A stretch of DNA of 64,000 nt from Phaeosaccion multiseriatum (GCA_965112735.1 OZ218954.1:3162001-3226000), one strand, 5' to 3'. Counted from the first letter of the stretch, positions 1 to 64,000 are shown. A program made the numbers and translations. The notes: generated by a model not told the origin, from the sequence alone.

Positions 1-550
<550 letters not shown>

Positions 551-819
551 TCTCTCTTTCTGACACCCCATACCCACTACGCGATTCTCCCTCACCCCTC
601 ATTACATCGATAGTTAACGTAACATTTCTTAATAGCGTAAGAGATTCACTCACCCCTCATTGCACCCCCCCCAACTACCATCACCAATACCACCGCCGCT
701 CATATCACCAACCCCTCCAAACAATCATCCACCACCACCCCCAACACCACCCCCAACACCACCACCACCACCACCACCACCACCACCTTCCACCCACCGA
801 ACCGCCGTACTACCAACAG

Positions 820-16246
<15,427 letters not shown>

Positions 16247-16942
16247 TGCTACTGCTGCTGCTACTACTTCTACTCATACGAGTAGTGGTGGTACGATCAA
16301 GAGATAGAGTGGATTAGCCATGAGACTGATGTAGTTACTTTGGATTGTGTTGGAAAGGAGGGGAAAGGAATGGAATAGGAGTTGCAGGAATGACTTAGTC
16401 AGGCTATTCGGCATCGAGCTCAACAATATTATAGAAGAGGTGGAAAGAAGGGGAATGGCTGCTCCTGGCTGTGCACGTATACAAGCAAACACGCACACAA
16501 ACATGCACATGGCTGCACATACACACACACACACACAAACACACACGCACACACAAACACACACACATACACACACACGCACACACACACGCACACACAC
16601 ACAAACACACACACACAAATCAAATAGGAGAATATAGTTTCTTCGCTCCTTTGCCCCTCTTCCAATGCGACAAAAGCACTATGTGCTAAAGTGTCTGCGT
16701 GCAAGCCGTCAGCCAAGCTCAATTGCTCGTGGCTGCACAGAGAGGAGCTCGATGGCAGCTCTACACATCACTACAAACTGAATTCAATGTCTTCCCCGCG
16801 CATGGCTGTCCCCCAGCAAGTCCAGCACCTTCTTGTGATCTCGTGCACTGCCGTTAGTAGAAATCGCAGAGCTGTTATAGGCAGGGATGAGGGGGGGAGG
16901 AGCAGGAGGAGGAGGAATCAGATAGAAGTACTAAGTACTAGG

Positions 16943-17246
16943 CTCAACCCCTGATACACTATCGCCCACATTCTCGATAGCGCGCTATCGGCCGCCGGCC
17001 GATAGCGGATAGCGCACCGGCTGGCGCCGGCCGATAGCGGATAGCGCACCGGCTGGCGCCGGCCGATAGCGGATAGCGTGCCGGCCCGCGCCGGCGATCG
17101 GATAGCTGCTGGCGCCAGCGATAGCGGATAGCGCGCCGGCTGGCGCCGGCGATAGCGGATAGCGTGCCGGTTGCGACGGCGATAGCGGATAGCGCGCCGG
17201 CTGGCGCCGGCGATAGCGGATAGCGGATAGTGTATCAGGGGTTGAG
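16943..17246. mobile_element. MITE/foldback-like element family 1 (304 bp)
   Basis: Perfect 21-bp terminal inverted repeats CTCAACCCCTGATACACTATC (16943-16963) / GATAGTGTATCAGGGGTTGAG (17226-17246). Interior is ~30-bp GC-rich subrepeats (GATAGCGGATAGCGC...GGCTGGCGCCGGC). No coding capacity and no clear TSD. An inverted partial copy lies at 36186-36260. Confidence 0.75.
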
Positions 17247-17529
17247 TGAACAAGAGGAAGTCAATGAAAATAAAAGTAAAGTCTTTCTCGGGGGAACCGG
17301 CGGGAACCATATCCAGAACCTGTTCGCTGCATCCGAGGCAATACATCCATCAATTGCAGCAGCATCGCCCTCCTTACTAAAGAAGCGACAGCCTCCAGTT
17401 CCCTCGGTATTCTTGGGCCATCTTCAAGAAACGTGGAGCAGCAGGCGCCAGGTTTCTTTTGCCTCTGTGAACAAGGAGGAACGAGCGAAGAAAAAGGAAC
17501 GGGGAGGGGGGGGGGGAGGAAGGAGAGAA

Positions 17530-20500
17530 ATGACAGTCCCTGACGTGCTGGTGTCGCTGTTTAATTGCACGGGAGGAGCTCAATGGGAGAACCACAGCGG
17601 ATGGGACGAATTGGGCACCATAACACCGCGCAATCGTCGCCATGATTTGTATGGGGTGAATGGTGTGCGGAATGGCTATTGCTATTTAAAAAAGGTTGCA
17701 AGCGTAGTCCAACTCAAGCTATATGGCAACGGACTAAAAGGTGAGTGACGTGTTGGTCCTTCACGGGCCTGGCTGAAGGGGTCTTAAAGAGATTGGTGCT
17801 GCCCTTGTCCACACACAGGCACGATACCGGCCGAGCTTGGCCGATTACAAGCACTGACGGTGCTTCGCCTTGATGGCAACAAGCTGACAGGTGGGTTACA
17901 GGCATGATGCCATCCACACCTCTCGTCCCTTCTCCTCGTGTGCTCACAGTCCTGAGGGGCTTTTTAAGACGTGTGCTGCTGCCCTTGTTGTCCATACACA
18001 GGCACGATACCGGCCGAGCTTGGCGGTTTACAAGCACTGACGGAGCTTTACCTTGATGGCAACGAGCTGACAGGTGGGTTACAGGCATGATGCTGTCCAC
18101 GCCTCGTCCCTTCTCCTCGTGTGTTCACAGTCCTGAGGGTTTTTTTATGACGTGTTGCTGCTGCCCTTGTTGTCCACACACAGGCACGATACCGGCCGAG
18201 CTTGGCCGATTACAAGCACTGGAGCAGCTTTATCTTAATGGGAACAAGCTGACAGGTGGGTTACGGGCATGATCCCGTCCACGCCTCGTCCCTTGTCCTC
18301 GTGTGTTCACAGTCCTGAGGGGCTTTTTAAGACGTGTTGCTGCTGCCCTTGTCCACACACAGGCACGATACCGGCTGAGCTTGGCCGATTACAAGCACTG
18401 GAGCAGCTTTATCTTCATGGAAACAAGCTGACAGGTGGGTTACGGGCATGATGCCATCCACACCTCGTCCCTTCTCCTCGTGTGTCCACAGTCCTGAGGG
18501 GCTTTTTAAGACGTGTTGCTCCCCCTGTCCACACAGGCACGATTCCTGCGGAGCTTGGGTCTCTACGCAGACTACGTTGCGCCTCTTTTACTCCCGGGAA
18601 CCCTGATCTCCACGGTAAGCCCTTCCAGATGGTCCGAAGCCTCCTCTTGCTTGAATGTCTCTTCTCTTCCTCCAAACTCCATGGGATTCGACTGTACTTC
18701 GCGGTTAAGCAAACCACAAGTGACTTCCCCTGCGCTCGAGGAGGAGAGGAGACCCCGCTCTGTCCTGCCTTGCTGTGTAGTAGGTGTAGCAATGGGTTGG
18801 CGTGACTGACTCTCTCTGACGCGCCGATCTCTCTTCTATGCGCGGTCCGCAGGCAACCCCAGTAGCTTGATATGCCGGGGCGACGTGCAGATTTGGCAGC
18901 GAGACCTTCCGCTGCTGACCGAGAGAGATATAGCCCGCTACGAGCTGCAGACTGAAAGGGCCTCCTTCATCACGCTCAAGGCCGAGCTTGAGCAGGCCAG
19001 ACGAGACACAGAGTCTCTGCTGGAGGAGGCACAAAGAGCGTCGCTGTCCTCCGGGGTGGACATGCTGCTGGCCGTTACGGACGCCGTAGCGAGCACCAGA
19101 GGCCACAAGCAGAAGGAGCACAGCACTGACTTGCAAGAGCAGCATCAGAGAGAGGGTGTTGAGGAAAGGGCCCAACTTCCAACAGCCTCCTGGAGGGGTC
19201 TACTCAAGGCCATTGAGCTCATGTCCAAAGGCGAAACGACGCAGGACAGTGGCACAGTCGGGACAGAGGCTCTGGCTGAGATGGTGCAGGAGGAAAGGCG
19301 GGCAAGCTGGCACTGGGACTCTCTCAAGATGCATCAGAGCATACTGAGGAAGTGGAGCCAGTCTGTGTCGGGGGAGGCTCGGGCGGAAGAGGTTAGCATG
19401 AGTGAGATCCAGGTGGTGTTGGTTGACATCAAAGGGCTTACGGGGAAGAGCTTGCATGAGGTCGTGGCTGCTCGAGACGGGGAGAGGAAAAGCCTGGTGG
19501 ACGCGATGAGCCAGCTTCTCCTGATGAGTGCGAGAGAGGAGCTGCCCGACAAGATCGACGCCGAGAAGAGAGAGATCGAGAGTGTGGAGGGTCTGCTGGC
19601 ACCGCTGAATGAGTTCCAATTGTCATTTAGGGACCTGCTTGAGGAGGACGGAGGGCAGGGCGAGGACGAAAGCTTCGACATTGGTGCGCTGTGCACAGAG
19701 GTGCTGCAAGCTGTGAGGCAGTGGGAGGCAGCGCACGATCTCGCTGCCCTCGCGCAGAGCACTGACGGGCGCTGCAGAGAGCTGGGGCAGGCGCTGGCGA
19801 AAGCGCTTGGGTCGCTGGGAGGCACAAGCAGCGGAGTCGAGGAGGGAGCACGAGAAGTGGGAGAGAGCGAGGACGATGATGGCGATATACGGCGGTGCCT
19901 TCGACTGGCGGCCAAGGCGGCGCAGGCGGCGGTCAACGACGAAGACATCGGCAGCGAATTAAGCTCCTTGCTCAAAGACCTTCCGCTCATCGCCGTCCTG
20001 CAGGCTGGGGAGCGCCTGCTCGCTTACCACCGTCAGAGGGTGGAAAGCATGGAGGGACTTGGCGCCAGACAAGGCGTCTTCTTCGACGTGCTCGCTCAGC
20101 AGCAGGGGGTAAGCATCGCCTTCCACCACACGTTTGCACTCTCTTCACTCTCTCTATCTCGGCTCGAAGATACTCAGCACAGAGGAGCGAAAGTACTCCA
20201 CGAAGTGTGTGGCTCTGACGGAATCCATTGTGCCGCTAGACGCCTCCGCTCTTTGGACATTTGACATGCTCTGATGACTCGTCCTGTGCCCTCCAGGTGG
20301 TGTCCAGCGCGTGCTACCCTCCCGACATAAGCGGACTCAGGGCCCTCCGCGCGGAGCTGCACGATCTCCAGGACGAGGTGGATATGCTGAAGCTCAAGAT
20401 CGCTCAGAAGCAGCGCCGGGGAGAGCCCACCGACGGCCTGCAGGCAGAGCTGAGGCGCGTCATCTCCGACATCACTCAGAAGGTAGGGCGAGTGCTGTAT

Positions 20501-22860
20501 GGGGTTGGCTTAGTGGGTCCGAAAGCGCTCTCGATCCTACCCTCCTCTTGGGCACACAGAGCAGCGCGACTGACGTCTCTCCTCTCCTGTTGGCTGTGTG
20601 GCTGTGCTCCCCCGCCCAAGTAGAAGCTAAGCCGGCACATCATGGCGGAGGAGAGCAAGCTGTACCGCCTGGCGCTGGAGCACTACCCCGAGCTGCTGCT
20701 GGAGGGCAACGAGTGGGGCAAGGAGGTGGGCAATGACGCCTCCTCCTTTGGGGCAGAGGCGCGGCGTCTGGGCCTGCTTGCAGATGGCCGGACGCTGCAG
20801 AGCTTCGCCAAGCAGACGCTGCTCTCCACGCAGGCGGGAAGGCGTGTCTACCTCGTGGAGGAGGCAGGGGAGTCCATGGCAGAGCAGCAGCAGCAGCAGC
20901 AGGACGGTGTGCCTCTCCGGCGGAAAATGGTGGTTAAAGAGTTCAGCTTGAAGCTGGAACGGGACATGTGGCACTTCTACAGACAGGTGCGTCTGGCCTG
21001 TCCCTCTCACGCATAGCCGTGAGTTACTGAGAAGTGAGCCCAAACGCACGCACTCACGTCAGAGCCTGCTCTCCCCTCCTCCTCACCTCCCGTACTGTGA
21101 CCAACAGGTTGCCCTGCTGCACCAGCTGAGGCATCCCAACCTCGTGGGCGTGTGTGCTGTGTTCCAGGACGTCACGGCGGGCTCTTGCTACCTGCAGATG
21201 CCGCACTATGGGGGAGGAGATCTCCGAGCCTGGATGGACGCCAACCCCGCCACGGCCAGGGATGCCGTCTTCTGCGCGCAGGTATGTGTGTGTGTGTGTG
21301 TGTGTACATGTGTGTGCTTGCGTGTGTGTGTGTGTGTGCAGACAGAGGGTGGACTGAGCGGGGAACAGAGTCAAACCCCCCCAAATTTATATCCAGTCCT
21401 ACCTTTCCACTGAGCGTCTCTTCGCTTCCGTCCGCCGTCCGCGCCTCGCAGATTCTGAGCGACGTGTTGGCGGGGCTCCACCACCTTCACGCCAGCGGCC
21501 TCGTGCTCTGCGACCTCAAGCCTTCCAATGTGCTCCTCACCACGCGAGGCACCGCCGTGCTGTCGGACTTTGACGGGCTACGCAAGGAGGATGACTTGGC
21601 CAGCGGCATGGGATCGACCACTTTTGTAGGAGGCATCCAGGGAACTATGCGCTATCTCCCTGCAGAGCTGCTGCAACCGCCGGGGACGAGTGTGATGAAA
21701 AACCTCATCACTCCAAGCGTCGACATGTTCGCTTTTGGGAGGGTTGCGGAGGAGCTGCTGCAAGAAGGGGTGCAGCTCAGTTGGCGAAGAGGGGAGGGAG
21801 GCGACAGGAAGGCAGAGCACCGCAGGAGATGGGACTCGCTCAAAGGCTTGATCGCTGCACTGGTAGCTGATGACCCGGCCAAGAGGATGAGCAGCTCTGA
21901 CGCGCTGGCCCACTCTCTCTTGGTGGAGCTCGGTAGAAGGACCACGGAGGGAGAGGACAGGGTGAAGCAGCGCAAGCTCCAGTGCGTCATCTGCTTTGAC
22001 ACATTCCTCGCTGCGGAGGGGGTGCAATGCGACGCGAAGCACTTCATCTGCGACGAATGCCTGGAAGGGTACGCGACGGCCAAGAGTGAGTCTGAAGAGA
22101 GGAAGGCGCTGTACAAGGGCGGGCTGCAGTGCCCCCAGCCTGGCTGCGCGTCAAGTCCCTTCCAAGGACACACCATTGCCAGCCACGTGTCCGCCTCCGT
22201 GTATGAGGCGTATCGCACGGCGCTGAACGCGGGGCTGGAGACCAAGGTTGTGCAAGACATGGAGAGGGTTCACGAGGTGAGGATGAAGGTGGGGGTGAGG
22301 ATGATGGATGGAGATCGTTTGGTGTCTTGCTAGATGCCGTTCATACGGGCCATTCATGTGGACTGTGTGGGGACTGTGTGTGGCTTGTCTTCACCGTTGC
22401 TGGCCATTCTCTCGCCATTTGCGCCCCCTCGTTGTGCAGGAGAGGCTGGAGGCGATGCGCAGACACTTTGCCAATCGATCGGCGGCCGACGCCCTCGAGG
22501 AGGAGGCCGGAGACCCGTCAGCACTCGAGGAGGAGGCCGGAGACCCGTCAGCACTCGCTCCGTGTCATCAAAACGGCCATCAACCTGGCCTGCCCACGCT
22601 GCAAGCAGGCCTTCGTGGACTTCACCCACTGCTTCGCCCTCCAATGTGGCCGCTGTTCTGCGGGCTTTTGGGCCTACTGCCTCGCGGACTGCGGTAGGGA
22701 CACTCACAGACGCGTGGCATCATGTGCTCTGAACCGGACTCGACGTGTATTCGGCAGCTTCGACGTCTTCGAGGCCGCCCAAAAGGGCAGGAGGGAGAAG
22801 CTGCTGGCGGCCTACCTGCACTACTACAGCGACTACGTAGGTGCGCGGAGAATGCGATGA
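17530..22860 (+). CDS. LRR - helical/coiled-coil - protein kinase - RING/RBR-like protein; apparent frameshift near the C-terminus (possible pseudogene)
   Basis: Exons 17530-17740 (LRR N-cap: LVSLFNCTGGAQW...LYGNGLKG), four 72-nt LRR exons, 18537-18614, 18853-20108, 20297-20482, 20624-20986, 21108-21281, 21452-~22288, 22440-22860. Kinase motifs VVKE, LRHPNLV, LCDLKPSNVLL, SDFD, GTMRYLPAE, DMFAFG. RING CVICFD...C...HFICDEC...CPQPGC. Second Cys cluster CPRC...DFTHCFALQCGRC lies in a shifted frame. Confidence 0.82.
17819..18614 (+). repeat. Tandem array of ~180-bp units, each one 72-nt LRR exon plus a conserved intron
   Basis: Phase-1 exons 17819-17890, 18002-18073, 18184-18255, 18363-18434 encode GTIPAELGxLQALxxLxLxGNxLT. 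Capping exon 18537-18614. Introns are near-identical (gtgggttacrggcatgat...cacacag). Confidence 0.93.
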
Positions 22861-23240
22861 AAAAAAAGGTTCCCGCCCCTGCCCCTCCCAAATTGAAATT
22901 CAAATTGATTATGATGTACAGTATATTTTATTATTATTTATTATAATAATAAAATATTCATATATATATTATTTATATATATATATATATATATACTCAT
23001 GTTCCCATGGCTGCTCTCCTGTATTGCCACGAGCTGAAATCGCGGAGCGAGCAGGCCAGTTCGAGAGATGAGACTCGAATGAGATGACATCGGGCTGAAT
23101 CCGTTATTTCCGCATGTCCTTCAGCAGCAGTCGCAGGGCTGTGCGGGATGGTATCGGGTCTGTGACCGCTTGCCTTCATCTCATCAAGCAAGGCAAACGC
23201 TTTCAATGGCCCATCGATCGCCCATCTCTCTGTGTTGTTC

Positions 23241-23499
23241 GATCGCCCCCGTGCACGCCTAGCGGCCTGGGCCTATTTTGGAAAATTGCCCGGCCTAGCG
23301 AGGGCCGTAGGCCCTCGGCCTTTTTATAGGCCCGCGGCCTAGGCCCCATATGCCCCTGGCTATAGGCCGCCTAGGGCTGAAAAGTGAGCGGCCTAGAGCG
23401 GCCGGAGGCCGCCGACCTAGGCCTATTTCGGCCGAAGGCCGAGCGGCCTAGCGGCCTAGAGCCAAAACCGCTAGGCCGCTAGGCGTGCACGGGGGCGAT
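23241..23499. mobile_element. MITE/foldback-like element family 2 (~259 bp)
   Basis: Perfect 27-bp inverted repeats ATCGCCCCCGTGCACGCCTAGCGGCCT (23242-23268) / AGGCCGCTAGGCGTGCACGGGGGCGAT (23473-23499). Candidate TSD TGTTC at 23236-23240 and 23500-23504. Interior rich in GGCCTAG/CTAGGCC. Confidence 0.78.
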
Positions 23500-23624
23500 T
23501 GTTCTTTACCGTTTCCGATAAGTCAACAAATAATGCTTGGCTCCTCCCTCCGCCAGATTCTACGCCTCCTCATGAGGGATATGAACCTCCTCAGAGACCT
23601 ACGACGAGGTCATCTTCTCCTGCT

Positions 23625-23726
23625 GGGGGCGAGGGGAGCTGAGCGCAGCAGCAGCAGGGAAGGCACTTTCCCTCTTACAATAAAAAAAGGGCCTGGAAGA
23701 AAGATCATCATCAAGAAAAAACAAAC
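23625..23726 (+). promoter_or_regulatory. Conserved upstream/5'UTR block shared by genes A, B and C
   Basis: ggggcga.gggarctgrgcgca...cagcagggaag.cactttccctctt.caat.aaaaagggcctggaaga recurs at ~36563-36640 and ~48051-48125, just before each ATG. Confidence 0.5.
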
Positions 23727-26700
23727 ATGGGCCGAGCTGCTGCGCTTATAAGTGTGCTGCTCCTCGGGAGTGGTACAGCAAGGTCATTGGCGGCCGAAGT
23801 GTCACTTCCCACGAGTAATTGCACGGGCTTCACAAGTGAGTTCTCCACGCGGAAGGAAGTCAATACAAGCAAGAGAAGAGATGAGAGAGAAAAAGTTTTC
23901 CGCGTTTTCCGGTGTGTTGACTTGCCTTCATGGCTTCTGGCGCCCTGGTGCTGCATATGCTCCTTAAGGACATTGGGCTTCAATTTAACTTCGTCCTCCT
24001 CACCAAGGGAAAACGACGGCAGGATAGAAGAGAAGAGATGAAAGCCTTCCTTCCTGTGTGTTGTTGCTTGCCTTCTTCATGGCTACGAAGGACATTGAGC
24101 TTCACTTTTCCTGCCTCCTCCTCCAAGGGTACTTTCAAGAAAACGTTCCGTCGTTTTCTGCAAGTATCCTTGTCCTCACCCACCGCACTGACAACACGCA
24201 CCAACTCAACTCCTCCACCCCCTCCTCCACAGCGTCGTACGATGCGGATAGCGACACCACCACCTGGACCGCTTCCTCGTCCCTCACCTGTGGCAGCGGC
24301 GGGGCCGTCGGCGTCAGGGACGAGGGCCAATCCTTGATTGTAAGTAGGCCTGGAAGGATGGAGACTTCGTTGCCTGAGCGACGTCTCTGACGCTCCACCC
24401 CTCTCGTACCAATCCCTCCCCCCTACCCTTCCCCAACCAAACAACCACAGATCGACGTTGGCACCTACGACGTCGTCTTTGAGGGCGTAACCTTCTCTGT
24501 CGGCAGCTCCGCTACAAGATCCTGCTCCGGGGGAGCCTCCTTGGACATCATCGGAGACGCGGCGGAGGGGTCGGTCACCTTCAACGGCAGTGGAAGTGGA
24601 ACAGCACTGTTTCTCCGCGGCAACGGTGCCGACATGGACATCAATGTGCCGGCTTTCTTCAACGACTGGGTGAGTTGTCTAAGCAACAACAGCAAAGCCT
24701 CAGCAGGCCTTTGCTTGCTGGCCAACCGCTTGTCTCCTTCCTACCTACCTCACCCCTTGCTTGTCTGCCTTCCTGCCTTGTCTGCCCGCCCTATCGTGCC
24801 TGCCCGCTTTGCTTTGTGCGCACCGTCCGCTCTTCTCTTTGCAGGAAAATGGAGCCGATGCGTCGGCTCAGTCCTCCTGCTCCACCATGCTCACCTTCGG
24901 GTCCGATGCCATCTTCACCGGCATCACAGGCACCGGACTGTCCGCTTTTGAAAGTGAGCAGCAGAGAACTGGGACTGTGTGTATGTGACTCTGAGGAAGG
25001 CGGAACAACAACTGGACTCTGTGTGTGTGTGGTGTGGCCTTGCGGGTGGGGTGGGCCAATGAAATGTTGTTTTTTGTCTTTGCTCACGTTCGAAGCAAAT
25101 GCAAACTCTACCCCCCCTCCCCTTCCCCAGCCACGTGGGAAGTGCTAGGCCGAGCTGCCTTCCACGATGTCGCCACACCGGCCGATCAGCGAGGCACCGG
25201 GCAGCAGTCTCGGTTTGGGACATGCGTGGAGCTCGGCCCCGGTGTAAGTGTGTGCCAGTGCTCCCGTATTTATCTTCACTTACAGCCCTGCCTGCCTCTC
25301 CCCTCTCATTCTTCTCGACTCGAGGTCCCCCGCCATGCCTGTGTATTGTCTTTTCGAAGCCTTCCTTGTTGCTGTTGCTGCTGCTGATGGGGCTAATCTC
25401 AGTTTCAGTGTATTCGCCCTCCGCCGTCCCCACTGCTGCATCTCTGGCTGCTTGCTTGCACTCCTACGCCCTCTTGTGCAGTGGGATGTCGATCTCACCC
25501 CCAAGCCTTGCCCCCTAACCTGCCCTTCTGTCTCATCCGATTTGCAGGTGCCTCTGCCGGCATCCACGGCGAACTACCCTGACCCCATCCTGCCATTTGA
25601 GCTGTGCGAAGACGCCATCTACGCACCCGCACCGTTCGGCGGAATTGATCTTCCCAGCAGTTGCGATGGCATGACAAGTGAGTGATCGAGGAGCGAGGCT
25701 TGCGTGTAATGGAGAGAGAGGAAGAGGAAGAGGAAGGAGTGATTTGAGCGAGGCTGCTGTGGGGGGGGGGGGGGGGGTCAAGCAAGGCGAGGGGAAGTCG
25801 AGACGGGAAGGGGTCATTTTTGCAATCCGCCCCCTTCTTCGCTCATGGGCTGACACACACACCCCGCTGTTTGCTACCCCCTGTGTGCCGCTCGTTCCTT
25901 GCCCTCTCTCTGCCCGGACCAACACCCCCGTCGCTCCTCCACAGCGTCGTACGATGCGGATAGCGACACCACCACCTGGACCGCTTCCTCATCCCTCACC
26001 TGTGGCAGCGGCGAGGCCGGGATCGTCGACGTCCAGGACGAGGGCCAATCCTTGATTGTATGTAGGCCTGGAGGGACGAAGACTTCGTTGCCTGACGTCC
26101 CTGACGCTCCACCCCTCTCGTACCAATCCCTCCCCCCTACCCTTCCCCAACCAAACAACCACAGATCGACGTTGGCACCTACGACGTCATCTTTGAGGGC
26201 GTAACCTTCCTTGTCGGCAGCTTCGCTACATCCTCCTGCTCCGGGGGAGCCTCCTTGGACATCATCGGAGATGCGGCTGAGGGGTCGGTCACCTTCAACG
26301 GCAGTGGAAGTGGAACAGCACTGTTTCTCAACGGCAACGGTGCCGACATGGACATCAATGTGCCGGCTTTCTTCAACGACTGGGTGAGTTGTCTAAGCAA
26401 CAACAGCAAAGCCCCAACAGTCCTTTGCTGGCCAACCGCTTGTCTCCTTCCTTCCTACCTCACCACCTGCTTGTCTGCCTTCTTGCTTTGTATGCCCGCC
26501 CTATCGTGCCTGCCGGCTTTGTTTTGTGCGCACCGTCCGCTGTTCTCTTTGCAGGAATATGGAGCCTTCGCGGCGGCTGAGTCCTCCTGCTCCACCATGC
26601 TCACCTTCGGGTCCGATGCCATCTTCACCGGAATCACGGGCACCGGACTGTTCGCTTTTGAAAGTGAGCAGCAGAGAACTGGGACTGTGTGTATGTGGCC

Positions 26701-29700
26701 TTGAGGAAGATGGGACCACAACAGGCTTTGTGTGTGTGTGATGTGGCCTTGCGGGTGGGGTGGCTGGACCAATGAATTGTTGTTCTTTGTCGTTGCTTGC
26801 TCACGTTCGAAGCAAATGCAAACTCTACCCCCCCTCCCCTTCCCCAGCCACGTGGGAAGTGCAAGGCCGAGCTGCCTTCTACGATGTCGCCATGCCGGCC
26901 GATCAGCAAGGCTCGGGGCAGCAGTCTCGGTTTGGTACATGCGTGGAGCTCGGCCCCGGTGTAAGTGTGTGCCATTGCTCCCGTATGTATCTTCTTTTAC
27001 CGCCCTGCCTGCCTCTCCCCTCTCATTCTTCTCGACTCGAGGTCCCCCGCCATGCCTGTGTATGTCTTTTCGAAGCCTTCCTTGCTGCTGTTGCTGCTGC
27101 TGATGCTGCTGCTTTCAGTTTCAGTGTATTCGCCCTCCGCGTCCCCCTTCTCTCTCTCTGCTTGCTTGCACTCCTACACCCTCTTGTGCAGTGGGATGTC
27201 GATCTCACCCCCAAGCCTTGCCCCCTAACCTGCCCTTCTGTCTCATCCGATTTGCAGGTGCCTCTGCCGGCATCCACGGCGAACTACCCTGACCCCATCC
27301 TGCCATTTGAGCTGTGCGAAGACGCCATCTACACACCGTTCGGCGGAATTGATCTTCCCAGCAGTTGCGATGGCATGACAAGTGAGTGATCGAGGAGCGA
27401 GGCTTGCGTGTAATGGAGAGAGAGGAGGAGGAAGAGGAAGGAGTGATGTGAGCGAGGCTGCTGTGGGGGGAGGGGGGGGGGAGCGAGGAGAAGGGGTCAT
27501 TTTTGCAATCCGCCCTCTTCTTCGCTCATGGGCTGACACACACACCCCGCTGTTTGCCACCCCCTGTGTGCCGCTCGTTCCTTGCCCTCTCTCTGCCCGG
27601 ACCAACACCCCCGTCGCTCCTCCACAGCGTCGTACGATGCGGATAGCGACACCACCACCTGGACCGCTTCCTCATCCCTCACCTGTGGCAGCGGCGAGGC
27701 CGGGATCGTCGACGTCCAGGACGAGGGCCAATCCTTGATTGTATGTAGGCCTGGAGGGACGAAGACTTCGTTGCCTGACGTCCCTGACGCTCCACCCCTC
27801 TCGTACCAATCCCTCCCCCCTACCCTTCCCTAACCAAACAACCACAGATCGACGTTGGCACCTACGACGTCATCTTTGAGGGCGTAACCTTCCTTGTCGG
27901 CAGCTTCGCTACATCCTCCTGCTCCGGGGGAGCCTCCTTGGACATCATCGGAGATGCGGCTGAGGGGTCGGTCACCTTCTACGGCAGTGGTTTTGGAACA
28001 GCACTGTTTCTCAACGGCAACGGTGCCGACATGGACATCAATGTGCCGGCTTTCTTCAACGACTGGGTGAGTTGTCTAAGCAACAACAGCAAAGCCCCAA
28101 CAGTCCTTTGCTGGCCAACCGCTTGTCTGCTTCCTTCCTACCTCACCACCTGCTTGTCTGCCTTCCTGCCTTGTATGCCCGCCCTATCGTGCCTGCCGGC
28201 TTTGTTTTGTGCGCACCGTCCGCTGTTCTCTTTGCAGGAATATGGAGCCTTCGCGGCGGCTGAGTCCTCCTGCTCCACCAAGCTCACCTTCGGGTCCGAT
28301 GCCATCTTCACCGGAATCACGGGCACCGGACTGTCCGCTTCTGAAAGTGAGCAGCAGAGAACTGGGACTGTGTGTATGTGACTCTGAGGAAGGCGGAACA
28401 ACAACTGGGCTCTGTGTGTGTGTGTGGTGCGGCCTTGCCGCTGCGGGTGGGGTGGGCCAATGAATTGTTGTTTTTTGTCTGTGCTCACGTTCGAAGCAAA
28501 TGCAAACTCTACCCCCCCTCCCCTTCCCCAGCCACGTGGGAAGTGCTAGGCCGAGCTGCCTTCTACGATGTCGCCACACCGGCCGATCAGCGAGGCTCGG
28601 GGCAGCAGTCTCGGTTTGGAACATGCGTGGAGCTCGGCCCCGGTGTGAGTGTGTGCCAGTGCTCCCGTATTTATCTTCTTTTACCACCCTGCCTGCCTCT
28701 CCCCTCTCATTCATCTCGACTCGAGGTCCCCCGCCATGCCTGTGTATGTCTTTTCGAAGCCTTCCTTGCTGCTGTTGCTGCTGCTGATGCTGCTGCTTTC
28801 AGTTTCAGTGTATTCGCCCTCCGCCGTCCCCACTGCTGCATCTCTGGCTGCTTGCTTGCACTCCTACGCCCTCTTGTGCAGTGGGATGTCGATCTCACCC
28901 CCAAGCCTTGCCCCCTACCCTGCCCTTCTGTCTCATCCGATTTGCAGGTGCCTCTGCCGGCATCCACGGCGAACTACCCTGACCCCATCCTGCCATTTGA
29001 GCTGTGCGAAGACGCCATCTACGCACCCGCACCGTTCGGCGGAATTGATCTTCCCAGCAGTTGCGATGGCATGACAAGTGAGTGATCGAGGAGCGAGGCT
29101 TGCGTGTAATGGAGAGAGAGGAGGAGGAAGAGGAAGGAGTGATTTGAGCGAGGCTGCTGTGGGGGGGGGGGGGGGGTCAAGCAAGGCGAGGGGAAGTCGA
29201 GACGGGAAGGGGTCATTTTTGCAATCCGCCCTCTTCTTCGCTCATGGGCTGACACACACACCCCGCTGTTTGCTACCCCCTGTGTGCCGCTCGTTCCTTG
29301 CCCTCTCTCTGCCCGGACCAACACCCCCGTCGCTCCTCCACAGCGTCGTACGATGCGGATAGCGACACCACCACCTGGACCGCTTCCTCATCCCTCACCT
29401 GTGGCAGCGGCGAGGCCGAGATCGTCTTCGTCTCGGACGAGAGCCAATCCTTGATTGTAAGTAGGCCTGGAGGGATGAAGACTTCGTCGCCTGACGTCTC
29501 TGACGCTCGCTCCACCCCTCTCGTACCAATCCCTCCCCCCTACCCTTCCCCAACCAAACAACCACAGATCGACGTTGGCACCTACGACGTCGTCTTCAAT
29601 GTCGTAGCCATCAATGTCGGCAGCTTCGCTACATCCTCCTGCTCCGGGGGAGCCTCCTTGGACATCATCGGAGATGCGGCGGAGGGGTCGGTCACCTTCA

Positions 29701-32700
29701 ACGGCGGTGGTTTTGGAGTAGCACTGTCTCTCCTCGGCAACGGTGCCGACGTGGACATCAATGTGCCGGCTTTCTTCAACGACTGGGTGAGTTGTCTAAG
29801 CAACAACAGCAAAGCCCCAACAGTCCTTTGCTGGCCAACCGCTTGTCTCCTTCCTTCCTACCTCACCACCTGCTTGTCTGCCTTCTTGCCTTGTCTGCCC
29901 GCCCTATCGTGCCTGCCCGCTTTGCTTTCGTGCTTTTGTGGGCACCGTCCGCTCTTCTCTTTGCAGGAAAATGGAGCCAATGCGGGGGCTCGGTCCTCCT
30001 GCTCCACCATGCTCACCTTCGCGTCCGATGCCATCTTCACCGGCATCACGGGCACCGGACTGTTCGCTTTTGAAAGTGAGCAGCAGAGAACTGGGACTGT
30101 GTGTATGTGACTCTGAGGAAGGCGGAACAACAACTGGGCTCTGTGTGTGTGTGTGGTGTGGCCTTGCGGGTGGGCTGGGCCAACGAATTGTTGTTCTTTG
30201 TCGTTGCTTGCTCACGTTCGAAGCAAATGCAAACTCTACCCCCCCTCCCCTTCCCCAGCCACGTGGGAAGTGCAAGGCCGAGCTGCCTTCTACGATGTCG
30301 CCATGCCGGCAGATCAGCAAGGCTCGGGGCAGCAGTCTCGGTTTGGAACATGCGTGGAGCTCGGCCCCGGTGTAAGTGTGTGCCATTGCTCCCGTATGTA
30401 TCTTCTTTTACCGCCCTGCCTACCTCTCCCCTCTCATTCTTCTCGACTCGAGGTCCCCCGCCATGCCTGTGTATGTCTTTTCGAAGCCTTCCTTGCTGCG
30501 GTTGCTGATGCTGCTGCTTTCAGTTTCAGTGTATTCGCCCTCCGCCGTCCCCACTGTTGCATCTCTGGCTGCTTGCTTGCACTCCTACGCCCTCTTGTGC
30601 AGTGGGATGTCGATCTCACCCCCAAGCCTTGCCCCCTACCCTGCCCTTCTGTCTCATCCGATTTGCAGGTGCCTCTGCCGGCATCCACGGCGAACTACCC
30701 TGACCCCATCCTGCCATTTGAGCTGTGCGAAGACGCCATGTACGCACCGTTCGACGGAATTGATCTTCCCAGCAGTTGCGATGGCATGACAAGTGAGTGA
30801 TCGAGGAGCGAGGCTTGCGTGTAATATAGAGAGAGGAGGAGGAAGAGGAAGGAGTGATGTGAGCGAGGCTGCTGTTGGGGGGGGGGCGGTCAAGGCGAGG
30901 GGAAGTCGAGAGGGGAAGGGGTCATTTTTGCAATCCGCCCTCTTCTTCGCTCATGGGCTGACACACACACCCCGCTGTTTGCTACCCCCTGTGTGCCGCT
31001 CGTTCCTTGCCCTCTCTCTGCCCGGACCAACACCCCCGTCGCTCCTCCACAGCGTCGTACGATGCGGATAGCGACACCACCACCTGGACCGCTTCCTCAT
31101 CCCTCACCTGTGGCAGCGGCGAGGCCGGGATCGTCGACGTCCAGGACGAGGGCCAATCCTTGATTGTATGTAGGCCTGGAGGGATGAAGACTTCGTTGCC
31201 TGACGTCTCTGACGCTCCACCCCTCTCGTACCAATCCCTCCCCCCTACCCTTCCCCAACCAAACAACCACAGATCGACGTTGGCACCTACGACGTCATCT
31301 TTGAGGGCGTAACCTTCCTTGTCGGCAGCTTCGCTACAAGATCCTGCTCCGGGGGAGCCTCCTTGGACATCATCGGAGTTGCGGCTGAGGGGTCGGTCAC
31401 CTTCAACGGCAGTGGAAGTGGAACAGCACTGTTTCTCAACGGCAACGGTGCCGACATGGACATCAATGTGCCGGCTTTCTTCAACGACTGGGTGAGTTGT
31501 CTAAGCAACAACAGCAAAGCCCCAACAGTCCTTTGCTGGCCAACCGCTTGTCTCCTTCCTTCCTACCTCACCACCTGCTTGTCTGCCTTCTTGCTTTGTA
31601 TGCCCGCCCTATCGTGCCTGCCGGCTTTGTTTTGTGCGCACCGTCCGCTCTTCTCTTTGCAGGAATATGGAGCCTTTGCGGCGGCTGAGTCCTCCTGCTC
31701 CACCATGCTCACCTTCGGGTCCGATGCCATCTTCACCGGAATCACGGGCACCGGACTGTTCGCTTTTGAAAGTGAGCAGCAGAGAACTGGGACTGTGTGT
31801 ATGTGGCCTTGAGGAAGATGGGACCACAACAGGCTTTGTGTGTGTGTGGTGTGGCTTTGCGGGTGGGGTGGCTGGGCCAATGAATTGTTGTTCTTTGTCG
31901 TTGCTTGGCTGCTCACGTTCGAAGCAAATGCAAACTCTACCCCCCCTCCCCTTCCCCAGCCACGTGGGAAGTGCTAGGCCGAGCTGCCTTCCACGATGTC
32001 GCCACACCGGCCGATCAGCAAGGCTCGGGGCAGCAGTCTCGGTTTGGAACATGCGTGGAGCTCGGCCCCGGTGTAAGTGTGTGCCATTGCTCCCGTATTT
32101 ATCTTCTTTTACCGCCCTGCCTGCCTCTCCCCTCTCATTCTTCTCGACTCGAGGTCCCCCGCCATGCCTGTGTATGTCTTTTCGAAGCCTTCCTTGCTGC
32201 TGTTGCTGCTGCTGATGCTGCTGCTTTCAGTTTCAGTGTATTCGCCCTCCGCCGTCCCCACTGCTGCATCTCTGGCTGCTTGCTTGCACTCCTACGCCCT
32301 CTTGTGCAGTGGGATGTCGATCTCACCCCCAAGCCTTGCCCCCTACCCTGCCCTTCTGTCTCATCCGATTTGCAGGTGCCTCTGCCGGCATCCACGGCGA
32401 GCTACCCTGACCCCATCCTGCCATTTGAGCTGTGCGAAGACGCCATCTACGCACCCGAAACCTCTCTTCCCACACCCACTCCCACTCCTCCCCCGGTGGC
32501 ACCTCCCACGGGCGTCAACTGCGCCTCCTTGGGGTGGGTAGGTAGCTGTGGTGCCTTCACCGACGCTGGCTCGTGCAACTGCTGGGCAGGATCTGCCTTC
32601 GCCTGCTCGTGGTCCGGTAGCAGCTGCGGCACTGGCGGTGGTGGCGGTGGCCCAGCGCCCACTCCCCCTCCTTTGACAACCCCCACTCCTCCTACGGTGA

Positions 32701-33549
32701 GTCAAGCAGTCGCTGTGTCGCACTGACTCGGGTCAACAAGCTCATTTCACTCTCCCTCTTGTTTCTATACAAAGGTCGCATCCACCCCCGCCCCTGTTGC
32801 CCCCATGACCGAGACCACAACCACGGCGTACATTGCCCCGGATGAACCCACAACCACGGCGTACATTGCCCCGGATGAACCCACAACCACATCGTACGTT
32901 GCCCCGGATGAATCCACAACGCCGGCGCCCGTTGCCCCCATGACCGAGGCCACAACGCCGGCGCCCGTTGCCCCGGATGTGACCCCCGAGGGCGAGTGCA
33001 TGGTGCCCTCGGCCTGCGCAGCCACTGAGGCCGACATTGAGCAGCTGGCTCTGTCCCACAAGTGCATCACCGTGGACACCACCTGCGGTACTGACGATGC
33101 GCCCGTCAACTGCAACATGTTCGGCCTGGGCCAGGACTGCAGGTGAGGAGATGTGGGTGTGGCGGGGGTATCATAAAGGAGAGGATTCGTCCCTATCCTT
33201 GGCATTGTCTCATGCTCTTCGTTTTTTGGCTCCTCGTCGTTGCTGTGTTGTTCATCACCTACTCAGGGGCTGCTACATGTCGTGCGAGGGAGCCATGATG
33301 CACCTCGCCGCCTACCCGTCCACGCCAGACTCGGAATTCTTCTTCTGCCCTTCCACGGGCCTGACCTACGACATGTGCACCGACGAAACCCCCCCCGATG
33401 ACACGGGCGATTGTGTGTGCGACGGCTTTGGCGAGTCTTGCTTCATGGACAGCTCATGTGTGTTGGGTGAACTCGGATGCAACGTCCGCGGCATACTGGC
33501 TTGCCGCTTCTGTGGGTTCGGTGCCTACTCCGATATCGCATGCCCTTAG
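23727..33549 (+). CDS. Secreted tandem-cassette protein A (~1450-1560 aa): signal peptide, 5 repeat domains, Pro/Thr linkers, Cys-rich C-terminal modules
   Basis: Signal exon 23727-23835 (MGRAAALISVLLLGSGTARSLAA). Five-exon cassettes start at 24233, 25945, 27628, 29344, 31053; cassette 1 exons are 24233-24339, 24451-24669, 24845-24953, 25131-25243, 25548 (or 25482)-25677. Tail exons 32376-32696, 32775-33142, 33267-33549 (TAG). All GT-AG and in frame; no TM or GPI signal seen. Confidence 0.88.
24233..32455 (+). repeat. Five ~1.7-kb exon+intron cassette repeats in gene A
   Basis: Units 24233-25677, 25945-27381, 27628-29077, 29344-30792, 31053-~32455 share both exon and intron sequence. Confidence 0.95.
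32805..32985 (+). repeat. 33-bp coding tandem repeats (TTTAYIAPDEP / TTPAPVAPMTE), mucin-like linker
   Basis: In-frame 11-aa repeats; a paralogous copy lies at ~45560-45740. Confidence 0.85.
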
Positions 33550-33725
33550 ACAACCGTGTTGCACTTCGTCTGTTAGCTACTGTCGTTGTACTCTGGGTGG
33601 TGTTGTCGTTGTAAGTGTTCGTCGCTGAACACCTTGATAACCAGCTGTAGTAGCAAAAACAGTGTTAATTTCAAGTGGCATTTCAAACGCGAGTTAGCTA
33701 AGTGATTAATGAAGGATAGCTTTAC

Positions 33726-35620
33726 GGGCGTTGGTGATTCGTATAGCTCGTTGATTTCTATCACTTGCCTGCCATTTGTGCGGATGTGGAGAGAGACAGT
33801 ATACCCATCCTCTACCCTCCCACTCATCCATTCACCCACCCCCTCTCACCCACCCACCCTTCCTTGCAACCATGCCCTTTAACAAGCACAGATCAATCAA
33901 GTGCACATAGTGCGGCAAGGGGGCCTCACCCCCCTCCTCCGCTTGGCCAAGTTGGGTACCCGAGCCCCATACGTGAGCAGATGCGCCGCCATGTGTGTTT
34001 CCAATCTGGCCTGTAACCGCCAAAACCGCCTGCCCTTTGTAGAGGCCGGAGGATTGTCACATTTGGCCGCCATGGCGTCTGAGGATGGGCGGTTGGAGGT
34101 GCAGAGAGGAGCGGCGCTTGCCCTCTACAACCTTTCCGGGGCGGTGGCCAATCAGGTTGATGTGGTGGAGGGGAGGGAGGGAGGGACGGTGGATGGATGA
34201 ATGGATGTGGGTGACTGGGGGGCAACCCAACCAAGGCCAACATGAACCCTTTTTCTCTCTCTTCTCTCTCCTCTCTCGTCCCCCCACTCCCGTCCAAACC
34301 CACCCTCACCCCTCCTCCCCTCCCAACCCAGGTGCCAATGGCCAAAGCGGGTGTGTGCGGCTCCATGGTGGCACTGACCAAGTGTCCCGACGTGGACTGC
34401 AAGCGATATGCGGTCATGGCACTCGCCAACCTCGCTGCCAACTGTGAAACACGCGAGACGGCAACGCGTTCAGGGGGGGCTCCCGGCTGCCGTGGGGCTG
34501 TTATCCGACGCCGACGGAGAGTGCAGGAGGTAGGTAGTCAACCTGTTCTCCCTTGCTCTCCCCTCTCTCGCTCGCTCTCTCTCTCTCTCTTTCTCTTTGC
34601 CTCTCTCTCGCTCTCTCTCTCTCTTTCTCTTTGCCTCTCTCTCGCTCTCGCCCCCCTCTTTGTCTTGCTCACCCTATACTCGCTTTCTCTCTCCTCCCTT
34701 TTTTATATCTCTCTCTCCCTCGCTATCTCTGCTTTCCTCAACCTTCTTGCCTGCCCTTCCCACTCCCACAACTCCCACCACCACCACATCACCACCATCA
34801 CCACCACCACCACATCACCAACAGATACGCCGCCAGAGCCGTCGCCAACATGGCCAATGAGCCGCTGTGCAAACCGGTTTGGTTGTGCATGGAGGCCTCG
34901 TGCCCTTGTTAAAGTTGGCGGCGTCCGTGAGCGCGGATGACCAACGGCACGCCCTCATGGCACTTGCCAACCTCGCTGCCAGTGAAGGGAATCACGCGCA
35001 ACTCACGTCGAAAGGTGGGGCTCGGGGAATTCCGTCACATTCACTCACTCACTCACTCACTCACTCCCTCACTCACTTAATCACTCACTCACTCAACTCA
35101 CCCACTCACAGACTCACCCACTCACTCAATCAGTCACTCACTCACTCACTTACTCACTCACTTACCCACTCGCTCACTCACTCACTCACTCACTCACTCA
35201 CTCACTCACTCACTCACTCACTCACTCACTCACTCACCAACCCCCTCACTCCCTCACCCACATACTGCCACCCCCACCGCCCTCCACGGCCATCCACTAC
35301 CATCCCCCCCCCACAGCCATCCACTGCCATCAGGTGGTCTAGACGAGCTCGTTCGCCTCGCCAACTCCCTGGAGCCTGACGTGAGGGAACTTGCAGCCTT
35401 TGCGCTGGCCAATGCAACGGGCAATGCCGACTATCTCGACGTGGTGGGCCACAAGGGAGGCATCGTGCCCCTCATTGGCCTCGCGGTACGATCCGTCAAC
35501 TGTCTACCTGCGTACCTACCTGTTTGCCTGCCCTTCCTACCCGTATGCCTGCCTATACCCCATGCACTACATGCCTGCCCTACGCCCATACGCCGCACCC
35601 ATATGCCTGCCTATTGATGT
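33726..35620 (+). pseudogene. Duplicated internal fragment of the ARM gene (copy of ~7869-9987; four exons with introns)
   Basis: Colinear with exons 8044-8307, 8499-8695, 9073-9263 and 9701-9852, introns included. +1 frameshift in the G-run at ~34475 and a 1-nt deletion at ~34866 (gagccgctgtgc vs gagccgcgtgtgc). Starts and ends inside introns. Confidence 0.92.
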
Positions 35621-35867
35621 CGGCCGTGCGATGATATCCCCATTCGAGAGGTGGAACTGGAAAGCGACAGACACGTAGTCCATGCCATCGGCGTCGATAC
35701 GAAGCTCCACACCACCGCCCTCCTCTTCTACTGCTACGGCCGCCTTATGCCATCCAGCAGCTGTCCCAAAAAAAAAACTTTGAACGTGTGGCGTTAAGTG
35801 CCATCTATGGCCAAACCGTTGCTGACATATTTTTCGGTGCTGCTGCCGCATGGAGCGAAGCCGCAGC

Positions 35868-35904
<37 letters not shown>

Positions 35905-36185
35905 CAGTATCATTTCCTGATTACATGGCTACCTCAGAACCTTGTCACGGGCCGACTGTATTGCCACGAGCTGAAATCGCGGAGCGAGCAGGCCAGTTCG
36001 AGATGAGATGACATCAACCCTCCCTCTTTTTTTTTTCCCTTCCCTCCTTCCTTCCCTCCCTCCCTCACTCCTTCCCTCCTCCCTCTCCCCCTCCTTCCGC
36101 ACTCTCCTGCGCGACCATTGTTCTTCTTTACCGTTTCCGATAAGTCAACAAATAACGCCGTCGTGGCGGCACAGTTTTTTCACCC

Positions 36186-36260
36186 CAACCCCTGATACAC
36201 TATCCGCTATCCGCTATCGGCCGGCGGCCGATAGCGCGCTATCGAGAATGTGGGCGATAG
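36186..36260 (-). mobile_element. Inverted, internally deleted and truncated copy of element family 1
   Basis: caacccctgatacactatccgctatccgctatcggccggcggccgatagcgcgctatcgagaatgtgggcgatag is the reverse complement of the two ends of 16943-17246 joined together. Confidence 0.85.
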
Positions 36261-36664
36261 TTTCTTCGCTGGTCCTCGCCAAACCTCCCAGGGAGTGCGC
36301 GACCATTGTTCTTTACCGTCTCCGACAAGTCAACAAATAATGCTTCTCCGCCGGAGCTCTACGCTGGTCCTCGTTTTCCGCCCGCCGCACTCTCCTCCGC
36401 ACCAAACCTCCAGGGAAAGTTGCGCTTCCATTGTTCTTTACCGTCTCCGATAAGTCAACAAATAATGCTTCTCCGCCTCCCGCCAGATCACGCCTCCTCA
36501 GAAACAAACCGACGAGGTTTCGTCTCCTGCGATATCCTCCTGCTGAACTTATCTGTTGGTTCGGGGCGAGGGGAACTGGGCGCAACACCAGCAGGGAAGT
36601 CACTTTCCCTCTTACAATTAAAAAAGGGCCTGGAAGAAGGATAACGAAGAAGAACAAGCAAGAG

Positions 36665-39600
36665 ATGGGACGAGCTGCTGCGCTCGTAGGCGTGCTGCTC
36701 CTCGGGAGTGGTACAGCAAGGTCATTGGCGGCCGAAGTGCCACTTCCCACGAGTGATTGCACGGGCTTCAGAAGTGAGTTCTCCACGCGGAAGGAAGTCA
36801 ATACAAGCAAGAGAAGAGATGAGAGACGTCCTCCTCACCAAGGGAAAACGACGGCAGGATAGAAGAGAAGAGATGAAAGCCTTCCTTCCTGTGTGTTGTT
36901 GCTTGCCTTCTTCATGTAAACGAAGGACATTGAGCTTCATTTTTCCTGCCTCCTCCTCCAAGGGTACTTCCAAGAAAAAGTTCCGTCGTTTTCTGCAAGT
37001 ATCCTTATCCTCAACCCCCCCTTTTTACCAACTCAACTCCTCCACCCCCTCCTCCACAGCGTTCTACGATTTTGATAGCGACACCACCATCTGGGCTGCT
37101 GACTCGTCCTTCACCTGTGGCAGCGGCGAGGCCGTCGCCGTCGACGTCAGGGACGAGGGCCAATCCTTGATTGTAAGTAGGCCTGGAAGGATGGAGACTT
37201 CGTTGCCTGAGGTCTCTGACGCTCCACCCCTCTCGTACCCCTCCCCCCTACCCTGGCGCCTTCCCCAACCAAACAACCACAGATCGACATTGGCGCCAAC
37301 GATGTCGTCTTTGAGGGCGTAACCTTCTCTGTCGGCAGCTTCGCTACATCCTCCTGCTCCGGGGGAGCCTCCTTGGACATCGACGGTGATGCGGCGAAGG
37401 GGTCGGTCACCTTCAACGGCAGTGGAAGTGGAACAGCACTGTCTCTCAGCGGCAACGGTGCCGATGTGGACATCAATGTGCCGGCTTTCTTCAACGACTG
37501 GGTGAGTTGTCTAAGCAACAACAGCAAAGCCCCAGCAGTCCTTTGCTGGCCAACCGCTTGTCTCGTTCCTTCCTACCTCACCACCTGCTTTGTCTACCTT
37601 CCTGCCTTGTCTGCCCGTCCTATCGTGCCTGCCCGCTTTGCTTTGTGGGCACCGTCCGCTCTTCTCTTTGCAGGAAAATGGAGCCGATGCGTCGGCGCAG
37701 TCCTCCTGCTCCACCATGCTCACCTTCGGGTCCGATGCCATCTTCACCCGCATCACGGGCACCGGAGTGTCCGCGTTTGAAAGTGAGCAGCAGAGAACTG
37801 GGACTGTGTGTATGTGACTCTGAGGAAGGCGGAACAACAACTGGGCTCTGTGTGTGTGTGTGGTGCGGCCTTGCCGCTGCGGGTGGGGTGGGCCAATGAA
37901 ATGTTGTTTTTTGTCTGTGCTCACGTTCGAAGCAAATGCAAACTCTACCCCCCCTCCCCTTCCCCAGCCACGTGGGAAGTGCAAGGCCGAGCTGCCTTCT
38001 TCGATGTCGCCATGCCGGCCGATCAGCGAGGCACGGGGCAGCAGTCTCGGTTTGGAACGTGCGTGGAGCTCGGCCCCGGTGTAAGTGTGTGCCATTGCTC
38101 CCGTATGTATCTTCACTTACAGCCCTGCCTGCCTCTCCCCTCGCATTCTTCTCGACTCGATGTCCCCCGCCATGTCTGTGTATGTATTTTAAAGCTCCTT
38201 GCTGCTGCTGCTGATGCAGCTAATCTCAGTTTCAGTGTATTCGCCCTCCGCCGTCCCCACTGCTGCACATCTCTGGCTGCTTGCAGGCACTCCTACGCCC
38301 TCTTGTGCAGTGGGATGTCGATCTCACCCCCAAGCCTTGCCCCCTACCCTGCCCTTCTGTCTCATCCGATTTGCAGGTGCCTCTGCCGTCATCCACGGCG
38401 AACTACCCTGACCCCATCCTGCCATTTGAGCTGTGCGAAGACGCCATCTACGCATTCGCGCACGACGGAATTGATCTTCCCAGCAGTTGCGATGGGATGA
38501 CACGTGAGTGATCGAGGAGTGAGGCTTGCGTGTAATATAGAGAGAGGAGGAGGAAGAGAAAGGAGTGATGTGAGGCTGCTGTGGGGGGGGGGGGGGGGGT
38601 CAAGGCGAGGGGAAGGCGAGAGGGGAAGGGTCATTTTTGCAATCCGCCCTCTTCTTCGCTCATGGGCTGACACACACATCCCGCTGTTTGCTACCCCCTG
38701 TGTGCCGCTCGTTCCTTGCCCTCTCTCTGCCCGGACCAACACCCCCGTCGCTCCTCCACAGCGTCGTACGATGCGGATAGCGACACCACCACCTGGACCG
38801 CTTCCTCATCCCTCACCTGTGGCAGCGGCGAGGAGGTCGTCTTCGTCAGGGACGAGGGCCAATCCTTGATTGTAAGTAGGCCTGGAGGGATGAAGACTTC
38901 GTTGCCTGACGTCTCTGACACTGCCGTCCACCGCTCTCGTACCCCGCCCTCCCCCCTACCCTTCTTCCCCAACTAAACAACCACAGATCGACGTTGGCAC
39001 CTACGACGTCGTCTTCGATGGCGTAACCTTCGATGTCGGCAACTTCGCTTCACCCTCCTGCTCCGGGGGAGCCTCCTTGGACATCATCGGAGATGCGGCG
39101 GAGGGGTCGGTCACCTTCAACGGCAGTGGTTTTGCTTTTGCCGCACTGTCTCTCAGCGGCAACGGTGCCGACCTTGACATCAATGTGCCGGCTTTCTTCA
39201 ACGACTGGGTGAGTTGTCTAAGCAACAACAGCAAAGCCCCAACAGTCCTTTGCTGGCCAACCGCTTGTCTGCTTCCTTCCTACCTCACCACCTGCTTTGT
39301 CTGCCTTCTTGCCTTGTCTGCCCGTCCTATCGTGTCTGCCCGCTTTGCTTTGTGGGCACCGTCCGATTTTCTCTTTGCAGCAAAATGGAGTTCTTGCGTT
39401 TGCGCAGTCCTCCTGCTCCACCATGCTCACCTTCGGGTCCGATGCCATCTTCACAGGCATCACGGGCACCGGACTGTCCGCGTTTGAAAGTGAGCAGCAG
39501 AGAACTGGGACTGTGTGTATGTGACTCTGAGGAAGGCGGAAGAGCAACTGGGCTCTGTGTGTGTGTGGTGTGGCCTTGCGGGTGGGGTGGGCCAATGAAG

Positions 39601-42600
39601 GGTTGTTCTTTGTCGTTGCTTGCTCACGTTCGAAGCAAATGCAAACTCTACCCCCCCTCCCCTTCCCCAGCCACGTGGGAAGTGCTAGGCCGAGCTGCCT
39701 TCCACGATGTCGCCATGCCGGCCGATCAGCAAGGCTCGGGGCAGCAGTCTCGGTTTGGAACATGCGTGGAGCTCGGCCCCGGTGTAAGTGTGTGCCATTG
39801 CTCCCGTATGCATCTTCACTTACAGCCCTGCCTGCCTCTCCCCTCTCATTCTTCTCGAGTCGAGGTCCCCCGCCATGCCTGTGTACGTCTTTTCGAAGCT
39901 TGCTGTGTTGTTGCTGCTGCTGCTTTCTGTTTCAGTGTATTCTCCCTCCGCGTCCCCACTCCTGATGCATCTCTGGCTGCTTGCTTGCACTCCTACACCC
40001 TCTTGTGCAGTGGGATGTCGATCTCACCCCCAAGCCTTGCCCCCTACCCTGCCCTTCTGTCTCATCCGATTTGCAGGTGCCTCTGCCGGCATCCACGGCG
40101 AACTACCCTGACCCCATCCTGCCATTTGAGCTGTGCGAAGACGCCATCTACGCACCGTTCGACGGAATTGATCTTCCCAGCAGTTGCGATGGCATGACAA
40201 GTGAGTGATCGAGGAGCGAGGCTTGCGTGTAATTGAGAGAGAGGAGGAGGAAGAGGAAGGAGTGATGTGAGGCTGCTGTGGGGGGAGGGGGGGGGGAGCG
40301 AGGAGAAGGGGTCATTTTTGCAATCCGCCCTCTTCTTCGCTCATGGGCTGACACACACACCCCGCTGTTTGCTACTACCCCCTGTGTGCCGCTCGTTCCT
40401 TGCCCTCTCTCTGCCCGGACCAACACCCCCGTCGCTCCTCCACAGCGTCGTACGATGCGGATAGCGACACCACCACCTGGACCGCTTCCTCATCCCTCAC
40501 CTGTGGCAGCGGCGAGGCCGTCGACGTCCAGGACGAGGGCCAATCCTTGATTGTAAGTAGGCCGGGAGGGATAGAGACTTCGTTGCCTGACGTCTCTGAC
40601 GCTCCACCCCTCTCGTACCCCTCCCCCCTAACCTTCCCCAACCAAACAACCACAGATCGACGTTGGCGCCTACGACGTCATCTTCGATGGCGTAACCTTC
40701 TCTGTCGGCAGCTTCGCTACATCCTCCTGCTCCGGGGGAGCCTCCTTGGACATCAACGGTGATGCGGCGGAGGGGTCGGTCACCTTCAACGGCAGTGGTT
40801 TTGGAACAGCACTGTCTCTCAGCGGCAACGGTGCCGATGTGGACATCAATGTGCCGGCTTTCTTCAACGACTGGGTGAGTTGTCTAAGCAACAACAGCAA
40901 AGCCCCAGCAGTCCTTTGCTGGCCAACCGCTTGTCTGCTTCCTTCCTACCTCACCACCTGCTTTGTCTGCCTTCTTGCCTTGTCTGCCCGCCCTATCGTG
41001 TCTGCCCGCTTTGCGTTGTGGGCACCGTCCGCTCTTCTCTTTGCAGGAAAATGGAGCCGATGCGTCGGCTCAGTCCTCCTGCTCCACCAAGCTCACCTTC
41101 GGGTCCGATGCCATCTTCACCGGAATCACGGGCACCGGACTGTCCGCTTTTGAAAGTGAGCAGCAGAGAACTGGGACTGTGTGTATGTGACTCTGAGGAA
41201 GGCGGAACAACAACTGGGCTCTGTGTGTGTGTGTGGTGCGGCCTTGCCGCTGCGGGTGGGGTGGGCCAATGAAGTGTTGTTTTTTGTCTGTGCTCACGTT
41301 CGAAGCAAATGCAAACTCTACCCCCCCTCCCCTTCCCCAGCCACGTGGGAAGTGCAAGGCCGAGCTGCCTTCTACGATGTCGCCATGCCGGCCGATCAGC
41401 GAGGCTCGGGGCAGCAGTCTCGGTTTGGAACGTGCGTGGAGCTCGGCCCCGGTGTAAGTGTGTGCCATTGCTCCCGTATGTATCTTCACTTACAGCCCTG
41501 CCTGCCTCTCCCCTCTCATTCTTCTCGACTCGAGGTCCCCCGCCATGTCTGTGTATGTATTTTAAAGCTCCTTGCTGCTGCTGCTGATGCAGCAAATCTC
41601 AGTTTCAGTGTATTCGCCCTCCGCTGTCCCCACTGCTGCACATCTCTGGCTGCTTGCAGGCACTCCTACGCCCTCTTGTGCAGTGGGATGTCGATCTCAC
41701 CCCCAAGCCTTGCCCCCTACCCTGCCCTTCTGTCTCATCCGATTTGCAGGTGCCTCTGCCGGCATCAACGGCGAACTACCCTGACCCAATCCTGCCATTT
41801 GAGCTGTGCGAAGACGCCATCTACGCACCCGCGCCCGACGGAATTGATCTTCCCAGCAGTTGCGATGGCATGACAAGTGAGTGATCGAGGAGCGAGGCTT
41901 GCGTGTAATATAGAGAGAGGAGGAGGAAGAGGAAGGAGTGATGTGAGCGAGGCTGCTGTTGGGGGGGGGGCGGTCAAGGCGAGGGGAAGTCGAGAGGGGA
42001 AGGGGTCATTTTTGCAATCCGCCCTCTTCTTCGCGCATGTCTTGACCCACACACCCCGCTGTTTGCTACCCCCTGTGTGCCGCTCGTTCCTTGCCCTCTC
42101 TCTGCCCGGACCAACACCCCCGTCGCTCCTCCACAGCGTCGTACGATGCGGATAGCGACACCACCACCTGGACCGCTTCCTCATCCCTCACCTGTGGCAG
42201 CGGCGAGGCCGTCGACGTCCAGGACGAGGGCCAATCCTTGATTGTAAGTAGGCCGGGAGGGATAGAGACTTCGTTGCCTGACGTCTCTGACGCTCCACCC
42301 CTCTCGTACCCCTCCCCCCTAACCTTCCCCAACCAAACAACCACAGATCGACGTTGGCGCCTACGACGTCATCTTCGATGGCGTAACCTTCTCTGTCGGC
42401 AGCTTCGCTACATCCTCCTGCTCCGGGGGAGCCTCCTTGGACATCAACGGTGATGCGGCGGAGGGGTCGGTCACCTTCAACGGCAGTGGTTTTGGAACAG
42501 CACTGTCTCTCAGTGGCAACGGTGCCGACGTGGACATCAATGTGCCGGCTTTCTTCAACGACTGGGTGAGTTGTCTAAGCAACAACAGCAAAGCCCCAGC

Positions 42601-45600
42601 AGTCCTTTGCTGGCCAACCGCTTGTCTGCTTCCTTCCTACCTCACCACCTGCTTTGTCTGCCTTCTTGCCTTGTCTGCCCGCCCTATCGTGCCTGCCCGC
42701 TTTGCTTTGTGGGCACCGTCCGCTCTTCTCTTTGCAGGAAAATGGAGCCGATGCGTCGGCTCAGTCCTCCTGCTCCACCATGCTCACCTTCGGGTCCGAT
42801 GCCATCTTCACAGGCATCACGGGCACCGGACTGTCCGCTTTTGAAAGTGAGCAGCAGAGAACTGGGACTGTGTATATGTGACTCTGAGGAAGGCGGAACA
42901 GCAACTGGGCTCTGTGTGTGTGTGGTGTGGCCTTGCGGGTGGGGTGGGCCAATGAAGGGTTGTTCTTTGTCGTTGCTTGCTCACGTTCGAAGCAAATGCA
43001 AACTCTACCCCCCCTCCCCTTCCCCAGCCACGTGGGAAGTGCTAGGCCGAGCTGCCTTCTACGATGTCGCGACACCGGCCGATCAGCGAGGCTCGGGGCA
43101 GCAGTCTCGGTTTGGAACGTGCGTGGAGCTCGGCCCCGGTGTAAGTGTGTGCCATTGCTCCCGTATGTATCTTCACTTACCGCCCTGCCTGCCTCTCCCC
43201 TCTCATTCATCTCGACTCGAGGTCCCCCGCCATGCCTGTGTATGTCTTTTCGAAGCCTTCCTTGCTGCGGTTGCTTGCTGATGCTGCTGCTTTCAGTTTC
43301 AGTGTATTCGCCCTCCGCGTCCCCACTGCTGCACATCTCTGGCTGCTTGCAGGCACTCCTACGCCCTCTTGTGCAGTGGGATGTCGATCTCACCCCCAAG
43401 CCTTGCCCCCTACCCTGCCCTTCTGTCTCCTCCGATTTGCAGGTGCCTACACCGTCATCCTCGGCGAACTACCCTAACCCCATCCTGCCATTTGAGCTGT
43501 GCGAAGACGCCATCTACGCACCCGCACCGTTCGGCGGAATTGAACTTCCCAGCAGTTGCGATGGCATGACAAGTGAGTGATCGAGGAGCGAGGCCTGCGT
43601 GTAATGGAGAGAGAGGAGGAGGAAGAGGAAGGAGTGATGTGAGCGAGGCTGCTGTGGGGGGGGGGGGGGGGGGGTCAAGCAAGGCGAGGGGAAGTCGAGA
43701 CGGGAAGGGGTCATTTTTCCAATCCGCCCCCTTCTTCGCTCATGGGCTGACACACACACCCCGCTGTTTGCTACCCCCTGTGTGCCGCTCGTTCCTTGCC
43801 CTCTCTCTGCCCGGACCAACACCCCCGTCGCTCCTCCACAGCGTCGTACGATGCGGATAGCGACACCACCACCTGGACCGCTTCCTCATCCCTCACCTGT
43901 GGCAGCGGCGAGGCCGGGATCGTCTTCGTCTCGGACGAGGGCCAATCCTTGATTGTAAGTAGTAGGCCTGGAGGGACGAAGACTTCGTTGCCTGACGTCC
44001 CTGACGCTCCACCCCTCTCGTACCAATCCCTCCCCCCTACCCTTCCCCAACCAAACAACCACAGATCGACGTTGGCACCTACGACGTCGTCTTCAATGTC
44101 GTAGCCTTCTCTGTCGGCAGCTTCGCTTCATCCTCCTGCTCCGGGGGAGCCTCCTTGGACATCATCGGAGATGCGGCCGAGGGGTCGGTCACCTTCAACG
44201 GCAGTGGTTTTGCAGCACTGTCTCTCAACGGCAACGGTGCCGACGTGGACATCAATGTGCCGGCTTTCTTCAACGACTGGGTGAGTTGTCTAAGCAACAA
44301 CAGCAAAGCCCCAACAGTCCTTTGCTGGCCAACCGCTTGTCTGCTTCCTTCCTACCTCACCACCTGCTTGTGCCTTCCTGCCTTGTCTGCCCGCCCTATC
44401 GTGTCTGCCCGCTTTGCTTTGTGGGCACCGTCCGCTCTTCTCTTTGCAGGAAAATGGAGCCTTTGCGGCGGCTGAGTCCTCCTGCTCCACCATGCTCACC
44501 TTCGGGTCCGATGCCATCTTCACCGGAATCACGGGCACCGGACTGTTCGCTTTTGAGAGTGAGCAGCAGAGAACTGGGACTGTGTGTATGTGACTCTGAG
44601 GAAGGCGGAACAACAACTGGGCTCTGTGTGTGTGTGGTGTGGCCTTGCGGGTGGGGTGGGCCAATGAAGTGTTGTTCTTTGTCTGTGCTCACGTTCGAAG
44701 CAAATGCAAACTCTACCCCCCCTCCCCTTCCCCAGCCACGTGGGAAGTGCTAGGCCGAGCTGCCTTCTACGATGTCGCCACACCGGCCGATCAGCAAGGC
44801 TCGGGGCAGCAGTCTCGGTTTGGAACATGCGTGGAGCTCGGCCCCGGTGTAAGTGTGTGCCATTGCTCCCGTATGCATCTTCACTTACAGCCCTGCCTGC
44901 CTCTCCCCTCTCATTCATCTCGACTCGAGGTCCCCCGCCATGCCTGTGTATGCTCCTTGCTGCTGTTGCTGCTGGCTGCTGATGCGGCTAATCTCAGTTT
45001 CAGTGTATTCGCCCTCCGCCGTCCCCACTGTTGCATCTCTGGCTGCTTGCAGGCACTCCTACGCCCTCTTGTGCAGTGGGACGTCGATCTCACCCCCAAG
45101 CCTTGCCCCCTACCCTGCCCTTCTGTCTCATCCGATTTGCAGGTGCCTCTGCCGGCATCCACGGACATCCTGCCATTTGAGCTGTGCGAAGACGCCATCT
45201 ACGCACCCGAAACCTCTCTTCCCAAACCCACTCCCACTCCTGCCCCGGTGGCACCTCCCACGGGCGTCAATTGCGCTTCCTTGGGGTGGGTAGGTAGCTG
45301 TGGTGCCTTCACCGACGCTGGCTCGTGCAACTGCTGGGCAGGATCTGCCTTCGCCTGCTCGTGGTCCGGTAGCAGCTGCGGCACTGGCGGTGGTGGCGGT
45401 GGCCCAGCGCCCACTCCCCCTCCTTTGACAACCCCCACTCCTCCTACGGTGAGTCAAGCAGTCGCTGTGTCGCACTGAGTCGTGTCAACAAGCTCATTAT
45501 TTCACTCTCCCTCTTGTTTCTATACAAAGGTCGCATCCACCCCCGCCCCTGTTGCCCCCATGACCGAGACCACAACCACGGCGTACATTGCCCCGGATGA

Positions 45601-46304
45601 ACCCACAACCACGTCGTACATTGCCCCGGATGAACCCACAACCACATCGTACGTTGCCCCGGATGAATCCACAACGCCGGCGCCCGTTGCCCCCATGACC
45701 GAGGCCACAACGCCGGCGCCCGTTGCCCCGGATGTGACCCCCGAGGGCGAGTGCATGGTGCCCTCGGCCTGCGCAGCCACTGAGGCCGACATTGAGCAGC
45801 TGGCTCTGTCCCACAAGTGCATCACCGTGGACACCACCTGCGGTACTGACGATGCGCCCGTCAACTGCAACATGTTCGGCCTGGGCCAGGACTGCAGGTG
45901 AGGAGATGTGGGTGTGAAGGGGGTATCATAAAGGAGAGGATTCGTCCCTATCCTTGGCATTGTCTCATGCTCTTCGTTTTTTGGCTCCTCGTCGTTGCTT
46001 TGTTGTTCATCACCTACTCAGGGGCTGCTACATGTCGTGCGAGGGAGCCATGATGCACCTCGCCGCCTACCCGTCCACGCCAGACTCAGAATTCTTCTTC
46101 TGCCCTTCCACGGGCCTGACCTACGACATGTGCACCGACGAAACCCCCCCCGATGACACGGGCGATTGTGTGTGCGACGGCTTTGGCGAGTCTTGCTTCA
46201 TGGACAGCTCATGTGTGTTGGGTGACCTCGGATGCAACGTCCGCAACATACTGGCTTGCCGCTTCTGTGGGTTCGGTGCCTACTCCGATATCGCATGCCC
46301 TTAG
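36665..46304 (+). CDS. Secreted tandem-cassette protein B: signal peptide, 5 repeat domains, C-terminus nearly identical to gene A
   Basis: Signal exon 36665-36773. Cassettes 37060-38503, 38762-40200, 40446-41876, 42137-43572, 43842-~45207. Tail exons 45143-45448, 45530-45897, 46022-46304 (TAG). Frame intact. Confidence 0.88.
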
Positions 46305-46493
46305 ACAACCGTGTTGCACTTCGTCTGTTACTGTCGTTGTACTCCAGCTGGTGTTGTCGTTGTAAGTGTTCGTCGCTGAACACCTTGATCCCAGCTGTAG
46401 CAGCAAAGAGAGTGTTAAGTTCGTATTTTTCAAGGCGCATTTAAACGCAAGTTAGTTAAGTGATTAATGAAGGATAGCTTTGTTTTTGTGACT

Positions 46494-47800
46494 CGAGGGC
46501 TAAGGGTGGCGGAGGTGCTTCAAGGCGCTGAGGTGGGCATGTGCACCACGCGCTGTGAGGAGGAAGAGGTTATTGGTTGTTAAAGGTGTGATTGGTTGTC
46601 TTGACTTGACCTGCCCTGATCTGACCTGACCGACCGATCGACCGACCGACTGACTGAAGTGAAGGGGTGTAATTGTACTTGATGTTTGCATATTCTGGAG
46701 CTTACTTTACAGTGTACAGTATACACTGCGTCTTTGAGGAAAGGACGGTAGATCGCGAAGAATGAGTGCGTGCGTGCGTGCGTGCGTGCGACTTTTATCA
46801 GAGTAAGTAGGCCGTCCACCAAGCAAGGCCACGCATGTCCAAACCAAGGTAGCGATTCGTATGTACATTTTGATTACTTAAGGACATAATTTACTCACTC
46901 ACTTCTTCTCTTTCTCTCATCCAATCATGCCTCGCTTTCCTTTCCTCGCTAGTTACCTGGCCTGACTGGCTGACTGACTGACTGACTCAGCGAGTGAATG
47001 AGTGAGTGAGTGAGTGAGTGAGTGAGTGAGTGAGTAAGTGAGTAAGTGAGTGAGTGAGTAAGTGAGTGAGTGAGTGAGTGAGTAAGTGAGTGAGTAAGTG
47101 AGTGAGTGAGTGAGTGAGTGAGTGAGTGAGTGAGTGAGTGAGTGAGTGAGTGAGTGAGTGAGTGAGTGAGTGAGTGAGTGAGTGAGTGAGTGAGTGAGTG
47201 AGTGGTGAGGGAGTGAGGGAGCGAGTGAGTGAGTGAGTGAGTGAGTGAGTGAGTGAGTGAGTGAGTGAGTGAGTGAGTGAGTGAGTGAGTGAGTGAGTGA
47301 GTGAGTGAGTGAGTGAGTGAGTGAGTGAGTGAGTGAGTGAGTGAGTGAGTGAGTGAGTGAGTGAGTGAGGGAGTGGTGAGGGAGTGAGGGAGTGAGGGAG
47401 TGAGGGAGTGAAGGAGTGAGTGAGTGAGTGAGTGTGTGAGTGAGTGAGTGAGTGAGTGAGTGAGTGAGTGAGTGAGTGAGTGAGTGAGTGAGTGAGTGAG
47501 TGAGTGAGTGAGTGAGTGAGTGAGTGAGTGAGTGAGTGAGTGAGTGAGTGAGTGAGTGAGTGAGTGAGTGAGTGAGTGAGTGAGTGAGTGAGTGAGTGAG
47601 TGAGTGAGTGAGTGAGTGAGTGAGTGAGTGAGTGAGTGAGTGAGTGAGTGAGTGAGTGAGTGAGTGAGTGAGTGAGTGAGTGAGTGAGTGAGTGAGTGAG
47701 TGAGTGAGTGAGTGAGTGAGTGAGTGAGTGAGTGAGTGAGTGAGTGAGTGAGTGAGTGAGTGAGTGAGTGAGTGAGTGAGTGAGTGAGTGAGTGAGTGAG
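46494..47800. repeat. ~500-bp downstream block plus (GAGT)n microsatellite, duplicated after gene C
   Basis: cgagggctaag...ggtgcttcaaggcgctgagg... through the GAGT array (~46993-47800) matches 53842-54688. Confidence 0.9.
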
Positions 47801-48130
47801 CTGTGGTCCGGAAGTCCAAAGTCCAGCAGATCAGCAGATGATGGTTCGAATTGATGCCATCAGATAGACAAGGGATGAAGTCCAATTGAGATAGACTGCT
47901 TCTTCCCCGCTGTCCCACTGCCCCTTACTTTATTTTTTACTTGAAGTAGTGCGGAACCATCTCCTCCGGGAGAGGTGGATGGGGGGACCATCAAATTCTA
48001 TACGCAAATTTTCACTTTTGTTCTTCCCCTGGTGAACTGATCTTTAAGTTGGGGGCGATGGGAGCTGGGCGCAGCAGCAGGGAAGTCACTTTCCCTCTTT
48101 GCAATAGAAAAGGGCCTGGAAGAGCAAGAC

Positions 48131-51100
48131 ATGGGGCGAGCTGGGCTTGTAAGCGTGCTGCTCCTCGGGAGTGGTACAGCAATGTCATTGGCCGCCGAAG
48201 TGCCACTTCCCACGAGTGATTGCACGGGCTTCACAAGTGAGTTCCCCACACAGAAGGAATACAAGAGAAGAGAGGAGAGAGTCTTTGCGCTTGAGTCTGA
48301 ACTTGCAGTAGCCTTCCGCCTGTCGTGTGTTCCCTTCATGATGGCTAGATAAGTAAACGAAGGTTCTCCTCCTCACCAAGTCAAGGATAGCTACAGAATC
48401 TCTCTCCCTCCAACTCAACTCCTCCACCCCCTCCTCCACAGCGTCGTACGATGCGGACCGCGACACCACCACCTGGACCGCTTCCTCATCCCTCACTTGT
48501 GGCAGCGGCGAGGCCGTCTCCGTCCAGGACGAGGGCCAATCCTTGATTGTAAGTAGGCCTGGAGGGATGAAGACTTCGTTGCCTGACGTCTCTGACGCTG
48601 CCCTCCACCCCTCTCGTACCCCGCCCTCCCCCCTACCCTCCTTCCCCAACCGAACAACCACAGATCGACGTTGGCACCTACGACGTCGTCTTCGATGGCG
48701 TAACCTTCGATATCGGCAGCTTCGCTACATCCTCCTGCTCCGGGGGAGCCTCCTTGGACATCATCGGAGATGCGGCGGAGGGGTCGGTCACCTTCAACGG
48801 CAGTGGAAGTGAAACAGCACTGTCTCTCCGCGGCAACGGTGCCGACGTGGACGTCAATGTGCCGGCTTTCTTCAACGACTGGGTGAGTTGTCTAACAACA
48901 GGAGCAAAGCCCCAGCAGTCCTTGCTGACCAACCGCTTGTCTGCCTTCTTGCCTTGTCTGCTCGCCCTATCGTGCCTGCTCGCTTTGCTTTGTGGGCACC
49001 GTCTGCTCTTCGCTTTGCAGAGAAATGGAGCCTTTGCGGCGGCTGAGTCCTCATGCCCCACCAAGCTCACCTTCGGGTCCGATGCCATCTTCACCGGAAT
49101 CACGCGCACCGGATTGTCAGGTTTTGAAAGTGAGCAGCAGAGAACTGGGACTGTGTGTACCTTGAGGAAGATGGGACCACAACAGGCTCTGTGTATTTGC
49201 GGGTGGGGTGGCTGGGCCAAGAAATGAATTGGTCACTTTCTTTGTCGTTGCTTTTGCTCACGTTCGATGCAAATGCAAACTCCTACCCCCCTCCCCTTCC
49301 CCAGCCACCTGGGAAGTGCAAGGCCGAGCTGCCTTCTACAATGTCGCCGAACCTGTCGATCAGATAGGCATCGGGCAGCAGTCTCGGTTTGGAACATGCG
49401 TGGAGCTCGGCCCCGGTGTAAGTGTGTGCCATTGCTCCCGTATGTATCTTCTTTTACCGCCCTGCCGATGATCTCTTTTCGAAGTTGCTGTGTTGCTGCT
49501 GCTGATGCTGCTGCTTTCAGTTTCGGTGTATTCGCCCTCCGCCGTCCCCACTGCTGCACATCTCTGGCTGCTGGCTTGCACTCCTACGCCCTCTTGTGCA
49601 GTGGGATGTCGATCTCACCCCCAAGCCTTGCCCCCTACCCTGCCCTTCTGTCTCATCCGAATTGCAGGTGCCTCTGCCAGCATCCACGGCCTTCTCTGAC
49701 GCCATCCTGCCATTTGAGCTGTGCGAAGACGCCATCTACGCACCCGTGTCCGTCGGAATTGATCTTCCCAACGGTTGCGGTGGGATGACAAGTGAGTGAT
49801 CGAGGAGTGAGACTTGCGTGTAATAGAGAGAGAGGAGGAGGAAGAGGAAGGAGGAAGGGAGAGAGGCTGCTGGATGTGTGTGTGTGGGGGGGGGAAGGGG
49901 TCATTTTTCCAATCCGCCCTCTTCTTCGCTCATGGGCTGACACACACACCCCGCTGTTTGCTACCCCCTGTGTGCCGCTCGTTCCTTGCCCTCTCTCTGC
50001 CCGGACCAACACCCCCGTCCTCCACAGAGTCGTACGATGCGGATAGCGACACCACCACCTGGACCGCTTCCTCATCCCTCACCTGTGGCAGCCTAGAGAC
50101 CGAGGTCGTCAGCGTCAGGGAGGAGGGCCAATCCTTGATTGTAAGCAGGCCTGGAGGGACGAAGACTTCGTTGCCTGATGTCTCTGACGCTCCACCCCTC
50201 TCGTACCCCTCCCCCCTACCCTTTCCCAACCGAACAACCACAGATCGACGTTGGCACCTACGACGTCGTCTTCAATGTCGTAACCTTTGATGTCGGCAGC
50301 TTCGCTACAAGATCCTGCTCCGGGGGAGCCTCCTTGGACATCATCGGAGATGCGGCGGTGGGGTCGGTCACCTTCAACGGCAGTGGAAGTGGAACAGCAC
50401 TGTCTCTCAGCGGAAACGGTGCCGACGTGGACATCAATGTGCCGGCTTTCTTCAACGACTGGGTGAGTTGTCAAAGCAACAACAGCAATGCCCAAGCAGT
50501 CCTTTGCTGACCAACCGCTTGTCTGCTTCCTTCCTACCTCACCACCTCCTGCTTGTCAGCTTCCTTGCTTTGTCTGCTTCCTTCCAACCTCACCACCTGC
50601 TTGTCTGCCTTCTTGCCTTGTCTGCCCGCCCTATCGTGCCTGCTCGCTTTGCTTTGTGGGCACCTTCCGCTCTTCTCTTTGCAGGAAAATGGAGCCGATG
50701 CGTCGGCGCAGTCCTCATGCTCCACCATGCTCACCTTCGGGTCCGATGCCATCTTCACCGGAATCACGGGCACCGGAGTGTCCGCTTTTGAAAGTGAGCA
50801 GCAGAGAACTGGGACTGTGTGTATGTGGCCTTGAGGAAGGCGGAACAACAACTGGGCTCTGTGTGTGGTGTGGTGTGGCCTTGCTTGCGGGTGGCTGGGG
50901 TGGGTGGGCCAACGAATTGTTGTTCTTTGTCGTTGCTTATTGCTCACGTTCGAAGCAAATGCAAACACCTACCCCCCTCCCCTTCCCCAGCCACGTGGGA
51001 AGTGCAAGGCCGAGCTGCCTTCCACGATGTCGCCACACCGGCCGATCAGCGAGGCACGGGGCAGCAGTCTCGGTTTGGAACATGCGTGGAGCTCGGCCCC

Positions 51101-53659
51101 GGTGTAAGTGTGTGCCATTGCTCCCGTATGTATCTTCTTTTACCGCCCTGCCTGCCTCTCCCCTCTCATTCTTCTCGACTCGATGTCCCCTTCCTTGCTG
51201 CTGTTCCTGCTTGCTGATGCTGCTGCTGTCAGTTTCAGTGTATTCGCCCTCCGCGTCCCCACTGCTGCATCTCTGGCTGCTTGCTGGCACTCCTACGCCC
51301 TCTTGTGCAGTGGGATGTCGATCTCACCCCCAAACCTTGCCCCCTAACCTGCCCTTCTGTCTCATCCGATTTGCAGGTGCCTCTGCCGGCATCCACGGCG
51401 AACTACCCTGACCCCATCCTGCCGTTTGAGCTGTGCGAAGACGCCATCTACACACCGTTCGACGGAATTGATCTTCCCAGCGGTTGCGATGGGATGACAC
51501 GTGAGTGATCGAGGAGCGAGACTTGCGTGTAATGGAGAGAGAGGAGGAGGAAGAGGAAGGAGTGATGTGAGGCTGCTGTGGGATTTTTCTTTTTCCAATC
51601 CGCCCTTTTCTTCGCTCATGCCTTGACACACACACACCGCTCACTCATTGCGCTGTTTGCTACCCCTGTGTGCCGCTCGTTCCTTGCCCTCTCTCTGCCC
51701 GGACCAACACCCCCGTCGCTCCTCCACAGCGTCGTACGATGCGGATAGCGACACCACCACCTGGACCGCTTCCTCGTCCCTCACCTGTGGCAGCGGCGAA
51801 ACCGTCGACGTCAAGGACGAGGGCCAATCCTTGATTGTAAGTAGGCCTGGAGGGATGAAAACTTCGTCGCCTGACGTCTCTGACGCTTCACCCCTCTCGT
51901 ACCCCTCCCCCCTACCCTTCCCCAACCAAACAACCACAGATCGACGTTAGCACCTACGACGTCGTCTTCGATGGCGTAACCATCAATGTCGGCAGCTTCG
52001 CTACACCCTCCTGCTCCGGGGGAGCCACCTTGGACATCATCGGAGATGCGGCGGAGGGGTCGGTCACCTTCAACGGCAGTTTTGGAAGTGGAACACCACT
52101 GACTCTCAGCGGCAACGGTGCCGACGTGGACATCAATGTGCCGGCTTTCTTCAACAACTGGGTGAGTTGTCTAAACAACAGCAAAGCCCCAGGAGTCCTT
52201 TGCTGGCCAACCGCTTGTCTACTTCCTTCCTACCTCACCACCTGCTTGTCTGCCTTCTTGCCTTGTCTGCCCGCCCTATCGTGTCTGCCCGCTTTGCTTT
52301 GTGCGCACCGTCCGCTCTTCTCTTTGCAGGAAAATGGACCCAATGCGGCGGCTCAGTCCTCATGCTCCACCAAGCTCACCTTCGGGTCCGATGCCATCTT
52401 CACGAGAATGACGGGCACCGGACTTTTTGCTATTGAAAGTGAGCAACAGAGAACTGGGACTGTGTGTATGTGGCCTTGAGGAAGATGGGACCACAACAGG
52501 CTTTGTGTGTGTGTGATGTGGCCTTGCGGGTGGGGTGGCTGGGCCAATGAATTGTTGTTCTTTGTCGTTGCTTGCTCACGTTCGAAGCAAATGCAAACTC
52601 CTACCACCCTCCCCTTCCCCAGCCACCTGGGAAGTGCAAGGCCGAGCTGCCTTCTACGATGTCGCCAGACCGGTCAATCAGATAGGCACGGGGCAGCAGT
52701 CTCGGTTTGGAACATGCGTGGAGCTCGGCCCCGGTGTAAGTGTGTACCATTGCTCCCGTGTGTATCTTCACTTACAGCCCTGCCTGCCTCTCCCCTCTCA
52801 TTCTTCTCGACTCGATGTCCCCCGCCATGCCTGTGTGTGTCTTTTGAAGCCTTCCTTGCTGCTGTTCCTGCTTGCTGATGCTGCTGCTTTCAGTTTCAGT
52901 GTATTCGCCCTCCGCCGTCCCCACTGCTGCATCTCTGGCTGCTTGCAGGCACTCCTACGCCCTCTTGTGCAGTGGGATGTCGATCTCACCCCCAAGCCTT
53001 GCCCCCTACCCTGCCCTTCTGTCTCATCCGATTTGCAGGTGCCTCTGCCAGCATCAACGGCGAACTACCCTGACCCCATCCTGCCATTTGAGCTGTGCGA
53101 AGACGCCATCTACGCCCCCGAAACCTCTCTTCCCACACCCACTCCCACCTCCCCCCCTACCCCTCCTTCCGTCGCTACCCTTCCCCCCACATCCACTTCC
53201 ACCTCTCCGCCTGTGACTACCCCCACGGAGGTGGACTGTCCCGCCCTGGGGTGGGCAGACAGCTGTGGCGCCTACACCGACGCTGATTCGTGCAACTGCT
53301 GGACCGACTCCTCCTTCGCATGCTCGTGGACCGACGGCAGCTGCAGCACTGGCGGTGGCGTGTGCGAGGGAGTGGCCGCCTGCGGTGTGGGTGAGCAGAC
53401 CTGCGTCTATGTTCCTGGTGGCTGCCTGGGCATGAGCGGCTGTGTGGCGGAAACCAGTTGCATGTACTGCGGCTTCGGTTCCTACGATGCATGCCCCACA
53501 GGTGACATCGATCCCAACGATCCGTGTGCCGATGTCGGAGCCTGTGGCGTGGGTGGGCAGACGTGTGAAACCGCCACCTGCCCGGGCCCCGTAGGGTGCA
53601 TTGGCGACGAGCCCTGCAGGTACTGCGGATTCGGGACATTCGAGGAGTGCAGCAAGTAG
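48131..53659 (+). CDS. Secreted tandem-cassette protein C: signal peptide, 3 repeat domains, distinct Cys-rich C-terminus
   Basis: Signal exon 48131-48236. Cassettes 48442-49791, 50028-51500, 51730-~53118. Terminal exon 53039-53659 with a P/T linker, a CPALGWADSC module and two C...CxYCGFG modules. Confidence 0.87.
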
Positions 53660-53841
53660 GCGTTGAGTGGAGCGTATGGAAAGGGAAAGCGTGTGAGGTG
53701 GGGTGAAGTGCTTTTGTTCTGTACCATGGGGGGAGGAGGGGAGAACGAGAGAGAGAAAGAGGGAAAGAACGATAGAGATGGAGAGATAGAGAGAGAGAGG
53801 GAAAGTGACAGAGAAAGAGGGAGAACGAGATCGAGAGAGAA

Positions 53842-54688
53842 CGAGGGCTAAGAGTGGCGGAGGTGCTTCAAGGCGCTGAGGTGGGCATGTGCACCACGCG
53901 CTGTGAGGAGGGAGAGGTTATCGGTTGTTAGAGGTGTGATGGGTTGTCTTGACTTGGCATGACCTGATCTGACCGATCGACCGACCGACCGACTGACTGA
54001 CTGACTGACTGACTGACCCGACTGACTGAAGTGAAGGGGTGTAATTGTACTTGATCTCTGTATATTCTGGAGCTTACTTTACGGTGTACAGTGTACACCA
54101 TGTCTCGAGGAAGGGACGGTCGATCGCGCATGACTGAGTGCGTGCGTGCGACTTTTATCAGAGTAAGTAGGCCGTCCACCAAGCAAGGCCACGCATGTCC
54201 AAACCAAGGTAGCGATTCGTAAGTACATTTTGATTACTTAAGGACAAGAATGGAAACTCGACTCAAACTCTTCTCTCTTTCTCTCATCTCTTTCTTTGTC
54301 TTGAACATGCTAACTTCTGAGGTAGTGTCAGCGGCGCTTGCTTAGCTGCCAATCATGCCTCGCTTTTCTTTCCTCGCTAGTTACCTTGCCTGACTGACTG
54401 ACCGACTGACTGACTTAGCGAGTGAATGAGTGAGTGAGTGAGTTAGTGAGTGAGTGAGTGAGTGAGTGAGTGAGTGAGTGAGTGAGTGAGTGAGTGAGTG
54501 AGTGAGTGAGTGAGTGAGTGAGTGAGTGAGTGAGTGAGTGAGTGAGTGAGTGAGTGAGTGAGTGAGTGAGTGAGTGAGTGAGTGAGTGAGTGAGTGAGTG
54601 AGTGAGTGAGTGAGTGAGTGAGTGAGTGAGTGAGTGAGTGAGTGAGTGAGTGAGTGAGTGAGTGAGTGAGTGAGTGAGTGAGTGAGTG
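53842..54688. repeat. Second copy of the downstream block plus (GAGT)n
   Basis: Homologous to 46494-47800. Confidence 0.9.
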
Positions 54689-55205
54689 CATTCTACATTC
54701 ATCGCACTGCTCTTGCCATGGCTCGCACACCGCAGTCGCAATTCTTGCCTTTCTTGCTTGGTGAAGGGCGGCTGGATCATTACATGATGCTCAGCAGTGC
54801 TCCACTCCCGCTTCCTCGCTCACGACGGGATGTGAAGTGAATGGCACTGGTCGAGTCGTGGTCCGTGAGTCGCTCCCCCCTCGCGCCTACATGCCCATCC
54901 CACCTTCGCACGGCAGAGTCTTCTTTTGCTTTCGGAGCCGACCCCAGATCGACCACTCTCCACGGCTTGCTGGTTCGTCGACTGGCTCCCATTGTGCTGT
55001 AGTTGGTGATACACGGTCCGGTCCGCTGGTCTCGCCGAGCCACTTGCTCTCTCCGACTCGCGTGGGCAGGGCCTCCTCCTCTTGCTTGCTGACTGCCTGC
55101 CCTGCCCTTCCCTACTAGTAGTCTACGCTGCCGTGCCCGTGAGGCACAAGTGCCAATCACGCTCACGTTCGTCACTCTTTTCCAACGGGAAAAGGCCCCC
55201 ATCGC

Positions 55206-55820
55206 TCAGTAGATGACACACCCTCGCGGGGAACAACGACTTGGAGATGATGAAGATGCCACCTCATGAACAGCAGCAGAGCTGGTGGGGGAAGGGGCAC
55301 CCTCGGCAGCTGCAGCAGCAGCAGGAGCGGCAGCAGCAGCAGCAGAGCTGAGGACGGTGCTCATCGGGGCCCTTTGCTCTGCTACCGTGGCAGGAGAAGC
55401 AATTCGAAGACTTCCAAAGGCTGCGGCACTGCTCTTAGTCAGGCTCCTCCCCCCTTCCTCAGCGTCCGACTCGAACAGCTCAGCGTGCGCTTCCCGGTCA
55501 ATGGGTGAGTACTCCACGCGCTGAGGGAGAAGAGGGGCAGTCGCGGCGGTGGTGGCGTCGGAGATAGTAGCAGGACGCCCTTTGGTGCTGCCGAGTGTGT
55601 CAATCATGTCCGACATATTTCCTAAGCGCTCCTCCGCCTCTTCTAGCAAGTCTCGCTGCTGTTTCTGTAGCTGCTCTTTTTGAGGGCACGTCTTCTTTAG
55701 GGCTTGGCTAGCGCTCGGCGAGCCGGTCAATGCGCCGCTCATGCTCCCCCTTTCATCTAGCCTGTGCCCATCTTGGGGGCCATCTTGGGCCCAGCGAGTC
55801 GGCCCAGCCACTCGAGCCAA
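55206..55820 (-). CDS. Hypothetical low-complexity protein or exon with a short coiled coil
   Basis: 204-codon open frame with KEQLQKQQRDLLEEAEERL; first true ATG at 55742; no recognisable domain. Confidence 0.35.
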   Translation of the reverse strand: MARVAGPTRWAQDGPQDGHRLDERGSMSGALTGSPSASQALKKTCPQKEQLQKQQRDLLEEAEERLGNMSDMIDTLGSTKGRPATISDATTAATAPLLPQRVEYSPIDREAHAELFESDAEEGGRSLTKSSAAAFGSLRIASPATVAEQRAPMSTVLSSAAAAAAPAAAAAAEGAPSPTSSAAVHEVASSSSPSRCSPRGCVIY

Positions 55821-56874
55821 AAAGGATCAAAAAGGTTCCCGCCAAGCGTAAGTCATTGGGCTCCAAGACGCTTGCTTGACGCGGACCCACCTTCTCCTCC
55901 CTCCCTTCCTCTCCTCTGCGCACTCTCTTGTGTGATGGCTATGCGGTTCATACATCTCGCGACGAAGCAACCATAGACTGGCATCGCGTGGCACAGACGA
56001 ACAGACGATGAGCGAGGAGGAGCCAAGGAGCGAGGGAGCGAAGCATCAGCCTCTTCCCCTCCTAGCGAGCACAGCCCAATCGCGTGCGTGCTTAGCAGCG
56101 CGCAATCCATTTAAGATTGCGTACTACTAGTACTAAACAAAGTTGAAGGGTGGACCCCCTACTATACCTGCAACGTTAGCGTGCTACCTGCTCTACCGCC
56201 GGCGCCAGCCAGCGTGCTACACGGGCAGCAGCAGCATGTTACCGGGCCCGCATTTGCTACCGAGAATGCGTCGGTAGCACGGCAGGGGTCGAGTATGGTA
56301 CTGGTGTGGAGGGAGGCGGTATCTTTCCCTCAAAACGCTCTCTCCTCTCATTTTTCTCTTTCGATCCTTCTACTGAAGTCTTCTCGTGTAATCTAAAAAA
56401 AGCATGTGTTTTAAACATGAGCTCTAGTCTAAAGCGTACACTCCTGCTCGTTGCTATATACATCACAGAGCTGCCATCCTCTCTTTTGGTTTGTATTTCT
56501 CTTCTTCCCTACTCCTCCTACTTCTCCTTCTTTTCCTCCTCCTCCTGCTGCTGTCCTCCTCCTCCTCCTCCTCCTCCTGCTGCTGCTGCTGCTGTTCATC
56601 CTCTCCTCCTGCCCCTCCTCATCCGTTACGTTGACGTCCTTCCCTCTTCCTTGTCGTCCCGCGCTGCGCTTCTCAGTCACCCACTAACTCCCTCGAGCGG
56701 GTCAGACCCTCCTATGCGCGGCAACAGAGAGACGCCCTCCCCCCGCTTGCCACCACCGCCCAACCCATGGAGGGGCTACTCCTCCATCGGCTTCGCCAAG
56801 CCAAGCAGGCGATTCTGGACACCCCCAACCTCAAACTCAAACTCGATCCCACACGCTCAATCCCAAAGTCGCCC

Positions 56875-58942
56875 TCAAACATGCAGTCCCATTTGATACA
56901 CCCTGTGGAAGAGTAGGAGAGAGGAAGGTACGTACGTAAGCCTACGTAACATGATACAAAGGGCGAATGAATGAACGAACGAACGAACGACGATCGATGA
57001 ACGAGGAACCCAGAGGGCCGAGGCAACAAACACACAGGAGGTGGACATCATCGGGATGGCAGTAGATGGGAGTAGCATACAAGCCATTAGGGCATGATAG
57101 CAGTAGGTGGGTCTCCTCCTCACCAGGCGGGGTTCTCGTCCTGCTGCCCGTCGCTATCAGAGTCCACTTGCACTTGCACTCCAAGGTAGTAGGCCAAAGA
57201 GCCATCGGCCCCGAACATGGGGCTGTTGGGGAGGGAGGGAGGGATGGGAGGGACGGAGGGAAGGAGCGGGGGGAGGGAGGGAGGGAGGAAGGAAGGGGAG
57301 GGACGGAGAAAGGGAGAAAGGGAGGGAGGGGGAAAGGGAGAGAGCGAGCGAGGGAGGGAGGGAGGGAGGGAGGGAGGGAGGGAGGGAGGGAGGGAGTGAG
57401 GAGGGGGGGGGAGGGGGGAAAGGGGGGCATTAGACGGGAAGGAGGAAGAGCGAGACACACAGAAAAGAACGGAGAGAAGAAGGAGCAAGAGTCAGCCAGG
57501 GAGGAGCTTATTCCAAGGCACTGAATGCAACATGAGAGGGGTGAGAGGGTGGGGTGACTTGCACGCACACTCACTCACTCACTCACTCACTCACTCCCCT
57601 CAGACTCAGTGGGAAAACCCCACCTGGACTCCGAAAGGGCGTGCCCTGGTGTAAAGCTGCACCCAACCCCTACCCCACCCCCTCCCAGCCAATTCCACCT
57701 TACCCTGGCCCACGCACGCCCCCACGCACGCACGCACGTATGCACTCAAGCACGGGCGCACCCACTTACCACATGAAGAACTGATTCCGAAAGGTGGTGC
57801 CGTCCTTGCGGTAGTTGAGCAGGTTCACGGAGCACTCTCTCCGCTCCTTGACGGCTTGGCGGATGTTGTCCACGTCTTCCTTCTTCGTCTGCCATTTGTG
57901 AGATGAATGAATGGATGGATGGATGGATGGATGGATGGATGGGTGGGTGGATGGGACGGAGGGGATGAAGGCATGGATTGATTGTTTGGTTGATTGGTTG
58001 ATTGATTGACATAACGCAGGTAGGGGGTGGGTGGGTGTAGGTGGGTGCGTGAGTGGGTGAATACGGGTGGGGAGCAAGAGGACATACAACAGCCAGGAGA
58101 TGAAGGGACTGATTGATTGATTGACATAACCAGGTAGGTGGGTGCGTCGGTGCGTGTTGGTGCGTGGGTTGGCGAGGAGGTACGTGGGTGAGTAGGAATA
58201 GGGAGAAAGAGAACAGACCCCAGCCAAGGCACTACGTGGTGGGCGTGTAAAGGGACAGCCAGCTGAGTGTCCACCTGGCACCGCGAGTTCCCCCCCACTA
58301 GCACAAACACAGCAACAGGTTTGGATCAGTGCCAATACGATACGACACAAGGCGATACTTCGTACCTCCTCGCCCTGCAGGAAGCGGCAGTTCCTCCCCT
58401 CCACTTCGCTCTTGGCGTACTGCGTGAAGGCGCAGAAGCCGTCGGAGGAGAAGATGATGGGATTGTCTTGGATCTGCAACAATGGACAGGCAGGCGAGCA
58501 CATGCATGCCGCTGGTGAGGAGGGGAAGGGTCTTTGCACGTGCTTCAATCAAGCCAGACTTGCTCCGAGAAAATAAAACGTGTGTTGTATGTGTGCGTGT
58601 GTGTCGTTGTGTCTGAATGCGATTCCTACTGCTTTGCGTTCCTCCCTCAACGAGAGCAGGCGACCGACTTACATCGGGATCCGTGAGCACAAAGCAAAGT
58701 CCCTTGTGGTCGTTCCCGTTGAGCATATCTACGAGGATCATGTCCTTTACTGACAGCTTCTTCTCTGGCTTGAACGAATGGGCCTGCTCCGCTGGTATCA
58801 CATCCCCTCCTCCGGTGTGCGCCGTGCCCGGTACTCCCTCACTCTTTTGCGTGCCGCCCCCCATCACTCCTGCTACTGCCACCGCACCCACTGCTGCCGC
58901 GGCCATAGCTCCGGCTACAGTGCTCCAGTCTGCTACTTCCAT
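56875..58942 (-). CDS. Short LOV-domain (flavin-binding blue-light sensor) protein, 207 aa, no effector domain
   Basis: Exons 58942-58673, 58473-58366, 57888-57770, 57222-57124, 56902-56875 total 624 nt. LOV signature [17 protein letters not shown]...GRNCRFLQG...[13 protein letters not shown]...YYLGVQ with the photoactive Cys and terminal Gln intact. Confidence 0.93.
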
Positions 58943-59519
58943 CTACTCGCTCTTATCTCTCTTGCTGCCGATTGTTCTGCTGTTACGTGTCTCGTACGTG
59001 TTACGTTGCACTTGGACGGACAACAGAATTGGCTCTCCCCGTCAAGCTCCACCCGGCAACAGAGAGCTCCCCGCAATACCCTCTCCTTATACTTGCCTGC
59101 TCTCCTCTTCCTCTGCTAGCTTCGTGTTTTGTGTTCTTGACAGAGGCGCACAGAGCTGATTGAATAGGGAAATTGCGACTTCGATAAAGGATTCCCGTAC
59201 ACCTCTAAATGGTACCATGACGAGCCCTCTGCCCACACGGGAGTTAGAAAGAAAACTTAATCAACTTCACAAAAAGCAAAAGTAGGAGCGATGGAGCAGT
59301 AAAGGGAGTTAAGAAGCAGTCAATAGCCTTACTTGTTTGGTTGCCATGTTCCGCCCCAACCAGCACACCGCGTGCATCTCCGCTCTTTTTGTCCCTCAAG
59401 TTGATTTCCATCGGGGTCTGAGTCAAGCAGCCATCACTCCACATATATAGAGAAGGGCAGCTCCTCTCAACCCGCGACACGCCGCTCAGCTGTGCCCACA
59501 CCAGAGGCAGGAGAGCAGG

Positions 59520-61496
59520 ATGATGGCGGTGTCGAGATGCCGCGTCGGCAAGTGCGCGATGTCGAACACATTTGCCATGCTGCAAGGGAGGGTCTTCACG
59601 CCTTCTCAAGGGCACCCGGAAGCGAGAACAGCAAGCACAAGTGCCTGGTCCGGAGCTGCGGTCGGCCAGCGTCCTCGAGGCCCGCGTTCTCCTCCACGTC
59701 CGGCTGGAGTGCACGCCTCCGCCCTGCTGCAGCAGCGAGGCAGGCGTACGTACCCCAACGGCATGACTCCAGCGGCGCCAGAGTCGGCGCTTGACGCAGA
59801 CAACGCAAGAAGTACAAGCGCCCCCTCGGCGTGGGGGAGCAGCAGGAACGGGAGCGGGAGCCTAAGACATCACGCGTCGCTGGCGGCCGAGTCGGCGACG
59901 GAGGATGGCAACACCAACCCAACGTCCAACTCCCCAGTGGTGCTCTGGTCCATCGCAGTCCTCTCGAGGCAGCTCAGCCTGCTACAGCGGATGAGTAAGG
60001 AAGACTACTGCAAGGTGGGTTTGGTAGAGAAAGAGGGGGGGCGGTGGAGGAGGGAGAATGATGGAGGAAAGAGAGAGTTTTTTATGTGTGCCCTTGTGCC
60101 TTTCCGTATCTGTCCTCTGAATTCATTCATACTCCTTCCCCCTGACAAAGCTCCGTTCTCTAACCCTGAACCTCTCGTCTTTCTCCTCACCGACCAACCA
60201 ACCAACCACACATCCGTCCATCTGCTACGCCTCAGATGAACACGCAATTCGCCGCCTCTATCGGCCTCCACATGCGCCACAAGTGAGTCGGTTGGTCCAG
60301 AGGAGAAGGAGAATGAGGGTGCTAGGGAAGCTCTGCCACTGTGAAAGAGGAGTTGGGCGTTGTTCTTTTCTCTTACCTCTCTCCCCAACGCCGGTATGTG
60401 TATGTGCGTCTCGATGTCTCTCTCTCTCTCTCTCTGTGTGTGTCTCTGTGTCTGTGTGTGTGTGTGTTTCCACAGCTTGGGCCACTACACCGCCTTCGTC
60501 GCGGCCCTCGAAAAGGCCACAAAGGGCGAGCACACCGCAGAAGCGCAGGTAACGAAGGAGTAAGGAGCAAGGAAAGTGTCACTGCTGGGGGCAGGGGAAG
60601 GGGGGTAACACAACGTGACTTACTCCGTTGCCGCTTCTTTGGGGGAGAGGGGGGGGAGGAACTTGAGGAGCTTGGACCCTGCTTTGCGACACTAACTGCT
60701 GCTGACCCCCCGCAACTGCTCCTCCTCTCCCTCCCCTCCCCTCCCTTCCCAGTACGACCGCCGAGCCCGAGAGGAGGAGGTGGAGCAGGACCCCTCTGTG
60801 GCCCTGGCACGCCTCAGGGAGGTACTGCGGAAGATCAGCACTCTGTCCGACGATGTGCTGCAGCTGCCGTGCGCCGCGGAGTTCATGGTGAGTTATGACG
60901 TGACGTGTACGTGTTGGTGATATGATATGGTAGTTGTAAGTTGGGCATGTGGTAGTAGCAGCAACATGAACAAATAGCTGTCTGCAGGCTGCAGTCAGCA
61001 GCAGTCGTTCATGACAGACGAGAGGGAGGCTATGAAATGGTCTTCCTTCCCCACTCCCATGCCACCTTACCCACTCACTCACCCCCCCACCCACCCCTAC
61101 CCACTCGACATGTACTCTCTGAACTCATCACATCACTACTCACTCCTCACTCCTCTCTGAACTCATCACCTCGCTCCTCACTCCTCACTCCTCCCTCCCC
61201 AGGTGTCCGACACGGACGGCACTTCGGCCGCCATCCCCTCCACCATCTGCCGCGAATTGGCATTTGTGACTCACCACGCGGTGCACCACAACGCCATCAT
61301 GGGCTGGATTGCCGCGGCCTTGCAATGCCCGCCCGATCTTCCTCCTGACTTTGGCCTGGCGACTGCCACCTCTAAGCACTTCAAGGACAATGCTGCTGTA
61401 TCACCATCTCCTGCGGGTGGTGAGGGTGGTGGTGGTCCTGCTGCTGCTGGCCCTTCGTCCAAGGGGAAGAGTGGCGAAACGGCGCCGTTCTTCTGA
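59520..61496 (+). CDS. DinB/YfiT-like superfamily protein (His-triad metal-binding four-helix fold); start uncertain
   Basis: Exons ~59520-60014, 60236-60282, 60476-60548, 60753-60887, 61203-61496 join in frame to give SIGLHMRHNLGHY...YDRRAR...STICRELAFVTHHAVHHNAIM...DFGLATAT, the motif pattern of DinB-family proteins. Confidence 0.8.
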
Positions 61497-62603
61497 GTTG
61501 GGGGAATGACGCGCTTAGGGGGGGGTGCGGTGGGCAAGTCGTGGTATGGCGGCCCACTACACTCAAACTCAAAGAGAGTTGGCTGGATTCATTGGGGGGG
61601 AGGACTGTTACTGTAGATAGAACATCAAATGGTGTGTGGGTAAAAGGGTAGGAGGGTGTTTTGGAGAATGGGGCGAAGGAGCACGCAGGGAGAGAGGCGG
61701 AAAGAGTGTGACGTGGAGTGAGCTGGAGATGACGCCAATACAAAGACATTGAGGAGTGCAGCGGTGGGTCGGAGCTTCAGGAGGGAGGCATTTTGTACAA
61801 AGGTGGGGAGAGGGAAGAAGAGGGGGAGAGAGGAGGAGAAGGTGAAGGTGGTGGTGGTGGAGGAGGAGGGGGAGGAGGAGGAGGATGAGTGGGGGGGTAC
61901 CGTAGGAGAAGAGACTTGGGGCTATCTGGTCTCTTTTCCCTCCCTCTCCGCTCTTCCACCATGTAAGAATAGTATACAATTAAACACGCTATCATTACCG
62001 TTTGTATGTTTATCATCACTCTGCTCATTGATTTGACAAAAAGCATTTGCAATTTGCAATCAATCGGTCTCTCGTCCGATGATTGGTTGGGCCGTCTCTC
62101 TCTTTCTCTCTCTCGAGTCGAGCTGACCCGCACGCACACACGCGCGCACGTCCGCCATACAGAGTGAGCGGACTCCGAGTCGAGTCGCTCGTGTCTGCGC
62201 GGAGGGGGTGTCCCATGTTCCAGGGCCCCCCGTGTTGCGTTACGATCTGCAATCGTTCCGTTCGGAATCAGTTCCGGTGCGCTTCTCCCCAGCAGGCAGT
62301 ATACTTGTACTTCCGCTGGCTTTTGTTCGGTGCTGTTTGCTGGCTGCGCGTATTTTGCTTGACCCGAAGGGAAGGAAGGGATGAAACTGATGAAACAGTC
62401 CGACGGCCGGGAGGCTGAGGGACAAGCCAAGAAGACTCTTTCTCTTTCACTCGTCCCACTCAGGAAATCAGAGGCTAAGGACCAAAGGAGGGAGTTCGGA
62501 GAGAGTACACAGAGAGTTCATGAGCCCCTCGTCCTCCCGCGCCCCGTGTTGAAGCCCATCTGCTGCCATCTGTCGCGACCCATCCATCCATCCATCCATC
62601 ACG

Positions 62604-62765
<162 letters not shown>

Positions 62766-62949
62766 GCACCATCTCCTTCAATGCAGTTGCTGGCCCTGCC
62801 CTCTCTGAGGGAGATGGCATTCGATGGCATGGTCCACCTCAGAGTCCCCTTTCCCCTCTCCTTCCTCTCTGTCTCTCTCCACATCTCGCGCACGTCCGTC
62901 CCTCCTCCTCCTCCTTCTCCTTCTCCTCCTCCCTCCCTCTCCCCCCCCC

Positions 62950-63110
62950 CCCTCCTCCTCCTCCTCCTCCTCCTCCTCCTCCTCCTCCTCCTCCTTCTCC
63001 TCCTCCTCCTCCTCCTCCTCCTCCTCCTCCTCCTCCTCCTTCTCCTCCTCCTCCTCCTCCTCCTCCTCCTCCTCCTCCTCCTCCTCCTCCTCTTTCTCCC
63101 TCCTCCTCCT
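62950..63110. repeat. (CCT)n microsatellite
   Basis: CCT trinucleotide array. Confidence 0.93.
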
Positions 63111-63165
63111 GCTAGCTACTCTCGGTGACGCTCCTTTCTAATCAGAAACAACCCCTCACCAGCCA

Positions 63166-64000
63166 TCAGCCAGCAAGCCTCCCTACTGACATATCTATCG
63201 CGTCAAGCACAGCGCTCTCCTCCTCTACGCTGGGGCTCCTCACGCGTGCATCTCCTTCCCCTTCTCCTTCTTCTTGTCCTCCTTCGCCCTCCTCCCCGTC
63301 CGCGCAACTCCCCACCTTCAACATCAAAGACGAAGAGTCACTCCCTGGCGTCCCTGATTCCATACTTAGCAACTGCATTCCATCGCTGTGACATTCCGTC
63401 GCTTCGTCGTCGCCAAGAGCAACCGAACTTTCCTCGATGTCAAGGGCGTTGGGGCATGTCGTCGCCAGCCGAGCTATCACCGGTTGTATCACCAACGGCT
63501 GCTGCTGCTCCGGCGTCGCTGACAGCTCCACCCTCTTATGGACTACTGCCTCCCTCACCTTTTCCCCGGCTACTACCTCTCTGCCACCAGCTGCTGTGTC
63601 ACCAACTGCTTGTCGTTTCCCTGTCTCCAGCGTGGACGATGGCGGCAGTCCCCCTACTCGATCGCTACCCTCCCTCTCCTCCTTCTTCTCCTCCTCCTCA
63701 TCATCATCATCCTCCTCCCCCTCCACCTCCTCCTCCTCCTCCTCCTCCTCCTCCTCCTCCTCCTCCTCCTCCACCACCTCCACCTCCACCTCCTTCTCTC
63801 TCTCCTTATCCTCGCTAACATCCACCGGCTGAGCCTGAATCTGCAAAGCCGTGAAGCTCTTCCTCCCCCCATCTGGCGGCACAGCAGCAGTCGATCCTGC
63901 TAGAGCACCCTCTCTCACCAGCTGCATAAATACATGCGTATTGAAGCAGTCGACTTTCTGAAACGCATTCATCGTCCTGGCGCGAGGCGGCAGCTCCCCA
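63166..64000 (-). CDS. Exon of an acidic low-complexity protein, open to the window end
   Basis: Frame open from 64000 to 63166, with poly-E/D tracts and more complex flanking sequence; candidate donor TCA|gtaggg at 63187. Confidence 0.5.
   Translation of the reverse strand, partial: GELPPRARTMNAFQKVDCFNTHVFMQLVREGALAGSTAAVPPDGGRKSFTALQIQAQPVDVSEDKEREKEVEVEVVEEEEEEEEEEEEEEEVEGEEDDDDEEEEKKEEREGSDRVGGLPPSSTLETGKRQAVGDTAAGGREVVAGEKVREAVVHKRVELSATPEQQQPLVIQPVIARLATTCPNALDIEESSVALGDDEATECHSDGMQLLSMESGTPGSDSSSLMLKVGSCADGEEGEGGQEEGEGEGDARVRSPSVEEESAVLDAIDMSVGRLAG

What the first reader, a model, noticed from the sequence alone, without database searches (positions are those of the whole stretch)
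17530..22860. Unusual LRR-kinase-RING(RBR-like) fusion using one-exon-per-LRR architecture
Established: brown-algal (Ectocarpus) LRR-ROCO GTPases have 24-aa LRRs each on a 72-nt exon, proposed to diversify by exon shuffling. Seen: the same type of N-cap and exon design here, but followed by a ~480-aa helical region, a kinase with atypical motifs (no Gly-rich loop, HRD->LCD, DFG->DFD) and RING1 plus a RING2/Rcat-like Cys cluster with no obvious IBR; no Roc-COR domain is visible. Inference: a cytosolic sensor coupling variable LRR recognition to both phosphorylation and ubiquitination, an architecture I do not recognise as described.
Basis: partly seen in the sequence, partly recalled or inferred. 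Interest (0 to 1): 0.75.

Follow-up and report, generated by a model that had tools for sequence, protein, structure and literature searches.

The report
Decayed LRR-kinase-ubiquitin-ligase gene copy
This alga has a real gene design that joins a cassette-built leucine-rich-repeat sensor, a helical region, an unusual protein kinase and a parkin-like ubiquitin-ligase module in one chain, but the copy in this window has lost its ligase end to a frameshift and a truncation, so the better-preserved sister copies elsewhere in the genome are the ones to study.

Summary
The exon design is real. There are 12 GT-AG exons: an N-cap exon, four 72-nt one-LRR exons that share one phase, a 78-nt cap exon, a 418-aa exon with no recognised domain, a kinase and an RBR-type RING1.

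- The Rcat-like cysteine cluster is not in frame. Compared with seven paralogs, this copy has a 37-nt insertion (22507-22543), so the natural frame stops at TAG 22695.
- Homology to the paralogs ends at 22820. The conserved last ~31 codons are missing, and an invariant zinc cysteine has become Trp.
- "LCD" is private to this copy; the paralogs have HCD. The missing Gly loop, the non-RD loop and DFD are conserved traits of a wide protist family, not decay.

The genome, an unidentified stramenopile alga, holds about nine copies with 3 to more than 19 LRR exons. At least four, including this one, carry lesions.

Relatives (30-44% identical) have the same kinase-RING1-helices-Rcat core behind ankyrin, LRR, Sel1 or other N-terminal modules. 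One complete MMETSP transcript carries LRR, kinase and ligase together.

I found no paper describing this core. Ectocarpus LRR-kinases with 72-nt LRR exons were published in 2012.

This scan has already reported the same family on other DNA of this genome.

The parts
17257..17529 (+). 5' flank and leader shared with the paralogs. This is the upstream limit of the duplicated segment.
   Evidence: blastn of paralog upstream regions matches the window from 17257 (L015, 85%) or 17360 (L020) up to the ATG.
17530..17740 (+). Exon 1: ATG, an N-cap-like region (LxxLFxxTGGxxW...W) and the first LRR. It ends in phase 1.
   Evidence: Open frame with a GTGAGT donor. Homologous exon 1 is present in L020, L015 and L016. 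No Pfam hit. No hydrophobic signal sequence is seen by eye.
17819..18434 (+). Four one-LRR exons of 72 nt (17819-17890, 18002-18073, 18184-18255, 18363-18434) with their near-identical introns.
   Evidence: All are CAG|72 nt|GTGGGT, phase 1 to 1. TRF finds period 182, 3.9 copies, 91% identity. Exons are 89.1% identical and introns 90.6%. Differences sit at codons 9, 14, 15, 17, 19 and 22.
18537..18614 (+). 78-nt terminal LRR / C-cap exon, phase 1 to 1.
   Evidence: Conserved in L013, L020, L014, L016 and L019; lost in L015.
18853..20108 (+). Exon 7: 418-aa region with no recognised domain; 'helical' is assumed, not tested. It starts in phase 1 and has no ATG near its start.
   Evidence: Open frame. 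No Pfam, PDB or Atlas family. Protein-level conservation runs right from the acceptor (NPGxL..R..VQxWQ) even in the diverged copies L019 and L021.
20297..20482 (+). Exon 8: 62-aa conserved linker, probably helical.
20624..21281 (+). Exons 9 (20624-20986) and 10 (21108-21281): the family's HYPELL extension and the kinase N-lobe. The Gly-rich loop is absent, the beta3 Lys is present, the alphaC Glu is replaced by Gln, and there is a poly-Gln insert.
   Evidence: Aligned as separate fragments to 42 family members. Exon 10 gives a weak Pkinase hit.
21452..22276 (+). Exon 11: kinase C-lobe plus a complete C3HC4 RING1 of RBR type. The catalytic loop reads LCD, with the Leu codon at 21506-21508; the paralogs have HCD. 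The Mg-binding loop reads DFD.
   Evidence: Pkinase E 9.8e-15; zf-RING_14 E 1.4e-5. Paralog alignment. 140 library proteins match at E <= 1e-10, many across both the kinase and RING1.
22440..22697 (+). Exon 12 as it would be translated. The first 22 codons are native linker, then the frame is lost, and it ends at TAG 22695-22697.
22507..22543 (+). 37-nt insertion: 7 nt plus a 30-nt tandem duplication. It shifts the frame.
   Evidence: Absent from all 7 aligned paralogs. TRF finds period 30, 2.1 copies, 100% identity at 22494-22557. Length checked.
22552..22820 (+). Remnant of the Rcat-like zinc domain, now in the +1 frame. The invariant Cys has become Trp (TGG at 22669-22671).
   Evidence: Translation. 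The Cys is invariant in 48 sequences (C65 of A4). IBR_1 scores only E 0.11 here, against 1e-4 for the intact paralog.
22821..22860 (+). Unrelated tail after the duplication breakpoint. The conserved last ~31 codons and the 3' UTR of the family are missing.
   Evidence: Similarity to four paralogs stops at 22820. The conserved tail appears in the family consensus. Downstream DNA is mostly unique or low-complexity.

Best explanation
This locus is a recently decayed copy, probably a pseudogene, of a gene family with about nine members in this stramenopile alga.

The intact design is one soluble chain:
- an N-cap and a variable number of 24-residue LRRs, each on its own 72-nt phase-1 exon;
- about 480 residues with no recognised domain (assumed helical);
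- a divergent kinase: no Gly-rich loop, a non-RD HCD catalytic loop and DFD, but with the catalytic Lys, Asp, Asn and Asp kept;
- an RBR-type RING1, two helices in place of the IBR, an Rcat-like two-zinc domain with an extra invariant cysteine, and two C-terminal helices.

How the intact protein probably works (inferred, not shown): the LRR face binds a ligand. This changes the state of the helical region. The kinase and the E2-loading RING1 / thioester-forming Rcat then modify targets or the protein itself.

In this window the duplicated segment runs only from 17257 to 22820.
- The last ~31 codons and the 3' UTR were never copied or were later lost.
- A 37-nt insertion throws the Rcat-like domain out of frame.
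- One invariant zinc Cys has become Trp.
- The catalytic-loop His has become Leu.

At best the locus makes an LRR-helical-kinase-RING1 protein with no ligase active site.
For: Gene model:
- All 11 introns are GT-AG, the phases are consistent, and each exon is open in its frame.

Family in this genome:
- The exon 11 protein finds 9 strong loci.
- LRR exon counts range from 3 to more than 19.

Lesions in this copy:
- 37-nt insertion relative to 7 paralogs.
- Homology ends at 22820.
- Cys->Trp at a position invariant in 48 sequences.
- His->Leu, against H in all 7 aligned paralogs.

Birth and death in the family:
- L017 has a frameshift with 2 stops in exon 9.
- L021 has an in-frame TAG in exon 11.
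- L016 has a frame break in exon 7.

One chain:
- Exon 7 is conserved as protein from its acceptor onward, has no start codon near its 5' end, and matches the phase of the LRR exons in 8 of 9 copies, including diverged ones.
- The MMETSP complete transcript P0158, and P0156, P0027 and P0005, carry LRR + kinase + RING1, with or without a strict Rcat-like match, in single ORFs.

RBR-like module:
- The Cys/His spacing matches an Rcat, with 9 invariant Cys/His, one more than two zinc sites need.
- A profile of the paralogs aligns every Cys to the CUL9 Rcat (E 0.085) and weakly to parkin and HOIP.
- The AF2 model of a paralog's exon 12 has pLDDT 88.7.
- Its best structural matches are the RNF216 helix-RING2-helix (Z 5.0, 101 residues, rmsd 4.6) and parkin IBR/Rcat (Z 4.6, 42 residues, rmsd 1.8).
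- The AF2 model of relative P0040 (pLDDT 90.9) shows only two helices between RING1 and the Rcat-like domain.

Variable binding face:
- In 54 cassettes, variability sits at codons 15, 17, 19 and 20.
- pN there is 0.44, against framework pS of 0.14 and intron divergence of about 0.09.
Against: - There are no RNA data, so splicing, expression and the linkage of LRR exons to kinase exons are inferred.
- Exons 1-11 are fully open with intact splice sites.
- The terminal-branch dN/dS of this copy is about 0.44, no higher than the other copies (0.24-0.63). Decay is therefore recent, or confined to the 3' end.
- A truncated product could still be used by the cell.
- A CAG at 22549-22551 could act as an alternative acceptor. 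It would put the Rcat-like remnant back in frame (protein 10).
- All RBR assignments are below curated thresholds: zf-RING_14 25.8 bits against 26.6, IBR_1 22.5 against 27, Foldseek E >= 0.34.
- Kinase activity, E3 activity and any immune role are untested.
Confidence: 0.7

Rival explanations
1. The locus is still a working gene. Either the alternative acceptor at 22551/22552 restores the frame, skipping about 37 codons of this copy's exon 12 (the native linker plus the insertion). Or the truncated LRR-helical-kinase-RING1 protein is used as such, for example as a ligase-dead decoy or regulator of its paralogs.
For: - Exons 1-11 are open, with canonical splice sites.
- The terminal-branch dN/dS is about 0.44, which is not neutral.
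- 22552-22857 is in frame with a phase-0 donor and still gives a faint IBR_1 match.
- The promoter-proximal 270 nt were copied along with the gene.
Against: - The candidate acceptor has no pyrimidine tract and lies inside a recent duplication.
- Even if it were used, the domain lacks an invariant zinc Cys and the conserved C-terminal helices.
- The catalytic-loop His is also lost.
- Several sister copies are clearly pseudogenes, so decay is common in this family.
Confidence: 0.15
2. The LRR exons and the helical-kinase-RING exons are two adjacent genes, not one chain. An earlier report of this scan leaned this way for another copy.
For: - There is no RNA evidence.
- The intron between the cap exon and exon 7 is the longest, at 238 nt.
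- One paralog (L017) lacks LRR exons and has a Met near position 56 of the exon 7 alignment.
- LRR-only genes with such exons exist in brown algae (PMC11378527).
Against: - The first ~55 codons of exon 7 are conserved as protein right from the acceptor. They contain no ATG and need a phase-1 upstream exon, which is exactly what the LRR exons supply. This holds in 8 of 9 copies, including ones too diverged for blastn.
- Relatives in other protists have LRR + kinase + ligase in one ORF or one complete transcript.
Confidence: 0.1
3. The 37-nt insertion and the 3' breakpoint are assembly artefacts, and the real gene is intact.
For: The family has near-identical paralogs and tandem repeats, which can mislead assemblers.
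Against: - The assembly is near chromosome scale: 22 contigs for 67 Mb.
- The lesion is a clean 7-nt insertion plus a perfect 30-nt duplication, not a homopolymer error.
- The independent point changes (Cys->Trp, His->Leu and others) mark this as a distinct locus.
Confidence: 0.05

Closest known systems
Ectocarpus and kelp 'type I' LRR exon cassettes: LRR-ROCO GTPases and the five type-I LRR-kinases (Zambounis et al. 2012, PMC3341825; PMC11378527)
   Same: - 72-nt exons, one LRR each.
- Nucleotides 3-71 encode 23 aa in the same register, GxxPxxLxxxxxLxxLxLxxNxLx.
- Variable repeat number, tandem gene pairs and many pseudogenes.
- Variability concentrated on the beta-strand face.
   Different: - There is no Roc-COR domain.
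- The papers mention no RING or ubiquitin-ligase part on the LRR-kinases.
- Whether those kinases belong to this family could not be tested.
- In Ectocarpus the LRR-kinases showed no exon shuffling and no pseudogenes. Here the repeat number ranges from 3 to more than 19 and several copies are broken.
RBR (RING-between-RING) E3 ligases: parkin, CUL9, RNF216, HOIP, HHARI
   Same: - RING1 of parkin type, followed at a distance by a two-zinc domain.
- That domain has Rcat spacing: CPxC-x9-GC-x4-C-x2-C-x4-C-x2-C...H...C, with one extra invariant Cys at the catalytic position.
- Like RNF216, helices flank the Rcat.
   Different: - There is no IBR; two helices take its place.
- There is no His two residues after the candidate catalytic Cys.
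- All database matches are below threshold.
- In this window's copy the domain is out of frame and damaged.
Uncharacterised protist kinase-RING1-Rcat-like proteins: Chromera velia Cvel_13004, Cvel_17561, Cvel_6266 and Cvel_588; Hondaea GBG34857 and GBG34335; Tribonema minus KAG5191561; a Heterococcus transcript; Durusdinium CAK8998897; Pigoraptor; Sphaeroforma XP_014152813; MMETSP0960 Transcript_2315
   Same: - The same core, with the same hallmarks: HYPELL extension, no Gly loop, HxD non-RD, GDFDG, RING1, and CPRC..F.DF.GC.AL.C..C...FC..C.
- 30-44% identity over exon 11.
   Different: - The N-terminal modules differ: ankyrin, RI-type LRR, Sel1, MYND or RanBP1.
- None of those looked up is known to use one-exon LRR cassettes.
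- The sources name them only as generic kinases.
Arabidopsis KEG (RING-kinase-ankyrin-HERC2-like E3; PMC5385374, PMC3697954) and plant kinase-U-box proteins (the latter from my own knowledge)
   Same: A protein kinase domain and an E3 ligase domain in one chain, together with a repeat module. So a kinase-E3 fusion is not without precedent.
   Different: - KEG has a canonical RING at the N-terminus, not an RBR-like RING1 + Rcat after the kinase.
- Its repeats and domain order differ.
- No sequence relationship was seen here.
LRRK2 / ROCO kinases, and the LRR-E3 proteins LRSAM1 and IpaH (from my own knowledge)
   Same: A cytosolic LRR joined to a kinase (LRRK2) or to an E3 ligase (LRSAM1, IpaH).
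   Different: - No Roc-COR domain, and no SAM or NEL domain.
- None of them combines all three activities.

Membership tests
RBR E3 ubiquitin ligases | RING1: a C3HC4 cross-brace RING that binds E2~Ub | tested here: inconclusive
   All eight Cys/His are present in exon 11. zf-RING_14 (parkin RING1 model) scores E 1.4e-5, 25.8 bits, just under the 26.6-bit cut-off. The ligands are invariant or nearly so in 40 relatives. E2 binding is untested.
RBR E3 ubiquitin ligases | An IBR (in-between-RING) zinc domain between RING1 and Rcat | tested here: not met
   The ~95 residues between RING1 and the CPRC motif contain no Cys/His cluster. The AF2 model of relative P0040 shows two helices there (342-379 and 383-396).
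RBR E3 ubiquitin ligases | An Rcat (RING2) domain with a catalytic cysteine, in frame with the rest of the protein | tested here: not met
   In this window's copy the domain is in the +1 frame after a 37-nt insertion, and an invariant zinc Cys has become Trp. In intact paralogs the spacing and the extra invariant Cys fit an Rcat, but the scores are weak: CUL9 E 0.085, IBR_1 E 1e-4, RNF216 Z 5.0, parkin Z 4.6. Thioester formation is untested.
Eukaryotic protein kinases (ePK) | Kinase fold recognised by the Pkinase profile | tested here: met
   Exon 11 alone scores E 9.8e-15, 55.1 bits, against a 31.7-bit cut-off. The relative's model superposes on LIMK1, CDK2, Aurora and IRAK4 at Foldseek E ~1e-16.
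Eukaryotic protein kinases (ePK) | Full catalytic motif set: Gly-rich loop, VAIK Lys, alphaC Glu, HRD, DFG | tested here: not met
   The beta3 Lys, the catalytic Asp, the Asn and the first Asp of DFx are present. The Gly loop is absent, the alphaC Glu is mostly Gln, the loop is HCD rather than HRD, and DFG is replaced by DFD in 38 of 42 family members. This copy also has Leu in place of the His. Activity cannot be decided from sequence.
Brown-algal type I LRR exon cassettes (Zambounis 2012) | One 24-residue LRR per 72-nt exon, same register and phase, so units can be swapped | tested here: met
   Four exons in this window and 54 across six copies fit the pattern AG|72 nt|GT with an open frame, phase 1 to 1. 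The register matches the published consensus.
ROCO proteins (LRR-Roc-COR) | A Roc GTPase plus COR tandem | tested here: not met
   No Ras/Roc or COR hit in any exon at E <= 1. Exon 7 matches nothing in the PDB or the Atlas.
Receptor-like kinases (LRR-RLK, IRAK/Pelle type) | Signal peptide, extracellular LRR, a transmembrane helix and a Pelle-family kinase | tested here: inconclusive
   By eye, no hydrophobic N-terminus or membrane segment appears in any exon; no predictor was run. The kinase has no preferred PDB neighbour: Myt1, IRE1, JNK3, LIMK1, CDK2 and IRAK4 score alike.

The most novel reading that the evidence does not exclude
The family behind this copy would be an undescribed, eukaryote-wide class of single-chain 'repeat sensor - DFD kinase - IBR-less RBR ligase' proteins. 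In this alga the class would have been recruited into a diversifying repertoire built from LRR exon cassettes, that is, an innate-immune-like receptor set whose members both phosphorylate and ubiquitinate. The window's copy would be a product of its fast birth-and-death turnover, or possibly a ligase-dead decoy retained to regulate the intact copies.
Probability: 0.3. Interest if true: 0.75.

Novelty: new variant of a known kind. Interest (0 to 1): 0.45.

Why it matters
- The intact family would be a compact receptor-effector design in which one protein senses through variable LRRs and can both phosphorylate and ubiquitinate. That design is not known from plant or animal immunity.
- The core (an atypical DFD kinase plus an RBR-like ligase with no IBR) is conserved in alveolates, stramenopiles and unicellular relatives of animals, yet appears unstudied. 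A minimal RING1-Rcat ligase without an IBR would also interest RBR enzymologists.
- This locus mainly shows that the family turns over quickly, as the brown-algal ROCO candidates do.
- It also gives a natural set of disabling changes that point to the residues that matter: the catalytic-loop His, a zinc Cys and the C-terminal helices.

Tried and rejected
- Pfam on the N-cap and on single LRR exons gave nothing, because the pieces are too short.
- The word-index protein search with exon 11 found only 2 unrelated kinases, because it sees only proteins of 151-481 aa. The same search with the Tribonema relative added only one protein. These blanks say nothing about longer relatives.
- Foldseek on the 514-aa relative's model returned only kinases, so it could not test the ligase part. 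I therefore folded a paralog's exon 12 on its own.
- Exon 7 was searched against the PDB and the ESM Atlas for a hidden domain (TIR, NACHT, death fold). Nothing was found.
- I considered a transposon insertion as the cause of the 3' truncation and rejected it. 22821-23240 is mostly unique or low-complexity, and the MITE starts only at 23241.
- I considered that the patch of six changed residues at the start of exon 7 was a compensated frameshift and rejected it. The DNA alignment shows substitutions only.
- I considered Vitrella or Chromera as the source organism and rejected it. The best relatives are xanthophytes (Tribonema 44%, Heterococcus 41%), and no library protein exceeds 46% identity.
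- The taxon number printed for MMETSP0960 resolved to a fungus and is probably cut off, so I give no organism for that transcript.
All searches were run exon by exon, by reference.

Full report
**What is in the sequence**

The region is a spliced eukaryotic gene on the + strand.
- From the ATG at 17530 I traced 12 exons. All 11 introns are GT-AG and 78-238 nt long. The phases are consistent, and each exon is open in its own frame.
- Exon 1 (17530-17740) ends in phase 1.
- Four 72-nt exons and a 78-nt cap exon follow. All start and end in phase 1, and every split codon is GGC.
- Nucleotides 3-71 of each 72-nt exon encode 23 residues, TIPAELGxLQALxxLxLxGNxLT. This is the plant-type 24-residue LRR.
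- Exon plus intron forms a 182-nt tandem unit, 3.9 copies at 91% identity.
- The introns (90.6% identical) are at least as conserved as the exons (89.1%). The exon differences sit at codons 9, 14, 15, 17, 19 and 22.

Every search and fold used single exons by reference, or database proteins.

**Domains, exon by exon**
- Exon 7 (418 aa) and exon 8 have no recognisable family in Pfam, the PDB or the ESM Atlas.
- Exons 9-11 hold the kinase. Exon 11 alone passes the Pkinase threshold, E 9.8e-15.
- Exon 11 ends with a complete C3HC4 RING. Its best model is zf-RING_14, the parkin RING1 type, at E 1.4e-5, just under the cut-off.
- No Roc-COR domain, no IBR and, by eye, no membrane segment is present.

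**This copy is damaged**

The exon 11 protein finds nine strong loci in the window's 67-Mb, 22-contig genome. Aligning the 3' ends of seven paralogs with the window shows the following.
- In all paralogs, exon 12 is a 140-145-codon open frame running from a linker helix into the cysteine cluster.
- The window has 37 extra nucleotides at 22507-22543: a 7-nt insertion, then a perfect 30-nt tandem duplication.

Further lesions:
- Similarity to the paralogs stops at 22820. The last ~31 codons, conserved across the wider family, and the 3' UTR are missing.
- A Cys that is invariant in 48 sequences has become Trp, TGG at 22669-22671.
- The catalytic-loop His, present in all 7 aligned paralogs, has become Leu. 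So "LCD" is private to this copy; the paralogs have HCD.

On the other side:
- Exons 1-11 are intact.
- The copy's private substitutions give dN/dS of about 0.44, within the 0.24-0.63 range of its sisters.
- The decay is therefore recent, or limited to the 3' end.

Other copies are broken too:
- L017 has a frameshift in exon 9 and no LRR exons.
- L021 has an in-frame TAG.
- L016 has a frame break in exon 7.

**One gene or two?**

No RNA data are available. Three observations favour one chain.
1. Exon 7 is conserved as protein right from its acceptor (NPGxL..R..VQxWQ). This holds even in copies too diverged for blastn. That stretch has no ATG and needs a phase-1 upstream exon, which the LRR exons supply.
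2. Eight of nine copies keep LRR exons directly upstream, although the number of exons changes.
3. Distant relatives have LRRs, the kinase and the ligase part in a single ORF. One of them is an MMETSP transcript annotated as complete (P0158, 1240 aa).

I put the two-gene reading at about 0.1.

**The wider family**

The exhaustive HMMER search with exon 11 gave 140 proteins at E <= 1e-10. None was above 46% identity, so this organism and its close kin are not in the library. Many hits align across both the kinase lobe and RING1.

Shared hallmarks:
- a HYPELL extension;
- no Gly-rich loop;
- a conserved beta3 Lys;
- the alphaC Glu is usually replaced by Gln;
- the catalytic loop is HCD, HGD or HAD;
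- DFD in 38 of 42 members;
- RING1;
- the motif CPRCxxAFxDFxGCFALxCxxCxxxFCxWC.

N-terminal modules differ between relatives:
- ankyrin (Chromera, Hondaea);
- LRR (P0158, P0156, P0027);
- ankyrin + LRR (P0005);
- Sel1 (P0015);
- MYND + ankyrin (P0042);
- RanBP1 (Sphaeroforma).

The closest named relatives are xanthophytes: Tribonema minus at 44% and Heterococcus at 41%. This fits a stramenopile alga.

**Is the C-terminus RBR-like?**

Evidence in favour:
- The spacing in intact paralogs is C-x2-C-x9-C-x4-C-x2-C-x4-C-x2-C...H...C. Nine Cys/His are invariant, one more than two zinc sites need. This is the Rcat pattern, with the extra Cys at the catalytic position.
- A profile of the paralogs aligns every Cys to the CUL9 Rcat (E 0.085), then weakly to parkin and HOIP.
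- Pfam IBR_1 gives E 1e-4.
- The AF2 model of a paralog's exon 12 has pLDDT 88.7 and is helix, small zinc-type sheets, then two helices.
- Foldseek's list for that model is almost all RBR RING2/IBR chains, but at E >= 0.34.
- VIA-align gives RNF216 helix-RING2-helix at Z 5.0 (101 residues, rmsd 4.6) and parkin at Z 4.6 (42 residues, rmsd 1.8).
- The model of relative P0040 (pLDDT 90.9) shows only two helices between RING1 and this domain, so there is no IBR.

Together this supports "RBR-like without an IBR". Every score is sub-threshold, however, and the fold alone cannot tell an IBR from an Rcat.

**The LRR cassettes**

Six copies yield 54 cassettes of the form AG|72 nt|GT. One copy has 3 and another at least 19.
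- Variability is concentrated at codons 15, 17, 19 and 20, the exposed beta-strand positions.
- pN at those codons is 0.44, against 0.14 for framework synonymous sites and about 0.09 for intron divergence in this window.
- My counting was crude, but the pattern fits diversifying change on the binding face.

**What is known**
- Zambounis et al. 2012 (PMC3341825) described the same 72-nt exon type in Ectocarpus ROCOs. The text contains no occurrence of RING, ubiquitin or zinc.
- PMC11378527 gives the same nt 3-71 register.
- Kinase-E3 fusions as such are known, for example Arabidopsis KEG.
- Five literature searches found nothing on a kinase-RBR or LRR-kinase-RBR design.
- The Phytophthora kinome paper lists no RING or IBR among kinase accessory domains.

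**Earlier reports of this scan**

Other agents have already examined sister copies on other DNA of this genome. Most reached a similar picture of the family, and one leaned towards two genes. I re-tested the family claims myself. The new point here is that this window's copy is a decayed member.

**Verdict**
- The design is a new variant of known kinds: cassette LRRs, plus a kinase-E3 fusion, plus an RBR-like ligase.
- It is interesting at family level, but this locus is a broken example.

Noticed in passing
window 23241-23500: A 260-bp element with perfect 27-nt terminal inverted repeats (23242-23268 and 23473-23499), built largely of GGCCTAG/CGGCC motifs. The genome search returned 133 matching pieces, capped. 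Many are pairs of its two ends a few hundred bases apart, so it looks like a MITE family with longer relatives.
   Followed up: partly
window 16993-17225: A tandem array of a 31-32-nt GC-rich unit (about 7.7 copies, 84% matches). It ends about 30 nt before the point (17257) where homology with the paralogs' upstream regions begins, so it may mark the 5' edge of the duplicated segment.
   Followed up: no
window 22880-23000: A strongly AT-rich, low-complexity stretch that includes an (AT)n run, in a genome of about 58% GC. It lies directly after the truncated gene and is mostly unique apart from simple-sequence matches.
   Followed up: partly
window 21285-21338, and the same intron in L002-L006: The intron between exons 10 and 11 carries a (TG)n microsatellite whose length differs in every paralog. 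It could serve as a handy marker to tell the copies apart.
   Followed up: no
L015 (G000:C1:1004000-1013000), about 3060-3440: This paralog has lost the 78-nt cap exon. Its last ordinary LRR exon runs into the intron that normally follows the cap exon and stays in phase. This shows directly that the cassettes can be removed without breaking the frame.
   Followed up: partly
L017 (G000:C13:134000-143000), about 4088: This copy has no LRR exons. Its exon 7 homology begins at a Met, about 55 codons in, so it may be an N-terminally truncated form. It also has a frameshift in exon 9.
   Followed up: partly
L019 (G000:C13:650000-659999), minus strand, 52-1716: In this diverged copy the last exon reads on for more than 400 extra codons of low-complexity Gln/Gly/Ser/Asp/Glu-rich sequence after the conserved tail.
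   Followed up: no
window 18855-18880 (start of exon 7): Six of the first nine residues after the cap exon differ from all the paralogs (NPSSLICRGD against NPGRLDDRDK). These are substitutions only, and the patch also varies between paralogs. It is a small hypervariable patch next to the LRR domain.
   Followed up: partly
PDB entry 9gmp chain A: The best solved-structure match to the kinase lobe of exon 11 is an 'uncharacterized protein (MAP kinase kinase-like protein)' with an HGD loop (E 2.3e-7). I did not establish its organism or its relation to this family.
   Followed up: no

Follow-up and report, generated by a model that had tools for sequence, protein, structure and literature searches.

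Three tandem genes built from hypervariable five-exon modules in the alga Phaeosaccion multiseriatum: candidate extracellular recognition or adhesion proteins

An array of multi-exon modules in the alga Phaeosaccion multiseriatum, closely alike in their introns and framework codons and highly variable at a small set of other codons, raises the question of what kind of protein it encodes and what has driven the variation. The locus belongs to OZ218954.1:3162001-3226000 of assembly GCA_965112735.1; this stretch of 64,000 nt is the window that was analysed, and all coordinates refer to it. Three intact paralogous genes (A, B and C) stand in tandem on the plus strand between 23727, the start ATG of gene A, and 53659, the last base of the gene C stop codon (Table 1). 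A motif scan of the locus found exactly 13 unit starts, grouped 5+5+3, and self-BLAST returned a period of ∼1.7 kb together with a 9.8-kb gene A/gene B duplication at 93% identity. The spliced open reading frames, with 72 exons in total, contain zero internal stops. The initial annotation had described three tandem genes of five, five and three five-exon modules, each series following one signal-peptide exon, and this organisation was confirmed by the motif scan, the splice sites and the intact reading frames.

Table 1. Genes, units and tails of the array, in window coordinates.
Feature	Position	Strand	Description
Gene A	23727..33549	+	28 exons, 1450 aa; putative signal-peptide exon, units A1-A5, Pro/Thr-rich and Cys-rich tail
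Putative signal-peptide exon, gene A	23727..23835	+	phase-1 donor
Unit A1	24233..25677	+	exons a 24233-24339, b 24451-24669, c 24845-24953, d 25131-25243, e 25548-25677
Unit A2	25945..27381	+	five exons
Unit A3	27628..29077	+	five exons
Unit A4	29344..30792	+	five exons
Unit A5	31053..32696	+	exon e continues into tail (32376-32696)
Gene A tail	32376..33549	+	three exons: 32376-32696, 32775-33142, 33267-33549
Gene B	36665..46304	+	28 exons, 1442 aa; putative signal-peptide exon, units B1-B5, tail type as gene A
Putative signal-peptide exon, gene B	36665-36773	+	
Unit B1	37060..38503	+	exon a more divergent than in any other unit; clustered multi-base codon changes
Unit B2	38762..40200	+	
Unit B3	40446..41876	+	
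Unit B4	42137..43572	+	
Unit B5	43842..45448	+	exon e continues into tail
Gene B tail	45143-46304	+	
Gene C	48131..53659	+	16 exons, 875 aa; putative signal-peptide exon, units C1-C3
Putative signal-peptide exon, gene C	48131-48236	+	
Unit C1	48442..49791	+	
Unit C2	50028..51500	+	
Unit C3 and gene C tail	51730..53659	+	last exon 53039-53659; tail Cys-rich, unlike the gene A/B type, ending in the motif C-R-Y-C-G-F-G

The exons of each unit were obtained by projecting those of unit A1 onto a MAFFT alignment of the 13 units. Each module spans ∼1.7 kb and contributes 226 residues through five exons (a, 107, 110 or 113 nt; b, 216, 219 or 222 nt; c, 109 nt; d, 113 nt; e, 124, 127 or 130 nt), and all splice sites are of the GT-AG type, with every acceptor AG and every donor GT. 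The module is in phase 1 at both its start and its end, so that all units and the three spliced genes remain in frame, and the phases of each exon type are identical across all 13 modules. All net exon length differences are multiples of three, in agreement with the initial annotation's account of the exonic indels, compared to only 14 of the 45 intron gap blocks. In unit A4, all four introns are multiples of three in length, and no stop codon interrupts a read-through of exons a to c. All 13 units share five cysteines at invariant positions, to which the 10 non-terminal units add a sixth; with a mean intron divergence of 6.5%, the earlier description of conserved cysteines and near-identical introns holds. 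Coding on the minus strand was rejected because the conservation of splice sites and frames is restricted to the plus strand.

We consider it highly unlikely that the locus is an untranscribed array or an artefact of repeat assembly, rather than expressed according to the gene models. The public runs that match the locus are of DNA only, and their unitigs, which are short, cover introns and show no splice joints. However, the presence of all 72 exons in frame, the conserved GT-AG sites and the in-frame exon length changes as opposed to out-of-frame intron indels would be difficult to reconcile with a non-functional array. Moreover, unit-specific segments of gene C were recovered with 0 mismatches and at single-copy depth from four public DNA runs, which argues against an assembly artefact, bearing in mind that the four runs represent one sample and are possibly the assembly's own data. 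Further copies may exist elsewhere in the genome, judging from the read depth and from unitigs that differ by 7 mismatches. Another run, from a different sample, contained 14% of the sampled sequence words and may represent a second strain or a relative.

The first exon of gene A, which has counterparts in genes B and C, reads as M-G-R, a hydrophobic core and S-L-A preceding A-E. On this reading of the sequence alone it would encode the secretory signal proposed in the initial annotation, which suggests that the products of genes A, B and C are secreted. Beyond this predicted signal peptide, the spliced proteins consist only of the modules and a Cys/Pro/Thr-rich tail. In gene A, the tail combines a Pro/Thr linker and a Cys-rich module with Thr-rich repeats of 11 residues, which are encoded by a tandem repeat of 33 bp, and its end is again rich in cysteine. 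Neither Pfam nor NCBIfam gave a match for single exons (35–73 aa), both tails or two unit A4 read-throughs including their intron-coded inserts. An exon b profile searched against 1.84 billion representative proteins returned six matches, all of them spurious short-motif matches and none a true homologue; the best two were a bacterial cadherin-like repeat protein and a repeat-rich homeodomain protein. These results lend no support to the earlier suggestion that the modules resemble ‘polymorphic outer membrane protein/adhesin-like’ proteins. In libraries that may lack annotated proteins from the relatives of this alga, the last exon and tail of gene C also found no homologue as a protein query, PDB sequence searches with exons and read-throughs gave noise but no true match, metagenome contig and viral contig scans gave no match, and ESM Atlas features provided weak leads only. 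A transposon or viral origin of the array was rejected, as no match supported it.

The 13 units are recombination mosaics. The PHI test was significant (p < 0.001), 52% of informative site pairs are incompatible, unit trees have low bootstrap values with discordant local trees, and patch haplotypes are common to units of different genes. Between the modules at matching positions in genes A and B, pS is 0.065, five times that of the tails of the same two genes (pS 0.0125, pN 0.0112).

Averaged over whole units, pN is 6.9% and pS 7.9% (pN/pS ∼0.87), and synonymous divergence is thus similar to that of the introns. The motif variants of exons a to d quoted in the initial annotation were all found in the 13-unit protein alignment, and its proposal of positive selection at alternating codons was borne out by site models: M2a was favoured over M1a (LRT 138.7, with 8% of codons at omega 9.7), also when five local trees were used (LRT 140.9, 8.8% of codons at omega 10.3), and M8 over M7 (LRT 125.9, 10% of codons at omega 7.8). 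Our own GY94 code reproduced the M0 likelihood of IQ-TREE (−2505.87). Since site-model tests are inflated by recombination, and local trees correct only for recombination between exons, the claim of selection is carried by a tree-free test, independent of genealogy, in which extra base states at codon positions 1 and 2 were compared with those at adjacent intron sites. At least three extra states were observed at 12 codons vs 2.7 expected (p = 2.5e-5), and at least four at seven codons vs 0.68 expected. At the 12 hot codons the density is 1.875 states per site, approximately sevenfold that of introns (0.259); two of these codons (89 and 90) adjoin an indel in a region of uncertain alignment. 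There is an excess of replacement changes, which supports diversifying selection on the hypervariable codons.

Silent sites around the hot codons behave differently. Third positions of neighbouring codons have 0.31 states per site and synonymous variants are likewise at baseline, which argues against a mutation hotspot or the import of old divergence. DGR-like or hotspot mutagenesis was rejected, given that no base-specific pattern was found, variation is restricted to codon positions 1–2, and adjacent silent sites are normal.

Two other sources of this signal were weighed. The locus might encode a structural wall or matrix protein of young, near-neutral tandem repeats, in which the variable positions are unconstrained surface residues and no ligand is recognised. 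Such a protein would suit the whole-unit pN/pS, the mucin-like Pro/Thr-rich tail and the many cysteines, as well as framework codons that are barely slower than introns (0.20 states per site at positions 1 and 2 vs 0.26), a mild constraint as in very young duplicates. Neutral sites cannot outpace introns, however, as the 12 codons do and adjacent silent sites do not, and the replacements at hot codons are chemically radical (e.g., D/F/G/S, S/L/D/N and T/M/E/R), making this explanation rather unlikely. Alternatively, gene conversion could mimic an omega above 1 if short tracts from divergent family members outside the window imported old exon differences. Recombination is indeed pervasive, the multi-base cluster in exon a of unit B1 resembles an imported tract, and the depth and mismatched unitigs noted above would fit extra genomic copies. 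Nevertheless, such an artefact appears quite improbable, as old tracts should bring silent differences with them, whereas silent sites within two codons of hot codons are at baseline, and genealogy plays no part in the tree-free count.

The position of the variable sites offers some indication of the fold. Among sites with at least three residues, i/i+2 spacing is enriched (7 pairs vs 2.9 expected, p = 0.013), and variability is periodic at ∼28 residues (family-wise p about 0.01–0.03). Most hot codons adjoin invariant Gly, Ala or hydrophobic residues and several lie within h-x-h-x strings, a pattern that would be expected for outward-pointing side chains on beta-strands. The initial annotation had placed the variable sites on one face of a beta-solenoid; its alternating spacing stood, and with the periodicity it lends slight support to a single face. 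The positions of interest for such a face are alignment codons 26, 29, 31, 49, 54, 61, 89, 90, 96, 118, 120, 122, 155, 165 and 170. AlphaFold2 models were of low confidence, both for the exon a-b-c read-through of unit A4 (243 aa, 97 of them intron-coded; pLDDT 37) and for exon b with the 13-row alignment (pLDDT 51). Three beta-solenoid-type families were among the protein-language-model look-alikes with a named family, at scores of only 0.70–0.74. Together with h-x-h-x-G/D strings and the ∼28-residue periodicity, these look-alikes hint, though only indirectly, at a right-handed parallel beta-helix of the pectin-lyase type. We infer that the modules may adopt a beta-solenoid-like fold with exposed variable sites.

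Taken together, genes A, B and C are probably real, intact paralogues encoding secreted, Cys-braced, beta-strand-rich modular proteins for multivalent extracellular recognition or adhesion, with a module family that is, as part of the same explanation, specific to this lineage. The building block would be the five-exon cassette, and its phase 1 at both ends means that unequal crossing-over can gain or lose whole modules with the frame intact. Exchange among the 13 modules, through recombination and gene conversion, would hold introns and framework codons about 93–95% alike and at the same time shuffle variant patches across modules and genes, with selection for amino-acid change targeting about 12–15 codons per 226-residue module. 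Each protein would carry three to five non-identical candidate binding modules in series and a Pro/Thr-rich, Cys-rich tail without a membrane anchor. These modules may bind variable ligands, e.g., microbes, glycans or partner cells. There is also a slim chance that the phase matching is used at the RNA level, where module skipping or cross-module splicing of an exon to the next type in a later module, yielding chimeric modules, would preserve the frame.

The initial annotation's statement that no gene of this kind had been described was too strong, as the shuffling of exon cassettes under positive selection has been reported for candidate immune receptors of the ROCO-LRR and NB-ARC-TPR families in the brown alga Ectocarpus (Zambounis et al., 2012, PMC3341825; PMC11378527). 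The likeness includes a stramenopile algal host, tandem gene clusters, frame-preserving cassettes that are duplicated and shuffled, and site-model positive selection at repeat positions, which in Ectocarpus are predicted to be exposed. However, the Ectocarpus receptors are intracellular, contain ROC-COR or NB-ARC signalling domains, and are built from 72-nt exons that each encode one LRR or TPR (PMC3341825). Here, the cassette is a 1.7-kb, five-exon unit encoding a 226-residue, Cys-containing module behind a predicted signal peptide, and Pfam searches and reading of the spliced proteins revealed neither LRR or TPR motifs nor a ROC-COR, kinase or NB-ARC domain.

The combination of a constant scaffold and residues that vary in alternation along what we take to be beta-strands, under probable selection for new binding specificities, recalls the variable LRR surfaces of plant PGIP and R proteins and lamprey VLRs. 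The LxxLxLxxN motif of these surfaces is missing here, and the diversity of lamprey VLRs is somatic, whereas here it is all germline and arranged in series within one polypeptide. With chlamydial Pmp/POMP proteins (PF02415, TIGR01376) the modules have in common a Gly/Ala/Ser-rich beta-strand repeat character and one G-G-A-S and one T-F-N-G per unit. Even so, single exons, tails and unit A4 read-throughs did not match the Pmp HMMs at E values up to 10; there are no repeated GGA[ILV]/FxxN pairs (G-G-A-S occurs once in each 226-residue unit and lacks a regular FxxN partner) and no autotransporter domain, and the genes are eukaryotic, intron-rich and Cys-rich. Fungal Als and Flo adhesins offer a further parallel as secreted, wall-associated proteins with a Ser/Thr/Pro-rich stalk, whose repeats change in number and sequence through unequal recombination. 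Those repeats are short, single-exon and mostly part of the stalk, in contrast to the large, Cys-rich, multi-exon and probably folded modules with focused hypervariable codons described here.

Recognition of microbes, viruses, mates and surfaces is poorly understood in algae outside the plant lineage, and the published candidates from stramenopile algae are intracellular LRR/TPR receptors made from shuffled single-repeat exons. The present locus would complement these with an extracellular system on a different, unrelated scaffold, one without relatives in the databases searched. Its unit of duplication is the whole five-exon module, and recombination would reshuffle modules faster than point mutation alters the rest of the gene. 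Should the same pattern recur across other families of this genome, it would suggest a general germline strategy in which diversity arises through cassette amplification and gene conversion. Should cross-module splicing occur, each gene could yield many recognition proteins, giving an alga a combinatorial repertoire similar to that of Dscam. The ∼12 hot codons per module provide a concrete list of residues that may govern binding, and the 13 natural variants a panel of candidate specificities.

The 13 units (A1-A5, B1-B5 and C1-C3) that make up the three tandem genes proved to be a regular array. Self-comparison of positions 23000-54500 revealed a period of ~1.7 kb and a 9.8-kb duplication (23992-33723 against 36827-46481, 93% identity), and the first exon of the module opens with a 26-base motif that is present exactly 13 times, grouped as five, five and three. 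The units were aligned with MAFFT and the five exons of unit A1 were projected onto the others as a reference, placing a common five-exon set in 13 of 13 units, with AG at every acceptor and GT at every donor. Only 14 of 45 intron gap blocks are divisible by 3. The module is in phase 1 at both ends, which fits a first exon whose donor is also in phase 1, and joining the predicted exons yielded three open reading frames free of internal stops. The array reported in the initial annotation, with limits of 23727 and 53659, was thus borne out; its quoted variant strings were all found in the units, and its observation that exonic indels are multiples of 3 holds for all exon length differences across the 13 units. 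The locus is real and unusual.

Predicted genes of the array and exons of the repeated module
Feature	Position	Strand	Predicted exons	Length
Gene A	23727-33549	+	28	1450 aa
Gene B	36665-46304	+	28	1442 aa
Gene C	48131-53659	+	16	875 aa
Module exon a				107/110/113 nt
Module exon b				216/219/222 nt
Module exon c				109 nt
Module exon d				113 nt
Module exon e				124/127/130 nt

The first exon encodes M-G-R, a hydrophobic core, then S-L-A ahead of A-E, and reads as a putative secretory signal, while a hydrophobic C-terminal stretch is absent from the predicted proteins. The tails, i.e., the 3' part of each gene after its last unit, contain a Pro/Thr linker and a common Cys-rich module, with Thr-rich 11-residue repeats also present in genes A and B; a Cys-rich end with the motif C-x-[YF]-C-G-F-G closes all three. 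In unit A4 (29344-30792), the four internal introns (111, 180, 183 and 297 nt) are all multiples of 3. The frame runs without a stop for 254 codons from exon a, across intron b, as far as exon c, and is likewise open from exon d to exon e; retained introns in this unit would not truncate the protein before intron c.

Four public sequencing runs, all from one sample, match the locus, and are DNA because their unitigs span introns (checked on gene C). Unit-specific unitigs match gene C with 0 mismatches and at single-copy depth (near 100 in one of these runs, X1), which argues against a gross assembly artefact, bearing in mind that the runs may be the assembly's own data and that the unitigs are too short to fix unit order or number. 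Searches for RNA runs returned none, and the unitigs showed no splice joint. One run X1 unitig (depth 105) links unit C2 with the same position of C3 (50872 to 52518), skipping 1645 bases, with only 30 letters on its shorter side. Possible sources are a hybrid unit in another part of the genome, a haplotype one unit shorter and a repeat-graph artefact. Unitigs with 7 mismatches cover part of the gene C tail (53252-53445) at 1.7 times single-copy depth, and summed unitig depth across the module exons is as high as 25-30 times that of a single copy, hinting at possible further family members outside the window.

Selection was assessed from codon and intron divergence. Mean pN was 0.0685 and mean pS 0.0786 (Nei-Gojobori, 78 unit pairs), with pN/pS of ~0.87 over the whole unit; mean intron divergence among units was 0.0647, and silent sites and introns are therefore in agreement. 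GY94 site models were written in Python, the code being validated by an M0 likelihood equal to that of IQ-TREE (-2505.87), and a selected class emerged from every comparison. On one global tree, M1a versus M2a gave a likelihood ratio statistic of 138.7 (8% of codons at omega 9.7) and M7 versus M8 gave 125.9 (10% at omega 7.8); on five local trees, each from one exon and its flanking introns, M1a versus M2a gave 140.9 (8.8% at omega 10.3).

Because mosaic units can inflate such tests, a tree-free measure was added, the number of extra base states that the 13 copies show at each site. Introns carry 0.259 extra states per site and third codon positions 0.281, with framework codons only mildly constrained (0.20 versus 0.26 in introns). 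At least 3 extra states at positions 1 and 2 were found in 12 codons, where adjacent intron site pairs predict 2.7 (p = 2.5e-5), and at least 4 in 7 codons against 0.68 expected. The 12 hot codons, numbered along the unit alignment, hold 1.875 states per site, ~7 times the intron level, though codons 89 and 90 adjoin an indel in an uncertainly aligned stretch. Residues of radically different chemistry replace one another: D/F/G/S, Q/R/S/K, S/L/D/N, D/F/N/L, T/M/E/R and R/Q/I. Silent variation would also be raised by a mutation hotspot or by the import of tracts from old paralogs, but third positions within 2 codons of the hot codons (0.31 states per site) and synonymous variants near them (0.23 per codon) are at baseline. 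The pattern is better explained by selection for amino-acid replacement, and the positive selection proposed initially is supported by a count that holds up under recombination.

The units are mosaics produced by recombination. The PHI test was significant (p < 0.001), informative site pairs were incompatible in 52% of cases, most nodes of the whole-unit tree had bootstrap values of 12-46%, and the five local trees were discordant with one another. Patch haplotypes are common to different genes, one exon-c haplotype occurring in A1, B1, B3, B4 and C2. The tails of A and B have a pS of 0.0125 and their introns differ by about 2.5%, compared with a pS of 0.065 and pN of 0.060 for modules at matching positions; thus, recombination or conversion reshuffles the module arrays faster than point mutation alters the rest. 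The A tail (32376-33549) and B tail (45143-46304) are almost identical, whereas the 5' ends of the two genes are only 84-91% identical and their modules about 93%. The duplicated genes have thus diverged very unevenly along their length, which points to a probable recent conversion of the tail. Exon a of unit B1 (37060-37172) has 11 base differences within 56 bases, mostly multi-base codon changes found in B1 only, and this patch resembles a short tract converted from a paralog that is more divergent.

Just 3' of gene A, 33723-35620 duplicates, over ~1.9 kb and at 87-94% identity, the stretch 7866-9987, part of an armadillo-repeat gene 25 kb upstream; the 3' flank of gene A has therefore been replaced by a segmental copy. 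Genes B and C have a common 3' flank (46494-47259 and 53842-54688, 85-96% identity) that includes a (GAGT)n microsatellite, 809 bp long after gene B (46992-47800) and about 270 bp after gene C (54420-54688). A block of about 100-200 bp just 5' of the three start codons (23498-23705, 36430-36642 and 48025-48123) is conserved at 78-84% identity and may be a common promoter or 5' UTR element. A neighbouring, unrelated gene has a minus-strand exon (57766-58548) coding a LOV-type photosensor motif, N-C-R-F-L-Q-G.

Sites with at least 3 residues form 7 pairs at spacing 2 against 2.9 expected (p = 0.013), with no enrichment at spacing 1 or 3, and the residues next to them are invariant Gly, Ala, Val, Leu, Phe, Ile or Ser in about two thirds of cases. 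Variability also repeats every ~28 residues (family-wise p = 0.03 for the raw profile, 0.009 smoothed). Both patterns fit, indirectly, side chains that would point outward from consecutive beta-strands in a coiled repeat, in line with the single exposed face proposed initially. Structure prediction was of low confidence, with a pLDDT of 37 for A4 exons a-b-c read through without a stop and 51 for exon b alone, modelled with the 13-row alignment.

Searches of Pfam and NCBIfam with the exons, tails and read-throughs found no matching model, and the resemblance to Pmp-like proteins is not supported. The PDB, metagenome contigs and viral contigs yielded no relatives, and a word-indexed search with the gene C tail gave no matches. 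Language-model look-alikes were weak (at most 0.81), the few named ones including three beta-solenoid-type families at 0.70-0.74. An exon-b profile had six matches among 1.84 billion representative proteins, the best two being a bacterial cadherin-like repeat protein and a repeat-rich homeodomain protein; all six were rejected as relatives, the match being to a short motif only, amplified by repeats or low complexity. On current evidence, this would be a family without detectable relatives, as judged from exon-sized queries against libraries that may lack this alga's relatives.

In logic, the nearest published analogue is the ROCO-LRR and NB-ARC-TPR genes of Ectocarpus, in which exon cassettes are shuffled and positive selection has been described (PMC3341825; also PMC11378527). 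Genes A-C differ in their unrelated scaffold, in a cassette of five exons and 226 residues, and in encoding putatively secreted proteins without a signalling domain. Like the Ectocarpus genes, however, they combine frame-preserving cassettes, the shuffling of those cassettes and site-specific positive selection.
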